Program-made: the position numbers and the translations under genes
Virus record (IMG/VR): IMGVR_UViG_3300047576_000104
Location: 1 to 64,000 of that record
Source of the DNA: a virus
Taxonomy: Duplodnaviria > Caudoviricetes
DNA length: 64,000 nucleotides
Reading direction: 5' to 3' (one strand)
Notes under the pieces: generated by a model
Database searches by the model: none
The model's input: the letters and a program-made list of their open reading frames with translations, nothing else
What the model was told of the DNA's origin: nothing
Shown here: in pieces, positions 1 through 64,000 of the stretch
How the letters are laid out: each line of letters starts with the position of its first letter
How positions within the stretch are numbered: the first letter of the stretch is position 1

Positions 1-1876
1 GTGTTCCATGAGGGCGAGGTCACGCAGCTCGGGGAGACGCAGGCCAGGGACCAGATCGGGAACATCATCGTCACCGCTGACGGGTCCGGGGTCCTCTACA
101 CGGCGGCGTCCCAGGGCTCGATAGCGAAATGGCACCAGCGGGAGCGGTGGCTGGCCGCCGGCGGGACGATTACCGGCGCGAGCGCCATCAACGTGGCGGC
201 GGCCGGGCTGCAGCAGCTGGATGACGAGGTGGAGGCCAGGGTCATCCAGATCCCCCCGAATCAGCCGGGCAAGACCGTGTTCGAGGATTTCGGGATCTTC
301 GACTGGATCGGGGTGGAGCGGGGGGACTTCTCCGCCATCGACTCGATGCGGGTGCTGGGGATCACCGTGTCCGTCGACCAGGACGGCGCGGAGACGCACG
401 AGCTGGTCCTGCAGACCTACCGGCAGGCGCAGGTCCAGTGGCTCCAGTACCTGGTGAACAAGCTGGGCGGGCAGACGGCTGCCGCGCTGGGCGGCCTGAC
501 CGCCTCCGGGCTGGCGAACGGGCTGCCGGTGGTGGCGCTCGGCTCCCAGGCGTTCATCGACCCGCCGCCGCTGACCGGCACGGCAGGCGGGTCATCGGGC
601 GGGATCGGCGTCCAGTCTTCGATAGCGGCTTCTCCCGAGGTGGCCACGGGCGGCGGCATTCCCGGGTCTGTCATTTCTAGCGGGTCCGTTCCGCAGGCGG
701 CGCTCGGCTTCGCGATGCCAGCCGGCGGGACAGCGGTTACCTACAGCGCGACCGCGCCGGCATCACCTGCCCTGAATGACGTCTGGTACCAGACATCCGC
801 CACTGGCATCGTGACCGGGATCAGCGTATGGAACGGCACGGAGTGGATCTCAGCTCCGATAGGTGCGACCGCTGTCAGCTTCGCCGCCACGGACATCGGC
901 GGAATCCAGACGTTCATCCAGCCTGCCGCGCCCACGGGCGTGATAGCGGCGAACTCGCTGTGGTTCGACACGGCGCACAGCATGCGGCTGAATGCCTGGT
1001 CTGGCAGCGCGTGGAACCCGTACCAGTTCGGTGCCGGGGCCATCGCCACGGGCAGCCTCACCGCCGCGCAGATCGCGGTCGGGGCGCATCACGGCGCAGC
1101 AGATCGCTGTCGGGACCATCACCGCTGAAGAGCTGATGGCCGGGCTGATTGTCGCCGGGATCGTGGACGCGACTACCATTACCGCCGCTACCTTCGACGG
1201 CGGCACGTACATCGGTAATGACTTCATAATTAATACCGCAGGGGAGTTTTACTATTCCGGTCTGCCTGCTGCCGGTAATATGACTTACTCTATCACTAAC
1301 GCCGCCGGAACGGATCAGTTCGGTAATGCGTACCTGCTGGGCATTACCATGTACTCCGCTAACGGAATCATCGGGCAATACGCTATGCAGCAAGAGGTGG
1401 CGGGAGCGGCAGGAGGTACATATCAGCTTTTCACGGCTGCTACGCAGGCAGGACCCTGGACCGAGTCTACTTTCATTCAGGTATCTTCCAGCGGAATTAC
1501 CCTGGGAGGGGCTGTCTTCTCATTCGGCGGCGGGCCCGGCAATCCTAGTTATATTGCCACCGACAGCTGGAACCCGGTCACTTTCATCAACAGCTGGGCC
1601 AATCAGGCCGCCGGGAACATGCCGCTCCGGTACATCCTCAACACGGACGGCACCGCGAGCCTGCAGGGGATCATCGCAGGAGGGTCGGCGGCCACGGTCT
1701 GCAATAACCTGCCTGCGGCTTACCGCAACATTTCGTACGCGGCGTTCGCACCGATCGTCAGCACCGCGTACGACCCCGGCTTTATCCAGGTGGGAACGGA
1801 CGGGTCGGTCGTCATCCACGCGGCCACGGTCACCGGCAAGGCATGGATCATCGACATAACCTGGTCGTTGTCCTAG
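1..1876 (+). CDS. Minor tail / tail-tip protein, 5'-truncated, one frameshift near 1080-1090
   Basis: ORF 1..1128 ends in GSLTAAQIAVG and ORF 992..1876 continues ITAQQIAVGTITAEELMAGLIVAGIVDATTITA, a run of 10-aa tail-fibre repeats. Also SATAPASPALNDVWY and LWFDT...WSGSAW motifs typical of tail proteins. Confidence 0.7.
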
Positions 1877-1895
1877 CAGGGAGGTATCACCAGTC

Positions 1896-2165
1896 ATGAA
1901 GGACATCATCACTAGCAACGGTTCGGGCAAGATGCATCTCGGCTGGCTTGTGCCGGGAGAGAAGGTCTGCCTGGGCGTCGGGCCGGTCAGCCTGCGGTTC
2001 AGCCGGAAAGAGGCCATCAGCTTGCACAGGATGTTGACAGAGCTGCTGGCAGAGCAGGAACCCCGGGGTAATTGCACGCCCTGCGGCTGCCCGCAGTCTC
2101 ACGAGCCAGCTCCGATACCAGCAGCTCCCGTTCGGTTCTTCTGGGATGACGAGAACGGAACGTGA
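1896..2165 (+). CDS. Hypothetical protein
   Basis: GGAGG RBS upstream; overlaps the start of the next gene. Confidence 0.5.
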   Translation: MKDIITSNGSGKMHLGWLVPGEKVCLGVGPVSLRFSRKEAISLHRMLTELLAEQEPRGNCTPCGCPQSHEPAPIPAAPVRFFWDDENGT

Positions 2166-2593
2166 TGTACCGGATTCTTGTCACCGGATCCCGGGACTGG
2201 GATGACCTGGAGCTGTTTAACTTCGCGCTGAGCGCAGCGGCGGAGCCGCACCTGCCGGACGTGGTTATCGTTCACGGGTTCTGTCAGACAGGTGCTGATC
2301 CTATGGCAGATGAGTGGGCACGCAGCCGTGGCCTGGATCCTGAGAGGCATCCCGCTGGCTGGCATCAGTACGGCCGCAGTGCCGGCCCGCGCCGGAATGC
2401 CGAAATGGTGGCCCTTGGCGCGGATCTGTGCCTGGCGTTCATCAAGAACGGATCACGGGGCGCGACGGGCTGTGCTGCCCTGGCGAAGGCGGCCGGCATC
2501 AGGACTGTTCCGTACCAGGCGAGCTGCCGGTTATGTCAGATCCGCAAGCTCCGTGTCATCTTGGCGTTGTCAGGCGGTATAAAGGAGTCATGA
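2162..2593 (+). CDS. DUF2493 / SLOG-superfamily (YspA-like) protein
   Basis: RILVTGSRDW, IVHG...GAD, WHQYGRSAGPRRNAEMV, AF...SRGAT motifs. Confidence 0.85.
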   Translation: MMYRILVTGSRDWDDLELFNFALSAAAEPHLPDVVIVHGFCQTGADPMADEWARSRGLDPERHPAGWHQYGRSAGPRRNAEMVALGADLCLAFIKNGSRGATGCAALAKAAGIRTVPYQASCRLCQIRKLRVILALSGGIKES

Positions 2594-2620
2594 GATGGTT
2601 ATCCCCCGTGACTGTCTTTA

Positions 2621-2659
2621 GGTCAGGCAGCCTTCCGACCCCCGTTAGGCTGCCTGACC
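2621..2659 (+). terminator. 13-bp perfect inverted repeat (terminator-like hairpin)
   Basis: GGTCAGGCAGCCT (2621-2633) / AGGCTGCCTGACC (2647-2659) in the intergenic gap; no strong U-tract. Confidence 0.55.
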
Positions 2660-2689
2660 GTACTATGTCTGCGATAGGATGGAAGTGCC

Positions 2690-3640
2690 TTGAAGATTCT
2701 TGTCACCGGAGCCGCAGGCTACATCGCCGGCCATCTGATCCGTGAACTCAGTTTCCGGGGGCATAGTGTCAGGACTCAGGACATCGCCCCTGGCCCTGAC
2801 GTGGATAACGTGTTTGACTTGGCCGATTATCGTGAGCGAAGTCGCTGGCTGGAGTTCCACAGCCCGGATATGGTCATTCACCTGGCCGCCCTGTACGGGA
2901 GGGTCTGGGGCGAGAAGAACCTGAGCAGGACCGTTCAGGCTAATACGGGAATGACAGCTGAATTGGCCAGGGATACCGCACGTGCCGGTGCGAGGCTCAT
3001 GTTCATCTCATCGAGCGAGGTGTACGGGAAGACCGCTGATCAGCGCGGTGATGTCCTGACGACCATGCCGTTGCTGCCCCTGAATATGTACGGGCTGTCC
3101 AAGAAGTGGGGTGAGGAGGCGTGCCAGCTGTACGCTCCGGATGGCCTGATGATCACCAGGCTGAACATGCCCTACGGGCCGGCGGCTGTTCTCCCCGATC
3201 CCGGCACCGTTCCGCGCTTCTCGGGCCGGGCAGGGGTACTGGGGTACAACGCGCTGCACACCATGCTGTGGGCGGCGTCTCACAGCATGCCGATCACCGT
3301 GCACAAGGGCACCGCTCGCTGCTTCACGTACGTAGGCGACACCTGCCGTGGCCTGGCCATGATCGCGGAGTCCGGTTACGAGGGCGTGTGGAATGTCAAC
3401 CGGAACGACGATCATGTCATCATGAGCACGCTGGCTGAGTGGTGCAGGGCCCTGGTGCCCGGCTGCGCTTCGGAGATCACCGAGGAAGAGCCTCCCGGGC
3501 AGGTCACCCTGCGGAAGAGGCTGGATAGTGACCGGCTGTGGGAGATGGGCTGGCGTCCGCAGGTGGATCTGGTTGACGGCATGAAAATGACACTTGACTA
3601 CGTGTCCAGGTACGATCGTGATGGACGGTGGCAAGGATGA
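2690..3640 (+). CDS. NAD-dependent NDP-sugar epimerase/dehydratase (extended SDR)
   Basis: ILVTGAAGYIA, HLAA, SSSEVYG, YGLSK (YxxxK), R.FTYVGD. Confidence 0.92.
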   Translation: MKILVTGAAGYIAGHLIRELSFRGHSVRTQDIAPGPDVDNVFDLADYRERSRWLEFHSPDMVIHLAALYGRVWGEKNLSRTVQANTGMTAELARDTARAGARLMFISSSEVYGKTADQRGDVLTTMPLLPLNMYGLSKKWGEEACQLYAPDGLMITRLNMPYGPAAVLPDPGTVPRFSGRAGVLGYNALHTMLWAASHSMPITVHKGTARCFTYVGDTCRGLAMIAESGYEGVWNVNRNDDHVIMSTLAEWCRALVPGCASEITEEEPPGQVTLRKRLDSDRLWEMGWRPQVDLVDGMKMTLDYVSRYDRDGRWQG

Positions 3641-4266
3641 CTCTGATATCGGTTGTCATTCCAACAGTCGCCGGGCGAGAGGATCATTACCAGCGCTGCG
3701 TGGAGGCGTACCTGTCTAGGACTCGCTCATGCAGGCCGGAGATAGTCACGGAGCTGGATCATCCGTCGTGCGGGCTTGCCTGGCAGGCAGGTGCGGAGCG
3801 GGCAAGCGGGGACATCATCCACCTCACCTGTGATGATATCGAGCCGCTGGATGGCTGGGACATCGCCGCCATGGAGGCAGTGGAGAGGCACGTCCTGCCC
3901 GGCCCGCTGGTGCGGCAGGCTGGCTCCCTGGAGCCGCAGTCGTGGGGGCACGAGCTGCCGGACTGGTCTCCCGTCAAGATGTCCACCCTGGCGTTCATGA
4001 CGAGAGATCTCTGGGAGCAGGTGCAGCCCCTGTTCACGGCCCATTATTATACAGATGACTTTATAAGCGAGCGGGCCAAGCACGCTGGCTGGGATATTCA
4101 AGTGGTGCACGGGTACTCGTTCCTGCATCACTGGGCACAGGTTAAGAGAGGTGCCGGCTTTTCCGAATTTGATCGCATGCTGCACGATAAGCCTCTCTTC
4201 GATCAGGCCATGCAGATGGTATCTGCCGGGCAGTGGACAGAGCCGTGGCCCCGGGAGGGCATGTGA
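3637..4266 (+). CDS. Glycosyltransferase, GT-A fold (GT2-like)
   Basis: ISVVIPT, ASGDIIHLTCDDI (DxD-like), YYTDD, HHW motifs. Confidence 0.8.
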   Translation: MTLISVVIPTVAGREDHYQRCVEAYLSRTRSCRPEIVTELDHPSCGLAWQAGAERASGDIIHLTCDDIEPLDGWDIAAMEAVERHVLPGPLVRQAGSLEPQSWGHELPDWSPVKMSTLAFMTRDLWEQVQPLFTAHYYTDDFISERAKHAGWDIQVVHGYSFLHHWAQVKRGAGFSEFDRMLHDKPLFDQAMQMVSAGQWTEPWPREGM

Positions 4267-5027
4267 TATTTGATTGTGTGATGTTCCGCAATGAACTCGA
4301 TATGCTTGAGGCGAGGCTTGACTACTTTGAGCAGTACCCGTATGTCCTGCACGTTCTGGTGGAGGCTCCTGTCACTCATCGGGGCGCACTAAAGCCCCTG
4401 CATTTCTCGGAGAACAAGGAACGGTTCAGGAAGTGGGAGTACCGGCTTCTTCCTCTTGTCTGCGAGAGCATTGTGCCTCCGGGCATTTCTGCCTGGGACC
4501 GGGAGCATATTCAGCGAGACTTCGCTCAGGGGTTCATAAGCCCTCGGACTGGAGATACGGTACTCATCTCCGATGTGGATGAGTTTCCGTCTGAGGAGTT
4601 CATGAACAGCGGCCTGCCTAACGCGCTGACTCCGAGGATCACCCTGAACCAGAAGCTCAATCTTTACGCCGTGGACTGGGAAGTTCCTGTCGAGCATGTG
4701 TGTCAGGTCGCCGTGACCGGTGATGAGCTGGCAGGAACCAGCCTCTCGCAGCTCCGCGATAACCGGCTCAGCTATCCGCGCTTCGACGGTGGTGGCAGGC
4801 ACCTGACCTGGCTGGGAGGCGTTGAGGAGCAGGCATACAAGCTCGCGGTTACCTGTCATGAGGAGATGCGTTCCGACGAGCGTTACCGGATCGCCTCAGG
4901 CGAGTGTTACCGGACAGGCATCCATCACGCGGGCGATTTGCAGCTGAACGCTGTTGATGTGGATGAGACCTGGCCTCGGTACATCCAGGAGCGCAGATGC
5001 CCTGAATCATGGTTCCGGCCGCGATGA
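4263..5027 (+). CDS. Glycosyltransferase family 17-like (MGAT3/GnT-III-type GlcNAc transferase)
   Basis: IFDCVMFRNELDMLEARL, VLVEAPVTHRGALKPL, WDREHIQRD, ISDVDEFP, GGRHLTWLGG...KL...H.E match the GT17 consensus. Confidence 0.85.
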   Translation: MIFDCVMFRNELDMLEARLDYFEQYPYVLHVLVEAPVTHRGALKPLHFSENKERFRKWEYRLLPLVCESIVPPGISAWDREHIQRDFAQGFISPRTGDTVLISDVDEFPSEEFMNSGLPNALTPRITLNQKLNLYAVDWEVPVEHVCQVAVTGDELAGTSLSQLRDNRLSYPRFDGGGRHLTWLGGVEEQAYKLAVTCHEEMRSDERYRIASGECYRTGIHHAGDLQLNAVDVDETWPRYIQERRCPESWFRPR

Positions 5028-5287
5028 GTGAGACGTGCGGTGATTGTGAAGAGCCGATCTGGTGGGAAGACCGGCGTAACGGCTGGGAAAATAAGCATGG
5101 ACAAGCCTGGTGCAAGGGACCGGACGGGACTCGCCCCATCTGGGAGCAGCAGCATGCCCCGAAAGGCAGCTTTCCTGTCCGTGTCCGGAAGCCGGAGGGT
5201 CAGGTCTGCCGCTGCATCGCCGCTAACCGCGAGCACATTCACCGCCTGGAGATCCTTCCGGACGGTGCTGAGCTAAGGGCAAATTAG

Positions 5288-5659
5288 ATGAAGGCGATCA
5301 TTTGCGTCATGGGCGGAGTCCACATCATCTCGCCGGATCCGTCTCCGGTCGTGTGGGTTGTATGTCAGTGTGGCGGTTCGGCGGTTCGGTGGGAAGATCC
5401 GGAGGCCGGCAAGCTTGTCGTGGCGACGCAGGATAAGACCAAGGTCTACGGGCTCGGCCTGAACAATTCTCTTCTCAGGGCGGCGCTGAGTGCCCATGGT
5501 CAGACGTGGGAGGGTTACAGGGCTTGGCATGATACGGCTACGGACGCCCCCGGCTATGTATTTGATAAGTCCCGTGCCGGGTGCTGGGCGGTAGTCTTCG
5601 CTATTGGCTCGACTAGCGACACGCGGTGGGCTTCTGCTGAGGAGAGTCCACTCAAATGA
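5288..5659 (+). CDS. Hypothetical protein (CxC motif)
   Basis: Abuts neighbouring genes. Confidence 0.5.
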   Translation: MKAIICVMGGVHIISPDPSPVVWVVCQCGGSAVRWEDPEAGKLVVATQDKTKVYGLGLNNSLLRAALSAHGQTWEGYRAWHDTATDAPGYVFDKSRAGCWAVVFAIGSTSDTRWASAEESPLK

Positions 5660-6204
5660 AGCCTGACGGCGCTGTTCGCCTTTATAGGATTCCCATGACG
5701 TTCCGGCAGGGCGCGGCCTGGGTGGGCCAGTGGCACCGGCATAACAAGCCGCCGCGAGGCTGTAAGTTCGTGGTTGGGGCAACTGATGCCGAGGGTACTA
5801 TTCACGGGGTGGCTATGGCTGGCAGGCCCATAGCCCGGTCGTGTGATGATGGTCTGACACTTGAGGTCTACCGATCTGTGACGCTGGACGACGGGCCGCC
5901 AAATGTCAATAGTTTCCTGTATGGCGCGTGCTGGGCAATAGGCCGTGAGATGGGGTACCTGCGGTGTATTACCATGACACAGGGCGACGAGCCTGGGACG
6001 TCATTGATAGCCGCCGGATATCGCTTGGTGGGTGAGCGTAAGGCACGGGGGAGCTGGATGGATTCTACTTCTGATGATCGGCTGCGCAAGATGCGTGATC
6101 CGGTAGGTAACGGCGGTGTACCACGTAAGGCGTGGGATGCGCTTCGTGACTCAGACGGAGTAGGGCCGATTCTTGCAGTCCAGTCTCTGCGAGTTAAGCC
6201 ATGA
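5656..6204 (+). CDS. XF1762-family (Mom-like/GNAT-related) protein
   Basis: PMTFRQGAAWVGQWHRHNKPPRGCKF, GVAMAGRPIAR..DDGLTLEV.R, SFLYGA, E.GTSL.AAG. Confidence 0.75.
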   Translation: MKPDGAVRLYRIPMTFRQGAAWVGQWHRHNKPPRGCKFVVGATDAEGTIHGVAMAGRPIARSCDDGLTLEVYRSVTLDDGPPNVNSFLYGACWAIGREMGYLRCITMTQGDEPGTSLIAAGYRLVGERKARGSWMDSTSDDRLRKMRDPVGNGGVPRKAWDALRDSDGVGPILAVQSLRVKP

Positions 6205-6955
6205 ACCAGATCATCACGTTCACTGCTTATAACCGGCCTCACTATATGAACCAAGTGCTGGAAAGCTGGTCTCATGTACGCGATGTCAGCGAGGCGCACT
6301 TTGATTTTCATGTTGAGCCCGGGTGCCGGGAGATGGAGACAGTTTGCAGCTATGCTCCTCGCACTGGCTCGTCTGTGCATGTCAACGGAAGCCGCCTGGG
6401 CGTGCAGCGGAACCCGTTCGCAGCGATCAACTGCGCGTTTGACCGCTATCTGCGAGAGAGTCACGTTCGAGAATCCAGGAAGACTTCGTGATCCTGGCGG
6501 AGGACGATTTCGTCGTGAGTACTGACATCCTGGAGTGGTTCTCCTGGGTCCGGCAGGAGTTCTATGAGGATCAGCGTGTCTTGTGCGTGTCGGCCAGCCA
6601 GCACGAGAAGCAAGGAGACCTGGCAGACTCCTTGTTCCTCCCGTGGTTCCCCGGCTGGGTGTGGGGCACCTGGCGGGACCGGTGGCAGAACCTGATCGCT
6701 CCGGACTGGACGTTCGATTACGAGCACCGGGGCTGGGACTGGCGGCTCACCGACTACTGGTGCAAGGAGAAGGGCATGGTGTGCGTTGCGCCGGCCGTGT
6801 CCCGGACTCAGCACATCGGGGAGCACGGCGGCGTGCACACGATCCCGGGCCAGTGGTTCCTCGATCAGCAGTCACGGTGCTTCGAGCCTGAGATCCCGCC
6901 GCAGCAGTACCGGCGTCCGGACGGTGTGTCGGACATTCCCAACCCGCGAGGCTAG
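6201..6955 (+). CDS. Glycosyltransferase family 13-like (GnT-I/POMGNT1-type), frameshifted near 6460-6485
   Basis: TAYNRPHY in ORF 6201, then FVILAEDDFVVSTDILEWF, VLCVSA, PWFPGWVWGTWRDRW, WDW, C.APAVSRTQHIG in ORF 6488 follow the order of GT13 motifs (EDD, CVSAW, FFPGLGW, WDDW, P.ISRT..FG). Confidence 0.7.
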
Positions 6956-6969
6956 CGGTATTACAGGTC

Positions 6970-7386
6970 ATGAAGAAGCTATCTAGTGTTCTGATTCTTA
7001 CTGTCACGCTTGCGGCGGGTATCACAGGTTGCCAGCCGCCCGTGATCATCACGTCTCCGCAGAAGATCATCCCGTCATGCCATTTCGTGGAGTTCCCGTG
7101 GAGCGCTGGCTATATTGCCGTTCAGGAGAATAGCCAGCACCGTATTCAGTGGGGGGTTGTCATGACGCCGATGACGCTCTCCATTGGCGATTGGACTATC
7201 CTGGTATCCCTGAACGGCGTGGAGATTGACTCCAAGGAAAAGACTTACGCGACACCGTATGTTCCGCATGCCAGTTATTACAAGAACTTCCCTGTTCCGT
7301 CAGGCGAGGTGTTCTCAGTGACCGCTGAGGTAATCAGCGGCGGGATAGCTTACGCCAGCGTTCCCAATGCCTGCAAGACGATGTGA
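6970..7386 (+). CDS. Predicted lipoprotein
   Basis: MKK + hydrophobic stretch + lipobox-like ITG|C. Confidence 0.6.
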   Translation: MKKLSSVLILTVTLAAGITGCQPPVIITSPQKIIPSCHFVEFPWSAGYIAVQENSQHRIQWGVVMTPMTLSIGDWTILVSLNGVEIDSKEKTYATPYVPHASYYKNFPVPSGEVFSVTAEVISGGIAYASVPNACKTM

Positions 7387-7819
7387 GGATGAGATCGTGA
7401 CTCCTGAGACCATGGAGAGTTTCACCCGGCTGCTGGCCACCAGGCTCTCCGTAATCGTCCCGTCCGGGTTCCCCTTCGAGGTCCGGGACGGAACGCTGCA
7501 CGGTTCCCGTGACCGGTGGTGGGGCGGAGTGTCCTTCGACATGCAGCGCCTGTGGCGTATGTTCGGTCCGCAGTTCCCAGGGGCTCCGGCCTGGTATGCG
7601 GGCGGTTACGAGGAGAGGCTAGTCCTGCTGACGGACTATGTTCTGGATGGCGTGCAGGATGGCGTCAGCGAGGCGACCGGGGACGCGTGGCCTGGCACAA
7701 CTGAGCATCCGCCGTCGTACGCTGAGGTCCGTGACGGCATCCTGCACTTTGGTTACGGCGACCCTGCCGCTCCTGTGCTGGAGTGCGAGCCTATCCTGCT
7801 GTCTGATCTGGTGAGCTAG
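7367..7819 (+). CDS. Hypothetical protein
   Basis: ORF with phage-typical codon usage; true start probably near 7397-7413. Confidence 0.5.
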   Translation: MPARRCEDEIVTPETMESFTRLLATRLSVIVPSGFPFEVRDGTLHGSRDRWWGGVSFDMQRLWRMFGPQFPGAPAWYAGGYEERLVLLTDYVLDGVQDGVSEATGDAWPGTTEHPPSYAEVRDGILHFGYGDPAAPVLECEPILLSDLVS

Positions 7820-8004
7820 CGGTTGTGTGTCTCGGTTGCTGTTCCTGAGTCTGAGTCTTCTACGTACTTAGCATGCGGCAAACCAGACACCAGGGCGGCA
7901 GGCACGCCGTGGTATGTGATGACTGAGGTTTTGCCTTCTATTGCGGCTTGGATGATCTCTCCGAGCTTGGCACGGGCTTCTTCGGTGCTGTAGTAGATTG
8001 TCAC
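7816..8004 (-). CDS. Phd/YefM-family antitoxin-like protein (orphan)
   Basis: STEEARAKLGEII.AA..G...VIT.HG.PAA.LV is the Phd/YefM N-terminal consensus. Confidence 0.8.
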   Translation of the reverse strand: MTIYYSTEEARAKLGEIIQAAIEGKTSVITYHGVPAALVSGLPHAKYVEDSDSGTATETHNR

Positions 8005-8040
8005 TCCTTCAGGTTACCGCTAGGAGCCGCTGGACGACAC

Positions 8041-8048
8041 CCCGATAG
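8041..8048 (+). promoter_or_regulatory. Putative sigma-28-type -10 element (CCCGATAG), representative of a recurring CGAT[A/T] motif
   Basis: Similar motifs at 2671, 8879, 10545, 13289, 59587 and 62497, each upstream of a late-type gene. Confidence 0.4.
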
Positions 8049-8084
8049 GGATAGTCAGTAAATCCCGGTACTTCGGAGGCAATC

Positions 8085-8864
8085 GTGCCGCTCAGCAAGG
8101 ACGACGTACGCTACATTCAGCAGGCGTACCAGGCTGGCCTGGTTAAGGGCCGGGGGCAGCTCGACAAGGCTCTTGAAGGCGTGACAGGTTACTCCATCGC
8201 ACACGTTGACAAGTACAGCCCGGAGCAGACGGCGTATGCGGCGAGCAGGTTCCGTGAGGAGCAGGCATGGCGGCGCGGGCCGAGGATCAATGCGGCGGCC
8301 ATGATCCGCCGCATACGCAGCGGCCCTCTTGTGCTGTCGGGCATGGAGTTCGAGCGGTACTTCCCCGGTGGCCCGGAAGAGGGTGAGGAGACCAATACCG
8401 GAAATATCTGGGTCGCGCAGGGCCTGACGAACGTCATCTCGCTGTGGATGGGATTGACGGGTACGGCGATCAACCATCTTTCACAGACCGGTGCGACTCC
8501 TGTCTGCGGCGTCGGCACAGGTACAGCAGCAGCGACCGTTGCTGATACGACCCTGATCAGCAACGGCGGTTCTGCGTACTACCAGGCGTTCGATGCCGCG
8601 ACACTGGGTACCACGGCCACTGCCGGTGTCATCATTGGCACGTCCACGTTCGCTTCTGCGGTGGCGAACTTTGCCTGGAATGAATGGTGCTGGGCCACCG
8701 GTACTGGCCTGGTGACGCCAGGCAGCTTCCTGGGCACGGCTGCTGGCTCGCCGTTCGCCACAGCCAGCAGCGCCGCCATGAACAACCACAAGACGAACGC
8801 GGCGCTCGGATCGAAGGCGTCCGGAAGTTCTTGGGTCTTCAGCACTCAGTTTCAAGCCCAGTAG
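8085..8864 (+). CDS. Virion structural (tail/baseplate-associated) protein
   Basis: N.WV.QG...GVGTGTAAATVADTTL...STFASAVANFAWNEW motif common in phage tail proteins; GGAGG RBS. Confidence 0.65.
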   Translation: MPLSKDDVRYIQQAYQAGLVKGRGQLDKALEGVTGYSIAHVDKYSPEQTAYAASRFREEQAWRRGPRINAAAMIRRIRSGPLVLSGMEFERYFPGGPEEGEETNTGNIWVAQGLTNVISLWMGLTGTAINHLSQTGATPVCGVGTGTAAATVADTTLISNGGSAYYQAFDAATLGTTATAGVIIGTSTFASAVANFAWNEWCWATGTGLVTPGSFLGTAAGSPFATASSAAMNNHKTNAALGSKASGSSWVFSTQFQAQ

Positions 8865-8942
8865 GCTAGGCAGCAGCACCGATAATTCTTCTCGGAACCC
8901 TGGAGCTGCGGACGTGCAGCCTGCCGAGAGGTCAAGCATGCT

Positions 8943-10542
8943 GTGACTGCTATCAGCGACTCCGATGCCGGGTTCGGGTCTGAGGCTGGCAGTACTGCTC
9001 TTGTGCAGTCGAACCAGGCCAATTCTGGCATGACTGCCGTGACCAGTCAGACTGTCACCCTGCCCCACGGAGTTGCCCAGGGAAACCTGCTTGTAGCCAG
9101 CGTGATGTGCGGCAGCAACGCACAGGCAATAGCTGCTCCGGCTGGCTGGACGCAGGCAGTAATCAATCAGCCAGCCGGAGCTGCTGCTATTGAGGCGGCA
9201 ATCTGGTATGCCGTGGTGACTGCCGGGATGGCCGGGCAGACCAGCTGGACGTTTACCACCGGGTCTCCCGTTTCCATGGCTGTCGTCATGTCGGAGTTCT
9301 ACTCCCCTTACGGGTGGCTGCCCAATCCGCTGGATCAAGTGTCTCAGGGTGGCACGCAGCCTTTTTCTTCTACTTCTACCAGCATTGACTCGGGCACTAC
9401 CCCATTTACCGAGCAGCCACTTGAGCTGTGTATCGCCTGTCTGGTATATAAGGGAGCAGGACAGGCATATAACGGCATTGCCAAGGGCTTTTCTATTGTT
9501 CAGGATAGTCCAGGCGGTGGTAATTCCCTCACAGAATTGTTTCTGGTCTCTACGGTTTCCTGGTCAGCCAATGCCAAATATCAGCTGTGGGGATTTCCTG
9601 TGTACTGGGCCGGCTGCATTGCTACGTTCATGCCTAATGTTCCGATTCCTGTCAGCAGCCGTGACTCTGGTACCGGAAGCGATTCGTCACTGCTGACGGC
9701 ACTGGCGGCGGACCTGGATGCAGGCACCGGCACGGATATCGCTGTTGCCGGCCGGTTCGTATCTCCTGTACGTCACTGATTCCGACGCAGGCACCGGCAC
9801 GGAGGCACAGAGTCTGCCCTTGCCCCTGCTTGTGCAGTCTGCGGACTACGGCTACGGCAGCGACACAGGCGGCATCGCCAGCATGACACGGCCTCCGCTG
9901 ACTGCACTGCCCATCTTCGAGGGATTCAGCCTGTCCCGGGTGGCCGTGCTCGGCGGCAGTGGAGAGTACGGCAGTGGAGAGTACGGCAGTGGAGAGTACG
10001 GCAGTGTTGGCGGCACAGAGTCTGTCCAGCTCTTCGGAGCACAGTCGATCACTATCACCCCGACCATTACGTCATCCGCCATGAAGTCCGATGACTGGGA
10101 CATCGGCGTCTGGCTGGACCTGACCAAGGCAGATGTCACGGTGACCAACGGATTCATGTCCTGGGCCGCTATCTCCAGCCTGTCCGGGGTCGCTGTCGTC
10201 AGCTCTGGTGCCAGCCCCAGCGACTACTACGGCCTTCCGCTCTGGACGCAGTACCAGCACAACACGCCAGCGGTTCCCATAGCATTCAGGATGTCGTCTC
10301 GTGACAGCAGGTCCGGGACACGCACTCTTGACTTCGCGCTCTACCGGGTGCAGCTGTCCGTGCTCAACTACACGGGACTGGTCTACAAAAACGGGCTTGG
10401 CGTGTCCTATGCAGGCACTGTCCTGCTCAGCAGCACGGATGAGGCAGGGAATGCCCTGCCTTATCTGGAGATCGGCCGGATCGTCTCCTCTCCTGGCAGC
10501 CTGACTGGCACGCTCGGTCCGCTAGCGCTTCAGGGAGTGTGA
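8943..10542 (+). CDS. Virion protein: beta-rich N-domain, D-x-G-x-G-x-[DE] repeats, C-terminal tail-tube-like domain; frameshift near 9750-9770
   Basis: ORFs 8943..9779 and 9718..10542 share the DAGTGT[DE] repeat across the junction. The tail-tube resemblance of the C-terminal part is an inference. Confidence 0.55.
9955..10005 (+). repeat. 15-bp tandem repeat x3+ (GGCAGTGGAGAGTAC; GSGEY)
   Basis: Directly visible. Confidence 0.95.
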
Positions 10543-10582
10543 TCACGATAGTGATGCGCATGAGGCGTAGACGGGAGCGGTC

Positions 10583-13279
10583 GTGACTAACGCACTGCCC
10601 ATTCAGGGAGCCAGCTCCAACGTCTGGGGCACGCTGCTCAACAACTGGCTCCTGGTCGCGCACAATGCTGACGGCACCCTGATCAACCTGGTTCCGACCG
10701 CTGTCCAGACGGTTAACTACACTGCCTCGGCCGGCCAGCTGGTGACGATGGACACGACCAGCGGGTCGTTGACGGTCACCCTGCCTGCTGCTCCTGAAAA
10801 TGGCACACCGCTTTGCGTGAAGATGGTCACGCAGGGCTACACCAGCGGAGTACCGAATACGGTCACTATTGCTGCTGCCGGATCTGATGTTTTCGAGAAA
10901 CCAGGCGGGGTGACGTCTGTTACCTTGAAGCTGTCAGGGCAGGGCAAGGTACTTCAGTACATCTCTGGTATCTGGACCACGACCTCCGATGACCTGCCCC
11001 TCGGGCAGTTGGATAACAGGTATCAGTCTGTCTTTAGTGTGCTCAGCTATGGTGCTGACCCGACGGGCGTCGCAGATTCCACTACGGCTATCCAGGCTGC
11101 AATCAACGCAGCAACAGGTTCAGCTAACCCGGTAACAACAATCAGAACTCCAATCTCTCCAGTGTACATTCCAGCAGGAATTTACAAGATCACAAGTGAT
11201 CTTGTCATCCGTTCAGTAGAAGCGTTTCACTTGATTGGTGCCGGACAAGATATTGTTCAGATTAAACCCTCTGGAACTAATTTCGTGCAGGCGGCGCTGT
11301 TCATTAACGGTAGTGCAGATAGTCTTTTCGAAGGGTTTCTCATTCAGGGTGACGGTACTGAGTCGCTGATTGATGCGATCCGCCTGGATTGGGTAACGCC
11401 AACGGCGCGCAGTGACACCCTCTGCGTCACCAACTCTACTGTGACTGTTGCCAACACCAAGTGCAATGGATATGATGTCGGAGGCACTGTTACCGGTACT
11501 GGTATCCCAGCTAGTACTACGGTGGTTTCCGTTATCCCCGGAGTGAGCTGGACCCTCAGTAATGCTGCTACGGCAAGTGGAACTGTAACGCTTTCTATCG
11601 CAACGCTGTACGCTGCTGCAAGAAGTACCACTGGAAATAGATTCAGAGACGTTCGTGTAAAGAGCACAAACTTCGTTACCGGTATCAGCCTTGAAGGTAA
11701 CGGCTCTGTGCAGGTTGACGGAACTGTTTTTGATAATGTCGTGGTCTCTGGAAGCCAGGCACAGGGGACGTGGAGTAACACCACGTACTGGCAAAACGGT
11801 TTCGCTCTCGGGAACGGTTCTTTCGGTAACAACTACGACCATGAAGCCTTCGGTTGTGACGCTAGCGCCTGCATCAACGGCTGGAAAGTCAATGCTAGCT
11901 CAGTTGGTCTTTTCGGAAGTCAGCCGGCGGGAAACTTCACTGACTTCAATATCGTGCCCGGAGCACAGTGTACCTTTGAGAACATTCAGTCTCAAAACTG
12001 CAATAGGTTTATCAGTACTATTAATGCGTTCTCTCCGATTCCGGTTTCTTTCCGCGACTGCCTTATCAAGACGACGTATGCCAATGCTTCCGGAATTTTG
12101 GCTAATATTTTCGGTGGAGTGTGGCATTTCGATAACATCAGTGCTGTACCATGGCAAATCGCCGGCAGCGGCGTTTACTCTGGAGCAATCTTCAGTATTT
12201 CAGGGAGCGCGGCGAACCGGCCGAGCACAGTTACTTTCGACAGCATCGTATGCGGGAACACCAAGGTTGCGTGCATTGTCCCTACTGGAACATTCCCTGT
12301 CACTATCAATTCCAGAAATTTTGTCAACTATAGCAGTACTACCGGGAACAGTGCCGCCCCGGTCGCCGGGGACATCAGCTCGTTCTGGTCCGGAACCGGG
12401 TCCGGCGGGGCCTGGACGAATACCGACTCTGGCTCCGTGGTTATCGCGCCGCAGGTCAACTTCTTTACGGCCAACGGAACCTGGAACAAGCCAGCCGGAG
12501 CGGTCACGGTTCACGTAACAGTCCTTGGAGGAGGCAGCGGCGGCGGCGCAGGTGCTTCAGGGACGTCCGGGACAGTACAGTGCGGTGGCGGTGGCGGCGC
12601 TGGAGGAGTGCTCCTCTCACGGGAATTTGTTGCTTCCGACCTGCCATCAACCGTACCTATCACGATCGGCGGTGGCGGCAACGGCGGGGCTTCTGTTACC
12701 GGGTCATCAGGCAACACCTCGGGTACTGCAGGCAGTTCCGGAGTGCAGACCTCGTTCGGTTCGTATCTCACCGGGCAGCTGGGCTACCCCGGATCTGGTG
12801 GCACTACCACCTCGGGAACCGGTGCCGTCTCCATTTACGGCGTTGGCGGAGGCAACACAGGCGGCGGCGGCTCGGCGTCTGCAACTGGCGGAGCAGGCGC
12901 GCAGCAGAACCAGAATGCGCTTCCTGGCGGGGTGGGCGGTGCGCCAGGCGGCGGGATCACAACCGGGGCTGTAGCGGGGGCTGGCGCGGCAGGCACTAAG
13001 CCGCTTATCGCCAACGACGCTATTGGCGGGTCCGGCGGCGTGGTTGGCGGAGCGTCACCTACCAGTGGTACCGCCTCTGCTCTTGCCAATGGCTCGGTAG
13101 GGCCATCTGCCGGCGCTGGGGCAGCCTCGACAACCGGTGCGGCGCAGGCGGGCGCGAATGCCCTGGCGAACAGCGGCGCAGGCGGCTCAGGCGGCGGAGC
13201 CTCACTCAACGGGTCGGCATCTGGCGCGGGCGGCAACGGCGGTTCCGGCTGGGTCCTCGCCATCACGTATTTCCAGTGA
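10583..13279 (+). CDS. Tailspike / receptor-binding protein with pectate-lyase-like beta-helix and Gly-rich C-terminal domain
   Basis: SVLSYGADPTGVADSTTAIQAAINAA...VYIPAGIYKITS (Pectate_lyase_3 N-cap); FTANGTWNKPAGA...GGGSGGG Gly-rich domain. Confidence 0.85.
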   Translation: MTNALPIQGASSNVWGTLLNNWLLVAHNADGTLINLVPTAVQTVNYTASAGQLVTMDTTSGSLTVTLPAAPENGTPLCVKMVTQGYTSGVPNTVTIAAAGSDVFEKPGGVTSVTLKLSGQGKVLQYISGIWTTTSDDLPLGQLDNRYQSVFSVLSYGADPTGVADSTTAIQAAINAATGSANPVTTIRTPISPVYIPAGIYKITSDLVIRSVEAFHLIGAGQDIVQIKPSGTNFVQAALFINGSADSLFEGFLIQGDGTESLIDAIRLDWVTPTARSDTLCVTNSTVTVANTKCNGYDVGGTVTGTGIPASTTVVSVIPGVSWTLSNAATASGTVTLSIATLYAAARSTTGNRFRDVRVKSTNFVTGISLEGNGSVQVDGTVFDNVVVSGSQAQGTWSNTTYWQNGFALGNGSFGNNYDHEAFGCDASACINGWKVNASSVGLFGSQPAGNFTDFNIVPGAQCTFENIQSQNCNRFISTINAFSPIPVSFRDCLIKTTYANASGILANIFGGVWHFDNISAVPWQIAGSGVYSGAIFSISGSAANRPSTVTFDSIVCGNTKVACIVPTGTFPVTINSRNFVNYSSTTGNSAAPVAGDISSFWSGTGSGGAWTNTDSGSVVIAPQVNFFTANGTWNKPAGAVTVHVTVLGGGSGGGAGASGTSGTVQCGGGGGAGGVLLSREFVASDLPSTVPITIGGGGNGGASVTGSSGNTSGTAGSSGVQTSFGSYLTGQLGYPGSGGTTTSGTGAVSIYGVGGGNTGGGGSASATGGAGAQQNQNALPGGVGGAPGGGITTGAVAGAGAAGTKPLIANDAIGGSGGVVGGASPTSGTASALANGSVGPSAGAGAASTTGAAQAGANALANSGAGGSGGGASLNGSASGAGGNGGSGWVLAITYFQ

Positions 13280-13335
13280 GAGATGACCCCGATTATTTAG
13301 GTAAGCACGGTCCTGCCTGAGAGGGGCTGGTTATC

Positions 13336-13776
13336 ATTCCGGCGAACACCGCTCCGATCTTCACCCTGACACCGGACATCCAGTGGGGCAGCGTCGACGA
13401 CAACTCGGGTGCGACCGCAGGCCCGATCCTGTCCGCGAACACGGCGATGGACGGTACCGGGTTCGTCACTACCGTGTTCACGGCCGGGGCAAACGGGTCG
13501 TATGTTTCGCAGCTGATCGCACGCCCGGTCGGTTCGAATGTTGCGACTGTGCTGCGGGTGTTCATCAACAACGGCTCTTCGAACGGAACACAGGCGAACA
13601 ACTGCCTGTATACCGAAGCCACTCTGCCTATTTCGACGGCGAGCGCTGTCTCGGCCCTTCAGGGCATCAGCATCCCGCTCAACTTCGCGTTGGACGGCGG
13701 ATACAAGATCAACGTCACCCTCGGCACAGCAGTGCTTGGCGGATACCGGGTTATGGTAGTTGGCGGTGATTACTAG
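13336..13776 (+). CDS. Small virion/tail-associated protein
   Basis: Frame is open upstream of the ATG at 13447 to (I)PANTAPIFTLTP after a GAGGGG RBS; ends GGDY. Confidence 0.6.
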   Translation: MPANTAPIFTLTPDIQWGSVDDNSGATAGPILSANTAMDGTGFVTTVFTAGANGSYVSQLIARPVGSNVATVLRVFINNGSSNGTQANNCLYTEATLPISTASAVSALQGISIPLNFALDGGYKINVTLGTAVLGGYRVMVVGGDY

Positions 13777-13778
13777 AA

Positions 13779-14681
13779 ATGCCAGATTACTTCGGCCTAC
13801 CGGATAATTCTGAGCGTTCGCAGTGGTTTAATTACACCGGTTCATGGCAGGTCTGGAATAAGCCTCGCGGCATCACGATGGTCCATATGCTCTGTATCGG
13901 GCCTGGCCAAGGAGGCGCAGGCGGTTATTCAGCGGGCGGCGCAACGTATGCAGGAGGCGGAGGAGGAGGTTCACCCGGTGGAATGTCAAGCCTTGTTATA
14001 CCTGCTGCCTTTTTGCCTGACATCTTGTATATCTATGCGGCAGGCGGAGGACTAGGAGGAATCGCCGGTTCAGCTGCTGGAACCGTTCCGACAGCGCTAT
14101 CAGCAATTTCTGCTTATCCCGTAGCTGCTGCTCTTGGACAGGCGGGGTCGGCTTACCTCTGGTCATCAGCGGCCCAAGGGACAGCTCCAGGCGCAGGGAC
14201 GTCCTCAGGCACTTCGCCTGGTGGTACGGTTACAACTGTATGGACGCCAGTTAACGGGTTCCTCGCCACTGCAGGGACTTTTTCAGCCGCAGTAGGTTTT
14301 GGTGGAGGACAGTCCGGTACGCCTCCAGCTGCAATTAACTTTTATTACAGCTCATGTCTGGGTCTCGGGAATGCTGGCGCCATTACCACTGGCTCGGTTA
14401 ACTTTGCTGGAGGAGGGTTTGTATTCCAATCAAGCGAAGTATTCCTGCCCACCGTCAACGGAGGAGCGGCAGGCGGAGGACGAGGCCAGGATGGGTTTGC
14501 TATCCGTCAGCCGATGTGTTTTATCGGCGGTGCGGGCGGTGGATCTAACTTCTCCGGAACAGGCGGTGCTGGCGGTAACGGTGCGATCGGCTGCGGCGGA
14601 GGCGGCGGCGGCGGAGGAGTTGTCGGAGGAGCGGGCGGCAACGGCGGTCCTGGCTTGGGGGTCGTAACCGCGTGGTTATGA
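13779..14681 (+). CDS. Glycine-rich virion protein
   Basis: WQVWNKPRGITMVHMLCIGPGQGGAGG, paralogous to the tailspike C-terminal domain. Confidence 0.75.
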   Translation: MPDYFGLPDNSERSQWFNYTGSWQVWNKPRGITMVHMLCIGPGQGGAGGYSAGGATYAGGGGGGSPGGMSSLVIPAAFLPDILYIYAAGGGLGGIAGSAAGTVPTALSAISAYPVAAALGQAGSAYLWSSAAQGTAPGAGTSSGTSPGGTVTTVWTPVNGFLATAGTFSAAVGFGGGQSGTPPAAINFYYSSCLGLGNAGAITTGSVNFAGGGFVFQSSEVFLPTVNGGAAGGGRGQDGFAIRQPMCFIGGAGGGSNFSGTGGAGGNGAIGCGGGGGGGGVVGGAGGNGGPGLGVVTAWL

Positions 14682-14689
14682 AGAGTAAT

Positions 14690-15376
14690 TCAACGAGCCT
14701 TGCTTGTGGGGAACATACCTCGCAAAACGTTGCTGACTGTTTGTTGGCTGCATGCGACTTCGTGTGCAATGGCTGCCTGAGACAGGCCCTCTGCTCGAAG
14801 TGTGAATATCCGTTCATCCCTGATTTTTCCAGCGGCTTGCTGTTCCAGGCTGCTTTGCCCTCCTGGGAGGGCACCTCGTTGCGAACGCATCGTTTCACGC
14901 TGACAAGCTCGGCAGTGACGCACGTCTTCGTACCAGTACGTGTTCTCCTCTGTGTATTCATGACCGTGCTTGCACACCGGGAGATTCAGCTTCTGTCGGA
15001 AGGGGCGTCCCTGCTGTCGTGTGTCCTCCCGGTTCGCCAGGCGCGTGTCCCATCGGATATTTTCCAGGTGGTTGTTAGCCGGGTCCGGATCTGGGTGATG
15101 GCAGCACTCCTGGCTGGCTGGGCATGGCCCGACGAACGCTTCCAGTACCAGTGTGTGAATGAACTTGTGCGCCTTGACTCCATCCTTGGACAAAACTACC
15201 TGGAGGTAGCCTTTCTTGTCAGGCTGTGGCTTCAGGATCAGCTCAGGGTGCCAGTGCTTGTTCTGATCTATGCGCGCCAAGCTCCGGACTCGGCCCCAGT
15301 TAGAGATGGCGTAGAAACCTTCGTAGTTAAAAGCTGGAAGCCAGCGTTCGGCGGGGTATGGAGGTATCTCAGTCAT
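14690..15376 (-). CDS. NUMOD4-HNH homing endonuclease with C-terminal HTH
   Basis: ERWLPAFNYEGFYAISNWGRVRS (NUMOD4); IHTLVLEAFVGP...CHH...NNHLENIRW (HNH); LSQAAIAHEVACSQQTVSNVLRG (HTH). The ORF-track extension to 16105 is antisense shadow of the repeat gene. Confidence 0.9.
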   Translation of the reverse strand: MTEIPPYPAERWLPAFNYEGFYAISNWGRVRSLARIDQNKHWHPELILKPQPDKKGYLQVVLSKDGVKAHKFIHTLVLEAFVGPCPASQECCHHPDPDPANNHLENIRWDTRLANREDTRQQGRPFRQKLNLPVCKHGHEYTEENTYWYEDVRHCRACQRETMRSQRGALPGGQSSLEQQAAGKIRDERIFTLRAEGLSQAAIAHEVACSQQTVSNVLRGMFPTSKAR

Positions 15377-15410
15377 GCCCATAATATTATCACGTGCTGG
15401 TGATGCGCCC

Positions 15411-16478
15411 ATGGCCGTAGTTCTGTTCGACGGAAGCACAGGGCCTGTCGCTCTCGTGCTCGGTACCGGTAAAACCGCCGTTCCGCAGTTCCCGTGGCCC
15501 GCCGGGCAGGGCGCTACCGTTCTGTATAGCGAGTCGAAATCCTCTGCGGTCGTTGTCACAAGTGCTGATACCGGATCTGGCTCTGAGAGTTCAGCTTTGC
15601 ATGTCGCCCTTGCTGACGCCGGGTCGGGCTCTGATACAGCCGGTTTGGCAGTGATTACCGCAAGCCTGGATGCAGGGGCAGGCGCTGAGGTATTTGCCCT
15701 GATCACGTTTTCTGCTGCCTCTGATACTGGCTCTGGGTCTGACATTGGCAGCTTGTCAGCAGCCGTTTTGGATTCTGATACTGGCTCTGGGTCTGACATT
15801 GGCAGCTTGTCAGCAGCCGTTTTGGATTCTGATACTGGCTCTGGGTCTGACATTGGCAGCTTGTCAGCAGCCGTTTTGGATTCTGATACTGGCTCCGGTA
15901 ATGATTCTGCTATCCTGAATGTCTTTGTTAACTCCTTTGATACTGGTTCCGGTAATGATTCTGCTGAGGTGGAGGATTCTGCCTCTGATTCCGGGTCTGG
16001 TATAGATACTGCTTCTGTTGTTGTTTTTGTGCTGTCCGCTGATGCTGGATCTGGTACAGAGGATAGTGCCCTGTTTGTGCTTGTCTCGGATGCCGGATCT
16101 GGCATAGAGGCCGGTTCGCTGACTGCTTATGTTTCTGACTCGGAGGCTGGTTCCGGGGTTGAAACTGCGTCACTGACACTTGCCACTGCGGATACCGGAT
16201 CTGGCGCAGAAACCGCCGTTGTCATCGCCCTGGCCGATTCTGCTGACATCGGTTCAGGGGGTGAGACAGGCAGTCTGACAGCCTCAGTTGCTAGTCTCGA
16301 TGCTGGTTTTGGCTCTGAGACTGGATCTGCCCTTCCGGTTGCCCCGGCAGGCCTGGCAGCAGCGGATCTTGTCCTGCTGGCCTCAGCTCCGCAGTTGATC
16401 TTGCACGTGACTGGCTCGGCCGAACTGGTTATGCTTGTTGCACAGGCTCAGCGAACATTTACGGAAGTGACGGTCTGA
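15411..16478 (+). CDS. Ser/Asp/Gly-rich repeat virion protein (~18-aa D-x-G-x-G-x-[DE] repeats)
   Basis: About 16 repeats such as SADTGSGSE, DSDTGSGSD, SDAGSGIE. Confidence 0.7.
   Translation: MAVVLFDGSTGPVALVLGTGKTAVPQFPWPAGQGATVLYSESKSSAVVVTSADTGSGSESSALHVALADAGSGSDTAGLAVITASLDAGAGAEVFALITFSAASDTGSGSDIGSLSAAVLDSDTGSGSDIGSLSAAVLDSDTGSGSDIGSLSAAVLDSDTGSGNDSAILNVFVNSFDTGSGNDSAEVEDSASDSGSGIDTASVVVFVLSADAGSGTEDSALFVLVSDAGSGIEAGSLTAYVSDSEAGSGVETASLTLATADTGSGAETAVVIALADSADIGSGGETGSLTASVASLDAGFGSETGSALPVAPAGLAAADLVLLASAPQLILHVTGSAELVMLVAQAQRTFTEVTV
15720..15897 (+). repeat. 54-bp near-perfect tandem repeat x3+ (SDTGSGSDIGSLSAAVLD)
   Basis: ctgatactggctctgggtctgacattggcagcttgtcagcagccgttttggatt recurs with period 54. 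Confidence 0.95.
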
Positions 16479-16792
16479 TGACTCTCTACTCTGGAATGAG
16501 CATCGACCTGAAGGTGCGCGGGGCTGACGGGTTCACCCGGAAGATTATCACCGACGCGACTTGCGTGATCAACCTGTTCGGGCCACCGAAGAATCCGCAG
16601 GATAATCCGGCTGATCGGCTGAGCCCGGACTACGTGCTTCCGGCTGTCTACGATAATGTTTCCCGCTACTACCTGGCTTCGGCTTCAACAGCAGGATGGG
16701 CGTCGGGTACTTGGTGGATGCAGGGGGTTCTTACCGGCGGGGTGTCTGACTACGATGCGTTTGACTTCGAGTCCTTTACGTTGCTTCCATGA
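16478..16792 (+). CDS. Small hypothetical (possibly Ig-like virion) protein
   Basis: TGATG coupling to the upstream gene; beta-rich sequence. Confidence 0.55.
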   Translation: MTLYSGMSIDLKVRGADGFTRKIITDATCVINLFGPPKNPQDNPADRLSPDYVLPAVYDNVSRYYLASASTAGWASGTWWMQGVLTGGVSDYDAFDFESFTLLP

Positions 16793-16851
16793 GTGGTACA
16801 TTGCTGTGTAACGTCTGACATGGGTCAGGCTGTCGCGCGTGGAGTGAAATC

Positions 16852-17280
16852 ATGGCAACTGCGCCAGCTATGTTCGGTGAGCCAGTCATGTTGGCGCATG
16901 TAAGCCTGACTACGATAGTAGTAGGAGCTGTTGCATTCTTCCCCGGTCTCCACCTGACTCCGGCCGAGATGGCTGCCGTGGCGACGATTATGGTGGCGGT
17001 TACCTCAATCGTCGCTGCCCTCCTGGCCACTCCGCACAATGTTGGTGCGATCAGCGCTGGCGTAACTACGATACTGACGGCGGCTGCGTCTTTCGGGCTG
17101 CACTTGACCCCGCAGGGAACTGCTGTGGCAACCACCGCTATCGTCGCCGTCCTGGGCTACTTGCTGCGCGAGAAACTCACGCCAACGGCAGGCGCTAAGT
17201 TATGGCGGAACAGGCTCTGGCCGATCCGTCCCCGGAGTACTTCAGCCCGGTGGACGCTTCTGAGGTCTTCTTGCGGGTAG
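16852..17280 (+). CDS. Holin-like membrane protein (4 TM, internal duplication)
   Basis: Four hydrophobic segments; GLHLTP repeated; LREKLTP tail typical of actinophage holins. 3' end uncertain. Confidence 0.6.
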   Translation: MATAPAMFGEPVMLAHVSLTTIVVGAVAFFPGLHLTPAEMAAVATIMVAVTSIVAALLATPHNVGAISAGVTTILTAAASFGLHLTPQGTAVATTAIVAVLGYLLREKLTPTAGAKLWRNRLWPIRPRSTSARWTLLRSSCG

Positions 17281-17924
17281 GTGGCCTGCTGGCCAGTGTC
17301 AGCACTGTCACTGAGGCGTATGAGATCCTGGAGGAAGCACCAGGGCTCATGGTCAGGCAGCCTCTGGCTCACTACAAGAACCCGCTAGCTCGCTGCGATT
17401 ACCATGCCGAGGCTGCTCCGTACCGGGAGCAGTACTACCTGAAGCTCAAGCATCAGGGGCTTCGGGGCGCGTCTGCTCCTCCGACGACTAAGTATGCGTT
17501 TATGCATGCACTGCAGGCACGGTCGCAGGCCGCCATGAGCATGGCTCCGCTAGTAAGAGCTATGCCGCTGGTAGCGGAGGCGTACGCGGCTATGGCTCAG
17601 GATTTCAGCTATGTGGCGGCCATGAGCCAGATGGCTACCAGCATCCTCGGGAAACAGCACGCCTGGCGGCTGCGCTCAGAGTTGCGGCAGGCCCAGGGTG
17701 AGGCCATGATCGAGTGCTCAGGGCACGAGTTCGTCTGTGAAGCTCAGTCAGCTTGCGGCACCGGAGATTGCAAGTTCGCGCAGGGAATTTACACTCAGCT
17801 TGCTTCGATAGCACAGCCAGGAAAGACGCCCCGTCCAGCGAATCATGCTGTTGGCGGGGCGTTCTCGTCTGACTCGTCCCTGGCGGAGCTGGAGAAGCTC
17901 GTGCCGTTCCGGGTAACCCACTGA
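17202..17924 (+). CDS. Hypothetical protein
   Basis: 240-aa ORF. Confidence 0.55.
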   Translation: MAEQALADPSPEYFSPVDASEVFLRVGGLLASVSTVTEAYEILEEAPGLMVRQPLAHYKNPLARCDYHAEAAPYREQYYLKLKHQGLRGASAPPTTKYAFMHALQARSQAAMSMAPLVRAMPLVAEAYAAMAQDFSYVAAMSQMATSILGKQHAWRLRSELRQAQGEAMIECSGHEFVCEAQSACGTGDCKFAQGIYTQLASIAQPGKTPRPANHAVGGAFSSDSSLAELEKLVPFRVTH

Positions 17925-18032
17925 CATGATGCAGCAGCGCTGGTTTGATGAGGTGGACTACTGGCTGACGACAGGGCAGTTGTTTCCTCTTATTCGCACG
18001 CACCGGAACAGGCACTGGAGGAGGTACCTGTC

Positions 18033-18251
18033 ATGCCTGAGCTGAGTACGCAGGTCCACGACGAGGGATGGGGCGTCATCCGTCCCGGCGACCGCAAAGT
18101 GCACTACTACCGCGACGGGCGTTCCCTGTGCCGTCGGGTCGGGTTCTACGGTGGGCCTCTCTACCCGGAGGACGGAAACAGCGGGAGCCTGGACGATCAC
18201 AAGGAATGCCGGACGCTCCTGAACCGAGAGCGAGCTAAGGCGGCGAAGTAG
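18033..18251 (+). CDS. Small hypothetical protein (HYY...SLC...C, possible Zn-binding)
   Basis: Strong GGAGGAGG RBS. Confidence 0.6.
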   Translation: MPELSTQVHDEGWGVIRPGDRKVHYYRDGRSLCRRVGFYGGPLYPEDGNSGSLDDHKECRTLLNRERAKAAK

Positions 18252-18252
18252 T

Positions 18253-18726
18253 GTGTCTGAGCTGAATGCCCAGCAGGCAATGGAGCAGGCAGTACATCAC
18301 GCTCGGGCTCAGCTGGTTAACGGGGCGCTGGTGCAGGGCACTCTGGAGCATCTGTGGAGGATCGCCTTCGCGGCCGGCGTGCGGGCCGGGCAGCAGGCCA
18401 TGCTTTCCCCTGCTATCCATGAGCCGCTGAGGTCTGAATTGCAGGCAAAGATAGCCGCACGGGCCGATGGCTGGAAGTACGGGGCCTCTAATCCGCTGGA
18501 CCGGAAGCCGGGAGTGCGGTTCATCTATGGAGGCACTGATCCGGAGAAGCCAGTGTGCGAGAGACAGGCAACGGTGATGGCACCGCAGTCTGGCCGGAAC
18601 TGGATGCTGCTGGATGATACGCAGGAGCGGGTGAGGATACCTGCCCTGTGCTGGTGGCGTCCAGTTGCGGAGGAGGTGGCTGCGGATGGAGCCGGAGAAA
18701 TGGGCACTAGTGCCGGATCAGTATAG
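18253..18726 (+). CDS. Hypothetical protein
   Basis: Coupled to the upstream gene. Confidence 0.5.
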   Translation: MSELNAQQAMEQAVHHARAQLVNGALVQGTLEHLWRIAFAAGVRAGQQAMLSPAIHEPLRSELQAKIAARADGWKYGASNPLDRKPGVRFIYGGTDPEKPVCERQATVMAPQSGRNWMLLDDTQERVRIPALCWWRPVAEEVAADGAGEMGTSAGSV

Positions 18727-19066
18727 TGATGCGATCACTTTCCGCGAAGCAGCGCGAGTGATCCGCCGGAGAAGGAAGCGGAAGACTTTTATGCCAGATG
18801 TGCTTATCCGTGCTCTTCAGAGCAGGGCGAGGCGGATCGAGCCAGGGGATGGTTGACTCAGGGCTCACTCATCGGGTGAGTGATGATTTCGCGGAGCGCC
18901 AGCGACTGGTGGCCGATGCGATCTTGCTGGAGCGCGCGGCTCAGGTGCTGATGCGCCGGTATCTGAGCGATGTTCCTGCCTACGCGTCGGAGCTTCAGAT
19001 GCTCGCGCATGTCTGGCGGAGGCAGGCGGAGGAGTCACGGACCTGAAGGCGGGTTATGCTCGCAGT

Positions 19067-19324
19067 ATGAACGTGAACCACACGGAGACCTGCCTCTGTA
19101 TGGTTGCTGCTACGGTGACGGTTGAGTGGTCGTGCGGCTGGGGTCATCCTGCCTATGCAGCCTTGTGCCAGATGCATGGCCAGATCCATGTTGCCGCACT
19201 GCTGAGCGGGGCTATCATGTGCGGCCGGTGCCGTCGCGAGGATGGCAGGGAGACGGCTGTGATGCTCCGGCTGGTCAATGGCAGGAAGGTAAGTTCGAGG
19301 CTGGGCAGAAGGCAGGTGGGATGA
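19067..19324 (+). CDS. Small Cys-rich hypothetical protein
   Basis: CxC, CGWGH, CQMH, CGRC. Confidence 0.5.
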   Translation: MNVNHTETCLCMVAATVTVEWSCGWGHPAYAALCQMHGQIHVAALLSGAIMCGRCRREDGRETAVMLRLVNGRKVSSRLGRRQVG

Positions 19325-19540
19325 TGGTCAGGATGATGCAGGTGCCCGGGAGAGTACCGGGTGTTGATCAGAGTGTGGTGAACGCGGAACTGCGGGCACA
19401 GATCAAGGCGCTGCGGGAAGAGAATGCGAGGCTCAGGGCGGAGGCTGCTGATATGGGCGTTGAGTTCGGCCGTCTGGCTGCGCAGGTTGCTGTCCTGGAA
19501 GAGACCGTTTTTCAGGGGGAGTAGCCGGTATCATTACCAT

Positions 19541-19654
19541 GTACCGTGGCCTGTATGCGTTTACCATCGTGCGCAGTCCCGGTACCGGCAATGAGAGGGG
19601 GGCGGTTGGCAATGCAGGCTTCTTCGGATGGCAAAGCCGCCGACTGTCCCCCTC
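19541..19654 (+). ncRNA. Candidate structured RNA (two hairpins; 16-bp stem with G-U pairs and a UUCG-capped inner stem)
   Basis: GAGGGGGGCGGTTGGC (19595-19610) pairs with GCCGACTGTCCCCCTC (19639-19654) using 3 G-U; inner GGCTT/AAGCC and TC-TTCG-GA; upstream GTACCG/CGGTAC hairpin. Confidence 0.45.
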
Positions 19655-19685
19655 AATTTGGAAGTAGGATAGTAACTGGTGCGAG

Positions 19686-20066
19686 ATGGCGAAGCTGATG
19701 GGCATCAGGCGAGCGTGGTTGGTTGAGTGTGATCTGCGCTGCCAGCAGAGGCTGACTATCGTTCTGCGCAGCGGTCAGTCGGTCAAGGATATTGCGATTG
19801 ACCAGGGCTGGGGTACGGTTTTTAGGGTTGACGCTGCTGGTACGCACATGGTCTGGCTTTGCCCGCGCCATCGGTACCTGGCAGTAGCTGCAACTGCTTT
19901 CCGGCCGGAGCCAGAGCATGAAGAGTGGTGTCCTCGCAAGACAAAAGCAAAACCGTGCTGCTGCTCGGCAAGAGGGAGCAGGCCGACTACGTGGGATCCC
20001 GCTGTTCATGCTGCGTGCGGGGCTGGTGTCATTGAGACTATTCAGGTGAAGGGCGAGATCCTGTGA
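19686..20066 (+). CDS. Cys-rich hypothetical protein
   Basis: ECD..C...GW...WLCPRH pattern typical of small phage Zn-fingers. Confidence 0.5.
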   Translation: MAKLMGIRRAWLVECDLRCQQRLTIVLRSGQSVKDIAIDQGWGTVFRVDAAGTHMVWLCPRHRYLAVAATAFRPEPEHEEWCPRKTKAKPCCCSARGSRPTTWDPAVHAACGAGVIETIQVKGEIL

Positions 20067-20238
20067 TTGCGCTGCGCAGGTGCTGGTGGTGTGGCAAGCT
20101 AACTGAAGTGGACACGGAGCTTCCTGAAAGCAATGGCTTGCTGCGTGATGACAGCACGTTCGACGGCTCGGAGTCTTGGATATGCCTGGATAACACGGCT
20201 TGTGTGAGCAGGGCACGGGCGAAGGGCTCACGGGTACG

Positions 20239-21990
20239 ATGACATCCCCTGTACTTGACCCGGATTGGCTGCCGTCTGAGGCTTTGTACCGGATCGCTGA
20301 GACCGTTCGCACTAGCTACGATATTGAACTCCCTGAGCTGCCGAACTGGAATAGCGGAGCTTGTTTCCAGCATGGAGGGAGTCTCAAGGATCCGGTTCCT
20401 GGTTGTCGTAAGTGCGGTGTGCGCCCGAGGCGGCATCAGCGTATCGGGATCACCTGGCTGTGGCTGATGAAGCGGGCCGGCCTGTTTGACTCCACCGGGC
20501 TGGGAAAGACAGTGCAGATCGCCGGCCTGCTGGCCCTGATGCAGCAGGACGGGCGTCTTGCCAGGAAAGCGCTGATCATCTGCCGGGCTTCCACTATTGG
20601 TCAGTGGAAGGATGAGCTAGCCCGGATGATCCCGTCCTTGCAGGTGATCACCATGACGGGCACTGCTAGCCAGCGTGGCGCGAAGCTGGCTAAGGAGTGG
20701 GAGGTGGTGATCTGCGGCCCGGAGATGCTGGCGTCCAAGGTGACCAAGGGCGCTGCTCAGCTTGAGCAGTTTGATATCGGAACTGTCATTTGCGATGACA
20801 TTGAGTCGCTGAAGAACCAGAACAAGACTTCAGCTACGATAAAGAAACTCTGCGCTGATGCTGACCGGGTGGTGATCGCCACTGCCACCCCCTTGGATAA
20901 GCGGCTAGGGCAGCTGTACGACCTGGGTACTGTCCTCGGGTGGGAGTCGGTGTTCGGCTCGCGTGAGGAGTTCCTGCACCGGCACGTCAACCAGCAGCAG
21001 ACTTGGTACGCACCTCGGTTGAAGCCTGTAGTGTGCAAGTCTTGCAAGACCTGGATGAAGCCTGATTTCCGGCGGCATGTGTGGGTGGATGGCAGCAAGC
21101 AGACTGGCCCGTGCCCGAAGAGGCCAGGGCAGCCTCATCTGCCATTGTCTCGCTATAGGCCGGAGATGAAGTTCAATTGGGTAGAGCGCGGTCCGATCGC
21201 GGAGAACCTGCCTGAGTTCAGGGCGAAACTGGCTCCGCTCGTGCTCCGCCGTTTGGCAGCGGACTGCGATGACATGTCCATGCCGGACGTGGAGGCGTCT
21301 CAGATCTGGCTGGATCTCGGTGACCGGCAGAAGGCCCGGTATGACGAGGTTAAGCACGGCATTCTTTCCCGGATGAACGAGGCTGGCGAGCGGCTGAGCA
21401 AGCAGGAGATCGAGAACTGGTGGGTCCGTGCTTGGCAGGTCACTTCCGGGCTGGCTAACCTCGATACAGGTATCTCTGGCGAGAGCGTCAAGCTTGACTG
21501 GGTGATGGAATCCCTGACCGGAGACCTGTCGGCTGAGCCGGTGGTTGTCTACTGCTATTTTCGGAATACGCTTGCCGATCTGGCACATCGCCTTGACAAG
21601 GCCGGGGTGAGTAATGTACGCATCTGGGGTGCACAGGATCTGTCCCAGACAACCGGTGCCTTGTCCATGTTCGACTCCGGGGCTGCCCGTGTCATGCTGA
21701 TTACCGATGCCGGCGGAGCAGGGCTGAATCTCCAGAAGTCCAGGAGGCTGATCCTGGTCGACACGCCGAGGTCGGCTGCCCGCGTGGCTCAGATCATCGG
21801 ACGTGTCAAGCGTGATGGATCGGTGCATGAGACGTGCTACGTGACGCAGCTCCTGACGACCACCCCGATCGAGCGGGCGCTGGCGCAGATGATCTCGCGT
21901 GAGGCCTTGATGAGCGCCCAGGTACTGGATCACGGTCAGGTAGCCGGAGAGTTCGTTCCGGAGGATCTGATAAAGGCGGTGACTGGTTGA
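20239..21990 (+). CDS. SNF2-family helicase-like protein
   Basis: DSTGLGKTVQ (I), CDDIE (degenerate II), TATPL (III), AGGAGLNLQ (V), QIIGRVKRDG (VI). Confidence 0.88.
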   Translation: MTSPVLDPDWLPSEALYRIAETVRTSYDIELPELPNWNSGACFQHGGSLKDPVPGCRKCGVRPRRHQRIGITWLWLMKRAGLFDSTGLGKTVQIAGLLALMQQDGRLARKALIICRASTIGQWKDELARMIPSLQVITMTGTASQRGAKLAKEWEVVICGPEMLASKVTKGAAQLEQFDIGTVICDDIESLKNQNKTSATIKKLCADADRVVIATATPLDKRLGQLYDLGTVLGWESVFGSREEFLHRHVNQQQTWYAPRLKPVVCKSCKTWMKPDFRRHVWVDGSKQTGPCPKRPGQPHLPLSRYRPEMKFNWVERGPIAENLPEFRAKLAPLVLRRLAADCDDMSMPDVEASQIWLDLGDRQKARYDEVKHGILSRMNEAGERLSKQEIENWWVRAWQVTSGLANLDTGISGESVKLDWVMESLTGDLSAEPVVVYCYFRNTLADLAHRLDKAGVSNVRIWGAQDLSQTTGALSMFDSGAARVMLITDAGGAGLNLQKSRRLILVDTPRSAARVAQIIGRVKRDGSVHETCYVTQLLTTTPIERALAQMISREALMSAQVLDHGQVAGEFVPEDLIKAVTG

Positions 21991-21999
21991 TGGTTTGGT

Positions 22000-22755
22000 A
22001 TGGCAAGGGGAGTAGGGTCGACAGGCTCGTATTATGTCAGTATGAGTGATGAGCCTGTCGACCCACCAATTTCAGAGCTGATGGAGAAGCTCATCGCTCA
22101 GTCCCGTGTGATCGCGTGGCGCTACTGGCATAGTGCTCCGTACGTGCTGGACTTCGAGGAGCTGGTATCCCTCGCTTACAAAGGCCTGGTTGAGGCTCAT
22201 TCCCGCTGGCCGGCCTACTGCGAGAAGAACGGTTACAACCCGGATACTACTCGTTACTTTACGGAATATAGTCTCAGGCGTATGAGAGGCAGCATTCTCG
22301 ACTACATGCGGGCTCAGGACTGGGTTCCACGTACGGTGCGTGACCGGTCCAGGGCCTTGCGCGACGCGGGACAGGATCAGGGCCAGACTCAGCAGCAGAT
22401 GGCCGAGGCGACCGGCATGACCCGTCAGCAGGTCAGCGATACTCTGGCGGCTATGGCACGGCGGCCGGTTGGGTTCGATCCGGCAGAGCATGATGTGCAG
22501 GATGCGGCAGATACGGAGAGTTCTGCTGTAGTGGATGATTTGCTGGCGACGGCGGTAGGAGTTATGCAGGAGCTGCCTTTGCCCGTGCAATTCGCACTCG
22601 CATTGACGTTCTACAGCGGGCTGACGGTCAAGCAGGCTGCGGAGGCACTGGGCATGGAGGCAGGGGAAGTTCAGCAACTTCAACAGACCGGGGTTTTGGC
22701 AGTGCATTCTGTGCTTGCTCATGCTGCGAGGGAGAAGAAAGATGGCATTGACTGA
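22000..22755 (+). CDS. Sigma-70 family sigma factor, FliA/WhiG (sigma-28)-like
   Basis: EELVSLAYKGLVEA, F.EYS.RRMRGSILDYMRAQDWVPRTVRDR, LTFYSGLTVKQAAEALG. Confidence 0.9.
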   Translation: MARGVGSTGSYYVSMSDEPVDPPISELMEKLIAQSRVIAWRYWHSAPYVLDFEELVSLAYKGLVEAHSRWPAYCEKNGYNPDTTRYFTEYSLRRMRGSILDYMRAQDWVPRTVRDRSRALRDAGQDQGQTQQQMAEATGMTRQQVSDTLAAMARRPVGFDPAEHDVQDAADTESSAVVDDLLATAVGVMQELPLPVQFALALTFYSGLTVKQAAEALGMEAGEVQQLQQTGVLAVHSVLAHAAREKKDGID

Positions 22756-23233
22756 GGTCGAAAAATGTGCGGGCCGTTTGTTCCGTGGTATGGCTGAGCA
22801 GGTGTTGGCGGTCGCCTGGACCGATTTTCCTGACTGTGCGCCGTGCTCTCCTCAGGTGAGCTTTTTCAGGCATGAATGCTCTGCTGCGAAGGGCCGGACG
22901 CGTGCGGTGCTGCTGCGGGATATGACACTGGTCAGCCCGGAGATCTGGGTGAGCTGGGAGAACGACAAGCTGATGTGCCGGTCTCCGAGAGAGGCTCAGC
23001 AGCGTATGGAAGAAGGCGTCGTCGCGGAGTACGAGACGGTGCTGGCAGGCAAGTTCGAGTTCACCTGGAAGCAGGGAAAGTGCGGGCGCTGCCAGTTGAC
23101 GGTACTGTCACGTGAGGGTGTGCTGAAGGATGCCCGGCCGGCCTTCAAGATCAAGCAGGGAGACCTGGCTGCCTACGGCGGCAGTGGCAACGGCGGCATT
23201 GACTCGTTCAAGCGGGAGGGGGATTTGATATGA
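22742..23233 (+). CDS. Hypothetical protein (CxxC motifs)
   Basis: Overlapping start; CAPC, CGRC. Confidence 0.55.
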   Translation: MALTEVEKCAGRLFRGMAEQVLAVAWTDFPDCAPCSPQVSFFRHECSAAKGRTRAVLLRDMTLVSPEIWVSWENDKLMCRSPREAQQRMEEGVVAEYETVLAGKFEFTWKQGKCGRCQLTVLSREGVLKDARPAFKIKQGDLAAYGGSGNGGIDSFKREGDLI

Positions 23234-23787
23234 CTAAGTGGGATCCGAGCGCGAGGCCAGTCGCTGATGCGGAGTCCGGTGTCAACAGTGCAGGTACGGA
23301 GATCACTCCCATAGAAGCGGTGCTCGATAGGAGTGCGACTAGGAAGCTGCACGCACAGGCTGACCTGTCAGCGCAGATTATCGAGGAGCGGCAGAAGCGC
23401 GCGTCTGAGCCGATCCATATGGAGGGCCTGAAGCCACTGCCGCTCGGCATGCCACGCCTGCCGAACGGTGTCATTCCCGGTGGTTCTGATGCTACGTCGC
23501 TGGTGCCTAGCATGCGGCGAGCCATCCCGCCTCCGTTCAGCCGGGAGTCGATCAGTATTGATCACCATGGCAAGAGTTGGCAGTATATGCAGGCCGGTGC
23601 GGTGCGAGCTGACGATATTGTGGTGGATTTCGGGAAGATCGCTGGCTGGTATGAGCACACGCTGTACGAGACGATTGCCGGTGTCAAGGCTGCGGTTGAT
23701 GTGGAGATGTGTCTGGTCAACATAGCAGGTGAGATGCGTCCCTTCGGGTTGGCCGAGGAGATCCGGGTGTTCAGGAAGCACGGATGA
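23230..23787 (+). CDS. Hypothetical protein
   Basis: ATGA overlaps at both ends. Confidence 0.6.
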   Translation: MTKWDPSARPVADAESGVNSAGTEITPIEAVLDRSATRKLHAQADLSAQIIEERQKRASEPIHMEGLKPLPLGMPRLPNGVIPGGSDATSLVPSMRRAIPPPFSRESISIDHHGKSWQYMQAGAVRADDIVVDFGKIAGWYEHTLYETIAGVKAAVDVEMCLVNIAGEMRPFGLAEEIRVFRKHG

Positions 23788-25271
23788 CTACTCCTCAGGA
23801 CCCTGAGACCGTGATTCTTGGTGCCGTCCTGCCAGACCGGGTTGATCGTCTGGAGATGGCGACCCGCCGGTTGCGCCCGAAGCATTTCTCTGGCCAGGTG
23901 CTGCCTAGCCTCTTTGCGTTTTTCGGCAATTACCTGGATCTGACCGGCGAGGTGGCGACCCGTCAGGCGCTGGCCGGGTTCCTGGAGAATCGGCGGGTGC
24001 AGTCCGGCACCATCGCCTTGTGGCTGGAGACGTTCGACGCCGTGATGGCGGTGCAGGTCAGTGACGGCGAGTTCAAGTGGGCCGTGGAGCAGCTTCGCGA
24101 GATGGCCTCATCTAATGCTACTGGAGTGGCCCTGTCCGGAGCGTATGAGATTCTTACCCGGGGCGTGGAGACGCCTAAGGGCGAAAAGGTAGTGGGGCCT
24201 GATGCGGCCCGGCAGTATGTCATGGAGAAATTCGCTGAGATTGACGCTGACCTGAACCAGGCCGAGGCTCCGGAGGGGGACATCCGGCAGGAGCGGGCAC
24301 AGATCATCAGCCGTTACGCGGCAACAGCTGAGCGTGTCAAGCGAGCCGGCGGGATGCCCGGTATCGCCACGGGCATTGCCCCTCTGGACAGGCTTCTCGG
24401 TGGCGGCGTGCAGAGTGGTGAGTTTGCTCTTGTTGCCGGGTTCTCAAGCTCAGGCAAGACCAGCCTCTGCGTATCTACGACCTGGAATGCCTGCGTGGTA
24501 CAGGGCAAGAACGTTGTGCTGTTCACCTCGGAGACCTTGCGCCCCCAGGTGATTAACAAGATCATTTCCCGGCACTCACGCCATCCGCAGTGGGTGATGG
24601 AGATGCCTGACGGCATAGACAGTGCCCGTATCAGGGCAGGATCGCTGAGCGGCCCTGAGATTGCCCAGTACCAGGAGGTTCTGGACGATTTTACAGATAA
24701 TCCCGCGTACGGCAAGTGCTTTGTAGCTCAGTTGCCATTCGGCGCGACTGTGGGGACGGTCGCATCCCGGCTAGCCAGGATCGGGCACCTTTTCGAGGTT
24801 CACCTGTGCATTATCGATTACGTACAGCTCCTGCGTGCGGATCAGCGGCGTGACGCCAGCCATGAAGAGGCTGCACAGATCGTCAAGGACGTCAAGGCTA
24901 TCGCTGCGACGTTCGGCAGCGGGACCGGAGTGCCCGTTATCTCCCCCTGGCAGGTCAACAGGCCAGGACGGGACCGGGCGCTGAAAGAGGGCAGCTACTC
25001 TGGCGTTGATCTGGCGTCGACATCTGAGGCATTCAATTCCCCGGATATCGTGATCACGCTGCTGGAGCCGCAGAAGATCGAGAACCCGCGAGGTACCCCG
25101 GTCAAGGGCGAGCTGCTGAAGAACCGGGACGGCCCGCGAGGCGCTCAGATCCCGCTGAAGGTCGACTACGCTACCTCGTTCTTCCAGGCAGAGGATGATG
25201 TTCCCGGCGGGCAGTACTTCGCTCCCGGTACAGACTATGGAAGCAGTGTGCTGATGGGAGGCAGGCGATGA
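23784..25271 (+). CDS. dnaB: DnaB-like replicative helicase
   Basis: IATGIAPLDRLLGGG, GFSSSGKT (Walker A), FTSE, IIDYVQL, WQVNR, KNRDG. Confidence 0.9.
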   Translation: MTTPQDPETVILGAVLPDRVDRLEMATRRLRPKHFSGQVLPSLFAFFGNYLDLTGEVATRQALAGFLENRRVQSGTIALWLETFDAVMAVQVSDGEFKWAVEQLREMASSNATGVALSGAYEILTRGVETPKGEKVVGPDAARQYVMEKFAEIDADLNQAEAPEGDIRQERAQIISRYAATAERVKRAGGMPGIATGIAPLDRLLGGGVQSGEFALVAGFSSSGKTSLCVSTTWNACVVQGKNVVLFTSETLRPQVINKIISRHSRHPQWVMEMPDGIDSARIRAGSLSGPEIAQYQEVLDDFTDNPAYGKCFVAQLPFGATVGTVASRLARIGHLFEVHLCIIDYVQLLRADQRRDASHEEAAQIVKDVKAIAATFGSGTGVPVISPWQVNRPGRDRALKEGSYSGVDLASTSEAFNSPDIVITLLEPQKIENPRGTPVKGELLKNRDGPRGAQIPLKVDYATSFFQAEDDVPGGQYFAPGTDYGSSVLMGGRR

Positions 25272-25492
25272 TGGAGCTGAAGGTGGCGCTCGGCACTGGG
25301 AAGAACACGTCAGGCTGTCGAACGTGCGGGGAGGTTTTCACTTCCCTGGGCGGGTTTGACAGTCACTGGCGTGGATGGGCTAAGCGTGACGGGAAGTGCC
25401 GTCCTCCTGCTGAGGTCGGATTGGTGCAGCGTGCGGACGGCAAGTGGCACTACCCTGGCAGTCACGCTAGGAGGCAGAACACTGGTCCTTGA
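25268..25492 (+). CDS. FDXHR-type zinc-binding phage protein
   Basis: CRTCGEVFTSLGGFDSHW...CRPP.EVGL. Confidence 0.75.
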   Translation: MMELKVALGTGKNTSGCRTCGEVFTSLGGFDSHWRGWAKRDGKCRPPAEVGLVQRADGKWHYPGSHARRQNTGP

Positions 25493-25688
25493 TGGATGAC
25501 GAGCTGCTGGCTGATATCGCACTCGATCCTGATGAATGAGACCTGTCTACGGCGGAGCAGGGCTCGGTCCAGCTTGGGCGGGAGGCCCTCAAGAGGACGA
25601 TGCTGAAGATTAGACGTCACTACGTCATGTCCAGCCAGGTCAGCTGTACACGCAGGATGTTATTGATGCTGCGCTTGCGAGAGCTGCT

Positions 25689-26264
25689 GTGCCTGCCTCC
25701 GGCAGCCTGACTCAGTTTGCCAACCATAAGATTTCGATAGCGACAGCATGCCAGTGGGCTGGCATGCGTGTGTTCGAGGGTGAGGGCGAACGAAAGGTCC
25801 GGTGTCCTTTCGGGGACGTCGCTCACGCTGACGGCGGGGTAGAGGCCTCGTTCCGAATGTATGAGAATGACAACAGCGCATACTGTTTCGCGTGCTCGAA
25901 GTACTGGTCACCTGTCGGCCTGATGTCTGAGTTCTGGGACTGCACCAGGGCTGAGGCAGCGGAGCGCATGTGCAAGACGGCAGGGATCACCCCGCCGGAC
26001 TGGCGGGAGCGGTGGGAAGAGCTGCAGCACCCTGTCCCGCCAGATACCGCGTCCCTGGCCGAGGCGTTGAAGCGGTGGTGCTCTCGGATCTACGGCCCGC
26101 TCTGGGGGGTAGATCAGTTCGAGCCACGGCTGGCTGTTCCGCTGATGGCCTGTCTTGGGGTTCTGCCCCTGGTGTCCTCCGGCAAGGAAGCAGACATCTG
26201 GCTTCACGGTTGTAAACTAGCCATGCTACCATTGCTTCAGGAACAAGGAGATGAGTGCAAATGA
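25689..26264 (+). CDS. Stand-alone primase zinc-binding (CHC2-like) domain protein
   Basis: RCPF...H.D...SFRMY...AYCFAC; no TOPRIM domain. Confidence 0.7.
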   Translation: MPASGSLTQFANHKISIATACQWAGMRVFEGEGERKVRCPFGDVAHADGGVEASFRMYENDNSAYCFACSKYWSPVGLMSEFWDCTRAEAAERMCKTAGITPPDWRERWEELQHPVPPDTASLAEALKRWCSRIYGPLWGVDQFEPRLAVPLMACLGVLPLVSSGKEADIWLHGCKLAMLPLLQEQGDECK

Positions 26265-26527
26265 CGACAATCAAGCTGCCAGAGAAGGCTCAGCCTGGAG
26301 TGCTGCCTGACCTGGAGGCCCTGATGACGATTTCCAGGGCAGCCGTGGAACTTGGGATCAGCAGGCAGGCCGCGCACAAGATGGCGAAATCTGGCAGGAT
26401 CAAGGCGTGGCGGATCCCGTCGGCCGGGGACGACCGTCCGCTGGTGGTCCTGACGGAGGACGTGCTGGCAAGAAAGAAGGAGATGCTGGATCAGGGAGTA
26501 GTAGCGGCCCCGGACGGCCGGGAGTAG
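26255..26527 (+). CDS. HTH DNA-binding protein (excisionase/HTH_17-like)
   Basis: MTISRAAVELGISRQAAHKMAKSGRIKAWRI. Confidence 0.8.
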   Translation: MQMTTIKLPEKAQPGVLPDLEALMTISRAAVELGISRQAAHKMAKSGRIKAWRIPSAGDDRPLVVLTEDVLARKKEMLDQGVVAAPDGRE

Positions 26528-26540
26528 GCGGGCCGGGATC

Positions 26541-26762
26541 ATGATGACTACTGTTCCGCCTGGACGGGTGCGTCAGGGTGAGAGGATCACTATTCCTGTG
26601 CGTTCCTCTAGCAGGAAGAACAATCGGCTAGTGGTTCTGCATGAGGCAGGGGCGGCGTGTCCTGGGTGTCCTGGGTTCCGGTTTCGCGGTACGTGCCGTC
26701 ACATAGCTGTCAGTCGTGCCTGGCTAGAGGCTGTGATTCCTCCTCGGGAACTTCCTAGTTGA
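26541..26762 (+). CDS. SWIM-type zinc finger protein
   Basis: GCPGFRFRGTCRHI. Confidence 0.6.
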   Translation: MMTTVPPGRVRQGERITIPVRSSSRKNNRLVVLHEAGAACPGCPGFRFRGTCRHIAVSRAWLEAVIPPRELPS

Positions 26763-26771
26763 CAACCGTCA

Positions 26772-27014
26772 GTGATGGGATTAGGGTTCAGGCAGGAGGT
26801 GGTATTAGTGGTCAGGGAAGGGTGCAGGCACCCAGAGGTTTCGGTGCAGCTCTCCAGCGGGGACGGCGGAGCCGGGGTGATCATCGGACGTGTGAGTGGA
26901 GCCCTGCGGAGGGCCGGGCATGCTGATGAGATAAGTGATTTCACGCAGCAGGCCATGGACGGCGATTACGATCATGTGCTCCGTACCTGCATGGAGTGGG
27001 TGGATGTGACGTGA
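26772..27014 (+). CDS. Small conserved hypothetical protein
   Basis: VQLSSGDG...IIGRVSGALRRAG...DYDHVLRTCMEWV. Confidence 0.6.
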   Translation: MMGLGFRQEVVLVVREGCRHPEVSVQLSSGDGGAGVIIGRVSGALRRAGHADEISDFTQQAMDGDYDHVLRTCMEWVDVT

Positions 27015-27301
27015 TCGGTCGTTGTCCTGGCTGCGGTCTGTCACATAAGGACAGTGATCTTGTGCGTGAGCACACCCGGTACTGCAGGAAATACAAGGCC
27101 CTGCTTGCCTACCATCCAGAGCGTGCCCTGGATCCTGAGGCTGAGTTCATCCGCTGGAGAGACGAGGACCGTTCAGGCGAGCGTGACGATCGCAGACAGG
27201 ATGCTGTGGATGAGGCTGACCGGCGTCGGGCTGTGCAAGCCAGCCGGTGGGCCACGCCTGTGGATCTACTGGCAGATGAAGCATGAGCAGGACGTGGACT
27301 T

Positions 27302-27748
27302 ATGTCCAAAGGAGAATTTGTGTCCGAGCCAACTGAAGATGAGGTCAGGCAAGCACAGTACGAGTCGCCCAGGAGTGTGGCGTTGCGGGCGGCTCGTGAG
27401 CAGCGGATGGTCGAGTGGTTTCGTGATCGCCATTGGCGGGTGTGCACTGAGCTGATGTACGAGACGGCTGATATTTCCGTCAAGCAAGGGGAATTCTGGA
27501 TCCTCGGGGGTAAGGTGTTCCGCACCCCGTTCGGCAACAAGGGCACCCACGGGTACATCCTTCAGGAGGTGGAGCGGGGTACCGGGGCGGATATCTGGCG
27601 CGGCACAGAGCCTAGCCGGGCATCTTTCGGGTGGATTACCATCAGCCATGCAGCAGAGATGTTCCCCGGTTCTATCGCCGGAGAGGTACCTCCGCGCCCG
27701 TACGGTCAGCGAGGTGGAGTAGGCGCGCGGAGGGACAGCGGGAAATGA
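27302..27748 (+). CDS. Hypothetical protein
   Basis: 148-aa ORF. Confidence 0.5.
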   Translation: MSKGEFVSEPTEDEVRQAQYESPRSVALRAAREQRMVEWFRDRHWRVCTELMYETADISVKQGEFWILGGKVFRTPFGNKGTHGYILQEVERGTGADIWRGTEPSRASFGWITISHAAEMFPGSIAGEVPPRPYGQRGGVGARRDSGK

Positions 27749-27947
27749 GTTACTGGCAGGTAGAAGCGCATTCGGCACGAGGTGCAGTGGTGACGTTCGG
27801 GCTGAGCGCGCCCGTAGAGGAGGCGGCTATGGGGGAAGCTCTTCACATGCTGCCGTTTGAGCCGCGCCGGATCCTGATCAAGCCGGTGCTGCCGCGAAGT
27901 GAGCGAGCAAGAATAGAGTAAGTAATTCCAGTAGGTGGGGTAAGAAG

Positions 27948-28844
27948 ATGCGTGATACCGGAAGCTCAGTCCCAGCAGGGCCAGAAGAGCTTTTCAGGGT
28001 GTATTACGGCTATGTCAGGAAGGTTGTTGCGGCTACATCGGCGATCAGGGCGCAGGATGTCGATGATGTAGCCATGGAGATCATGACCAGGCTGATTGAG
28101 CGTGATGTGATAGGCATGTTCGATCCAGCCAAGACGTTCAGTTACGGGGATAAGCAGATTCCGGCGCGGTTCAGCACGTTTCTGACAGCACAGGTTTCGT
28201 TGTATGTTAAAGGGCAGCGAGACCGGCTTGGCCGGCAGCACAAGAGGGAGCTGTTCGTTATCGATAGCCCGCCTCCTGGAGAGGACGGCGGCTTGTCCTG
28301 GGCCGATGTATTCGGTGGTTCCGAGGACGACCTGTCTGGCCTGGACGCGGCTGAGTGGATCAGGCAGGCTAGGGGGTTCCTGTCAACTGTGCCCAGAAGG
28401 TCCGACAGGGATAGCTGTGATCTGGTCATGCTGTTTGATGAACTGGTCTCCCAGGTAGCAGCAACTGGCACTGTAAATTCTGCTGAGACTGCGGCGCGGC
28501 TCGGCGTGTCCTCAGCCGTCACTGGTCGCTGGGTGCAGTGGCTCCGGTCTAATCTCCGGCAGCAAGCGGCTCTTTCTCGCAGGGTGACTATAGCCGGGGA
28601 CACTTACACCCTCGCCCATGTCAGGCAGGCTGTGGCTATCTTGCAGGGCGTGAAGGGACAGCCGCACGTACGGCAGCCGCTGCAGCGGGCCGGCAACCCT
28701 CTCTGGCAACTGGACTACCACAAGGTTGCTCGATACGAGCGGGCTACGTTCGCCATTGAGGTGCCCGCAGGAGACCACCACCGGCCGGCCCCGCACGTCC
28801 TGACCGCAGTCGTGCATCACCTTGAGCGTGTGGCTGCCACATGA
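27948..28844 (+). CDS. Second sigma-70-like (ECF-like) factor with C-terminal extension
   Basis: LFRVYYGYVRKVV...DVDDVAMEI...FSTFL (region 2); SAETAARLGVSSAVTGRW (region-4 HTH). Confidence 0.65.
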   Translation: MRDTGSSVPAGPEELFRVYYGYVRKVVAATSAIRAQDVDDVAMEIMTRLIERDVIGMFDPAKTFSYGDKQIPARFSTFLTAQVSLYVKGQRDRLGRQHKRELFVIDSPPPGEDGGLSWADVFGGSEDDLSGLDAAEWIRQARGFLSTVPRRSDRDSCDLVMLFDELVSQVAATGTVNSAETAARLGVSSAVTGRWVQWLRSNLRQQAALSRRVTIAGDTYTLAHVRQAVAILQGVKGQPHVRQPLQRAGNPLWQLDYHKVARYERATFAIEVPAGDHHRPAPHVLTAVVHHLERVAAT

Positions 28845-29010
28845 GCGCCCTGCTTACCTTTGCCATCGAGTGCGCTAGAGAAGACTGCACCATCTGGATA
28901 GGTGAGGAGCCAGATCTTGCTACGGCCGAGAAGGTAGCCCGTCAGGCAGGGTGGCTGTTGCGTCCCAAGAACAAGGGCGGGGATCGTTGTCCGGGGTGCC
29001 GGAGCCTGGC

Positions 29011-29868
29011 ATGACCTTCACGCCTGCTACTGAGGATGGATGTACCGTGATCGGGCACCCTGAGACGCGGGCTGCGCTGGAGCGGGAGCTGCCTTCCCAT
29101 CCTGTGCTGTTGCTTGGGCCGGAGTCTATTGGCAAGTGGCCGATGGTCAAGTGGCTGGTCAGCTATCATGCCTTCTGGTACAACTCCTGGTCAGCGGAGC
29201 ACCCGAGCATGGATTTCGTCAGGCGGATGCGGACTTTTCTGGCTTCGCCGCCGTCTCCTGCCCCGCGCGGTTCCGGGTTCAAGGTGGTTGCGCTTAACTT
29301 GGACGGTGCGAAGGCCAGCAGTGCTGTGCAGAACGCTCTGCTGAAGGATCTGGAGGAGCCGCCTGATTTTGCCAGATTTCTCCTGGTCTCTTCCAGGTCT
29401 CCGCTGGCCACGATATCAAGTCGCTGTGTTATCTGGAGGTGGGCCGGGCTGACTGACGAAGAGGTGGCCCGGGTGCTGGTGTCCAAGGGTGTTAGCCTGC
29501 GGGATGCTGCTGCCATCGCGCCAATTGGCAAGGGCCGGGTAGCTCCGGCTCTGGCTGCTGTGGAGCGGTTCCGGCCGGCCAAGTCTGCTGTGCTGGGCGC
29601 GGTGCGCGCTATGACTGCGCGGGACAGTGATCTTTTCGAGCGTGCGGTGAAGACATGGGGAGATACTGAGGACTGGATGCTGCGGGAGCTGCTCGGAGCG
29701 GCGGCTTCCGGTAATCCGACCTCTCTTTTCAGTAGTACCGAGCGGCAGATAATAGGCAGTTCGGTTGCCCGGCAGGGAATAGCCTTGCTGGCAGCCAGTG
29801 GCAGGGCCAGGCCGCAGCTAGCGATCCGTGCGCTGGCGGCCGAACTCATGGACGGAAGGCAGACATGA
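29011..29868 (+). CDS. Clamp-loader delta' (HolB)-like subunit
   Basis: VIGH, LLLGPESIGK, QNALLKDLEEPP...FLLVS...LATISSRC. Confidence 0.8.
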   Translation: MTFTPATEDGCTVIGHPETRAALERELPSHPVLLLGPESIGKWPMVKWLVSYHAFWYNSWSAEHPSMDFVRRMRTFLASPPSPAPRGSGFKVVALNLDGAKASSAVQNALLKDLEEPPDFARFLLVSSRSPLATISSRCVIWRWAGLTDEEVARVLVSKGVSLRDAAAIAPIGKGRVAPALAAVERFRPAKSAVLGAVRAMTARDSDLFERAVKTWGDTEDWMLRELLGAAASGNPTSLFSSTERQIIGSSVARQGIALLAASGRARPQLAIRALAAELMDGRQT

Positions 29869-30260
29869 CCACACCTCAGGATGTTCCTAGTGCTTCTGAG
29901 CTTCAGGCGGTGCAGAGCAAGCTGACTGACCTGGAGCAGTGCAACCAGGCTGAGCTGACGGCTATTGCACAGCTAGGGGCGCAGATTGACCCAGGTTCTC
30001 TTACCCTGATACGTGTTAATACGTTCGTTAGCTTTGTTTTTCAGCGTCTTGGCACCTCTTCCCCGGAGATACGGCAGATGCTTACTCTCTTGTTCGAGAC
30101 TGAGTATCAGGAGCAGATAGCTGAGACGCTTAAGGATGTCAAGACTGAGGTCCGTAAGCAGATGCTTACGGCCGGACCTCCCCCGAGTAGGGAACAGCTG
30201 AAGGAGATGCGGCGTCGGCAGCAGGGCAACGGACATGGCTCACCTTTTGGTTCTGGGTAG
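29865..30260 (+). CDS. Hypothetical protein
   Basis: Coupled ORF. Confidence 0.55.
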   Translation: MTTPQDVPSASELQAVQSKLTDLEQCNQAELTAIAQLGAQIDPGSLTLIRVNTFVSFVFQRLGTSSPEIRQMLTLLFETEYQEQIAETLKDVKTEVRKQMLTAGPPPSREQLKEMRRRQQGNGHGSPFGSG

Positions 30261-31223
30261 TGGCTTCGTATAGCCAATGGGCGGCATTCAGGGACAAGCA
30301 CGGCCCGTCCCGGATTACCTGGGTGTGCGGTGAGCAGCGTGTCTTGGTAAATGAGGTGGTAGGGGTTACGTCCAACGTCATTGGTGCCGATGACACGGAG
30401 CAGTGGTGTGCCGGCCAGGATAGTGAGCGCAATATCTGGGCAGGCATCCTGGCCATCCCCGCTTCCGGGTACAAGCGGCTAACAGTAGTGCGGGAGGCCG
30501 GGAAGCTGAAGGACTGGGAGTCGTCTTTCTGAGTATCTTGCCGCGCGCAGTTTGATGCAGGGGAGCTACGTGCTGTTTGAGGCTGAAGAGCATGACTTTC
30601 CGAAGGACGGGGACGGCAAGCTGGCACCTCCGGCAGATATGCTGCGGGATTCTACCCTCGGGCAGATCATCCGCTGTTCGCCATTGAATCAGGAGGATTC
30701 TGTCACGTGGGTAATCCATCAGCTTCCTGTTGTTTCTGACAGCCAGGCTAGGCATCTGCTGTCCCGGACGTCAGGCAATCTGGGAGAAGTACGGGCTGTG
30801 CTTGCCAAGGCTGGGCTCTTTAACGGGAGAATTACAGATGAGATTCTCGACCTTCTCTGTGCTGAGTTGCCCGGTGACTTCGCAGACAAGCTGATCTTTG
30901 GAGATTTGCCTGGTGCGATGCTGGCTGCGGAGACTATGGATGCTGCCAGTCTCGGGTATTCGATCGGGTATCTCGCGTCCCGGCTGGAGCTGCTGTCTAC
31001 GCTGTCGCGTGCTGCACAGGAAAATGTTCCCTGGCGAGATATTGTTTCCCGGATGGGAGTGCCTGCTTTCCTTGCGCAGAAGTATTTTGGGCTGGCCAGG
31101 ACAGAGTACGGGATTCTTCGCGTGCGCAGAGCATGGCAGGCGCTGTCGGTTGCGGAGGATGCGTATCGCGGCGGGGTATCAGCAGGTGTAGCGGAAGTTC
31201 TTGCAGCGTCCTGGTGGAGATGA
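30260..31223 (+). CDS. Clamp-loader delta (HolA)-like subunit, frameshifted near 30530
   Basis: WVCGEQRVLV...KRLTVVREA, then A.HLLSRTSGNL..V...L.K and lid/collar helices (MGVPAFLAQK, L..AEDAYRGG). Confidence 0.6.
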
Positions 31224-31882
31224 GAGAAATGACAGACAGTGATCGGTTCTGGCGGGTGTACGGGTCTAGCTGGTGTGTGATGTACGTCTCCGATAGCGAT
31301 GGTGAGGACGGGAAGCTGGAGTGCGTTCAGCGCTACAGGGAGCAGTACGCAGGCCGGGTTCAGGAGGGTGATTGGGGGCTGCGGGCGTGGAGCGATTCTC
31401 TGCCAGCTTCTTCCTGGCCGTGGATGCTCGTGCTGCGACTGTCGGTAATGCGCGGAGAGTACAGCAAGCGTCCGCCGGCACTGGAGCATGCGCACAAAAT
31501 TGCCGGTGCGGTAGTGCTGGAGGGAAGCCGCGCTGAGCTGGCTCTCCTGAGTTACGGTAAGAAGATGCTGAAAGCAGGTTCTGTTGATGGTCAGGAACTG
31601 GAGGCTGAGGGTTCGGCGCGCGGAGCTGCGGGCCAGGCAGGCTGAGCACAAGTATGATCGCATGTGCTTTGTGGCTGCGTATGCGCTTAGCCGGCTGTCG
31701 GACGAGGAGCTGCTGGAGATGAGGGCTGCGCTGGCTGAGGAGGTTAGCGGTGACGGCAGAGGAAGTGCTAGCCGAGTTTGATGCCTGGCTAGCTGCCTGG
31801 CCCGAGTGTCCGGCTAAGTGGTGGGTAGAAGAGAATCCTCCTCGCACGTGTCAGGTGATTCAGGCTGTAAGGGAAGCCGTGT

Positions 31883-34800
31883 ATGCCTAGCGCCAATACG
31901 GGTTATGTTTCCTCTGTCGCAGATCTGCGGCAGCTAGCAGACAAGGTGATTGCTGCCGGCCAGCCAATCGCTCTGGACTGCGAGACTGGATATGAGGGTG
32001 AGGATCGCAGTTACCGGAATACCAGTCCGTCTCTTCACCCGGAAGAGAACATAGTAGCCGGATACAACTTCACTAATGCAGTTAGCTGGGGCAGGTATGT
32101 TCCTCTAGGGCATGACGAAACCAGGTACAATCTGGATCCTGTGCCAGCAGCTCGGGCGCTGTGGGACATAACAGCTACCGGCTTGTGTGTTGTGCATAAC
32201 GCTGATATGGAAGAGCGCAACCTGTCCAGGTTCATGCTGGAGCACTTGTCCGATGATCCTGAGGTAGGGGCAGCCGTCCGGGCTAGCCGAGGGTATTTCC
32301 CTATTTTGTCAGACACTATGATGGAAGCTCATGCTCTTGCCAAGTGGAAGTCGATCGCGCTTAAGTCTCTTTCTAGGGACGTGTTCGGCTATGAGCAGGT
32401 TGAGCTGATAGAGCTTTTTAATGAGGTAATGTTCGGCATTCAGGGAAAGAAGCTGCCGAAGAACAAGAAGAACACACTCAGGTTTAATGTCCTGGATCCT
32501 TCTGATCCTCGTGTGTTTGATTATGCCTGTGATGACGTCATCCAGACGCTGAGATTGCACCAGCGTCACTATCCGCAGGTCAAGGACAACTTCATTTACT
32601 GGCTGGAGATGAATAACTGGCCCGTCATCTGGGGAATGGAGGATGAGGGCCTGGAGGTTGATTGGGACTTCATAGATGAGGCTAGGGGGCGAACCAGGGA
32701 TTTTCAGATAAAGATGCAGGCTGGTTTGGCTAATCATCTGATCGATCGTCTTGGCCAGTTGCCTCCTAAATTCAATCCGAACAGTCATCCTCAGATACGC
32801 AAGATCCTTTACAGCAAGCCCCCTGAGGGTTTTGGTCTATTTACGCACATAATGACTAAAGGTAAGGCCGATGGTTCGGGCAAGCAGCTTGCCACTAGTG
32901 CTCTTGCCTTGAAAGGTAACTCGGCTGATCCGTTCGTGCGCCGGATGCAGGACTATCGCGGTCTGACAAAGCTCCTGACTACGTACCTGGAGACCTGGAG
33001 ACAGGAGTTTGGCTGGTGCGATGACGGACGGGCGCACTGCCACCTCCTGCCTCACGGCACGCCTACTGGGCGGTTCAGCTGCACTGACTTTAACTATCAG
33101 AACCTTCCTAAGAAGTACCATTACGAGTGTGATGGTGCTGAGTTCTCCTTTAACTTCCGTGATTCAGTGATAGTTCCTCCTGGTTACTGGGGCATGGGAT
33201 TCGACATCAGCCAGGGAGAGCTGCGCATTATCGCCGCTGAGGCTGGCGAGCAGGCTATGCTCGATGCCTTTGCCAAGGGCGAGGATCTCCACATCCTGAC
33301 GGCTATGCGATTGCTCGGCCTGACAAAGGAAGAGGTGCTTGCTGGCGGTGAGTTGAACGGCGTAGAGTTCCCGGCAAGCCAGGGCGGGTTCAGGCCGTTC
33401 GGCAAGGCTCAGCCGTTGAGTGTGCCAGTGCTGACACCAGACGGATGGGTCACGATGGGTGATTTGCGAGTCGGAGACCGTGTGTTTGGGTCGGGTGGTT
33501 TCCCAGTGCGGATTACGGGTGTGTTCCCGCAGGGCGTGAAGCGGGTTTACCGGGTCACCACGTCGGATGGTGCTGTTACTGAGTGCTGTGCAGAGCATCT
33601 GTGGACAGTGCGCAACATCAACAGTGTTGGAGGTAGGTGGAGGACATGCGAGCTGCGTGAGCTGTTGGAAAGTGGTCTACGCAATATCAACGGGCAGCCT
33701 AAGTACGTGTTGCCTCCACGTCCAGTCATCCATTATCCGGACCCGCAAGAACTGACTGGGATGGCAGATGTAGATCCGTATGTTATGGGGTTGCTCCTTG
33801 GGGATGGTGGGTTTACGCAAACCGTTTCGTTTACCAATGCAGACTCCGAGCTGCTGTCTGCTGTGAAGGTGGAGCACGAACGGAACGGTGGGAGGGTACG
33901 CACTAAGCAACGACCGGGCCGAGATGATTTGTTGCTTGACGCGGGGGTGCGATACCGGCAGGACTCAAATGTAATTCGTAGAGCACTGCGCAGGTTTGGT
34001 CTTTTGGGGTTGAAGTCTCACAGTAAGTTCATTCCGGTTGCGTATATGCAGGGGTCTCCAGAGAGCAGGCTGGCTCTACTGCAAGGTCTTATGGATACAG
34101 ATGGCACAGTCCTAGCGTCTGGTGCACAGTTTCGGGTGACATCGGAGCAACTGGCTAGGGATGCGCAGGAGCTGGCTAGGTCACTAGGTGGTTGGGCATC
34201 GATCAGGACGTACCAGAAGGAAAGGTCTCCGCTGCACACCAAGTCAGACCCGTTGCCGACATGGGATGTGTACTTGCGGCTGCCTGACGGGATGTGCCCG
34301 TTTCGGCTGTCGCGTAAGAAAGAGAAATGGAAGCCGCCCCGGTATGTGGCGGATCAGCGCATTGTCTCTGTAGAGGAGGTGATGCCTGGTGAAGTTCGTT
34401 GTATTTCAGTAGATGCCAGTGATGGCCTTTACGTTACTAGTGACTATATAGTCACTCACAATACAATGAACTTTGCTTTAATGGGCACTGGGCTATCAGC
34501 TCACTGTGCAGGGCCTGGCTGACCGGCTTGGCTGCTCGATCGACGATGCCGCGATGCACTTCAACAACTACTTCGCTGCGTACCCGGCTATCGCTGCGTG
34601 GACCCGCCGTACTGTTGCCGAGTCCAAGGTGCGCGGGTTCACCATGAGCCGTCTCGGGCGCAGGCATCCCATCTGGGCGTATGAGTCGGACAAGTCGTGG
34701 ATTTATGCCGGGGGCGAGCGCACGGCCGGCAATGCCCCGATACAGGGCGGCCTGGCAGACATGATGAAGCTGATCATGATCCGGGTGCATGCGGCTCTTA

Positions 34801-35483
34801 AGGAGGCCGGGCTGCTAGACGCTGTGCGAATGGTCATGAACGTTCATGACTCCCTGGAGTTCTACGTCCGGAAGGACATATCTCCGCAGGCGGTGATCGA
34901 TTTGCTCGTTCCGGTGATCATCCAGCAGACACCGTGGACGCAGCACTGGCCGCTCATGGTGCCTGAATGGCATGTCTGGGAGAAGTGGGGCAGCCCGACC
35001 GAGCTGAAGCTGGATGAGAACCACCAGATCCTCGGTATGGGCGAGGTCATCGACATCGGAGAGCAGGAGGAGGATGACGATGATGACGAGGATGACGAAG
35101 CAGGTGTGGTTGGTGGCGTCGTGGCCAGTACGTCACACCAGCTACGCGAGCCCTCCCAGCACGTGGAGCCTGGTACGGGGGCGGGGACTGATCCTGTTCG
35201 GCATCATGATCCTGATCATCGCCATACTGGCTGCGTGATCGTCCGGGTAGATGAGATGCCCGAAGTGTCAGCGGTGCACCGGTTCCTGGGCATGGTCTCC
35301 GAGTTCCCCGGCCCTAACGTGATGGAGTTCCAGACTCCCGAGGGCGGTATGACAGTCAGCCAGGGTACGTCGCTGTCTCCTGATGACGGAGGCAAGATTT
35401 CCCTCTTGCTAGGCGGGGCGTCGGTGGTATGGTCTACTGAAACGGTAGACAGTAGTAAGCTAGCGCAAGGCATTACGTTCTAG
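31883..35483 (+). CDS. polA: DNA polymerase family A with 3'-5' exonuclease, intein, frameshift near 34480 and C-terminal extension
   Basis: ALDCETG/HNAD/YACDD exonuclease motifs; TGRFS..NYQNLP; DISQGELR (A); RPFGK-[intein]-TMNF (B); NAPIQG..AD.MK; VHDSL (C). Confidence 0.92.
33407..34462 (+). mobile_element. Class-3 (Ala-start) intein with LAGLIDADG endonuclease in polymerase motif B
   Basis: Starts AQPLSVPVLTPDGW; block B HLW; LLLGDG and LMDTDG; block F VRCISV; ends VTHN|T; 352 aa. Confidence 0.92.
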
Positions 35484-35495
35484 GTCAGGTGGGGT

Positions 35496-35840
35496 ATGCA
35501 GGTGTATCAGGGGATCGGGACCGAGTACGGGCATGACAAGTTCGGCATCACGCTGGACGAGACAGACCTGGCTCGCCTGGCTAACGAGTTCGGGTTCTAT
35601 ACAAGTCCGGGTGAGAACGGCGTGACCACTGACCAGGCATACAGGCTGCTGTCGATCGACGCGGAACGGTACGTGCTTGTGCAGGCTCCTAAGTTCGGCC
35701 GGAAGATTGAGGACGTCATGGCCCAGCTCTGGGGACCGGGCGGTAACCGCGAGCAGTTCGCGACGATCCTGGTGGAGGTTACCGGGCTGGAGCTGAGTGA
35801 GTGCAGGAAGCGTGTGGGATTCCAAGATGAGTCAGCGTAA
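35496..35840 (+). CDS. Hypothetical protein
   Basis: 114-aa ORF with RBS. Confidence 0.55.
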   Translation: MQVYQGIGTEYGHDKFGITLDETDLARLANEFGFYTSPGENGVTTDQAYRLLSIDAERYVLVQAPKFGRKIEDVMAQLWGPGGNREQFATILVEVTGLELSECRKRVGFQDESA

Positions 35841-36609
35841 GCTACGTGCCTTGGTCGCGTGTGAGATGTCCGCTCGTGTTCGTACGCAGTTTGCGCTACG
35901 CGGGTGGGATGCCACGTCAGCTGACCTTCTGCCAGATGAGGCAGAGATCTGGGCGGAGCCTGGTCAGCCTGTAGCCGGCAAGCACTACCAGGGTGACGTG
36001 CTGGACATCATCGAGCAGGACTGGGACCTGGTGATCGCTCATCCGCCATGCGAGGATATCTCGCAAGCTGGCGCTCGCTACTGGGCTCAGAAGCAGGCGG
36101 ATGGCAGACAGCAGGCAGCGGCTGATTTCTTCATGAAGATGATCGACCTGCCACCTAAGACGGCGTACGTGGCGGTGGAGAACCCGCGAGGCATCATGAC
36201 CAGACTGTACCGCCCTCCGGATCAGGTGGTGGAGCCCTGGTGGTTTGGTGATCCGCTGCGTAAGAAGACATGTTGGTGGCTGCGAGGCAAGGACATTCCG
36301 TGGTACAAGAACGATTCGCCTTTGGATGAGCGTGATCTTCCCTCACTGCCCTTGCTCCGCGCTGACCGGATGGTTGATCCTACTGGCCGTGTAGCTACTG
36401 GCGGTGGGTCATGGAGGACGGATACTACCTCCGGAAACAATGATTCCGGAGGTAGGCGCGCAGGCGGCGTTGTGCCTAAGGGAAGTAATGCTTATGAAGA
36501 TAGTCAGGGGCGTGCACGCAGGAAGATCTTGCGGTCTGTTACCACGCCCGGAGCGGCTAGGGCGATGGCGGAGCAGTGGGGCTCGTACATCGAGAGTAGG
36601 CGTGGATGA
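35827..36609 (+). CDS. Phage DNA cytosine-methyltransferase-like protein
   Basis: LVACE.S..VR..F...G, WDLVIAHPPC, AVENP, PWWFGD...KKTCWWL. Confidence 0.75.
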   Translation: MSQRKLRALVACEMSARVRTQFALRGWDATSADLLPDEAEIWAEPGQPVAGKHYQGDVLDIIEQDWDLVIAHPPCEDISQAGARYWAQKQADGRQQAAADFFMKMIDLPPKTAYVAVENPRGIMTRLYRPPDQVVEPWWFGDPLRKKTCWWLRGKDIPWYKNDSPLDERDLPSLPLLRADRMVDPTGRVATGGGSWRTDTTSGNNDSGGRRAGGVVPKGSNAYEDSQGRARRKILRSVTTPGAARAMAEQWGSYIESRRG

Positions 36610-36874
36610 TTGACGATCTGTCGACCGAGGAAGAGGTTAAAAGGATTCTGTTCGCGGTTGCCTGGTACGGGCCGTGGGAGCGGTTGGAAGGATTCTTCTT
36701 CGGCGTGCGTAAGGATGGCACTCTTCGGTGGGATATTCGTGATGATGGCAGTGATTCCTTCTTGCTGGCCCTTCTCGGTCGGCTAGGTGCCTGGGCTAGC
36801 TACAGGGATTGTGCCTGGCGGCATCGTTATGTAGAACAGGGAATCAAGCCGTGGTTTGTATGGAGGCGAGGGCG

Positions 36875-37390
36875 ATGACTGAGCAGCCGCAGTCCAAGAC
36901 GTTCGAGGAGCAGGCCGCTGGCTGGATGGCTGCTATTGAGCACATGCGCAGTCAGGTGAAGGCAGTGTTCGGACTGGCCAGGGAGCAGGCTACACCGCAG
37001 GCATACCGGCAGGCTCTGATGGATGTGCGTACGATACAGGATTCTCTTGAGGAATATGTCTCTCTGGCGATCGTGGTCAAGGGTACGTTCAGCAGGGCCG
37101 CGTCGGCCGCGCAGACAGACTACGATGCGGCGTGGGCCATCGAGTCAGACCGGGACGGCAAGACGGCTGCCCGCCGGGACATGGAAGGTCCGCGTGAGCG
37201 GTACGCACGGCATGATGTGAAGGTGTTCAGCCAGCTCCGTGAGTGGAGACAGGCTGAACAGCGCCTCTCTACGGCGCAGGAAGTGCTGGATACTGTGTGG
37301 CTCAGGTACCGAGCCGTCAATGCGACCAGGGAAGACCTGCTGGCCATTCTCCGGACATATGCCCTAGAGAGTTCCCTGGACCGGACATGA
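36875..37390 (+). CDS. Helical protein, possibly a UvsY-like recombination mediator
   Basis: All-helical, similar in size to UvsY, near SSB and RecA; function is inference only. Confidence 0.35.
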   Translation: MTEQPQSKTFEEQAAGWMAAIEHMRSQVKAVFGLAREQATPQAYRQALMDVRTIQDSLEEYVSLAIVVKGTFSRAASAAQTDYDAAWAIESDRDGKTAARRDMEGPRERYARHDVKVFSQLREWRQAEQRLSTAQEVLDTVWLRYRAVNATREDLLAILRTYALESSLDRT

Positions 37391-37901
37391 AATGCGCGAC
37401 GTGCAAGCGCCAGATCCGCCGGGGCGTGGAGGAGCAGAAGCGGGTGGAGTACCGGCAGACTCCTGACGGGATCAAGATTTTCGGATATCAGATGCCGGCC
37501 GGCCCTTTGAACGAGGCGTACGGTCCGCTGGTTAAGGTCATTCACAGTGTTCACTACTGGGCTGAGGTCAAGGCGGAGCGGCGCGGCGGGCCACATGCGG
37601 GCGGGGCCATTACTGCCCTGGAGCAGGACACGATAGAGGAAGAACTATGAAGATTTCACTGATCATTGCTGACATGCAGCGGATGTACGACGAGTACGGC
37701 GACGTTGAGGGGGAGATGGCTGACACGCTGGACATGGACATGTTCCAGACGATCACGGATGTCAAGTTTGATCAGGATCGCGGCCGGGTCCAGGTCATCT
37801 CTGAGCGGTAGCTCAGCGGCTGAATGTCAGCTCCGCGCGGTAGCATACTCATACGTGCCTACCCAACCCGGCACCCAGAAAATTAAGAAATCAGGTAGAT
37901 C

Positions 37902-39416
37902 ATGCCTCAGGCAGATTTCACAGGCGAGTACAGCTCCAACGGCAACCGCAGCACCTACCCGAAGCTGAAGCTTCAGACCAATGAGCGCGCCCGCGTGTGC
38001 GTCATCACCAAGCCTCACGTTGAGTACCTTCACTGGCTCGAAGCCCCCAAGATCGTCAACATGTCACCGGTCTACAAGAAAATCACGGATCGCGATCAGA
38101 ACGTGCAGTGGGTGCCGGAGACGCGGATGGTGGACCGGGCCATCTGCCCAGGCACGTTTGAGACCTTGCGTGAGCGCGGGGTGGATGAGGCGCACTGTGA
38201 TGCGTGCCGTATGGCACGCGAGCGTCCGGACATCTTCAGGCCGCCTAACACCAGGTACGCGTCAACTATCATCCGGTACAGCCTGCGGCCCAACGGCGGG
38301 TGGAACGATCTCACTGTCCCGTTCAGCATGGGTGCCCTGGTGTGGGCTTTCAGCGGCAAGGTCTTCGACAAGCTGAGGAACATCCAGACCATGGGTCCGG
38401 GGTACGAGGACATCCGCGCGGTGGACCTGTGCCTTGAGTGCACGGACCAGAACTTCCAGAAGCCGTACAGCCAGGGAGAATTCCAGGCCCTGACTCCGGC
38501 CGTCTGGATGCTGAACGATCAGATGCGCGATTACACGGTCAAGTTCCTGGAGCAAAACCAGGCTGCTGAGGCAGACCTTCTTGACGCGATCGGGAAGAGG
38601 CTCAAGCCTGACTGGATGGCCGATGATCTCCTTCGGATCACCCAGGCGTGGGATGTGGTGCGTGCTCACGAGGCACGGCAGCAGGGCGGTGCTCCCCAGC
38701 TCGGGCAGGGCTTCGGTGCTGAGTCCTTCGGTCAGGGCATGCAGAATCTCCAGCAGCAGTTCGGCCAGGGTGGTGGTCAGCCTAACCCCACTCCGCCTGG
38801 TGGCGGCTGGCAGCCACAGCAGGCACAGGGGTCAAACGGTGCTCCTCAGCCTGGTATGGGCGGAGGCGGTGGCGGCTGGCAGCCCGGTCCCGCCCAGTCC
38901 GCTGGCGTGGACATGAGCTTGCTCAACGGGCAGCGGCTTCAGCAGTCGGTTCCCCCGCCTCCGGCTCCTACAGGGCTTGAAGGCATTGAGCAGTTCCGGC
39001 AGCCGAATCCCACGCCTCCGGGGCCTATCACCAATATGCCAGCTGAAGCCTCGCAGAGGGCAGATGCCCTGTACGAGGCAGCTCAGCAGGCTCCTCCTCA
39101 GAGAGAGCAGACACCGTTCACGCAGCTTGCCGCCGCTGAGCTGGCACAGAATCCGATCCCGAACCCGGTGGCTGATGCCTTTACGCAGTTCCAGGCCCAG
39201 CAGGCCGCTCCGGCTCCGCAGCCTAGTCAGCAGGGGCAGGGCCCTGTGCCTGATGGCCTGAGCGGGCTCACGGAGTTCATGGCCAGTCAGACAAGTAATC
39301 CGACGCTGACCCCGCTGCCCGCTGCCACGCCATCGTCAGGAGCAGCTCAGGCAGCTCCTGCGGAGGCCAAGCGTTACTCGTTCGAGGATCTCAAGCAGCT
39401 GGCAGACGGTAAATAG
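37902..39416 (+). CDS. Single-stranded DNA-binding protein (gp32-like) with long Q/P/G-rich tail
   Basis: KLKL...ERARV..., HW, C...CDAC, VWAFSGKVFDKL, DLCLEC..QNFQK; low-complexity C-terminus. Confidence 0.55.
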   Translation: MPQADFTGEYSSNGNRSTYPKLKLQTNERARVCVITKPHVEYLHWLEAPKIVNMSPVYKKITDRDQNVQWVPETRMVDRAICPGTFETLRERGVDEAHCDACRMARERPDIFRPPNTRYASTIIRYSLRPNGGWNDLTVPFSMGALVWAFSGKVFDKLRNIQTMGPGYEDIRAVDLCLECTDQNFQKPYSQGEFQALTPAVWMLNDQMRDYTVKFLEQNQAAEADLLDAIGKRLKPDWMADDLLRITQAWDVVRAHEARQQGGAPQLGQGFGAESFGQGMQNLQQQFGQGGGQPNPTPPGGGWQPQQAQGSNGAPQPGMGGGGGGWQPGPAQSAGVDMSLLNGQRLQQSVPPPPAPTGLEGIEQFRQPNPTPPGPITNMPAEASQRADALYEAAQQAPPQREQTPFTQLAAAELAQNPIPNPVADAFTQFQAQQAAPAPQPSQQGQGPVPDGLSGLTEFMASQTSNPTLTPLPAATPSSGAAQAAPAEAKRYSFEDLKQLADGK

Positions 39417-39420
39417 TCCG

Positions 39421-39990
39421 ATGCCTCAGTATGATGCTGCCCAGATGCAGCACATGCATGCGGCTCAGGCAGAGAAGCTGGCGGCCACTGTGCTTGTGTG
39501 CCCACAGTGCAAGAAGGAGTTTTCACCACGAGGCACAAGGCAGAAGTTCTGTACTACTCTCTGTGGTCAGACGTTTCGCACGAAGGATAGGCAAGCGTAT
39601 AAAAAGGATTATTATCGAGCGCATCGCAAGGAGTTGCTGGTAGCTGCTCGCGATTCTGCTATTCGAGCAAAGGGAATTACACCTGAGTTTTATCGTGCGC
39701 AGGTAAAACAGTTGGGTCATCGGTGTATGATTTGTGGTCGTAAGACGAGGAAAGATCCGGCTATCGATCATGATCATTCGTGCTGTCCTGGTAAGAAGAG
39801 CTGTGGTCGGTGTGTTCGTGGACTTCTGTGCAGTGACTGTAACAGGCGTATCTTGGGCGGTGTTTGCCAGGAGACGACGAAGGGCACGGAGCACGCCATC
39901 ATTGTCTTGTTGCGGGCAGTGGATTATCTTCGGCGTGAGCTACCTGAACAGCAGGTATGGAAGGAGCAAGGTGGGACATCAGATCATTAA
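39421..39990 (+). CDS. Endonuclease VII-family protein
   Basis: CMICG...AIDHDHSCCPGKKSCGRCVRGLLCSDCNR.LG. Confidence 0.9.
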   Translation: MPQYDAAQMQHMHAAQAEKLAATVLVCPQCKKEFSPRGTRQKFCTTLCGQTFRTKDRQAYKKDYYRAHRKELLVAARDSAIRAKGITPEFYRAQVKQLGHRCMICGRKTRKDPAIDHDHSCCPGKKSCGRCVRGLLCSDCNRRILGGVCQETTKGTEHAIIVLLRAVDYLRRELPEQQVWKEQGGTSDH

Positions 39991-40363
39991 GCAGCCTGAT
40001 GGCCGGTTGGCCATCTACAGTGACGGCGTGGATAACGGCTGTTGGCTCCGCTGGGACATGAGCGAGGAAGACGTGGTGGAGTATTACGCCGAGCGGGCGG
40101 CTAAGAGCGCCAGGGAGAGCGCACGGAGGACCGTGAGGCATGTTGTGCAGGATGAGCCACGCAAAGCGTACTACCAGTTCACCATGACGTTCGCGGAGGC
40201 CAATGCGCACAACAAGGTCTGGCATGGAGATCAAGGTCCGGAAGGTCCGGTGGATGAGAAGACATACTGGGAGGAGACTCATCCAGAGCCAGGGGTCGTG
40301 CTGGGCAGGGACAGGATGGACAATCACCTGATCTTTGGGGCAGGGGAAGACGATGCCAGCTAA
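39970..40363 (+). CDS. Hypothetical protein
   Basis: [16 protein letters not shown]... Confidence 0.55.
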
Positions 40364-41483
40364 GGCCAAGCAGTCACTTCCCGAAGATCCTGTACAGGCC
40401 CTGCTTGCTGAGGTCAACACGAAGTTCGGTGCCGGCACCCTGATGGAGATGGGCTCGGCTCCAATCGTCCCGGTGGAGGTGATCCCATCAGGATCGATCG
40501 CCTTGGACAACGCACTTGGCATCAGCGGATTGCCGCGAGGCCGCGTGGTGGAAATCTTCGGGCCGGAGGGTACAGGTAAGACCACTCTGGCTCTTCATGC
40601 CATCGCCAGTGTGCAGCGCAACGGCGGTCACGCGGTGATGATCGACGCTGAGCACGCGCTTGATCTTGAGTACGCACATAACCTGGGCGTGGACACGGAG
40701 CATCTGCTACTGGACCAGCCGGACACAGGGGAGCAGGCCCTGGAAGTAGCGGACATGGTGATCCGGTCAGGGGTCATTGACCTCGTGGTGATCGACTCCG
40801 TGTCAGCACTGGTGCCTAAGGCTGAGATCGAGGGGATGATGGGGGATTTCCAGATCGGTGCCCAGGCCCGGCTTATGTCACAGGCGCTGCGCAAGATCAC
40901 CCCGGCACTCAGCGGCACTCGGACCACAGTCATCTTCATCAACCAGCTGCGCGAGAAAGTTGGTATCGTCTTCGGCAACCCGGAGGTCACGAGCGGTGGC
41001 AAGGCCCTTAAGTTCTACGCTTCGGTACGACTGGATATTCGCAAGAAGGACACCCTCAAAGAGGGCGTTACTGCAGTCGGGCATACCATCAAGATTAAGG
41101 TAGTGAAGAACAAGCTAGCCCCTCCATTCCGCGAGTGCTTCGCGGACATCATCTACGGTAAGGGGATCAGCCGGGAGGCTGAGATCGTGTCTCTTGGCGT
41201 GGATTACGGGGTCATCGCGAAGTCCGGTGCCTGGTATACCTTCGGTGGAGAGCAGCTGGGGCAAGGCAAGGAAAAGTGCCGGCTAAGGCTGGAGGCTGAG
41301 CCGGAGCTGGCCAGTTCGCTGGAGAAGCTGGTCAGGGAACGGATGAGGGCAGCTCCGGCGACTGCCCGCCCTGTGCTAGTGCCGTCTTCGACGCTTGACC
41401 CGGCATCACTACTAGGCCCAGGATCTCTCGCAGACCTGGCATCACAAGAACCACTAGGAGGGAACGATCCAGATGTCCAATGA
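40353..41483 (+). CDS. recA: RecA recombinase
   Basis: [73 protein letters not shown]. Confidence 0.98.
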
Positions 41484-42618
41484 CATTCTTGACCCGTCGA
41501 TCGAGGAGATGCGGCCACGGCTGCTGACACTGGATCAGGCACGGGAGAAGCTGGCCAAGACCGAGCCGCTGAACGAGATGAAGTTCGAGGCGGGGGAGGC
41601 CGTTAACTTCATCTTGCCTGAGGATTGGGTCGATCGCGCAGATGAGCTGGACGGCATGGCCGATACGGGCGGCATCGTGACTCTGGCCAGCGGGCAGGAG
41701 TACCGGCTCACTAAGGATGCCCTGCTGGAGGCGGGAGCTAAGGTCGGCATTCCGCGCAAGCTGCAGGAGCGTACGCCGGCACCTCTGCTGGAGTCGTGGC
41801 TCAACTGGTGGTTCAAGGGCAACAGCGGCTGGGAGGGCAAGTCATTCAAGTCGTTCGTCAGCGGCGCGGACGGCTCGTCAGTGGCACCGCTGGTCATCGC
41901 GTTCGGATCCGGCACCATCCAGCCGTTCTCCAACCTGCAGATCCTGGATCAGCTCGTCGCCGGGGTCAAGCGGTTCTACAAGGCAGATGAGCAGGATCTG
42001 CTGGTGGACTACAAGTTCGTGCACTCGCTGGAGCTGACCCAGGCCAGGATCGTTGTTCCCGGTGTCGTCCGGAACATCACCGGCCCCGGTACGGCACAGC
42101 CATCCGATCTGTGGAGCACGGGCATCACGTTCCGCAATAGCCAGCTCGGGCTCAAGCCGACCAGCCTGGACGGCTACCTGTTCCGGTGGCGCTGTTCCAA
42201 CGGCATGACCGACTCCCTGGTCACCAGCGGGAAGTACAGTCGCAGGGACGGGGCTGACGGGGACGTGTACTCGTGGGCCAGGGATTCGGTGGATGAGATC
42301 CTTGGTGGCCTGGAGCATGCCCTTGACGGCGTGAGCGCCACTACGCAGATCCCGGTGGAGCAGGATGTCGGCCTGGTGCTGGATGACCTGTTCCGGCAGC
42401 ACAAGGTCCCTGGCAGCCTGCAGCGGTCGGTGGTCCGGAACATGGCCGAGGTCGGCGGGGACCTGTCCATGTACACGATCCTGAACGCCATTACGCAGGT
42501 CGCCAACGACCCGGAACTTAGCCCGGATTCGGTGGGCAAGCTGATGCAGACCGGTGGCCACGTGGCGCATAGCGCCGAGATGCGCTGCGAGGCGTGCAGG
42601 AGGATCAAGCCAGAATGA
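41473..42618 (+). CDS. DUF932-like protein
   Basis: NSQLG...[14 protein letters not shown]; Y.ILNAITQ. Confidence 0.65.
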
Positions 42619-43417
42619 CGAGAAATCGGATAGCCCTGCGTAAGGCTGCACGGAAGCTCAGGGTACGGCGGATGTTCAGTCCCTTTACCGGCTCAGTGTG
42701 CTCTCGGTGCGGGAGTTATGCGCGCATGGTCAGGCTCGGAGGCCATCGAGAAACTCAGGTCATCTGCAACAATGACAACCGGCACCGGAGATAGATATGA
42801 GCCTAACTCCTCCTGATATGCAGTACTTTGATCACGATGACATTTGGACTAAGCCACTTGGTCTTGTGGCTGCTGATGTGGTGTCGTGTGGCGGAGGTGC
42901 TGGCGGAATCGGCGCTGCCGGGGAGGATGGTGCCCTGGCCGTGCGACGGTATCTGGCTGATGAGCTGCCTGACAAAGTGCAGGTCACTATTGGCAAGGGA
43001 GGCAGGCCAGGCGGCCGGAACGGCTATGTGCTGATTGTCTCTCACAGGGCAGGGGAGGAAGTTTCGTAGTGGGCGCGCTCCACTCCACTCGTTTCTGGAC
43101 GAAGATGTCTGACTCCCCTGTTGGGTTCCTGCTGGGCGAGAGTGACGACGGCATGCCGACGGTGACCATTCGGGTAGGACGAGTGTGCGTGCGAGTCGGG
43201 GCTGAGGCGTGGATCGGGAAGGAGCAGGGGCTTGATCCTTCCTGGGCTAGTCGACTGCCTGAAGTGTGGCACCACGTTCGAGGCAGTGTGGGAAGACGAT
43301 GCGGATACGTTGCAAGACATGGATGAGGCTCCGGTACAGGAGCAGGTCTGCCCGGCCTGCGGTACTACTCAGCAGGAGATCTATCCTGGTTGGTGTAATC
43401 GCACGGAAGCTGGCTAG

Positions 43418-44450
43418 ATGATACGTGAGATAGAAGTTACTAATTTCCAGTCACTAAAGCATCTTCAGGTCAAGCTCGGCAGGTTCACGGTGATTACCGG
43501 TCGCACTGGGGCTGGCAAGTCAGGGCTCATCCGGGCCCTCAAGGCTTTGGTGTTCAACGCTCGTGGAACGAGCTATATTACGCGCGGTGAGAAGCAGTGC
43601 TCTATCTCCATGACCGGAGGGAGCGAGACAGCTAAGCATGAGTGCGATGTTGACGGCTCATGCGATGTATGCAAGGTCTATGGCCTGTGCTCGCGGTGCG
43701 GATGTCCTGAGCACAGCATGTGGCAGGCCACCATTCAGCGTGGCACCAAAGATCAGTACCAGCTCGCGGTGGGGATAGCTCAGAAGACGTACACCAAGCT
43801 GGCCGGCAAGGTCCCGGAGGCTGTTTCCGATACGCTTCGTCTCGGTGAGATCAATTTCGCTGCGCAGTTCGACAAGCCGTACCTGCTGGACTCCACGGGC
43901 GGGGACGTGGCCAGGGTACTCGGCAAGCTCACCAACGTCACCGTGCTGTTCCGAGCAGCGCAGGAGGCGAACCGGCGTAGGCTCCAGGTGTCTGGCGAGT
44001 TGAAGACCCGGCAGGCTGACCTGGCTTCTCTGGTGGAGCAGATCCAGCAGTACGCTACGCTGCCGGCCGAGCAGGCTGCCGTGGAGGATGCTGAGACGAG
44101 GATGACTCACCTGCATCTCTTGTACGGGAAGCAGGAGAGACTAAGTTCTCTGACCACTGCCCTGGAGCTGGCGCAGGCAAGGCTGGGCCTCATCAGACCG
44201 GTGCCCGAGCCTCCGTCGCTGGACCGGCTGGCGGATGCTGATCGAGCAGCATATCTGGATATCGCAACTGATGAGATCTCTTCAGCAGAGGGAGGCGGAC
44301 CTGGTTAACGCTCGCTGGCGTGAAGATGGCTGCGTACGAGAGGTATCAGATGCTGAGCAGGAGCTAGCCGGGTATGTTAGCCAGTGGGGTATCTGCGAGA
44401 CTTGCGGGCAGCCAGTTCAGAAGAAGCATGCGCATCAGGGAGAGAAATGA
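43418..44450 (+). CDS. SbcC/Rad50-like ATPase, N-terminal half (Walker A, coiled coil, zinc hook); frameshift near 44240
   Basis: IEVTNFQS...ITGRTGAGKS.LIRAL, QFDKPYLL; ends CETCGQPV in ORF 44235..44450. Confidence 0.82.
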
Positions 44451-45472
44451 CAACCTACCAGGCCCAGAATGGCCGATCACCAAGCGGTTATTATGACGAG
44501 AACATTCTAAACATGGCTAGGTTCCTTATGGCCAACGGCTATTCGCGGATAGGCGCGTCCGGTATCGCCGGTTGTGTTGCCGGTGAGTCTGGCGGCGACC
44601 CAGAGAGTATGGAGATACCAGAAGATGCTCCAGGCACCGGCAGTGGTGGTGGAGGACTCATCCAGTGGACGCCCATCAGCGCGTACCCTGGCCTCGTCAC
44701 CGGGAACCCCACAGCGGACCTGAACAACCAGTTCGAGGCGATCCTCCGGTTCAACAACAACAGCGGCAGCTCGATCTCCCAGCTGAATGCTCAGCCTAGC
44801 CCGGTTGCTGCGGCCGACTTCTACTCCCAGTTCTTCGAGAGGCCGCTCAACACCAACTCTGACGTGCGAGCGTCGGTTGCCAATAGCGTGTACGCAGCAC
44901 TTGGAGGCCCGCCCCCACCCCCTCCGAACCCGTGGCCGCTGAAGCAGGGCGATAGCGGTTCGGACGTTGTGACGCTTCAGGAAAACCTGAACAAGTGGAA
45001 GTGCGCTACCCCGCCGCTGACTAAGCCATATGACGGGTCGTTCGGACCGCTGACGAAGGCCGCTGTTCAGACGGCGCTCAGGTACTGGGGCTACAATGCA
45101 GCGGATGTGGCAGGTGCTGTTGTAGGTGAGTCGCTGTGGAATCACCTGAAAGGCACGCCTCCTCCGCCAGTGGCTAAGGGCACGTATCCGACGCCTATCG
45201 GACTGAAGGCCGTTACAGGTGCCACTACCGTAGATCTTTCCTGGTACGCCGTGCCCAAGGCTTCCGGTTATCAGGTCGTTGTCTACAATGACCCGCCAGT
45301 CCTGGACGCGGAGAAGCACTGGACGCCTATCCGGAATGACAAGGTGCTTGGAGCCAAGGCGGATATCACTGGCCTGGCGAGAGGAAAGAGTTACCAGGCT
45401 CATGTTTGGGCGCTCGGGTCGCCGGTCAGCAGTGAGCACAACTACGCTACCGTGAAGTTCAGGACCGGGTGA
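44447..45472 (+). CDS. Endolysin-like muramidase: phage tail-lysozyme domain, PG-binding domain, FN3-like domain
   Basis: GIAGCVAGESGG...GGGLIQWT...FFERP; LKQGDSGSDVVTLQENL...DGSFGPLTKAAV; TVDLSW.AVP.ASGY...ITGL..GKSY. Confidence 0.8.
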   Translation: MTTYQAQNGRSPSGYYDENILNMARFLMANGYSRIGASGIAGCVAGESGGDPESMEIPEDAPGTGSGGGGLIQWTPISAYPGLVTGNPTADLNNQFEAILRFNNNSGSSISQLNAQPSPVAAADFYSQFFERPLNTNSDVRASVANSVYAALGGPPPPPPNPWPLKQGDSGSDVVTLQENLNKWKCATPPLTKPYDGSFGPLTKAAVQTALRYWGYNAADVAGAVVGESLWNHLKGTPPPPVAKGTYPTPIGLKAVTGATTVDLSWYAVPKASGYQVVVYNDPPVLDAEKHWTPIRNDKVLGAKADITGLARGKSYQAHVWALGSPVSSEHNYATVKFRTG

Positions 45473-45601
45473 CATGGAAGAGGTTCCTGTAGTGGACGGT
45501 GGTGATGAAGTTCCTGTACGGATACTTGTGTGCGAGCCTTACGCAAATGGCCAGGGTTGGTGGCACGTACCGTTCTGTGTCCATATCAATTGGAGCGATT
45601 G

Positions 45602-46564
45602 GTGAAGGCGCTACTGCTCAGTGATATCCATCTGTCGGACAGGCCACCATCCAGTTGCACTGAGTCCTACATGGAGGATCTGCTCAAGCTGCTAGGCGAG
45701 ACGGTGGCCGTGGCGGAGGAGTACAAGGTAGATGCCGTGGTGTGGGCCGGGGACGTCTTCAACAGCAAGGCTCCGGCCCGGAACAGTCACTGGCTGGTAC
45801 AGCAGGTCACCGGGGTTCTTCTCGCCTATCAGCGGCCTTGCTACATCGTGCCGGGCAATCATGACGTTCAGCACGATGACCTCTCCAGCATCTGGAAGAC
45901 GCAGCCGCTCGGCGTGCTGTTCCGGACTGGCGTGGCTAAGCCGCTGATCGGGCAGTGCCGGGAGTTCGCTCAGTTGTACGGAGTCCCATGGCAGCAGGAG
46001 TGGTCTAACGAGAGCGTGGGCGAGGCACTGCGCGTCTGGCGGGAGGAGTGGACTCAGACGAGGCGCGGTGGCCTGGTTGTGGCGCACGCTCCGCTCTATC
46101 CTCCGGGCTTGGAGCTGCCGTATGAGTACTATGACACGGTGATGTGGGCGGCTGCCATGGGGCATCAGGGTTCCTGTTTCTACGGACATGTGCACGAGTA
46201 TCACGGCTCTTACGACGTTGCCGGAGTCAAGTTCTGCAACAACGGTGCGCTGAGCCGTGGATCGTTGCACGAGCATAACTTGACCCGGCAGGTGATGTGC
46301 ACTATCTGGGATAGCGCTGATGCTAGCTTCACCGAGGTACCGCTGCACGCCAAGCCGGCGTCGGAGGTGTTCCGGCTCCGTGAGAAACAGGAGGTTGTCG
46401 ACTCCGCACTCAAGCTGGACGAGTTCCTGTCCGGGGTCGGGAGCACGCAGTTCGATGTGCTGTCGGTGGAGTCTGTGCTCGCGCATGTCCGTGGGCTTGG
46501 TGTTGGCAAGGACGTTGAGGATGAAGTAGCCGAGCTGCTGGACTGGAGCAGTCACCAGACATGA
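45602..46564 (+). CDS. SbcD/Mre11-like metallophosphoesterase nuclease
   Basis: SDIHL, AGDVF, PGNHD, VAHAP, GHVH, NNGALSR. Confidence 0.88.
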   Translation: MKALLLSDIHLSDRPPSSCTESYMEDLLKLLGETVAVAEEYKVDAVVWAGDVFNSKAPARNSHWLVQQVTGVLLAYQRPCYIVPGNHDVQHDDLSSIWKTQPLGVLFRTGVAKPLIGQCREFAQLYGVPWQQEWSNESVGEALRVWREEWTQTRRGGLVVAHAPLYPPGLELPYEYYDTVMWAAAMGHQGSCFYGHVHEYHGSYDVAGVKFCNNGALSRGSLHEHNLTRQVMCTIWDSADASFTEVPLHAKPASEVFRLREKQEVVDSALKLDEFLSGVGSTQFDVLSVESVLAHVRGLGVGKDVEDEVAELLDWSSHQT

Positions 46565-46846
46565 GCTGGCGGCGGAGAAGAGATGGTTATGACCCTCCTC
46601 GGGACGTGCGTATAATACGGCCAGGTCTGCCTGACGTTAAGTGCGGTGTTTTGCGTGATCTGAGTGGGGATAAGAAGGGCGACGCTGCTTGGGTTGCAGT
46701 ACCTATTGAGCCTGTTATGTTCAGGGTAGGCATAGATAAGATAGAGATAGGATATGTCCCTGCTCACTCTATAATTTCTCTAGAGATGCCTGTGGATTCT
46801 GATGAGTCATTACGGCAAAGAGACTGGACTGGTCGGCGCATCAAAC

Positions 46847-47338
46847 ATGACTGATGTAATCGGGTTTGATCTGGATTCCACTATCTGCAATACGGAGCAG
46901 CGTCAGTGGATGGTGCCTAAGATCAAGGCAGGGGAGGCTTCCTGGGCTGACTATAGTATGGCTAGCGCGGATGATGTTCCAGTAGATGGCGTGGTTAGGC
47001 TGCTTCTGGCTCTCCACGATCACTATCTGATCTTTATCATGTCTGGTCGTTCGGAGAAGGCGCGTCAGATTTCTGAGCACTGGCTGGAGAAGCATGGAAT
47101 TCCGTATGACAGACTGCTACTGAAGCCAGAGGGGGAGGACACAGAGAACGGCCTTCTTAAGGTCCAGTGGATTAAGCAACTGGAGGCCGAAGGGTTTCAT
47201 TTTCGGCTGTATGTTGAGGATTGGCCGGCGACTGCTGATGTTATTCGCGGCGGGGCTCATATTCCGGTGCTTGTCGTTAATCCATGTTACGAGGCGGAGC
47301 TGGCGGCGGCTAAGGCTATACGGGCAGGTAATGTCTGA
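46847..47338 (+). CDS. HAD-family phosphatase (PNKP 3'-phosphatase-like)
   Basis: FDLDSTI, MSGRSE, WLEKHGIPYDRLLLKP, K, YVED. Confidence 0.82.
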   Translation: MTDVIGFDLDSTICNTEQRQWMVPKIKAGEASWADYSMASADDVPVDGVVRLLLALHDHYLIFIMSGRSEKARQISEHWLEKHGIPYDRLLLKPEGEDTENGLLKVQWIKQLEAEGFHFRLYVEDWPATADVIRGGAHIPVLVVNPCYEAELAAAKAIRAGNV

Positions 47339-47373
47339 TGATCGACATGCTTTTCCGGAGGAGGTGATGCTAC

Positions 47374-48266
47374 GTGAGTCACTATGATAGGGAAACTGGC
47401 CTGATTAAGATCTCATGGTCTTTAAGATACGAACCGCCGAGGAGTGCAAGCAGAAGGCGTTTTTGATAGCCGAGGGTAAAAAGGCAAAGGCTTCTGATGT
47501 TCGGATCTTCTTCCAGGGGAATGTCGTTGACCAGGCTATGCGCAGGCGGTTGTCCATGGATCACCCGCCTATGCACTGGATGGCGCAGTACATTGACCAG
47601 ATCATGGATGAGACCGAGGCGAAGGTCAAAGAAGAAGATGGGGTGCTCCGGTGGAAGCACCGCGATGATCGTAAAGAGGTCAGGCAGTTCTGCTATGAGT
47701 GCGTGATGCGCCTTGAACCGATTTTGGGGCAGCTGATCCTCCCGTACGAGTACCAGCCCGCTCTCCGGTTCAGTACGAAGATGAACATCCCTGGTCTGGA
47801 TGACCAGCCGACGCCCATCCTGCTGGTGGGCGAGATGGACGTTCTGACCTGCTACAAGCCGCCGCTGCCGGACATCGAATTTGATCAGGATCCTATCGTT
47901 CGGGCACTGTGGCGTCCGGAGTACCGGGTGTGGGACCTGAAGGTCACCAAGGATGCCAGTTACTGGCGCAAGACAGCCGCGCAGCTAGTGTTCTACGATA
48001 TCGTCTGCTCGTGCATGTTCGGCGTGCCGACCGTGGAGGTCGGGCTGATCCAGCCCATGGTGGAGGGGTATCCGTGGATCTCGTTCCGGCCGTCTGAGGA
48101 GGACCGGACGCAGATGTACACCCGGATTGTCAGCGTGGCGCAGGCCATCATGCGGGCTGACCACTCCCCAAAAGCTGATAGCACAGGCTGCAGCTACTGC
48201 GAAACCAGGAACGCCTGCGTCAAGTACGCGCCCGAGCCAGGTACCAAGACAATGCCACTATTTTAG
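47374..48266 (+). CDS. PD-(D/E)XK nuclease, Cas4/RecB-like with Fe-S Cys motif; frameshift near 47420
   Basis: ISWS..KIRTAEECKQK, GEMDVL, WDLK, QLVFY, C-terminal CSYCETRNAC. Confidence 0.8.
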
Positions 48267-48280
48267 GAAGAAGCTACGCT

Positions 48281-48715
48281 ATGGCTAGACTACCGAGCAC
48301 GATGTACCTCATGCAGCAGATCGGCGGGGAGGTAATTCTCTTCGAGGACTACACCGAGCGGGAGATCGTCCGGTTCGATCCGGGCGACGGCAACGCGGCG
48401 GCGGATGCCCTGAATGTCATCCGCGACTCGGAACTTGGTGACGAGGACAAGTGCTTCGCCTGCTTCTGGGCAGGCTACTTTGCCGCGTATGCGGGCGCGG
48501 ACCCCGTACAGCGTCCAGGCTACGTCTATGAGACACTGGACAATCAGGTGGTTGTGATGTGCACGGGGAACGATGCTGTCGTCTTCGATCCGCGTGACGC
48601 TAACGCATCCGCTATGGCGCAGAAGCCGATCCACGACTCCGGTCTGAGTCAGGACGAGAAGAACCGTGCGCACTTCTGGTGCGGATACTTCTACGCGCAC
48701 GCGAGTGGTGCTTGA
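48281..48715 (+). CDS. Hypothetical protein with tandem-duplicated ~65-aa domain
   Basis: FDP...DS.L...K..A.FW.GYF.A.A occurs twice. Confidence 0.7.
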   Translation: MARLPSTMYLMQQIGGEVILFEDYTEREIVRFDPGDGNAAADALNVIRDSELGDEDKCFACFWAGYFAAYAGADPVQRPGYVYETLDNQVVVMCTGNDAVVFDPRDANASAMAQKPIHDSGLSQDEKNRAHFWCGYFYAHASGA

Positions 48716-48957
48716 TGGAAGACGTGACCGCTCACGTGGCCAGCCTGCGCGCTCGCGTGGATGCTGCGGTTCGTGCCAGGACCGGGGCTGAGTATGCCCG
48801 TCAGCAGGCCGAGCAGGCTGTGCAGACGGCCACTGCTGCGCTGAAGCAGGAGTTCGGTGTGGAGACGCCGGAGCAGGCGCAGGCTCTGCGAGCTGATCTC
48901 GATAGCAAGATCGCTGCTGAGATCCAGAAGATCGAGCAGGCGCTAGGAGGAACATGA
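48715..48957 (+). CDS. Small coiled-coil protein
   Basis: Heptad-rich, LKQEFGVETPEQA. Confidence 0.6.
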   Translation: MEDVTAHVASLRARVDAAVRARTGAEYARQQAEQAVQTATAALKQEFGVETPEQAQALRADLDSKIAAEIQKIEQALGGT

Positions 48958-50099
48958 CTGACGAGCAGATCCTCGGGTTTACTGCAAAGCGGTTTCATCT
49001 GCTTCAACTGGTCAAGCGCGCAGTCGTGGCCATCCCAGGCAAGAACATCTATCCGCTGCTGGCAAACTTCCAGGTCGTGGTAGGGGACGGCAGGCTCCAG
49101 GTGACGGCTACGGATATGGAGCTGAGTGTCGTCAGTGAGTCTGAGCTGGTGGTATGCAGCGGCTCTGGCACTCTGCTGCTTCCGGCTAAGCGCTTCCTGG
49201 AGATCCTGACTTCGGCTGCCGAGGGAGATGTGAGCGTCAAGGTCTCTGCCGGTACTGCCTCCATCACGGCCGGCACTGCTTCATGGTCGCTGGTGCTTCA
49301 GTCTTCAGAGGACTACCCTCTTCGTCCGGCTGTGAAGGACATCGCTTTCACGGAGGTCAGCAGGGCGAAGTTCCTGGCTGCTCTCGTCCTGGCCAGGAGT
49401 GCTGCCAGCCGGGACGGCACCAACCCCCGCCTGATGGCGATCAGCATTTCGGGCGGGAAGGTGATCGCAGGCTCGCACGTGCGCCTTCACCGGGTCATCC
49501 TGTCTGGCATAGTGCTTCCAGATATTCAGATCCCGATCGGCGCTGTTGATGATCTGGTGCGCCTGCTGAAGGACAGCAGCCTTGAAGAGATCGGCATAGG
49601 CGAGGCGGAACATGACCTGGCCTTCCGGATCGGGTCAGACGTGTTCATGTCCGGCAAGCTGGCCAGCGAGTATCCAGATATGGAGAAGCGGCTGCTGACT
49701 CCTCCGCTCCTGTCTAACAAGGACGAGCTTCGGGTAGACAAGAGCGACCTTGTGGCAGCTATCAAACGGGTCAGGATTACGGCTGACGCAGGTTCGGCAG
49801 CTATTGGCCTGCGGATAGTGCCCGGCGCGATCAGGGTTATCAGTCAGGATCAGAACCATAACACTGCCTGCGAAGAGATCCCTGCCCAGTGGAGTCATAG
49901 GCAGCGTCTGCTGGTAGTTAATCATGAGCACCTGGCAGACCTGCTAGGGCTTGCTGAAGGTCCGCAAGTGCTTTTCGTGCTAGGCGAGGACTCAGGCAAG
50001 CGCCGGAGTCCTCTGGTACTGAAAGATGATAAGGCCGGCACTGCCGGTGTTATAGGCCAGTTGGCCGTAGTTCTGATCGAGTTAGCGAGAGTAGAAGCT
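48954..50099 (+). CDS. dnaN: DNA polymerase III beta sliding clamp
   Basis: PLLANF, LQVTATDMELS, G.LLLPAKRF.EI, EDYP, K.LASEYPD, LVAAIKRV. Reads through in frame into the cold-shock gene. Confidence 0.88.
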
Positions 50100-50474
50100 A
50101 TGTCAGCAGGTGTTGTAAAGACCTGGATGGAAGACCGTGGTTTCGGGTTCATCACCGAGGATGGCGGTTCGGATGTGTTCGTGCATGTTAAGCAGCTGCC
50201 TCAGGGCGTCAAGCAGCTTCAGCCGGATACCAGGGTGATGTTCGAGAAGAAGCAAACGAATCGCGGGGTGCAGGCGTTCGGCGTTATGCTCGATGCAGAT
50301 AGCGGTCCTGATGATCCTCCTGACTTTCTCACTGAGAGGGAGTTCCTCAGGGATCTGAACGGACTTCTCCCTCCGCTCAGGGAGGTCCACAAGCAGGCTC
50401 TCATGGACATCGCCAGAGATCACGGGTGGGTGGTTGATTTATGCCTGAGCTGCGTGACTTGGAAACTCGCGTGA
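50100..50474 (+). CDS. Cold-shock domain protein
   Basis: GVVKTWMEDRGFGFITEDGGSDVFVH (RNP1/RNP2)...RGVQA. Confidence 0.88.
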   Translation: MSAGVVKTWMEDRGFGFITEDGGSDVFVHVKQLPQGVKQLQPDTRVMFEKKQTNRGVQAFGVMLDADSGPDDPPDFLTEREFLRDLNGLLPPLREVHKQALMDIARDHGWVVDLCLSCVTWKLA

Positions 50475-51079
50475 GTGCTGCTAGACATGCGTATGAGCGC
50501 AGGGTCGGTGCTGCCCAGCAGCTAGGAGAGGCCGGCCTGAGGATGCAGGCTGAGGTGACCAGGCTGCAAGATCTTCAGGAGAGGCACGCTAAGGTCTCTG
50601 CCCTGCTGACATCGTTGGGCGAGAAGGCTCAGCAGCAGGCGCAGGAGCGACTGGAGGAGCTGGTCACCCGTGGCCTTCAGGTCATCTTCGGCACAGAACT
50701 CTCATTCCATGTCATCCAGTCGGTGAAGGCCAATCAGGCAGTCACCGAGTTCATGATCCGGTCGGAGTACGACGGGATGACAGTGGACACTTCGGTCATG
50801 GATGCCCGAGGCGGAGGGATGGCCGCTGTCACAGGTTTCATGATCCGGCTGGTGGTACTGCTGCTTACTCCGCGAGCCCGGCGTGTTCTCTTCCTGGATG
50901 AGACGTTCAGGTTTGTGTCCAGCGAGTACGAGGGACGACTGGCGGAGTTCCTGGCTGAGGTGGCAGAGCGAGCTGGCGTACAGATCGTGCTAGTTACCCA
51001 CTCGTCAGCGTATGACGATGTGGCCGATGCACGGTACCGATTGGAGCTGGGGAGCAATGGAATCGCTACCATCGTCTGA
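50441..51079 (+). CDS. SbcC/Rad50-like ATPase, C-terminal half (signature + Walker B)
   Basis: Coiled coil, DARGGGM, LFLDETF..VS, QIVLVTH. Confidence 0.85.
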   Translation: MPELRDLETRVSAARHAYERRVGAAQQLGEAGLRMQAEVTRLQDLQERHAKVSALLTSLGEKAQQQAQERLEELVTRGLQVIFGTELSFHVIQSVKANQAVTEFMIRSEYDGMTVDTSVMDARGGGMAAVTGFMIRLVVLLLTPRARRVLFLDETFRFVSSEYEGRLAEFLAEVAERAGVQIVLVTHSSAYDDVADARYRLELGSNGIATIV

Positions 51080-51128
51080 GCTGGAGCTGGTAGTTCTTGA
51101 TCGAGCTGGGTGAGTAGCAGGTATAGTA

Positions 51129-51238
51129 CAGGTAAGGGCAGGCAGCCAGCAGCGTGTCCTTACCTGGTTCCTGCCGTGAAACCTAGGGTGGCGTGCCCCA
51201 CCTCGTCATTACGGCTCTAGCAGAGTAGCGGCAGGAAC
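51129..51238 (+). ncRNA. Candidate structured RNA: 12-bp hairpin followed by a 72-nt multi-branch element
   Basis: CAGGTAAGGGCA/TGTCCTTACCTG; GTTCCTGCCG (51167-76)/CGGCAGGAAC (51229-38) enclosing GGTGG/CCACC, CGT/ACG and GCTCT/AGAGT hairpins; TATAGT -10-like box at 51122. Confidence 0.5.
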
Positions 51239-51265
51239 TCGTATTACTGGTGGGAGGTGGGAATT

Positions 51266-54138
51266 ATGTCTGACTGGAGCCCGGAAGCTATCAGCAAGTT
51301 CATCAACACACATGCCTATAAGCTAGATGGCCCGGCCCAGTGGGCAGGAACAGAGCCTAACTCCCGGCATAAGGATTGGGATTCAGCATCGTTCCGGATG
51401 CTCATGGCTGCGTCCTGGCCTTACGATCAGGCGGCTGGTAATCAGTCGATCCCTGCTGTGTGGAAGGCAATCAATGATCGACGAGCCGATTACCTATGCG
51501 ATCGGTACTACCTTCCAGCTACTCCCAGGGATATGCGCATATTCGAGCGGTCAGGTGTTCCTGTTTTTGGCATCGAGTCAAGGCACCCTCTCCGCGATTT
51601 CGATGTGGTGGGGACCAGCATCTCTTACGTTGTTTTGCTAGTTAATTTCACGAAATACCTGTCCATGTCAGGTGTGCCGCTGCGCTGGCGTGACCGTGTG
51701 CCGGAGGAGCACCCCATGATCATGATCGGCGGGCAGGCGTTCTGCAATCCGGAGGCCATGGCCCCGGTAGCCGACTGCATCTTCGTCGGTGAGGCTGAGG
51801 ATGAGCCGGGTAATGGCGGCATTGGGCAGGTCTGCCGGATGATCGAGATGTTCAAGAAGGAAGGTATCTGGAATGAAGATCGTGTCGCTTGCTATCAACG
51901 GCTTGCCCGTACCTTCAACTACCTCTACTTCCCGCGTTTCGTGGATGTGCGATACTCCGTGGGGTCCGGCCTGGACGGAGCCCCTACCAAGGCCGTATCC
52001 GGATATTCCAGCCAGCTAGACGGGATGCGGATGCCGTTCCGCAAGCGGCACGTCATCGACCTGGACAAGATCAAGCCGCTGGACGATCCGCCGCTGCTGT
52101 ACGTCGATCCGTCACTGGGCTCGGGTGATTTGGAAGCTCAGCGGGGTTGTCCGGCTTGGTGCAGCTTCTGCAGACTTTCTTTCGCGCAGAAGCCCCCCCG
52201 GCAACGCTCGGTGGGGTTCCTGACAGAGTTTGCGCAGCGGCTACAGCGCAATGTTGGTGGTGTGGAGATTAGCCCGTTCGGTCCAGATTGGCCATTTGTT
52301 ACCAACAAGAACCAGGTTCTTAAGTCGTTGCTAGAGAATGTCACTGACAAGACAGATACCGTGGCTCAGCGAGTTGACGACTTTATCAGTGATGAAACAT
52401 ATCTAGTCCTTCAGGCAGTTGGAGGTGCACGCTCTATTACCCTCGGGCTTGAGGGCGTTAGTCAGCGGATGCGTGACTTGGTTGGCAAGGCCACGTCTGA
52501 CGCTGAGGTGCGCGAAGCTGTCACTCGTGGCATCCGCGCAGGGTTCAAGAAGTTCAAGCTGTTCATGATCGTCGGCCTGCCGGGGGAGGACACCGGGGAC
52601 GTGGCCAGGATCATGCAGTTGGCCCGTGACCTGGCAGACATTCGTGATTCGCTGGCTACTGACAAGGTGCAGATCCAGTTCAGCTTCACGCCGCTGCTAT
52701 ATGAGGCGCAGACTCCTTTCCAGTGGTTCCCTACGTGGCCGGTGCCGGACCATGACCTGATTGACGTGGCCAATGAGCTGAAAGAGCTGAAGATCTTGTT
52801 CAAGATTGGCACTAAGGCCGAGACGAATAAGGTTCACTTCTTCCAACTCTGCCAGAGGGCCAGCCGGGACGCGGGCGAGGCCATTATCGATGTTCTGGAA
52901 GAGATGGACATGGGCTGCTGGGGAGGCGTGCCCAAGGACATGCAGGCAAGGCTGGATGCTGCCCTGAAGAAGCGACGGCTTTGTTAATGGGTTCGGTGAT
53001 CTGTTCGGGGAGCGTGACCGTGGGGACATGCTCGGCTGGGAGTTCATCGATACGGGCATCAGCCGGGACCTGTTGTGGAACACGTTCGTCAAGATGCGCG
53101 AGTTTGCTGAGCGCACTGATAGCGCTACCTACGATACGAAGTTTGATGAGAGGTACCATGGGCAAGAGTGGATCGACCGATGTGACGAACGCTGTATGGG
53201 CCAGTCATGCGGCGTATGCACGGGAGAAGATCTGCGACTGCGGAAGTCATATCTTGGAGCGGCAACTGCCGACCGGGCTGTATCGGTGCGGGATGTGCAA
53301 GCCGGTCGATCAGACCACCGTTGCCGTACGTGTCCGCGCTAGGCTGGCACGTCCTGCCGAGTTCCGCTACGCCGACAACGGATTCAGGCGACACCTGCTG
53401 CGGCGTGCCGGATACCGGGCTCAGGAACTGCTCGGCGGGCCGTGTGTGTCCAAGAATGCCATCTGGTTCGCTTCCGATGCCCATGGTTACCGGGACTGGA
53501 CCTTCGGCACTGATTACGTGGACTTCGGCCTGACGCGGCGCATCCGCAGGCTGAACAATGCCGAGCATGACTGGATGATGAAGCTCCGGACTGAGCTGGC
53601 ACCGTGGCTGGAGCTGAAGGAGTGGCAGGTCTATCCGGCTACGGTGTCCATGCGGTCAGCGTCGGGGGCCAGCCTGCACGAGCTGGAGATCAATGACGCT
53701 CCCGATACGGTTCGCGCCCGGCTTCGTGACTGGGAGATGTCCGAGCACGTGAAGCTCCTGATAAGGCAGGAGGGGTCCTACTTCGCGGCGGCCACCGAGG
53801 AGGTCAACGCGAAGGACTACGTGGATGACCTCTGGCTGGTGCGGGACGGCACCCGGCTGCTGCTGAAGATGCTCGCCAGGCACCGGGCAGGTCCGTACCA
53901 GGTGTACCAGGCGCTCATGAGCAAGCCGAGCTGGATCGAGGCGGCCCAGTTCCCGGCCCGCACCCTGGACGTGTTCTCGTGCCGTGATGAGTTGGAAGGG
54001 AGAGTGTGCCCGCGCTGCGGCAACTCTCTCCCGGAATCACTGATAGGCATCCAGTGGGATGGTGTCTACTGCGCACGGTGCAAGGATGAGCGGGCCAGGA
54101 TCGTCCTGGCCGGCCTGACGAGGGAGACAGTCGGATGA
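51266..54138 (+). CDS. Radical SAM protein, TIGR03960-like, fused to a TIGR03936/DUF2344-like domain; frameshifts near 52975 and 53295
   Basis: FGIESRHPLRDFDVVGTSISY, GGQAFCNPEAMA...GEAE, RGCPAWCSFC (CxxxCxxC), SQRMRD..GK, KLFMIVGLPGE, TPFQW, WEFIDTGISR..LW, CGVC, then RARLARPAEFRY...LLRRA. Confidence 0.82.
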
Positions 54139-54446
54139 TCGCAGTAGTAGGACCGCAGGAGCTCCGGGCGGCAGCGGAGTTGATCCGTACCAAGGGCCAT
54201 TGCAAGCACGAGCTGCACGATGATGAAGGACGGTACTGTGCGGTAGGAGCCATTTTTGCTGTGACTGCTGGCCTTGATTCGCTGCCGCCGTTTCTGAATA
54301 GCATTTCCGGTGAGCTGTTTCCTGGACAGTTTGAGTACGGGCAGGAAAATCTCGTGTGCTTCAACAATCACCCGGACACCACGGCAGAGGATGTCATATC
54401 CGTGCTGGAGAAGGCAGCGGCTCGGCTGGAGGAGGCAGTCCTGTGA
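54135..54446 (+). CDS. Conserved phage protein (DUF6197-like)
   Basis: LRAAAELI..KG.C...GRYCAVGAI...FNNHP.TTAEDVI.VLEKAA. Confidence 0.65.
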   Translation: MIAVVGPQELRAAAELIRTKGHCKHELHDDEGRYCAVGAIFAVTAGLDSLPPFLNSISGELFPGQFEYGQENLVCFNNHPDTTAEDVISVLEKAAARLEEAVL

Positions 54447-55591
54447 CGGACCGGGAGACTCTCGGGAAGCTGCTGGCCAAGCGCGCTCGTGTCCGGGTGC
54501 AGAATCCGGTGATCGAGTCTGCTGTGTGGGAAGGCACCATCATCGCGCTGGCTGACACACCGGGCATCATCATAGAGTGCGATGACGGTCTCCGGATCGA
54601 TCTCCCGCAGTCGTTCAAGGTTACCGAGGTGATTCGTGTGACAGAGTATGGCAGCTGGCTTGAGATGCGCCAGCGGCAGGCGGAACTAGCTATGGAGAGC
54701 AACGTGAGTTTCAGCGGCAGGCCACAGGCGTGGACAACATCATGTGGGACGCCGAGCCCTGGTGGCACGTTGTGCTCGTTCCCGCCGCATAGTGCGCCGG
54801 GAGGTAGCGCATTGCATTCGTGGTCGGTTCCGGAGGTCTATGGCACGGACGCAGAGGTGCAGGCGGCGTTCGCGCAGCCAGCTCCGAAGCACAACGACGG
54901 CCCGTCCATGCATGATCTGGTGATCAAGGACATCCTGTCGCGTGACCTGCAGTGGGACTTGTCGGTTGGTTCAGCCAGGCACATCAGGGATCAGGTGGCT
55001 GAAGATCTGCTGGCCCGCAAGGCGTTCGGCCTGGACAAGTACAAGACGATCCTTCAGACCGGTAATGGCCGGAGCTTTCTCCTTGACCTGTACCAGGAGC
55101 TGATGGATGCTGTGTGCTACGCACGGGGCAGGCTCCTGGAAGTGCCAGAGGACGGCTTGGAGTGGCTGATCTTGTTCGAGATCTACGATCACGTGGCGAC
55201 AGACCTGGTGACGCTTCGGAGGCTGCTGAACGCGGCGGAGGCTAGCACCGAAAGCTTATCCGTGCGCTCGGTGTCGCTAGGTGGGAGGCAGGCCGTGGCA
55301 GACAGCGACTTCTCGAAGACGTGGCAGGAGATGCCTGGAGGCCAGGACATCGGTGACCAGTACATCATGGAGCCTGGCGCAGACACTGCGTTTGAGTGCT
55401 TCATGGAGACGGCGAGAGATGCCTTTGACCGGCTGCAGGCGCGTCGACACGAGGGCAGGTTCGCTCACCTCACTGGCCAGGTCGGCCGTGGGTTCGAGCG
55501 TCCGGTTGATGACGGAGAGCCGACCTGCTACCGGAGTGGCATAGGAGTCATGGTTCATGGTCCTGGCTGTCATTGCGAGAGCACTTCGTGA
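54443..55591 (+). CDS. Composite ORF containing an all-alpha NTP-pyrophosphatase (MazG-like) domain
   Basis: DLLARKAFGLDKYKT.LQ..NGRSFLLDLYQELMDAVCY; may be several genes merged by errors. Confidence 0.5.
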   Translation: MTDRETLGKLLAKRARVRVQNPVIESAVWEGTIIALADTPGIIIECDDGLRIDLPQSFKVTEVIRVTEYGSWLEMRQRQAELAMESNVSFSGRPQAWTTSCGTPSPGGTLCSFPPHSAPGGSALHSWSVPEVYGTDAEVQAAFAQPAPKHNDGPSMHDLVIKDILSRDLQWDLSVGSARHIRDQVAEDLLARKAFGLDKYKTILQTGNGRSFLLDLYQELMDAVCYARGRLLEVPEDGLEWLILFEIYDHVATDLVTLRRLLNAAEASTESLSVRSVSLGGRQAVADSDFSKTWQEMPGGQDIGDQYIMEPGADTAFECFMETARDAFDRLQARRHEGRFAHLTGQVGRGFERPVDDGEPTCYRSGIGVMVHGPGCHCESTS

Positions 55592-56017
55592 ACATTAGTG
55601 ATTCTGCCAAGTGCCCTGCCTGTGAGGCGATGGTTGAGCCTGAGCAGGACGGGGACCTGATCTACTACCCGTGCGGCTGTGGTTTCGAGTTTAACTACAC
55701 GCGCATACCGCAGCAGGATGAGGCCTGCCAGGCAGGCATACCGGAAGACATTCGCAGGGCGGCGCAGCCTGCGCCTGAGGCTACTAGCCTGCCCCTTCTA
55801 CAGATAGGCAGGCGTCCGTAGTGAGTCTCAGACAATCTATAACTACTCCGCACGGGGTGCTGACTGTTGTTCAGCCCTACGCTTACGTCGCAGACGAATG
55901 GCCGGATGCTTCTCCGGATGTCATGGTGTCTGAGCCGCCGTACGCCCTGCTGAACGACAAGCCCATCACTGCAAAGCGTGCTCGTGAGATCCTACGAGGG
56001 ATGCAAAGGAGCGCCAA

Positions 56018-57151
56018 ATGAATCTTGCGCTCGAATTCCGTCCCCGCAAGTTTTCTGACATAGCAGGCCAGCCATGGGTCAGCCTGGTGCTGGACATGAT
56101 GGTGCGCGAAAATGAGGTGCCAGAAGCTCTGATCTTCCACGGTGTCCGTGGCACAGGTAAGACATCAACCGCGCGAATCCTCGGATCGGCGCTCAACTGC
56201 GAGGAAGCAGGAGAGCGTCCTTGCCTGGAGTGCGGTTCGTGCAAGTCGGTGCGCAGCGGCAATTCGGTTGACGTGATCGAGGTGGACGCGGCTACCAATG
56301 GCCTGGCAGAGGATATTCGTCATTTGTGCGACATGGTGACTTATGACGTCGGAAGTCGCAATCGCGTGGTAGTGCTGGACGAGGCACACGGTGTGACGAA
56401 GAAGGGTTTTGATGTCCTGCTCAAGACATTCGAGGAGCCTCCCCCTCGTGTGACGTTCGTGCTCGTCACCACTGAGCCAGCGCAGATTCCAGAGACGATC
56501 CACAGCAGGGCCACCAGCTTCGGATTCAGGCGAATTGGGTTGAGGCACATCATCGAGCGGCTCGTGATGATCCGTGATGCCAAGGGCCTGATAGTTGAAG
56601 ATGACGTGCTCGCTGCTATCGCTGACCGCGCGGATGGCGGGATGCGCGATGCGATCATGCTGCTCGATCAGGCGTCCCGGGCAGGTGCAGGGACGCTGGA
56701 GCGCTTCTACGCGCAGACTGGAGAGGGTGACTTCGCTCCCGGTCTCTTGTCCATCATGGCGTCAGGCCGCCTGGGTGACTTGTACGAGCACCTGGAGCAT
56801 CTTGTCTGCGAAGTAGGCGACTGCCGATTGATTGCAGCCAGGATTGTCCGTTGCTTGCGGGATATCCTGGTGCTGCACGCGGGAGGCAGTACTGTCATTG
56901 CTCAGGGTGAGGCGCTGGCAGCTCGGATGAGCCTCGCGTCCCGTCTTACGGATGTGCAGGTGGTCGGAGCGATGCGCGTTTTCTGGGACCTGCAAAAAGT
57001 GCAGTCTGGTAATGATCCGCGCATGGTTCTTGATCTTGCCTGCGTGATGGCCAGTGAGGCGTTCGCTCCTCAGCGCCAGGCGGTATCAGTGCCTAGCAAC
57101 GGTCATCGGAAGGCGACCATGAACGACATCACGGCGCTTATCGGATCCTGA
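56018..57151 (+). CDS. dnaX: DNA polymerase III gamma/tau clamp-loader ATPase
   Basis: LALEFRPRKFSDIAGQ, GVRGTGKTSTARI..LNC, PCLECGSC, EVDAATN, LDEAH, LLKTFEEPP, TTEP..IPETIHSR, DGGMRDA..LLDQ. Confidence 0.95.
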   Translation: MNLALEFRPRKFSDIAGQPWVSLVLDMMVRENEVPEALIFHGVRGTGKTSTARILGSALNCEEAGERPCLECGSCKSVRSGNSVDVIEVDAATNGLAEDIRHLCDMVTYDVGSRNRVVVLDEAHGVTKKGFDVLLKTFEEPPPRVTFVLVTTEPAQIPETIHSRATSFGFRRIGLRHIIERLVMIRDAKGLIVEDDVLAAIADRADGGMRDAIMLLDQASRAGAGTLERFYAQTGEGDFAPGLLSIMASGRLGDLYEHLEHLVCEVGDCRLIAARIVRCLRDILVLHAGGSTVIAQGEALAARMSLASRLTDVQVVGAMRVFWDLQKVQSGNDPRMVLDLACVMASEAFAPQRQAVSVPSNGHRKATMNDITALIGS

Positions 57152-57312
57152 GAACCTCGGAGGCCAAGTGGATCCCCTCAGAATACTTTTGGTTAGGTGC
57201 AAGCAGCACGGCAACTGTCCTCTTAAGTTTGTTGTGTTTGCTACGTCAGTTGGTTCAGATCTTCGTAGGGAGAGCTGTTCTGGATGTGGCTGTGCCATGC
57301 TAGAGGTTGTTC

Positions 57313-58323
57313 GTGCCTAGTGGTGAGAACAATCGCAAGCTGTCTGACGCTCAGGTGGATGAGCTGGTTCAGCAGTACCTAACTAGGTTGCCAGATGGCA
57401 CTTGGAAGGGCGCTACTTTGCTGGCTCGTGAATTTGGTGTTAGTCAGCCTGTTGTCTCCAGGTGGCTTCGTATTCGCGGAGTCAGTATTCGCTCAGCGCA
57501 GGAATCACATTCTGGAGGCAAAGCATGCAAGCCAGTTAAGAACCTGCCTGTTGGCGAGCCTCCAGTTTGTAAGTGTGCTTGTGGTCAGTTGACTGCGTGG
57601 AATCGTCGTAAGAATAGGTGGAATGTCTATGTGCCAGGGCACTATGTAGGGTCTCAGCGTGTAAATAAAGGGAATACTGGCGGCGTTGGCCGTGGGGCAA
57701 ATAAGGGTCGGGCCGACGATCTTCTTTACAAGGATAGGGTTTGGCTAGACAGAGAGTATACTATCCTCTGTCGGAGTTCGGCTGATATAGCTAGGCAGTT
57801 CGGTGTTTCTTCTGGTTCCGTGCGTAGGTATCTAGATAAGTTTTCTATTCCCAGGATCGTGGATAATTCCAGGAAGGGCAGGAGCGGTCCCGATAACGCT
57901 GCTTGGCGTGGTGGCGTGTCTGAGTTTGAGTACTGCTCTGACTGGAAGGCACTAGCAAGGTCTATCAGGCAGCGAGATAAGTACACGTGTCAGGACTGCG
58001 GTGAGTGCCGTAAGAACTGGGGCATTGCTCTGCACGTACATCACATCGATTGGGACAAGCAGAACAACGATCGTAGCAATCTGGTATCACTCTGTACGGT
58101 GTGTCACAGGGTCCGGCACGGCGGGAAGCGTCTCCCCAAGACACAGCTAGGTAAGGTGCCGTACGCCGTAGACAAGACTTGTCATCAGTGCGGTAGTACA
58201 TTCATGTCCAATCGATACGACAAGACCAGGCACTGTTCTCAGTCGTGTGCGGCTACGTGCCAGCACGCAGGGCTTTGTCCGGCTAAGGGGGTGGTTAACG
58301 GTGCGTATACTTCTAGTCTCTAA
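57313..58323 (+). CDS. HNH homing endonuclease with HTH/Zn modules
   Basis: [13 protein letters not shown]...[26 protein letters not shown]; AT-richer than flanks. Confidence 0.88.
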
Positions 58324-59558
58324 TGCCCCATGGGCATGCACTGGTTATTTATGGCACTCAGATTAGCCAGTTGGCTATCAGGCTGAAAGCTGCCGGTCAT
58401 AAGGTGGCCCTGTTCGCCAATCATGGACTCAGTGGCGGAAAGACCGAGTGGAACGGCATACCTGTTTACCCCTCTGCCATTGATCCCTCTGGCAGCGATG
58501 TCCTTCACGGTCATGCCAATGACTGGAAGGCTGACGTGGTGATCATCTTGTACGATGCGTTCGCCATGAACGGTCAGGTCATTGGGCGGCTGTCACAGCA
58601 TGTCTGCTTCTGGCAGCCAGTGGACTGTGAGCCGCTCGGTCGGGGAGACAGGGAACAGCTTAACGCTTCGGGTGCTCGGACCATCGCCATGAGCAGGTTC
58701 GGTGCGCGGATGCTGAAGGAAGGCCGGGAAGGTGTTGGGCTGGATCCTATGTACGCGCCGCACGGGATCGACACGGAGAACTTGTTCGTGCCAGCGGAGC
58801 AGCAAGTGACGAGCAACTTCGTTGTTTCAAGGGAGAGGGCTAAGAACATTCTGCGTGAGCAGGAGAACATCCCGGAGGATGCTTTCGTGATCGGGATGAA
58901 CTTCCACAACAAGGACTCCGAGCGCAAAGCAGCCTGGGAGCAGATGAGCGCGTTCGCTCTCTTCCATCACAGGCATCCCGACACCCTGCTGGTGCTGCAT
59001 ACCATGCCGCATCCGGTGATGAGTGGCCAGGATCTGATCGGCATGGCTGACTTCCTGGGCCTTGGGTCCTGCACCCGGTGGGCGGATCCGTACAGCCTCC
59101 TCGCTGGCAACTACACGCAGGAGGACATGGCAAAGTGGTATGCCCGGCTGAACCTGTACTCCGGGGCGTCTCGCGCTGAAGGATTCGGCCTGCCATTGAT
59201 CGAGGCGCAGGCGTGCGGTGTTCCGGTGGTGACGACCAATGCTTCCGCCATGACAGAGCTGGTTGGCTCTGGCTGGCTGGTGAGCGGTCAGCCTTACTGG
59301 CACAAGGGGCAGCAGGCGACCTGGATTACCCCGGACATAGGGGACCTGGTAGTCGCTTACGAGGAGGCGTACGGCGGTCAGGCTGAGGCCAGGTCGGATG
59401 CCGCCCGTACGTTCAGCAAGAGGTTTAATGCCAACGTGGTGTTTGATATCTACTGGAAGCCGATCCTTACTCAGCTAGCAGAGATGCTTGAAGAGGGCGT
59501 TCTCCGAGACGCTGACCAGCAGCGAATCGTGCGGAGCGCAGCAGGGCAGTCAGGGTGA
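58301..59558 (+). CDS. GT-B glycosyltransferase (GT4); frameshift near 58350
   Basis: [18 protein letters not shown]; PHGIDT; [20 protein letters not shown]. Confidence 0.9.
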
Positions 59559-59783
59559 TCAGCAGTAAGATGGCAGAAAGCCTATCTCGATAGGAGTTGC
59601 TGTGACAGATACGCCTGAGCCGGAGGTTATGTGCCCAGAGGGCTGCGGGTGTCGTCTTGGCACTGAGGACGCTGACGCTCGTGAGTGTGGCTGTGACGGC
59701 CCCTGTACTGGTGAGACTGAGCCGCAGCCTGAGGTCAGGCATGTCTCTGATGGGGACTTCGGCTTCGGGGTGGCTGGACTACA

Positions 59784-60221
59784 ATGACAGGCGCGGCGGT
59801 TACTTCCGGTGCCGGCAAGGATCTGGTCTTCAGCCAGAGGCCGCAGGATCTTCCTGATGCCAAGTACGCCATGTGGGATGCCCTGATCACGGACATGCGC
59901 CGGGAGTCCGCCGCACTGCCCATGAACACCATGATGACGCTGCTGATCGAGCGCATCGCCACCATGTACGTGATGGTCAGGTTCCGTGAGGATGCCGGGG
60001 AGACGGACTGGGATCAGCTGCGCGGGATGCAGAAGCTCTGGCTCAACTACATGACGGAGTTCGCCTCTCAGTTGCAGCGGAACAGCCAGACCCCTGAGGA
60101 GCGGTTCCTTGCCAGGTTCAAGGCCAGCGTGACTGCTGCGGTGCGCAAGGTAGGCCCGGAAGCCACGGTGCGCGAGCTGCTGCCCGTCCTTGCGGAGGAG
60201 CTGAGTGAGTACGGTGTATGA
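59784..60221 (+). CDS. Hypothetical helical protein
   Basis: 145-aa ORF with coupled ends. Confidence 0.55.
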   Translation: MTGAAVTSGAGKDLVFSQRPQDLPDAKYAMWDALITDMRRESAALPMNTMMTLLIERIATMYVMVRFREDAGETDWDQLRGMQKLWLNYMTEFASQLQRNSQTPEERFLARFKASVTAAVRKVGPEATVRELLPVLAEELSEYGV

Positions 60222-60974
60222 TGCGTAAGAAGTGCAAAGCTTACTGGTGGAGGGGTACCCCGAACTTCGGAGATCTTCTGGCTCCCCTGCTGCTCGATCG
60301 CTACGCCGGCATCAAGGCTGAGTGGGCCCCGATCTGCGGTGCCAGTATTGTATCTGTCGGTTCCATTTTGGAACATGTCGCTCCATTGTGGCCCGGGTAC
60401 ATCATCGGCAGCGGCAAGCTGTACGAAGACAGCCGACTCCACCTGCACACGGGCACTGCGACGATCCTGGGCGTACGCGGGCCGCTCACCGCGAGGCAGT
60501 GCCCGCCCGGTACCCAGATGCTCGGCGATCCCGGTCTCCTGGCGGCCGAGCTGATCGACGACCCGGAGCCAGAAAAAACCTACGACCTCGGCATCGTGCC
60601 GCACTGGTCGGACGCGCATCTCGCCACGGACAAGCGCTTCTTCAGCGATAACTGGCACACCCAGGTTATTGATCCGACTCAGGACCCGATGACGGTCATC
60701 TGCCAGATCAGCCGCTGCCAGAAAATCGTCACGTCCAGCCTGCACGGGATGATCATCGCGGACAGCTTCGGCATCCCGCGCCGGTTCGAGCCCGCCAAGA
60801 ACTGGGATCAACAGTCAGGGCGGCATGTTCAAGTTCCGTGACTACCTGGCGTCGATCGGTGCCCCCTGGGTGGTGGGTGAGCAGACTACGGTCAGTCGTC
60901 TTGCGGTGGCCGACAGATGTTACGAACTCCTGGACGCGTACGACGAGCTGGGCAGGCTGGTGCGCAAGAGATGA
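60218..60974 (+). CDS. Polysaccharide pyruvyl transferase (ExoV-like); frameshift near 60820
   Basis: NFGDLL, VGSIL, GSG, VRGPLT, GDPGLL, LGIVPHW, TSSLHGMIIADSFGIP, then FKFRDY in the next frame. Confidence 0.85.
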
Positions 60975-62423
60975 AACGTTTCTTGGCGTGGATGAAAGGA
61001 CTTTTCTTGAGTCTCACAGGTCTGTTCAACCGGCAGTTTCGGCGTGGGCAGGGTATATCTCTCCTGGTACCGTTCAGGTCAGACGGCGCGCACCGGAACC
61101 CGGGTCTGGGAGTGGCTGCATGCCTACTGGGAGAACGAGCTACCAGGCGCCGAGATCGTCATGGGGCCAGTGACGAGCACAGACCCTTCTGCAAAACAGC
61201 TGCAGTCAACCGGGCATTCCGGGACTCGCATGGTGATGTTGTCGTGATTCTGGATGCTGACTGCTATCTGCCAGGCAGCGTCATCCTCGACTGCGCCAGG
61301 CGCATCCGGAGTGCGCGGCGGCGCGGCAGGAAGCTGTGGTTCATCCCGTATCGTCTGCCGAAAATAAAACACACTCATCACTGACTACTCTCAACCACAG
61401 ATGGCCAGTGATCACGCGTTACGGAAAGAGGGTCTGGCGCACATCAGCTACGCTCGATTCACATGACCGAATCCCTGTCGCAGCTGAATGCGCAGACTTG
61501 CCAACCACAGCTAAGTACAGCGATGACGTCGTCGCTCTGGCCGGGTGGTTCTGGACGGAAGGGCATATCCGACGCGATGTAAGTATTAATATTACCCAGT
61601 CGCAGGACGTTCATCCGGAGAACTGTGCAAAAATCGAGGCATCTCTGACTCGCCTGTTTGGTCCTGAGGTCCGTGTTTCTCCCGGACGGCCTCTCGGTCA
61701 TGCTTCTCCACGTTGGCAGCAAAGCGGTGACCACTTCTTGCTGAACTCCGCAGCAAGCGAGCTGCTGCTTGAGCTGGCCCCCGGAAAAGTTCCAACTCGC
61801 GAATTCTGGTCATCAAAACGTCCATGCTCGGCGACGGTTCGAAAAAAGGAACAGGTCCGCGTAGCCGCAGCGGTGCAGCTCTTGAGCAGAAGAACCCTCT
61901 TGCAGTAGAGGCGTTTGCCTTCGCTCTTATCCTGTCCGGACGAGACGTCTCCCTCACCACCAGAGGGACACCGGCTCAGCGGACAAGATTCAACTACCAC
62001 ATGACTGTCGTGAAGATCCACGAACGAGTACTTCGAGGCATCGTACCGGTTAGCAGGGCAACGCCCCGCGGTATGGATGGAACGTTCGAGAGGGTCAGCT
62101 ACACGGGCGACGTCTGGTGTCCAACAACACCTAACGGAACGTGGCTAGCTCGTCGGAACGGTAAGGTCTACTTCACGGGTAACAGCGAAGACGTCTCGTT
62201 CATGATCGCCGTCGACACGCTGTACACGCTGCACCGTACGACAGGCAACGGCGTGTTCCATCTCTGGCACCCGCACACTGGCACCGAGCACTTCGAGCGC
62301 ATGTGGGAGGGACAGGCTGCTCCGGGTGCTAACAACAAGCTGGCTACCTACTACTCGATGGCACGCGGGCGGTCTAAGAGGATGCGCGCTCTCACTCGCG
62401 AGCCCGGTGCAGGCGAGCTTTGA
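60971..62423 (+). CDS. GT-A glycosyltransferase (GT2/GT7-C-like) interrupted by an intein; several frameshifts and an apparent deletion
   Basis: ISLLVPFR, PFCKTAAVN, GDVVVILDADC; C-extein SEDVSF...FHLWHP. Confidence 0.75.
61360..62183 (+). mobile_element. Intein with LAGLIDADG motifs; N-terminal block A missing
   Basis: TTLNHRW (block B), LAGWFWTEG, MLGDGS, DVWCPTTPNGTWLARRNGKVYFTGN|S. Confidence 0.8.
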
Positions 62424-62510
62424 TCTGTGTGGGCCTGGCATGTCATTTATGATGTGGGTGTGATTAGTGATCCAGGGAACCGGGAGACATGGTACCCCGA
62501 TTGAATAAGC

Positions 62511-64000
62511 GTGACTGAATCCCCGCTAGACAGGCTGCTGCGGCTGGCTGCCAGTGTCAGCCTGCTAGAGCCGACTGCGCTTGGTGAGGTGGACAAGTCC
62601 GGCGATGAGGGCGATGTCCATGAGCATCTGATGCGCGAGTGTCCCTGGTATAAGGCTGTCAGTGCCGGTGAAGGCGCTACTGATCCGGGCAAGCACTGCA
62701 AGGGCGGTCATTGCGGTGAAGGACACCTCGGCGCGCTGATCAAGTTCACTCCGCACACCGGAGAGGCGTCGACCGTAGACAAGCCGACCGTTCCGCCTGG
62801 CGGCCCTGGCCTGTTCCATGTCAAGGGGCTTCACTTGCCGCCGTACTTTCAGCACCTATATCCGCATCTGGTTGCCCGCTACGGTAAGCAAGGGGCGTAT
62901 AAAGTTGCCGTTGGCGTGGTCAAGAAGTGGGCTGCCGGTGTTAATCCTGGCGGGAAGCACCCAACTAAGACGCACCCGGATGTGAAGGCTGCTGCTTCGA
63001 AGAACATAGCTCAGTGGGAAGAGGATAAGGCTAAGGCTCATAAGCAGTCTGCCTCTCATGTGAAGGCAGCGGCTCCGCAGCCGAGTCCTATGGAGGGCGG
63101 TACTGTGAAGCTCCTTCCGCTGCCGCCTCCGCCAAAGAAGACCGCAGCGATGATGACCGCGCACCGGGTCAACGATATGAGGCTGAGCCTGGCACATGCG
63201 ATCGAGCGCATGGATGCGGCGTGCAAGACCAAGGATCCGGAGATCAGGAAGTACGAGGCCGTCCATATCCGGAATCATCTGGCCAGGACGATTAACGGCG
63301 GGCACTTGCTTGCGGATAACCTGCGCCGTAATTACCCGGCAGAGGGGCGTGAGCTGGACGCTACTATGAAGACACTCGGGCTGGCTAAGGCTTTGTCTCC
63401 GGCTATGATGTCAGCTACTACAGCACACTTGCTGGAGACGATCCTTAACGAGTGCACTCATGCTTCCAGGCATGCTCAGTTCCTGAGTAAGCCTGAGCCG
63501 TTCGCTGAATGGGATTTCAACGCCCGGCATGTCTCAGACCATCTGAATGGCGCGCTGAAGCACGCTGTTAAGCTGAGTGAGCACATCATGGACAACTATC
63601 CTGCGGAGGCCAAGCTGCTGGCTGAGCTGGAGTCGCTTGGCACGACGATCAAGGCGGCAGCTCCACTGCCTGTCACGGTAGACTTGCCGACGCCGCAGGA
63701 ACTGCGTAAGTTTGCCAGCGAGATCAAGAAAATGACAGATGATGCTGATTATCATCTGCGCGGTGCTCAGTTGCATCTGGAGTCGGCAGCTGAGCAGATG
63801 GTGACTAATCCGGTGAATGCCCTGATGAGCCTGCGCTCTGCGCAGACAGCTATTCAGCAGGTGTGGCGCCGGCGAGTGCAGCTTGCCGTTCCCAGTGCTG
63901 GGCAGAGCAGTCAGCAGCAGGCGTGGGCAAAGGTGCAGGCGCAGATAGGCGAGATACAGGGAGTTGCCGCAAAGATTTCCTGGTTCATCAATAGGGTGCG
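62511..64000 (+). CDS. Long hypothetical protein, 3'-truncated (absent from the ORF track because no stop occurs in the window)
   Basis: Open frame from GTG 62511 (MTESPLDRLLRLAA...) to the window end; internal His-rich repeat ending NYPAE. Confidence 0.75.
   Translation, partial: MTESPLDRLLRLAASVSLLEPTALGEVDKSGDEGDVHEHLMRECPWYKAVSAGEGATDPGKHCKGGHCGEGHLGALIKFTPHTGEASTVDKPTVPPGGPGLFHVKGLHLPPYFQHLYPHLVARYGKQGAYKVAVGVVKKWAAGVNPGGKHPTKTHPDVKAAASKNIAQWEEDKAKAHKQSASHVKAAAPQPSPMEGGTVKLLPLPPPPKKTAAMMTAHRVNDMRLSLAHAIERMDAACKTKDPEIRKYEAVHIRNHLARTINGGHLLADNLRRNYPAEGRELDATMKTLGLAKALSPAMMSATTAHLLETILNECTHASRHAQFLSKPEPFAEWDFNARHVSDHLNGALKHAVKLSEHIMDNYPAEAKLLAELESLGTTIKAAAPLPVTVDLPTPQELRKFASEIKKMTDDADYHLRGAQLHLESAAEQMVTNPVNALMSLRSAQTAIQQVWRRRVQLAVPSAGQSSQQQAWAKVQAQIGEIQGVAAKISWFINRV

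Follow-up and report, generated by a model that had tools for sequence, protein, structure and literature searches.

The window is a stretch of 64,000 nucleotides from a large phage of peat soil. Its genes for sugar-adding enzymes, some of which are of bacterial size and related to animal GlcNAc transferases, form two groups, at 2690-6955 (cluster 1) and at 58.3-62.4 kb (cluster 2). The features of the two groups are as follows.

2616..2677, + strand: terminator-like GC-rich hairpin, then a GCGATAG promoter-like motif, read from the sequence
2690..3640, + strand: NAD-dependent NDP-sugar epimerase/reductase, extended SDR (PF01370, 1.3e-28; RmlD_sub_bind, 4e-19)
3628..4266, + strand: small GT-A glycosyltransferase (GT2-like), intact, 212 aa (AlphaFold model and Foldseek)
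4233..5027, + strand: GT17-like GT-A glycosyltransferase, soluble, ~250 aa, intact (PF04724, 8e-17)
5009..5659, + strand: two small ORFs of 92 and 123 aa within the operon, function unassigned
5656..6204, + strand: XF1762-family/'Mom-like' acyltransferase-type gene (NF045478, 151.7 bits; phrog_1384, 8e-29)
6201..6955, + strand: GT13-like (GnT-I/POMGNT1-like) GT-A glycosyltransferase, split (PF03071, 4.3e-8 on 6488-6955)
58323..59558, + strand: GT4 (GT-B) glycosyltransferase, intact (PF13692, 3e-11; PF00534, 3e-10; phrog_2170)
60218..60974, + strand: polysaccharide pyruvyl transferase, frameshifted (PF04230, 1.7e-9)
60971..62423, + strand: GT2/GT7C-like GT-A enzyme with an intein remnant, in three frames (PF00535 at 61193-61312)

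The GCGATAG motif lies 12 nt 5' of the first gene of cluster 1 and recurs 7-8 nt 5' of portal and other head gene starts, while the hexamer alone was not enriched in the window (27 matches vs 23.9 expected). The first gene matched phrog_540 (nucleotide-sugar epimerase) and was 54% identical to L013:2661-3617 from a related viral locus; it reached no NCBIfam equivalog. These matches confirm an SDR epimerase/dehydratase. For 3628-4266, the GT2 assignment of the first-pass annotation was borne out by structure. Pfam was silent for the window's own protein, and PF00535 was found in a few of its 73 homologues (~210 aa). The AF2 model (pLDDT 95.2) showed a GT-A fold, for which Foldseek retrieved ppGalNAc-T2 from the PDB (E 1.7e-8, TM 0.65) together with majastridin, WrtF and K4CP; D69 and D70 were invariant in the family. 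The GT17 call for 4233-5027 likewise held, with PF04724 scoring 61.8 bits (cut-off 26), and more than 370 homologues of ~250 aa share an invariant D-x-D-E motif (D114, D116 and E117 in alignment A1).

The two small ORFs at 5009-5659 had no match in Pfam, PHROG or NCBIfam, and the protein atlas gave weak leads only. The earlier gene list for cluster 1 was incomplete in that it omitted the XF1762/'Mom-like' gene at 5656-6204. This gene matched Mu Mom by BLASTP with an E value of only 0.06, and homologues in M. abscessus prophages sit with early/DNA genes. Contig X1 joins 5659 directly to 6219 and the loose end of X2 is concordant, pointing to variants that lack the gene and retain ORF 5288-5659; the L013 operon does not contain it either. 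Judged by these comparisons, it is an optional insert and does not belong to the core of the pathway.

A net +2 nt within 6441-6481 breaks the GT13-like gene into two ORFs, 6201-6491 and 6488-6955. The second ORF starts at the EDD motif and scored 32.8 bits against the GNT-I/GT13 profile (cut-off 25.4), and a whole orthologue of 263 aa (L013:11219-12010) aligns to both ORFs. This orthologue matched human POMGNT1 (5ggf) in phmmer at 2.7e-8 and retrieved GT13 structures at all of Foldseek ranks 1-7, so that the GT13 family and fold call was upheld. Contigs X1, X2 and X3, from three other peat metagenomes, lack the extra 2 nt, and their GT13-like gene is therefore in frame; the near-identical contigs with the in-frame gene come from several peat metagenomes of 2019-2025.

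In cluster 2, the profile matches of the gene at 58.3 kb agree with its earlier GT4 assignment. Homologues occur in the isolate phages phiPsal1, Mae-JY09 and TJE1, and in L013 the homologue adjoins the epimerase. In the window, the GT4 gene precedes the first late-type motif (59588), and cluster 2 adjoins replication genes. The pyruvyl transferase ORF at 60218-60841 scored 38.5 bits against PS_pyruv_trans (cut-off 25.3) and is truncated by a 1-nt loss near 60810, with its tail in frame 0 at 60813-60974. Its homologues measure ~250 aa, and P0194 holds an intact 251-aa form that is 99% identical. Since the break sits in an A run, it resembles a sequencing error. For the GT-A enzyme at 60971-62423 we found 73 homologues, which carry PF10111/PF02709; uninterrupted ones match 61030-61354 and 62187-62402, and P0327 and P0351 contain a full intein within the GWG|GED motif. 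The window's copy has lost ~120-135 aa, comprising the middle of the GT-A domain and the N-terminal block of the intein, and has two frame changes; on this alignment it is a pseudogene in this record. Either assembly errors or real decay disrupted the pyruvyl transferase pair and the GT13-like gene here.

Of 79 viral loci, 72 have the GT-A gene after the pyruvyl transferase, and in P0353 and P0382 the two are fused. The neighbour genes of the pair vary: portal or prohead protease genes are near it in 13 loci, and GT4/GT17 genes stand alongside in only 0-1. By this distribution, the pair is an independent mobile two-gene module. Because the pair is independent of GT4/GT17, the single branched, pyruvylated glycan proposed in the first-pass annotation is unsupported. 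Its inventory of five glycosyltransferases, a sugar-nucleotide enzyme and a capping enzyme was correct as to families, all of which were found, but the GT13-like gene, the fifth glycosyltransferase and the pyruvyl transferase are broken. With just three glycosyltransferases intact in this record, the claim of a glycan more elaborate than those of 1-3-GT cassettes was overstated.

The GT17-like gene is present in 177 IMG/VR viral stretches, and we counted neighbours within 6 kb at 78 viral loci. A GT4 homologue lay within this distance in 62 of them, a Methyltransf_24 gene in 64, and head, connector or tail families in 53; 28 loci had a capsid gene on the upstream side and a connector or tail gene on the downstream side. 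The typical order (L016, L020, L047) is terL, portal, protease, MCP, GT4/GT2 fusion, GT17, two methyltransferases (MT), head-tail adaptor, tail terminator and major tail protein. Contigs of actinomycetotal MAGs, Mycobacterium and Ilumatobacteraceae among them, share this order, as does a contig binned as Gammaproteobacteria; the host of the phage is probably a member of the Actinomycetota. In relatives with common replisome and head genes, the cluster lies between the clamp loader and the packaging/head module. L013 combines GT4, epimerase, GT-A, GT17 and GT13-like genes with further sugar enzymes in one operon, which ties the two clusters of the window together. The window's own glycosyltransferase genes are not within the head operon, and the genes around cluster 1 are weakly annotated as tail-like, namely 992-1876 (similar to a minor tail protein, PHROG 3e-5) and 10583-13279 (similar to a tail fibre/spike, PHROG ~1e-8). 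The earlier description of cluster 1 as directly between tail genes goes as far as these weak matches.

Phage-encoded virion glycosylation is already known as an idea from some mycobacteriophages, and has been shown for Che8, Corndog and Myrna (Freeman 2023, as cited in PMC11600133, PMC12363180 and PMC12619734). [quoted passage not shown] Corndog has an MT and three glycosyltransferases between portal and MCP (gp35-38), a placement like the MCP-GT4/GT2-GT17-MT-adaptor order in the window's relatives. As far as these sources describe the three phages, they resemble the present system in having soluble glycosyltransferases, often with methyltransferases, in or beside virion assembly genes; the hosts here, too, are probably Actinomycetota. 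The window differs in that its genes, here known from the genome alone, form two distant clusters and include the added pyruvyl transferase module. The GT families are different as well: no homology beyond the GT-A fold was detectable between the window's glycosyltransferases and those of Corndog, and a tblastn search of 50,697 phage records with GT17 gave no match. Two isolated actinophages carry homologues of GT4 (31% identity) and the GT13-like enzyme (30% identity) adjoining head genes: Pontimonas phage phiPsal1, with the order MCP, GT4, MT, GT2, neck, and Microbacterium phage Magritte, of similar genome size (133 kb), with a UDP-glucose dehydrogenase and two glycosyltransferases just upstream of the terminase. 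A GT17-like gene was not detected by tblastn, and glycosylation data were not found, for either phage.

With somewhat better than even confidence, we propose that the glycosyltransferases and the sugar-nucleotide enzyme would serve to attach glycans to virion proteins of the phage itself (capsid and/or tail) while its particles are assembled. The virion target, already suggested earlier, is the best supported because of the gene neighbourhood in relatives and the analogy to Corndog, both indirect. GT4 and the GT17-like enzyme would form a core module, joined here by the small GT-A and GT13-like enzymes. In the order we infer, the retaining GT4 would begin a glycan at Ser/Thr of a structural protein, which would then be extended by the inverting GT-A enzymes (GT13-like, GT17-like and the 212-aa GT-A), with the SDR enzyme providing an NDP-sugar in epimerised or reduced form. 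The separate pair of pyruvyl transferase and GT-A would attach one sugar to some acceptor and pyruvylate it. Consistent with virion glycosylation, none of the enzymes has TM segments, so they appear soluble and cytoplasmic, no flippase or polymerase genes were found in the record, and a late-type motif precedes cluster 1. Against it count the position of cluster 1 outside the head operon and of GT4 upstream of the 59588 motif, the XF1762/'Mom-like' gene within the cluster 1 operon, the variable neighbours of the pyruvyl transferase pair and its placement in another phage (below), the disruption of three of the seven enzymes in this record, the lack of detectable homology to the Corndog glycosyltransferases beyond the GT-A fold, and the finding of no Ser/Thr C-terminal tag common to the capsid or tail proteins of phages with such cassettes.

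A rather unlikely alternative is that the targets are precursors of host cell-wall or capsular glycans, modified at the cytoplasmic face; secondary cell-wall polymers, for instance, would gain sugars or have them pyruvylated, and superinfection would be blocked, a receptor changed or release aided. The pyruvyl transferase and the GT-A enzyme paired with it fit this reading best: polysaccharides are the substrates of characterised PS_pyruv_trans members (CsaB/WcaK type), the window's enzyme belongs to the same family, PF04230, and the two genes form a self-contained mobile module whose neighbours vary. The Tunturiibacter phage Tunturi_5 carries the same pair (gp300-gp301, annotated 'galactosyl transferases'), adjacent, in the same order and at 52% identity, outside structural genes and among RNA/DNA-metabolism genes (tRNA-ligase, DNA-methyltransferase); it is a jumbo phage of Acidobacteriota, in contrast to the probably actinomycetotal hosts here. 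Distant cellular GT17-like genes of Alphaproteobacteria also have no phage genes nearby. However, the record contains no integrase or recombinase, which leaves lysogenic conversion unsupported, and no flippase, polymerase, polyprenyl-phosphate transferase or TM segments. The GT4/GT17 module moreover lies inside head-tail operons in most loci, and even the pyruvyl transferase pair comes near portal or prohead protease genes in some. It is more doubtful still that the clusters are partly dead cargo of a decaying or mis-assembled genome, with no elaborate glycan made by this element. The GT13-like gene and pyruvyl transferase switch frames where homologues are single ORFs, the radical-SAM and terminase-like genes have two frame switches each, the fifth glycosyltransferase combines an internal deletion with frame changes, and IMG/VR labels the record 'provirus', 72% complete. 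Yet the record has no integrase, the epimerase, 212-aa GT-A, GT17 and GT4 are all full length, and the in-frame GT13-like gene of the other peat contigs, the intact pyruvyl transferase and the error-like break near 60810 argue against this reading.

We give little credence to the remaining alternative, that the glycosyltransferases decorate modified bases of the phage DNA to protect it from restriction, and that the XF1762/'Mom-like' protein modifies this DNA as well. It has a precedent in phage GT-A/GT-B enzymes that, with epimerases and secondary glycosyltransferases, glycosylate 5hmC DNA (bioRxiv 10.1101/2023.12.21.572611). The PHROG 'Mom-like' member within cluster 1, the replication genes beside cluster 2 and the 28% of the genome outside this record also speak for it. 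Known DNA glycosylation systems (T4 alpha/beta-GT; the 5mYOX- and ThyS-linked clusters of Pyle et al.) likewise use GT-A and GT-B enzymes, to which epimerases and secondary glycosyltransferases are sometimes added, but they adjoin hydroxymethylpyrimidine-forming enzymes, which we found neither in this record nor in relatives. PF00303 (thymidylate-synthase/hydroxymethylase) was absent from the record and from five relatives (completeness at least 93% in four), which weakens this alternative, one the first-pass annotation had kept. Tet_JBP gave no match in the record or relatives either, a negative that carries no weight because its control was also silent. The only C5-methylase-like match (35977-36201) was sub-threshold and far from the clusters. 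In addition, the 'Mom-like' gene, barely similar to Mu Mom, is missing from variant strains and L013, and GT17/GT4 cassettes are flanked by capsid and connector genes rather than by base-modifying ones.

The phage enzymes share with eukaryotic GnT-III (GT17) and GnT-I/POMGNT1 (GT13) the families PF04724/PF03071, the DXD/EDD motifs and the GT-A fold, the GT13-like orthologue being structurally closest to POMGNT1 and GnT-I. Unlike the eukaryotic enzymes, the phage proteins measure ~250-260 aa, without membrane anchor, stem or lectin domains. Occasionally, as in L003, a phage GT13-like gene is fused to an FkbM methyltransferase.

The record that carries the two gene clusters is 100,988 bp long, is labelled 'provirus' in IMG/VR and has a completeness estimate of 72 %; no integrase or serine recombinase was found in the 101 kb of it that were searched. 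The window has a G+C content of about 60 %, and essentially all of its genes lie on the plus strand. Many metagenomes of peat and permafrost, from the years 2019-2025, contain DNA near-identical to the window. DNA searches with the segment 2690-6955 gave no match. The main landmarks are the following (record coordinates for the last two).

2690-3640, NDP-sugar epimerase/reductase of the extended SDR type (PF01370, 1.3e-28; phrog_540)
5656-6204, XF1762-family protein of 182 aa (NF045478, 151.7 bits; PHROGs label 'Mom-like')
56018-57151, clamp loader, in the window
67934-69709, portal gene, in the same record
77224-78294, major capsid gene, in the same record

At the head of the first cluster, the SDR enzyme reached no equivalog in NCBIfam. 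The next gene (3628-4266) had no match in Pfam or PHROG and belongs to a tight family of proteins of about 210 aa. Its AlphaFold model (pLDDT 95.2) has a GT-A fold, with polypeptide GalNAc transferases, majastridin and WrtF as the best PDB matches, and a profile of this 212-aa enzyme reached only E 0.34 against PDB sequences. Because of the GT-A model and a DD pair that is invariant in the family, the 'GT2' call of the first-pass annotation is acceptable in the form 'GT2-like GT-A'. The GT17-like call for the following gene (4233-5027) was confirmed, with a score of 61.8 bits against PF04724 (cut-off 26) over profile positions 74-219 of 348. Homologues of this protein number more than 370 and measure about 250 aa; all of those listed carry PF04724. 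The metal-binding DXD-type motif of GT-A enzymes in GT17 is found in the family as D-x-D-E, with D114, D116 and E117 invariant in 24 sequences. GT17 enzymes transfer GlcNAc in beta-1,4 linkage to the beta-mannose of N-glycans and have a type II membrane topology. The phage protein departs from this topology, being only about 250 aa long and having no transmembrane segment. A GT17 profile found no relative among the solved structures when compared with PDB sequences, and neither tblastn of the protein against 50,697 phage records nor a viral scan using a single GT17 sequence in place of the profile returned a match. In a more divergent strain (contig from the peat metagenome X3), the 212-aa GT-A gene carries a 27-nt in-frame insertion after 3880; after 4261 this contig diverges from the window sequence until it rejoins it at 6255, and the segment from the GT17-like gene to the XF1762-family gene may have been replaced there.

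For the GT13-like gene, the predicted family and fold stood while the gene itself proved to be frameshifted in the window record. The ORF 6488-6955 matches GNT-I (PF03071) at 32.8 bits (cut-off 25.4) over the second half of the domain only, and it starts exactly at the EDD motif (VILAEDD). The first half is encoded by the ORF 6201-6491 in a different frame, so that the catalytic domain is spread over two frames. A whole orthologue of 263 aa on the 132-kb viral contig L013 aligns with both ORFs. By itself this orthologue stays below the Pfam threshold for PF03071, and phmmer aligned it with human POMGNT1 (5ggf) at 2.7e-8. In a Foldseek search with its model (pLDDT 72), ranks 1-7 were all taken by POMGNT1 and GnT-I, with E values between 6e-14 and 5e-11 and TM scores of at most 0.72, followed by GnT-II. 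Contigs from three other peat metagenomes (X1, X2 and X3) have two single bases fewer within 6461-6477, and the GT13-like gene therefore reads as one frame in them. A relative (L003:11359-12867) encodes a 502-aa fusion of the GT13-like GT-A with an FkbM methyltransferase.

Two small uncharacterised ORFs and the XF1762-family protein lie between the GT17-like and GT13-like genes; the 123-aa ORF of this cluster gave no usable lead in the protein atlas. Presence/absence polymorphism among strains was observed for 5656-6204. In the X1 contig 5659 is joined to 6219 with 14 other letters between them, and X2 agrees; since the variant contigs run from 5659 straight to the GT13-like gene, 5656-6204 is an optional insert. 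The protein does not fit a DNA acyl-modification enzyme of the Mu Mom type that is conserved in the cluster: BLASTP to Mu Mom reached only E 0.06, and the gene is absent from the variant strains and L013. Homologues of the XF1762 family, or of the 'Mom-like' PHROG, occur in phages of both Proteobacteria and Actinobacteria, and those in M. abscessus prophages sit amid early and DNA genes.

In the second cluster, the gene at 58323-59558 is a GT4, as had been annotated, and it is intact. It is abutted from upstream by a 338-aa ORF (57307-58323) with HTH and HNH-endonuclease-like parts. The pyruvyl transferase (60218-60841) kept its family assignment (PF04230, 38.5 bits versus 25.3) and lost its claim to full length: a 1-nt loss in an A run at about 60810 puts its last 50 or so residues into a shifted frame that ends at 60974. 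Its homologues have about 250 aa, and an intact form of 251 aa (P0194) is 99 % identical to the copy in the window. The idea that the enzyme had been split off the upstream ORF 59784-60221 was ruled out, as it has its own N-terminus; that ORF is unrelated to it and gave only a weak DUF3987-like lead.

The gene for the remaining GT-A enzyme, the fifth glycosyltransferase, begins at 60971. Two parts of it, one N-terminal (to about 61357) and one C-terminal (62187-62402), match GT2/GT7C-like enzymes of 260-320 aa that have no interruption, which bears out the GT-A assignment, but the gene is not intact. In the window record about 120-135 of its residues are missing (the central portion of the GT-A domain and the first intein block), the frame shifts near 61354 and 61806, and the copy is a remnant. 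Its insert (61354-62186) corresponds to an intein carried by several metagenomic homologues, among them the full-length P0327 and P0351, which is placed in a GWG/GED motif, after GWG and before GED, and has a Cys start, a TxxH block, two LAGLIDADG-like motifs and an end in TGN followed by S. No Pfam intein or LAGLIDADG match was obtained for the insert, either in the window ORFs or in the full-length homologues, and the probable intein identity rests on the alignment of the fifth glycosyltransferase with its homologues (A3). We know of no report of glycosyltransferases as intein hosts.

These frame breaks are part of a wider pattern. Frame switches inside single homologues were sought by blastx across the record, and two each were found in a radical-SAM gene (52966-53284, against single-ORF homologues) and in a terminase-like gene (658 aa; record positions 65362-65793, equal to L082:3362-3793); the frame is also broken in the pyruvyl transferase (once, 60787-60813) and in the GT13-like gene. 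The record is indel-rich, through assembly error or decay. This bears on every 'split gene' claim for this genome, and such readings elsewhere therefore need checking against the frame-switch scan; the other split genes (a Rad50 in three genes, a split methylase) may be artefacts or products of decay.

A profile of the GT17-like family detected 177 viral stretches in IMG/VR, and we analysed the neighbourhood of the gene at 78 loci with a reach of 6 kb. Within this distance, a GT4 homologue was present in 62 of the 78 loci, a Methyltransf_24 gene in 64 and head, connector or tail families in 53. The GT4 partner is often a GT4+GT2 fusion of about 620 aa, its commonest form (e.g. L016:5361-7244). 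In 28 of the 78 loci the capsid gene precedes and connector or tail genes follow; among the other contigs, many end too early to show both flanks. Genes recur in the order terminase, portal, protease, HK97-type capsid, GT4/GT2, GT17, methyltransferase(s), head-tail adaptor, tail terminator and major tail protein. This order was found again in MAG contigs assigned to Actinomycetota, among them Mycobacterium and Ilumatobacteraceae, and on one contig binned as Gammaproteobacteria. In the relatives the GT4/GT17 module is embedded in structural operons; the window's own genes fit this placement only loosely, as their neighbours are tail-like and they lie just ahead of the head module. A single operon of L013 holds a GT4, two SDR enzymes, a sugar C-methyltransferase, two GT17 genes, further GT-A genes, a methyltransferase and the GT13-like gene, which ties the window's GT4 to the first cluster. 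In relatives that share replisome and head genes with the window record (L006, L008, L017, L053 and L069), the GT17, GT13-like and epimerase genes are flanked by the clamp loader and the packaging/head module, a position that the second cluster takes in the window record.

The pyruvyl transferase and its GT-A partner behave differently from the GT4/GT17 module. The pair occurs in 188 viral stretches, and the GT2/GT7C-like GT-A lies 3' of the pyruvyl transferase in 72 of 79 loci, almost always at a gap of about 0-190 nt. In P0353 (856 aa) and P0382 (867 aa) the two enzymes form one polypeptide, and these fusions support a two-step module that would add a sugar and then pyruvylate it. GT17 and GT4 were each found nearby in 0-1 of the 79 loci, and any further neighbour is conserved in at most about 13 of them, such as portal (7 loci), prohead protease (6) and endonuclease VII (12). 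In Tunturi_5, a jumbo phage of Acidobacteriota, tRNA-ligase and DNA-methyltransferase genes surround the pair.

The module appears to be of a known kind, a phage virion glycosylation cassette, here built from other enzyme families. The cluster O enzymes of Corndog are reported to modify capsid and tail tube (PMC11600133, PMC12363180 and PMC12619734, each citing Freeman et al. 2023). In Corndog a methyltransferase and three glycosyltransferases are located between the portal and capsid genes, so both systems have glycosyltransferase and methyltransferase genes inside a virion structural operon, but the glycosyltransferase families differ: hhalign to gp36-38 gave E 0.1, 0.0026 and 0.21, and tblastn searches produced no Corndog or Che8 match. 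Among isolates, Pontimonas phage phiPsal1 has the order MCP, GT4, MT, GT2, neck, and Microbacterium phage Magritte (133 kb) carries, just upstream of the terminase, a GT13-like gene together with a UDP-glucose dehydrogenase; an HNH gene also lies between the two glycosyltransferase genes of Magritte. We found no paper on phage GT17-like or GT13-like enzymes, nor on phage pyruvyl transferases acting on virions.

Glycosylation of virion proteins, as the first-pass annotation had proposed, seems to us the best reading and somewhat on the probable side, because the enzymes are soluble, lipid-carrier machinery is absent, the core module lies in head-tail operons of many phages and its layout is shared by a proven system. 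None of the enzymes of the two clusters has a transmembrane segment, and no lipid-carrier machinery was found. No shared C-terminal Ser/Thr or Gly-Ser acceptor tag was seen on the capsid or tail proteins of cassette-bearing phages. Under this reading, the GT4 would start the glycan, the inverting GT-A enzymes would then extend it, and the SDR enzyme would supply the donor sugar. Modification of DNA by the same sugars would bring the cluster close to described DNA-glycosylating clusters, in which the glycosyltransferases adjoin hydroxymethylpyrimidine-forming enzymes (bioRxiv 10.1101/2023.12.21.572611). However, the thymidylate-synthase-type hydroxymethylase (PF00303) is absent from the record and from five relatives (completeness of at least 93 % in four), in a search whose control worked, and PF00145 reached only 17.6 bits (35977-36201), which makes this alternative improbable. 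A search for PF12851 (Tet_JBP) returned no match in the record or relatives, but its control was silent too.

Remodelling of the host envelope is plausible mainly for the pyruvyl transferase pair, with its mixed surroundings; as an account of the system we rate it unlikely. That the window copy is partly non-functional, as its broken pyruvyl transferase, GT13-like and fifth glycosyltransferase genes might indicate, we hold to be slightly less likely than that. Within virion glycosylation, a more specific and highly speculative proposal is that GT4, GT13-like and GT17-like enzymes build a eukaryote-like O-mannosyl-type glycan on capsid or tail proteins in the bacterial cytoplasm, placing a hexose on Ser/Thr and then beta-1,2- and beta-1,4-HexNAc in the manner of POMGNT1 and GnT-III. 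In intact strains, the pyruvyl transferase pair would then add a pyruvylated sugar, giving a charged virion coat that could affect adsorption or defence evasion in peat soils.

If the virions are glycosylated, sugar-coating would be widespread among soil actinophages and not a quirk of a few mycobacteriophages, and the coat would be made by several unrelated enzyme sets, among them prokaryote-sized relatives of the animal GnT-I/POMGNT1 and GnT-III. Direct experimental handles come from the compact GT4/GT2-GT17-methyltransferase cassette beside the capsid gene and from phiPsal1 and Magritte, which carry parts of it and can be cultured. Soluble GT13-like and GT17-like enzymes of 250 aa could serve as minimal models of the eukaryotic families, GT17 especially, for which the search of solved structures gave no sequence relative.

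Two features of the surrounding genome were also recorded. Just upstream of the first cluster, a YAcAr/SLOG-family protein is encoded at 2162-2593 (PF10686, 2e-18; phrog_289 'GTP-binding domain') and is followed by a strong terminator-like hairpin (2616-2660). By itself, the CGATAG hexamer shows no enrichment in the window. A CCGATAG-like motif precedes the start codons of head genes, the portal gene among them, by 2-8 nt (record positions 67920, 74336, 79137 and 82452; window positions 59588 and 62498). Its spacing before the head-gene starts suggests that late transcripts may be leaderless.

Follow-up and report, generated by a model that had tools for sequence, protein, structure and literature searches.

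Which DNA polymerase do the sliding clamp and clamp loader of a phage serve, when both are of bacterial type and the only polymerase encoded beside them belongs to family A? The usual bacterial client of beta and of the gamma/delta/delta' loader is DnaE. The question is raised by the 64,000-nucleotide stretch of DNA analysed here (the window), for which an earlier sequence-only reading had proposed a self-sufficient replisome with a PolA-type enzyme as the clamp-bound replicase. The delta', delta, DnaX, beta clamp, DnaB and primase zinc-finger genes named in that reading are all present on the plus strand, at its coordinates where it gave any, and the one polymerase gene of the window is indeed that of a family-A enzyme (Table 1).

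Table 1. Replication-related features of the window, with the evidence for each assignment
Feature	Position	Strand	Evidence
DnaB-like replicative helicase	23784..25271	+	PF03796 7.7e-24
Primase zinc-finger protein, 191 aa	25689..26264	+	Zinc-finger region alone matches
Clamp-loader delta'	29011..29868	+	holB TIGR00678; best PDB match 1a5t; SRC; degenerate P-loop
Clamp-loader delta	30260..31223	+	holA TIGR01128 5.5e-6 (C part); broken by extra G, GGG run 30516-30518
Conserved short ORF separating delta from PolA	31226..31645	+	Homologues at same place in G001 and G003
PolA, sole polymerase, family A	31883-35483	+	PF00476 on both ORFs
PolA N-extein: 3'-5' exonuclease motifs, thumb, motif A, start of motif B (...RPFGK)	31883..33406	+	PF00476 1.6e-26
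LAGLIDADG intein, 352 aa, in frame, inside PolA motif B	33407..34462	+	LAGLIDADG_3 6.3e-7; ends ...VTHN/T
PolA C-extein: remainder of fingers/palm (motif C HDS), acidic linker, C-terminal domain	34463..35483	+	PF00476 6.4e-27
PolA C-terminal domain, predicted fold of Pol III alpha C-terminal (tau-binding) domain	35226..35450	+	Predicted model, pLDDT 86
Conserved C-terminal tail ...KLAQGITF-COOH, candidate clamp-binding peptide	35451..35480	+	Family consensus
SSB-like protein	37902..39416	+	Annotation of a homologue (sole basis)
Beta sliding clamp, three domains	48954..50081	+	PF00712 4.9e-17 (N); PF02768 1.1e-5 (C); TIGR00663 6.4e-23
TTA at expected clamp stop, then same-frame cold-shock-domain gene (apparent fusion)	50082..50474	+	CSD 1.1e-14
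DnaX, gamma-like, domains I-III only	56018..57151	+	TIGR02397; PF13177; lid PF22608

The window derives from a Magritte-like tailed phage of peat soil, the complete genome of which is estimated at ~115-140 kb and the hosts of which are probably actinobacteria. The IMG/VR record comprises 100,988 bp (101 kb), and the ~15 kb that it lacks correspond to tail genes in a related genome, G001. An 8-kb megablast search against GenBank phages returned no match; when IMG/VR was scanned with the clamp, a single-sequence pattern gave nothing and an alignment-based version worked. Among the relatives, G001 and G003 carry terminal repeats (100% complete) and G002 is 96% complete.

The subunits of a bacterial-type clamp loader could be recognized, if at some distance. 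The delta' ORF spans 28951-29868 and opens with a GTG at 28951; the ATG at 29011, which fits the orthologues, is its probable start. The product matches PF13177 (6.8e-8) and the holB model TIGR00678 (8.7e-15), its top NCBIfam matches are all holB, and the best match among PDB sequences is E. coli delta' (1a5t, 6.9e-5); it retains the SRC motif, has a degenerate P-loop (GPESIGKW) and lacks DExx. With a TIGR00678 score of 54.8 bits against a curated equivalog cut-off of 180.6, however, it would be at best a distant member of HolB, as judged from sequence. For delta, a profile built from five orthologues gives a full-length match to B. subtilis delta (3zh9, 1.9e-4), and the predicted structure of the G001 orthologue (51% identical, pLDDT 84) has 3zh9 as its top fold match (3.4e-11), with the E. 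coli delta chains 8giy_A, 1jr3_D and 3glh_A ranking ahead of gamma chains; the orthologue model and the profile thus agree on the three-domain delta fold devoid of ATPase motifs. DnaX (377 aa) is the clearest case, scoring 258.6 bits against TIGR02397, above the cut-off of 250, and 3.7e-29 against PF13177, with the Walker A (GTGKT), Walker B (VLDEAH) and CxxCxxC zinc-module motifs of the family. Most of the loader and clamp subunits score below the curated equivalog cut-offs. The genes for delta and delta' lie directly upstream of polA in all five relatives, and the order delta'-delta-PolA is kept in five IMG/VR relatives and in Magritte, the closest cultured one. For two small ORFs of this region, 31226-31645 (Pfam, PHROG and Atlas) and 29865-30260, searches gave no lead.

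A second replicase is not apparent. Neither PF07733 nor PF00136 was found in the 100,988-bp record or in G001, G002, G003 and Magritte; in all, DnaE (PF07733) was not found in the record, Magritte, G001, G002, G003, G004 or G005, and PolB was not found in the record, Magritte, G001, G002 or G003. The search for dnaE elsewhere in the genome, put forward by the sequence-only reading as the test of its own proposal, was therefore negative in the 101-kb record and in the complete relatives. Each relative encodes one intact PolA of 808-894 aa. The enzyme carries the family-A motifs A (DISQGELR), B (R..GK..NF) and C (HDS) together with the 3'-5' exonuclease motifs, and its N-extein shares 72% identity with the unbroken G001 enzyme. 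Since these exonuclease motifs are present and a 5'-3' exonuclease domain is absent, PolA fits a replicase rather than a trimmer of Okazaki fragments.

The extreme C-terminus of PolA provides a further lead. A domain of ~75 residues was modelled there, and the model superimposes on residues 1128-1205 of the Pol III alpha structure 2hpi with Z 7.1 and an rmsd of 2.7 A over 73 aa, a Z-score that lies under the tool's line of 8, below which caution is called for. Further matches of the model are to 4iqj_A (Z 7.3) and E. coli 5fku_A, residues 1081-1160 (Z 5.6); among 48,161 chains, 2hpi_A is the sole match with Z>=5, the next unrelated fold having Z<=4.0. The predicted fold thus appears to be that of the alpha C-terminal domain, at the same extreme position in the polymerase. 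At the sequence level, no link to DnaE was found: the domain has no Pfam match at E<=0.1, PF20914 has no match at E<=10 in five genomes, and hhalign against the E. coli DnaE domain gives a probability of 0.2%, with the E. coli DnaE homologues retrieved being near-identical enterobacterial proteins only, too narrow a set for a profile. A search with the domain profile returned PolA proteins, DnaE being represented in none of the eight long matches scanned. The domain is followed by a hydrophobic tail with the consensus VD...L..G[LIM]x[LF]-COOH in ~150 cluster representatives, and in 193 (~190) PolA clusters domain and tail invariably form the very end of the protein. In four genomes, PolA is the only product of a real gene to finish with G-[LIM]-x-[LF]-COOH; a canonical clamp-binding motif of the QL[SD]LF type was not found in PolA. 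As far as the model can be trusted, a PolA ending in a fold like the DnaE tail suggests that PolA has taken the place of DnaE.

The reading that we consider probable is that this phage family runs a holoenzyme in the style of Pol III, with a proofreading enzyme of family A in the place of DnaE, its contact with the clamp being what we infer. Three copies of the gamma-like DnaX, one delta and one delta' would assemble into a pentameric loader of bacterial type, which would load the phage-encoded beta ring onto primed templates; the conserved peptide G-[LIM]-x-[LF]-COOH would then hold PolA on the ring, hanging from the small domain folded like the tau-binding C-terminal domain of Pol III alpha, for which a partner may exist. 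The earlier proposal of PolA as the clamp-bound replicase gains from the gene order, the alpha-like domain and the tail, but PolA and delta are both frame-broken in this genome as assembled.

Part of the replisome may nevertheless be supplied by the host. DnaB is 70% identical to its G001 counterpart and 41% to Magritte gp51. The primase zinc-finger protein matches DnaG TIGR01391 (0.0076) and phrog_47 (2.4e-5) and is a homologue of Magritte gp59, annotated 'DNA primase'; the DnaG catalytic core (PF08275), however, was missing in five genomes, so that the replisome cannot be called self-sufficient, as had been claimed. The protein encoded at 27948-28844 was considered as the primase and rejected, Atlas hints pointing to sigma/HTH-like proteins. 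The product of the SSB-like gene is 34% identical to Magritte gp72, annotated 'single-stranded DNA binding protein'; searches of Pfam, NCBIfam, PHROG and PDB sequences gave no match that would confirm the assignment. Because no recognised primase core is encoded, some host help is needed anyway, and the phage clamp and loader might recruit host DnaE too, leaving PolA to gap filling, repair or recombination-dependent synthesis. This would agree with the usual service of such clamps and loaders to DnaE, and with a PolA that is frame-broken in this strain, yet belongs to a genome found in several peat samples. We nonetheless regard it as unlikely. DnaX stops after domain III and is not the tau form, in which domains IV-V bind DnaB and the polymerase; replacement of DnaE is favoured because the DnaE-binding tau domains are lacking. 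Five genomes gave no match to tau domain V (PF12170), with a model insensitive enough to match only two of 14 control genomes, and the same model retrieved no tau-like partner for the alpha-like PolA domain. Recruitment of DnaE would also leave unexplained why the proofreading motifs, the missing 5'-3' exonuclease domain, the predicted alpha-type domain and the conserved tail are all features of PolA, and why its adjacency to delta' and delta is kept in all relatives.

The frame breaks bring up another explanation, which is quite unlikely, namely that delta and PolA are pseudogenes and the module of this genome is defective, in a decaying or helper-dependent variant. The sequence-only reading had missed the intein and the two breaks. 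The intein is missing in G001, other relatives carry inteins at the same site, and the intein region recurs unchanged in one contig of a run, although the remaining contigs of that run are divergent. Removal of the intein does not yield an uninterrupted PolA frame in the window, as a 10-nt insertion (34478-34487, defined against the G001 DNA) shifts the frame of the C-extein; it is reproducible, being identical in contigs of two runs. A group I intron was ruled out, an Rfam scan of the window having found no family. The insertion begins with TTA and ends with an Ala codon matching the preceding one, so that ribosome sliding could, hypothetically, restore an exact G001-like PolA; RNA folding around the insertion (z -0.31) revealed no structure supporting programmed bypass. 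In delta, a 1-nt insertion disrupts the frame, and removal of one base gives a protein of 320 aa that can be aligned with unbroken orthologues from one end to the other. The extra G is missing in contigs of two related peat strains, and contigs of the source run break exactly at the insertion site (depths 5.5 and 2), so that the assembly may be wrong at this point or may combine several strains. Decay or dependence on a helper would be in line with the IMG/VR label 'provirus' and with the co-occurrence of intact related strains in peat. The label was rejected, however, both record ends being homologous to internal tail genes of G001; since they map inside its tail module, there is no host flank. 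In addition, all genes other than delta and polA are intact and syntenic.

The clamp itself is a full-length homologue of bacterial beta: a profile of the clamp family matches solved PDB beta clamps with 2e-38 over positions 15-370, the TIGR00663 score of 81 bits being below the cut-off of 137.65. Its gene lies ~13 kb from polA, among genes for nuclease, Rad50/Mre11-like and other proteins. The T4 clamp gp45 is a mobile activator of late transcription. In phage Mu, the host clamp, together with MuC, is reported to have such a role (PMC12867686). By these precedents and its surroundings, the clamp could be mainly a non-replicative platform, either a mobile activator of late transcription or a repair/recombination hub, but this is very unlikely, as no other gene in four genomes has a PolA-type tail or a consistent QLxLF motif and the loader genes are linked to polA rather than to transcription genes, and such a role would be compatible with a replicative one.

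The combination of PolA with a bacterial clamp, earlier regarded as unprecedented, is not new, having been described in 2011 for the Microcystis phage Ma-LMM01 and the Ralstonia phage RSL1, which encode PolA together with polIII-beta and polIII-gamma homologues (Kazlauskas & Venclovas 2011, PMC3201878). Beta was proposed as the PolA processivity factor in these phages, where only gamma was found and the composition of the loader was left open, and beta is reported to stimulate E. coli Pol I (PMC3201878). The phages described here resemble them in having a family-A enzyme as sole polymerase, no DnaE, a clamp of bacterial type and an ATPase like DnaX; they differ in also encoding delta and delta' next to PolA, in genome size (~100-140 kb versus >150 kb), in their probably actinobacterial hosts, and in the alpha-like domain and tail on PolA, which a profile search finds in neither Ma-LMM01 nor RSL1. 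It is this C-terminal domain, with its predicted Pol III alpha-like fold, and the conserved tail that appear to be new.

Likeness to the Pol III holoenzyme extends to the three-domain beta, a DnaX with Walker motifs and zinc module, the three-domain delta, a delta' with SRC and a dead P-loop, and the predicted alpha fold at the C-terminus of the polymerase, whereas the catalytic subunit belongs to family A instead of C, proofreading is built into PolA, and tau domains IV-V, chi, psi and epsilon were not seen. In T4, the C-terminal tail of the polymerase binds the clamp. T4 gp43/gp45/gp44-62 and T7 gp5/thioredoxin are likewise phage-encoded means of replicase processivity, but T4 relies on a family-B enzyme, a clamp that is trimeric and PCNA-like, and a loader resembling RFC, and T7 combines its PolA with thioredoxin and no clamp. 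Magritte (Microbacterium phage, OR553905.1) is syntenic with the window's phage and has the same gene set, including gp4 (DnaX), gp62 (delta'), gp67 (delta), gp69 (PolA with the same C-terminal domain and no intein) and gp247 (beta), with neither DnaE nor PolB, its proteins being only 29-41% identical to those of the window. In its record the module is not annotated, and four of the module genes, now open to correction, are named 'ASCE ATPase'.

Across the three domains of life, clamps and clamp loaders are homologous but replicative polymerases are not, and how evolution exchanges a catalytic subunit while the clamp and loader around it are conserved is a question still to be answered. The phages described here would provide a natural and tractable case in which an enzyme of family A is integrated into a full clamp system of bacterial type, apparently by means of a DnaE-like C-terminal domain. 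The case is accessible to experiment through Magritte, which is cultured on Microbacterium foliorum, and may offer a compact set of five genes as a putative processivity system for a PolA enzyme. A bolder proposal, possible but doubtful as a whole, is that a PolA clade of ~190 clusters, nearly all uncultured, gained the C-terminal module of DnaE and thereby plugged into gamma3-delta-delta'/beta, a swap of catalytic-subunit family, and that, separately, TTA acts as a terminator or 'hungry' codon in the window's phage and G001, which would make a clamp-CSD 'fusion' illusory and sliding over the 10-nt insertion in PolA possible.

The end of the clamp gene deserves a separate remark. About 40 clamp relatives end at ...VVLIE, and in G001 the clamp is followed by a stop and then by csp; the reading-through into the cold-shock domain was rejected as a family trait, being common only to a 99%-identical copy (P0001). 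TTA, a near-absent codon, occupies expected stop positions in the window's phage and its closest relative, no such case having been seen in Magritte. If real, this would be a rare phage case of a sense codon used as a terminator.

The gene content of this phage is best accounted for by a holoenzyme of the Pol III type whose catalytic subunit belongs to family A. The sequence-only reading had proposed a PolA-type enzyme as the clamp-bound replicase served by a full bacterial-type loader, and all the genes it named are present. DnaX ends after domain III and is therefore gamma-like rather than tau-like. The reading's other two loader subunits were recovered in the profile searches as holB (delta') and, weakly, holA (delta). 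Delta' has E. coli delta' as its best PDB sequence match and keeps the SRC motif, with a degenerate P-loop and no DExx. For delta, a profile built from five orthologues gives a full-length match (1.9e-4) to B. subtilis delta (3zh9), and an AlphaFold model (pLDDT 84) of the orthologue in G001, a related IMG/VR genome, matches delta subunits first (3zh9, 3.4e-11; also E. coli delta in 8giy, 1jr3 and 3glh; TM-scores of the delta matches 0.57-0.69). The identity of DnaB is clear, the 'primase' is a zinc-finger protein only, the DnaG catalytic core (PF08275) is absent from five genomes of the clade, and the SSB assignment comes solely from the annotation of Microbacterium phage Magritte. In that annotation (OR553905.1), genes 4, 62, 67 and 247, the homologues of DnaX, delta', delta and the beta clamp, are all labelled 'ASCE ATPase', although a clamp is no ATPase at all.

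Coordinates of the features discussed (window positions unless marked as record)
Feature	Position	Length	Remarks
delta'	ORF 28951-29868, probable start 29011		holB families only, best 8.7e-15, under cut-offs
delta	30260-31223		single-sequence holA match weak, 5.5e-6
PolA	31883-35483
PolA intein	33407-34462	352 aa	LAGLIDADG, in-frame, after motif B lysine; site also used in relatives
PolA insertion	34478-34487	10 nt	frame-shifting
Rad50/SbcC-like, N-terminal	43418-44308
Mre11-like phosphoesterase	45530-46564
beta clamp	48954-50081		family profile versus solved beta clamps, three domains, 2e-38
clamp-CSD frame	48954-50474
TTA at expected clamp stop	50082-50084		38 relatives end there
TTA at expected stop of csp gene behind clamp	50439-50441
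Rad50/SbcC-like, C-terminal	50441-51079
large radical SAM protein	51257-52987		Radical_SAM_N2 + Radical_SAM
DnaX	56018-57151	377 aa	above curated TIGR02397 cut-off; Walker A/B, zinc module, lid
large terminase with intein	record 65850-67898		intein carries HNH endonuclease
TTA at expected stop of a gene	record, near 79346		past the 64-kb window
ORF with homing-endonuclease insert	record 85783-87663	626 aa	LAGLIDADG

The window (G+C ~59%, almost every gene on the plus strand) makes up the initial 64 kb of an IMG/VR virus record and is carried by metagenome contigs from peat and permafrost. Its closest cultured relative, Magritte (133,228 bp, complete), is syntenic at 29-41% protein identity. 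An alignment-based scan of IMG/VR revealed closer relatives, namely G001 (139,587 bp and 100% complete, with direct terminal repeats; its proteins are 51-79% identical), G002 (141,276 bp, 96% complete), G003 (133,696 bp, terminal repeats) and two fragments, G004 and G005. G001 and the 100,988-bp record are collinear, and the two ends of the record map at ~84.2 kb and ~99.6 kb of G001, within the tail module, so that ~15 kb of tail genes are missing from the record. The IMG/VR label 'provirus' is supported by no host flank, homologues of both ends lying among internal tail genes of G001, a complete phage, and no integrase domain was found among ~60 record ORFs scanned against Pfam.

The DnaE/PolC core (PF07733) was not found in the record, Magritte or G001-G005, nor the family-B domain (PF00136) in the record, Magritte or G001-G003, and each relative encodes exactly one intact PolA (808-894 aa). 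A dnaE gene elsewhere in the genome, which would have refuted the sequence-only reading, was thus not found in the record. A gamma3-delta-delta' loader would place the phage beta ring on primed DNA, and PolA, which has proofreading motifs and lacks the 5'-3' exonuclease domain, would be held on the ring via its C-terminal tail. Alternatively, the phage clamp and loader may recruit the DnaE of the host; the tau domains, through which DnaX binds DnaE and DnaB, are absent from the phage DnaX (PF12170 was not found, this model being insensitive).

Downstream of motif C in PolA, an acidic linker is followed by ~100 residues conserved from the window to Magritte. Their profile, searched against 1.84 billion representative proteins, matched 193 clusters, always at the extreme C-terminus, and the eight long matches tested all proved to be family-A polymerases, some of them intein-bearing, with no DnaE among them. 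The terminal pattern, ...LGGA.V.[YW]....VD...L..G[LIM]x[LF]-COOH, is unique to PolA among the real genes of four genomes. In a Foldseek search with a model of the domain (pLDDT 86), the top six matches were Pol III alpha (2hpi, 3e0d, 4iqj), with E. coli alpha (5fku) ranking 10, and the aligned regions of alpha are its extreme C-terminal, tau-binding domain. The domain superimposes on T. aquaticus alpha 1128-1205 with a Z of 7.1 (rmsd 2.7 A, 73 residues) and on E. coli alpha 1081-1160 with a Z of 5.6, against at most 4.0 for unrelated folds; a separate search across 48,161 representative chains returned 2hpi_A as its sole match with Z of at least 5. For the alpha-like domain, no tau-type partner was found with the insensitive PF12170 model. 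Since no link to Pol III alpha is detectable at the sequence level, the claim is one of the same fold in the same place, with homology unproven.

PolA together with homologues of polIII-beta and polIII-gamma has been described in Ma-LMM01 and RSL1, with beta proposed as the processivity factor of PolA, the stimulation of E. coli Pol I by beta noted and the loader composition left open (Kazlauskas and Venclovas, 2011; PMC3201878); a later survey added nothing on delta or delta' (Kazlauskas and Venclovas, 2016). Compared with those phages, the full loader set, its tight linkage to PolA and the DnaE-like C-terminal module, which profile searching did not recover from the Ma-LMM01 and RSL1 PolAs, are new here. 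Our literature search found no paper on Magritte, nor on an alpha-like domain in any phage PolA. In Ma-LMM01 (AB231700, 157489-158636), the other known clamp-bearing PolA phage, the family-A polymerase is split between neighbouring ORFs of 443 and 327 aa.

Delta' and delta were found in all five IMG/VR relatives, the order delta'-delta-PolA is kept in these and in Magritte, and clamp and DnaX are also found in Magritte, G001 and G003. Given this conservation, which includes complete genomes, the arrangement is a stable feature of the phage clade and no artefact of a partial record. As a further alternative to the replicative reading, the clamp may serve mainly in transcription or repair.

The module may also be defective in this single genome, in which the frames of both delta and PolA are disturbed. 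In delta, the disturbance is one extra G within a GGG run (30516-18), absent from contigs of two related peat strains and exactly where the source run's own contigs break; without it, the gene encodes a 320-aa delta that can be aligned with its orthologues over the full length. In PolA, a 10-nt insertion relative to G001 (TTAATGGGCA) lies five codons past the intein; it is identical in contigs of two runs and hence no random assembly error, while contigs of more divergent runs do not reach the site. Its first codon is TTA (34478-34480) and its last GCA, which encodes Ala, as does the GCT immediately preceding the insertion; if a ribosome were to stall at TTA and slide on to GCA, the product would therefore be the exact G001-type sequence. 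That sliding restores a G001-type protein is speculation; the surrounding RNA has no special structure. Over the intein region (33650-34435), one contig shows no difference at all, the remaining contigs of its run diverging by a few percent, which suggests that the intein spread recently and horizontally between strains.

TTA is hardly used in real reading frames, with 5 occurrences among the 10,659 codons of 27 confident genes, and in this genome and G001 it occurs in-frame exactly at the stop positions of orthologues. In G001 the genes concerned are delta, PolA, where TTA follows the terminal GLSL shared family-wide, and several others. Typically, a Shine-Dalgarno sequence and then the next start codon follow. 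G003 and Magritte showed no instance of this. Neither phage encodes tRNA-Leu(UAA). The beta clamp frame of the window runs on into the cold-shock-domain gene, a read-through that among ~40 relatives only a 99%-identical copy has, and in G001 a stop separates clamp and csp, which keep the same order. Given the TTA at orthologues' stop positions, the apparent clamp-CSD fusion is probably two proteins.

Further insertions occur elsewhere in the record: for the terminase, the alignments with Magritte and G001 are confined to the regions on either side of the intein, and the G001 alignment of the 626-aa ORF is limited to its first ~175 residues. The radical SAM protein shares 78% identity with its G001 counterpart and 52% with that of G003, with no Magritte match in the same search. 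A Rad50/SbcC-like ATPase is encoded as separate N- and C-terminal genes ~6 kb apart, and this split arrangement, together with the Mre11-like phosphoesterase, is kept in G001, G003 and Magritte.

What the first reader, a model, noticed from the sequence alone, without database searches (positions are those of the whole stretch)
51097..54138. Phage radical SAM fusion (TIGR03960/TIGR03936-like) led by a tRNA-sized multi-branch RNA
Seen: a promoter-like TTGATC...TATAGT, then a 12-bp hairpin, then a 72-nt element closed by a perfect 10-bp stem with three inner hairpins, ending ~28 nt before the ATG of a ~950-aa radical SAM fusion. Known: this radical SAM family is uncharacterised and mainly cellular. 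Inference: the RNA could be a cis-regulator (riboswitch or autoregulatory mimic) or a substrate mimic if the enzyme modifies RNA. It lacks canonical tRNA T-loop/CCA features and I could not match it to SAM or cobalamin riboswitch consensus by eye.
Basis: partly seen in the sequence, partly recalled or inferred. Interest (0 to 1): 0.72.

Follow-up and report, generated by a model that had tools for sequence, protein, structure and literature searches.

The report
Conserved leader hairpin before phage radical-SAM gene
A short stretch of folded RNA in front of a large enzyme gene of unknown function in an uncultured soil phage is real and kept by evolution in two related phages. It is a long irregular hairpin rather than a tRNA-like cloverleaf, and it probably tunes or stabilises the message rather than sensing a metabolite.

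Summary
The sequence features are at the stated coordinates: a -10-like TATAGT, a 12-bp hairpin (51129-51166), a 72-nt element (51167-51238), then an SD and the ATG at 51266.

Two points need correction.
- The "~950-aa fusion" is broken here into three reading frames by two single-base insertions, near 52976 and 53299. Relatives have one ~950-aa ORF.
- The three-hairpin, tRNA-sized fold is only this sequence's minimum-energy fold.

The element occurs once per genome and only in the three closest relatives I could reach (window, L022, L013). Across these three it folds as one long irregular hairpin: P1, an AGUA/GAA internal loop, P2, P3 and a C-rich apical loop CCCCACC. 97% of cells are paired and 10 pairs show compensatory change. 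Leader identity is 70%, against 40-51% at third codon positions.

About 35 more distant homologue loci lack it. In L013 a 90-aa ORF lies between it and the radical SAM gene. It is therefore tied to the start of an operon, not to the enzyme.

There is no Rfam, tRNA or terminator match. The most likely reading is a lineage-specific cis-acting 5' leader for stability or translation control.

The enzyme's tail has a TruA-like fold and is remotely homologous to TIGR03936. This scan has already noted the protein family in other phage genomes.

The parts
51097..51102 (+). -35-like hexamer TTGATC. Doubtful.
   Evidence: Read directly. It lies 19 nt from the -10-like box and is not reported by the promoter scan. 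It has no counterpart in L022 or L013, where this position is coding sequence.
51120..51127 (+). Conserved -10-like box GGTATAGT (TATAGT at 51122-51127).
   Evidence: GGTATAGT, GGTATGGT and GGTATAGT align in the window, L022 and L013 at the 5' edge of the conserved block. It is not a repeated motif in the window: 2 matches against 2.0 expected. Promoter activity is inferred, not shown.
51129..51166 (+). P0: 5' hairpin. 12 bp here, 7-10 bp in the relatives.
   Evidence: RNA folds of the window and of L022 and L013 each place a hairpin directly against the next stem. The stem base AGGGC...CUU is conserved and the top varies.
51167..51177 (+). P1 5' arm (GUUCCUGCCGU).
   Evidence: Pairs with 51228-51238. 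100% of cells are paired in three sequences, and 5 of 14 pairs change on both sides.
51177..51182 (+). Internal loop, 5' strand: UGAAA(C), invariant UGAAA.
   Evidence: Identical in all three sequences. Together with GAGUAG opposite, it has the sequence of a loop-E / sarcin-ricin (AGUA/GAA) module. That is my reading from established knowledge and was not tested.
51183..51188 (+). P2 5' arm (CUAGGG).
   Evidence: Pairs with CUCUAG at 51215-51220. The homologous arms are AUUGGG/UCCAGU in L022 and CUGAGG/CCUCGG in L013, with compensatory changes.
51189..51208 (+). P3 (UGGCG/CGUCA) with the C-rich apical loop UGCCCCACCU (51194-51203).
   Evidence: Hairpins with a 9-10 nt loop carrying CCCCACC are present in all three sequences. 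The stem sequences differ but pairing is kept: 89% of cells.
51209..51214 (+). 3' bulge (UUACGG), 6-8 nt in all three sequences.
   Evidence: Manual decomposition checked against each sequence and evaluated energetically.
51215..51220 (+). P2 3' arm (CUCUAG).
51221..51228 (+). Internal loop, 3' strand: CAGAGUAG, invariant GAGUAG.
   Evidence: Part of a 13-nt block, GAGTAGCGGCAGG, that is identical in all three sequences.
51228..51238 (+). P1 3' arm (GCGGCAGGAAC).
   Evidence: The G.U pairs on the + strand (three in L022) would be A-C mismatches on the - strand, so the + strand is the folded one.
51250..51261 (+). G-rich Shine-Dalgarno region GTGGGAGGTGGG.
   Evidence: Read. GGAGG lies 8 nt before the ATG. 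It is complementary to the apical loop over 7 bp (-13.6 kcal/mol), but that value is only in the top 4-9% of background.
51266..52975 (+). Radical SAM gene, segment 1 (residues 1-570): PF19864 N-terminal domain and PF04055 radical SAM core.
   Evidence: 100% identical to P0002 residues 1-570. The CxxxCxxC motif is invariant in the family.
52976..52976 (+). First frame break: one extra base in AAGCGA-C-GGC.
   Evidence: tblastn of P0002 and P0003 changes frame between 52975 and 52977. In frame 2 the reading stops at TAA 52985-52987.
52977..53300 (+). Radical SAM gene, segment 2 (residues 571-678), in frame 0.
   Evidence: 99% identical to P0002. It carries the end of the TIGR03960-type region, as shown on the intact P0003.
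53299..54138 (+). Radical SAM gene, segment 3, in frame 1. It holds the second frame break (near 53299-53300), the TIGR03936-like / TruA-fold domain, a C4 zinc ribbon and the stop codon.
   Evidence: frame. (model pLDDT 90; TruA Z 11.8, rmsd 3.1 A over 192 residues). (hhalign 90%, E 1.5e-6 against TIGR03936 sequences). (weak XPA-type zinc-finger match, E 0.011).
50441..51079 (+). Upstream gene: ABC/Rad50-type ATPase (phrog_15167).
   Evidence: In most distant homologue loci a gene of about 215 aa abuts the radical SAM start with no gap.

Best explanation
The 51120-51265 gap holds a lineage-specific, structurally conserved 5' leader RNA for the operon that begins with the radical SAM gene.

Inferred sequence of events:
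1. Transcription starts a few bases after the conserved -10-like TATAGT.
2. The message therefore begins with a terminal hairpin (P0), which protects the 5' end.
3. P0 is followed directly by one long irregular hairpin: P1, an AGUA/GAA loop-E-like internal loop, P2, P3 and a C-rich apical loop.
4. That hairpin is a recognition site for a protein, or for the G-rich ribosome-binding region, and sets the stability and translation of the downstream message.

Shown: the sequence features, their conservation, the covariation of the three helices, the strand, and one copy per genome.
Inferred: the promoter, the transcript ends, and any effect on stability or translation.
For: - The element is found in the only two close relatives I could reach: L022 (radical SAM 80-82% identical) and L013 (73-78% identical).
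- RNAalifold, run without my input, gives one long hairpin of 25 pairs, 9 of them with compensatory change.
- Pair counting gives 97.3% of cells paired and 10 pairs changed on both sides. 0 of 500 shuffles reach this, and slid controls give 41-51% paired.
- The unpaired blocks UGAAA, GAGUAG and CCCCACC are conserved while the stems vary.
- Leader identity is 70-71% in all three pairs, against 40-51% at third codon positions of the flanking genes.
- The G.U pairs work only on the + strand.
- There is one copy in G000 and one in the complete 139.6-kb relative G001.
- The -10-like box is conserved at the 5' edge, and the P0 core starts about 5-7 nt after it in L022 and L013.
- All three are followed within 25-45 nt by a strong SD and a start codon.
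Against: - There are only three sequences, so the covariation statistics are weak. They rest on a MAFFT alignment that is uncertain in the centre.
- There is no conserved -35. In the window the hairpin starts 1 nt after the -10 box, so a transcript starting 6-8 nt downstream would lack part of P0.
- For the window itself, the common fold (-27.4 kcal/mol) is 6 kcal/mol worse than the three-hairpin fold (-33.3).
- Loop-to-SD complementarity holds in two of three sequences (-13.6 and -17.8, but -6.7 in L022). The window's value is not unusual against background.
- No regulatory partner has been identified.
Confidence: 0.5

Rival explanations
1. It is a stand-alone small RNA gene. The -10 box drives a transcript of about 110 nt (P0 plus the long hairpin) that ends at the short U-rich stretch after P1. 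Its C-rich apical loop pairs in trans with G-rich ribosome-binding sites of phage or host messages, as the actinobacterial 6C sRNA does.
For: - A C-rich loop CCCCACC sits on a GC-rich hairpin in all three sequences.
- 6C sRNA acts through C-rich loops on G-rich targets (PMC6486639, found).
- GGTGGG-type ribosome-binding regions recur in the window, and several bind the loop better than the gene's own SD: -19.0 at 27948 and -16.9 at 13383.
- P1 is followed by UAUU in the window, UUAUU in L022 and UAUUUU in L013.
Against: - cmscan reports no 6C or other sRNA family even at E up to 10.
- There is only one C-rich loop; 6C has two.
- The U stretch is short, starts 4 nt after the stem and is not called a terminator.
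- A start codon with a strong SD always follows within 25-45 nt, as expected of a leader.
Confidence: 0.15
2. It is an RNA processing or boundary signal. The long irregular hairpin with an internal loop would be cut by RNase III, as at the phage T7 intergenic sites, or would act as a weak terminator. Either way it separates the upstream replication-gene message from the radical SAM message.
For: - About 11-14 bp below and 11-13 bp above a conserved asymmetric internal loop resembles the T7 RNase III sites. This comparison is from my knowledge and was not tested.
- The element sits in one of the few gaps of a tightly coupled gene block.
- L013 has UAUUUUC after the stem.
Against: - There is a single copy per genome, whereas T7-type sites recur between several genes.
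- The terminator scan reports nothing here.
- The conserved apical loop and the conserved -10-like box are not explained by a cleavage site alone.
Confidence: 0.15
3. It is a cis-acting antitermination RNA of the phage HK022 put type. Two abutting hairpins just downstream of a promoter would bind the transcribing RNA polymerase and make it read through terminators across the long downstream operon.
For: - Two directly abutting hairpins (0-2 nt apart) lie immediately after a promoter-like box, with conserved internal-loop nucleotides.
- Many coupled genes follow.
Against: - This is resemblance of layout only, recalled from knowledge of HK022.
- There is no sequence or model match, no second copy at another operon, and no terminators identified downstream.
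Confidence: 0.07
4. This is the first reader's reading: a riboswitch, or a tRNA-like substrate or autoregulatory mimic recognised by the radical SAM enzyme's RNA-enzyme-like tail.
For: - The tail has a TruA-type pseudouridine-synthase fold: Z 11.8, and the top eight matches are all pseudouridine synthases.
- The loop-E-like internal loop is a typical protein-binding module (my knowledge).
Against: - The multi-branch fold is not conserved.
- There is no tRNA and no Rfam riboswitch match.
- The element is absent from about 35 other loci of the same enzyme family.
- In L013 it is separated from the enzyme gene by another ORF.
- There is no junction or pocket-like conserved core and no obvious expression platform.
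Confidence: 0.06
5. It is a non-functional spacer whose hairpins are chance or relic sequence.
For: - There are only three instances.
- GC-rich DNA folds readily: the L022 core alone has z = -0.84.
Against: - Compensatory changes occur in three helices.
- A 13-nt block is invariant.
- Identity is 70% against 40-51% at third codon positions.
Confidence: 0.07

Closest known systems
5'-terminal stabiliser hairpins and structured 5' leaders of bacterial and phage mRNAs (for example the E. coli ompA 5' UTR and the phage T4 gene 32 leader). From my knowledge.
   Same: A hairpin at or near the first transcribed bases is followed by a second structured module and then the SD. It lies next to a promoter, occurs once, and is in cis with an operon.
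   Different: No sequence relationship. The 5' end has not been mapped here. The loop-E-like internal loop and the C-rich loop are features these examples do not share.
6C sRNA of Actinobacteria (Rfam 6C family; PMC6486639).
   Same: A GC-rich hairpin presents a C-rich loop able to pair with G-rich ribosome-binding regions. The host is possibly actinobacterial; that lead comes from earlier notes of this scan and was not tested here.
   Different: There is one C-rich loop instead of two. cmscan gives no match even at E up to 10. The element sits directly before a start codon, and it also carries a loop-E-like internal loop.
Phage T7 RNase III processing sites (R1.1 and others). From my knowledge.
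   Same: An intergenic irregular hairpin with two stems of about one helical turn around a conserved asymmetric internal loop.
   Different: A single copy per genome, a conserved apical loop, a promoter-like box directly upstream, and cleavage not tested.
Loop E / sarcin-ricin (bulged-G) module, AGUA opposite GAA. From my knowledge.
   Same: Invariant GAGUAG lies opposite UGAAA, next to a helix closed by a G.U pair, in the orientation of the module.
   Different: Identified from sequence only. No three-dimensional or probing evidence.
Cellular TIGR03960 'B12-binding radical SAM protein' with TIGR03936 / DUF2344 (function unknown).
   Same: - The TIGR03960 profile aligns over nearly its whole length: positions 6-576 of 605 on P0003.
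- The CxxxCxxC motif is invariant.
- The tail aligns with three canonical TIGR03936 sequences at 90% probability over 202 columns.
- The tail has the pseudouridine-synthase fold of the Pfam clan that holds DUF2344 (PMC7955657, read).
   Different: - The score of 197-204 bits is far below the curated cut-off of 462.
- The TIGR03936 model itself finds nothing in this genome at E up to 10.
- An extra C-terminal C4 zinc ribbon is present.
- The two parts are always fused, at about 950 aa.
- The gene sits in a phage replication module.
- There is no PHROG family and no close homologue in GenBank phages.

Membership tests
tRNA / tRNA-like element | Cloverleaf with D, anticodon and T arms that a tRNA finder can detect. 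| tested here: not met
   ARAGORN finds no tRNA or tmRNA in the whole window. The three inner hairpins are not kept in the relatives: 33-87% paired per helix, and 60 of 500 shuffles do as well.
Known riboswitch or other Rfam family (SAM, cobalamin and others) | Covariance-model score at or above the family's gathering threshold. | tested here: not met
   No match at gathering thresholds in the window. With E up to 10, only chance-level hits of 12-17 bits against thresholds of 37-100.
6C sRNA | Two hairpins, each with a C-rich loop, and a match to the Rfam model. | tested here: not met
   Only one hairpin has a C-rich loop. There is no 6C row in cmscan at E up to 10.
Intrinsic (Rho-independent) terminator | A short GC-rich stem with a 3-8 nt loop, followed at once by a run of at least 5 U. 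| tested here: not met
   The scan of 48000-56000 lists no site at 51129-51250. The tail after P1 is CUCGUAUUACUG.
Conserved structured RNA (general criterion) | Base pairs kept through compensatory change in homologous sequences. | tested here: met
   25 pairs, 97.3% of cells paired, 10 pairs changed on both sides, 0 of 500 shuffles reach this, and slid controls have at most 3. Caveat: only 3 sequences.
Sigma-70-type promoter | -35 and -10 hexamers with a 16-18 nt spacer; transcription start mapped. | tested here: inconclusive
   The -10-like TATAGT is conserved in three sequences. The spacer to TTGATC is 19 nt and the -35 is not conserved. No transcript data.
TIGR03960 (rSAM_fuse_unch) | NCBIfam score at or above the curated cut-off of 462.3 bits. 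| tested here: not met
   197 bits for the window's segment 1 and 204 bits for the intact P0003. The alignment does span profile positions 6-576 of 605.
Radical SAM superfamily | PF04055 above threshold and a CxxxCxxC cluster. | tested here: met
   PF04055 scores 43-48 bits against a cut-off of 29.5. C296, C300 and C303 are invariant in 30 homologues.
TIGR03936 / DUF2344 | Match to the family model (cut-off 71.9 bits). | tested here: not met
   No match in the genome at E up to 10 and no hit for the tail in Pfam or NCBIfam. Remote homology is supported by hhalign at 90.3% probability, E 1.5e-6 over 202 columns.
Pseudouridine synthase (TruA/Pus1 type) | The fold, plus the catalytic aspartate in the active-site loop. 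| tested here: inconclusive
   The fold is met: TruA Z 11.8, rmsd 3.1 A over 192 residues, Foldseek probability 1.0. A nearly invariant Ser-Asp exists (S59, D60 of the domain), but I could not check its structural equivalence to the catalytic Asp.

The most novel reading that the evidence does not exclude
The leader is a dedicated protein-binding operator or a put-like polymerase-modifying RNA. Its loop-E-like internal loop and C-rich loop would be recognised by a phage protein, possibly the pseudouridine-synthase-like tail of the radical SAM enzyme itself or the cold-shock-domain clamp protein encoded just upstream. That would give feedback or timing control of a replication-module operon in an actinophage-like lineage.
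Probability: 0.1. Interest if true: 0.65.

Novelty: new member of a known kind. Interest (0 to 1): 0.35.

Why it matters
The RNA is a candidate new structured motif that is absent from Rfam. It gives a small, testable handle on how one sub-lineage of large uncultured soil phages controls an operon inside its replication module.

Its importance is limited. It is confined to a few close relatives, and it is not coupled to the enzyme family, so it will not reveal the enzyme's substrate.

The enzyme remains the more interesting object. It is a radical SAM protein fused to a TruA-fold domain and a zinc ribbon, conserved in hundreds of uncultured phage contigs and sometimes split by inteins. No chemistry is known for it or for its widespread bacterial relatives. 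This scan had already noted it in other genomes.

The report also warns that this record carries frame-breaking single-base insertions.

Tried and rejected
- **Metagenome and viral scans.** The one metagenome scan gave only one close relative, L022. Two viral scans with protein alignments gave only L013 as a close relative. A single-protein scan gave none.
- **DNA pattern scans.** One search found nothing. One search gave 5 hits, of which only the L013 contig was real. One search gave 80 hits in unrelated bacteria. A filter that required the closing stem kept only the window, L013 and L022.
- **Anti-SD idea.** The C-rich loop pairs with the gene's own SD in the window and in L013 but not in L022. 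The window's energy is only in the top 4-9% of background. I kept it as a possibility, not as the mechanism.
- **Leader peptide.** The GTG-started frames through the element differ in length and sequence among the three, so I rejected this (read).
- **Minus-strand function.** Rejected because the G.U pairs would become A-C mismatches.
- **Programmed frameshifting at the two breaks.** Rejected as the first choice. The near-identical P0002 reads through both sites but is itself shifted near its C-terminus, and earlier notes report other broken genes in this record.
- **Repeated promoter motif.** GGTATRGT occurs at chance frequency.
Full report
**What is in the sequence.** The window lies in an IMG/VR virus record of 100,988 bp, classed as a provirus and estimated 72% complete. 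Between the stop of an ABC/Rad50-type ATPase gene (50441-51079) and the ATG at 51266 there is a 186-nt gap. It contains, in order:
- TTGATC at 51097-51102, then 19 nt, then TATAGT at 51122-51127.
- A 12-bp hairpin at 51129-51166.
- A 72-nt element at 51167-51238.
- 27 nt with GGGAGG, then the ATG.

On its own the 72-nt element folds into a closing stem with three small hairpins: -31.7 kcal/mol, z = -3.4. The whole 143-nt stretch has z = -2.8. No tRNA, no Rfam family at gathering thresholds and nothing better than chance at E up to 10 is found. The promoter and terminator scan lists no site here.

**The gene is broken in this record.** There is no 950-aa ORF. The ORF list gives 51257-52987 (576 aa from a GTG; 573 aa from the ATG at 51266) and 52981-54138 in another frame. 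Translating all frames shows the conserved sequence running frame 2, then frame 0, then frame 1.

tblastn with the near-identical 940-aa protein P0002 and the 86%-identical P0003 places the segments at 51266-52975, 52977-53300 and 53299-54135. That means two single extra bases. P0002 reads through both places but is itself shifted near its C-terminus. Assembly error is therefore the simplest explanation. I could not check reads.

**The protein family.**
- More than 100 homologues of about 950 aa exist at 54% identity or more, on contigs of up to 200 kb.
- All carry PF19864 and PF04055 and an invariant CxxxCxxC.
- TIGR03960 aligns over almost its full length but scores 197-204 bits against a cut-off of 462.
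- The last ~280 residues hit no Pfam, NCBIfam or PHROG model. The TIGR03936 model finds nothing in the genome.
- An AlphaFold model of this tail, built from 20 homologues, has pLDDT 90.
- Foldseek and VIA-align both rank TruA, Pus1, Pus3 and Pus10 pseudouridine synthases first: probability 1.0; Z 11.8, rmsd 3.1 A over 192 residues.
- DUF2344 belongs to the Pfam pseudouridine-synthase clan (PMC7955657).
- A profile of the tail aligns with three canonical TIGR03936 sequences, taken from Streptomyces, Kitasatospora and Geomonas genomes, at 90% probability and E 1.5e-6.
- The extreme C-terminus is a C4 zinc ribbon with a weak XPA-type match.
- Some homologues carry an intein with an HNH nuclease.
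- There is no close homologue among GenBank phages.

Earlier notes of this scan describe the same family in other phage genomes, between the clamp and clamp-loader genes. My results agree with them and were obtained independently.

**Is the RNA conserved?** I collected 20 viral and 17 metagenomic loci of the family. In most of them (45-52% identity) a gene of about 215 aa ends at or overlaps the radical SAM start, so there is no gap at all.

The element is present in the two closest loci:
- L022 (80-82% identity): it lies directly before the radical SAM ATG.
- L013 (73-78% identity; a complete 139.6-kb genome with terminal repeats): it lies before a 90-aa ORF that overlaps the radical SAM start, and the upstream gene is different.

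A covariance model built from the three sequences finds one copy in each genome and nothing in the other 35 loci. Pattern scans of the viral and genome collections returned only chance matches once a closing stem was required.

**Which structure?** RNAalifold on the three sequences predicts a single long hairpin, not a multi-branch fold:
- P1 (14 pairs).
- An internal loop with invariant UGAAA opposite GAGUAG.
- P2 (5-6 pairs).
- P3 (5-7 pairs), with a 6-8 nt bulge on its 3' side.
- A 9-10 nt apical loop containing CCCCACC.

On this structure 97.3% of cells are paired and 10 pairs change on both sides. No shuffle of 500 reaches these values, and sliding the partners gives 41-51% paired. P2 reads CUAGGG/CUCUAG, AUUGGG/UCCAGU and CUGAGG/CCUCGG in the three sequences.

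For the window alone, though, the three-hairpin fold is 6 kcal/mol more stable than the common fold, so both may form.

Each relative also has the 5' hairpin P0 directly against P1. The G.U pairs fit only the + strand. The leader is 70-71% identical in all pairs, while third codon positions of the radical SAM and ATPase genes are 40-51% identical. That indicates purifying selection. The caveat is that there are only three sequences.

**How it probably works.**
- The conserved block begins with the -10-like box, and the P0 core starts 5-7 nt after it in L022 and L013. The simplest reading is a promoter whose transcript starts with a terminal hairpin, a classical protection of the 5' end.
- The transcript then continues into a recognition hairpin. 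The AGUA/GAA internal loop has the sequence of a loop-E / sarcin-ricin module, a common protein-binding or tertiary-contact site. This is my knowledge and was not tested.
- The C-rich loop could mask the G-rich SD: 7-8 bp in the window and L013, at -13.6 and -17.8 kcal/mol. L022 lacks this pairing (-6.7), and the window's value is only in the top 4-9% of background. This step is therefore weak.
- Rivals are a stand-alone sRNA with a 6C-like C-rich seed (PMC6486639), an RNase III-type processing site, and a put-like antitermination RNA. Transcript mapping would separate them.
- A riboswitch or a substrate mimic tied to the enzyme is unlikely. The element is missing from the rest of the enzyme family, and in L013 it is separated from the enzyme gene.

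**Verdict.** This is a new, narrowly distributed member of a known kind, the structured 5' leader, and it is of moderate to low general interest. The enzyme behind it is more intriguing but was already recorded by this scan.

Noticed in passing
window 52976 and 53299-53300: Two single-base insertions break the radical SAM gene into three frames. The near-identical P0002 reads through both but is frameshifted near its own C-terminus, so indel errors in the assemblies are likely.
   Followed up: partly
window 48954-50474; L022 692-1825 and 1853-2191: The beta-clamp gene is fused to a cold-shock domain in one 506-aa ORF in the window. In L022 the homologous parts are two ORFs of 377 and 112 aa. 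Either this is a real fusion or split, or it is another indel artefact.
   Followed up: no
L013 2726-2998: A 90-aa ORF with no Pfam or PHROG match sits between the leader and the radical SAM gene in the complete relative. It uses the same G-rich SD region that precedes the radical SAM gene in the window.
   Followed up: partly
proteins P0036 and P0117 (homologues): Some family members carry an intein with an HNH nuclease, inserted after the radical SAM core at about residues 650-850.
   Followed up: no
window 53299-54135 (domain residues 59-60 and 237-261): The TruA-fold tail has a nearly invariant Ser-Asp (FASDAHG here) where canonical TIGR03936 sequences read differently. It ends in an invariant CxxC...CxxC zinc ribbon with a weak XPA-type match.
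   Followed up: partly
window, whole: GGTGGG occurs 35 times on the + strand and 4 times on the - strand. Several copies lie just before start codons (for example 27934, 35488, 50424), which suggests an extended SD of the GGAGGUG type in this phage.
   Followed up: partly
window 54135-54138: The radical SAM stop codon overlaps the ATG of a DUF6197 gene (ATGA), so the two are probably translationally coupled.
   Followed up: no
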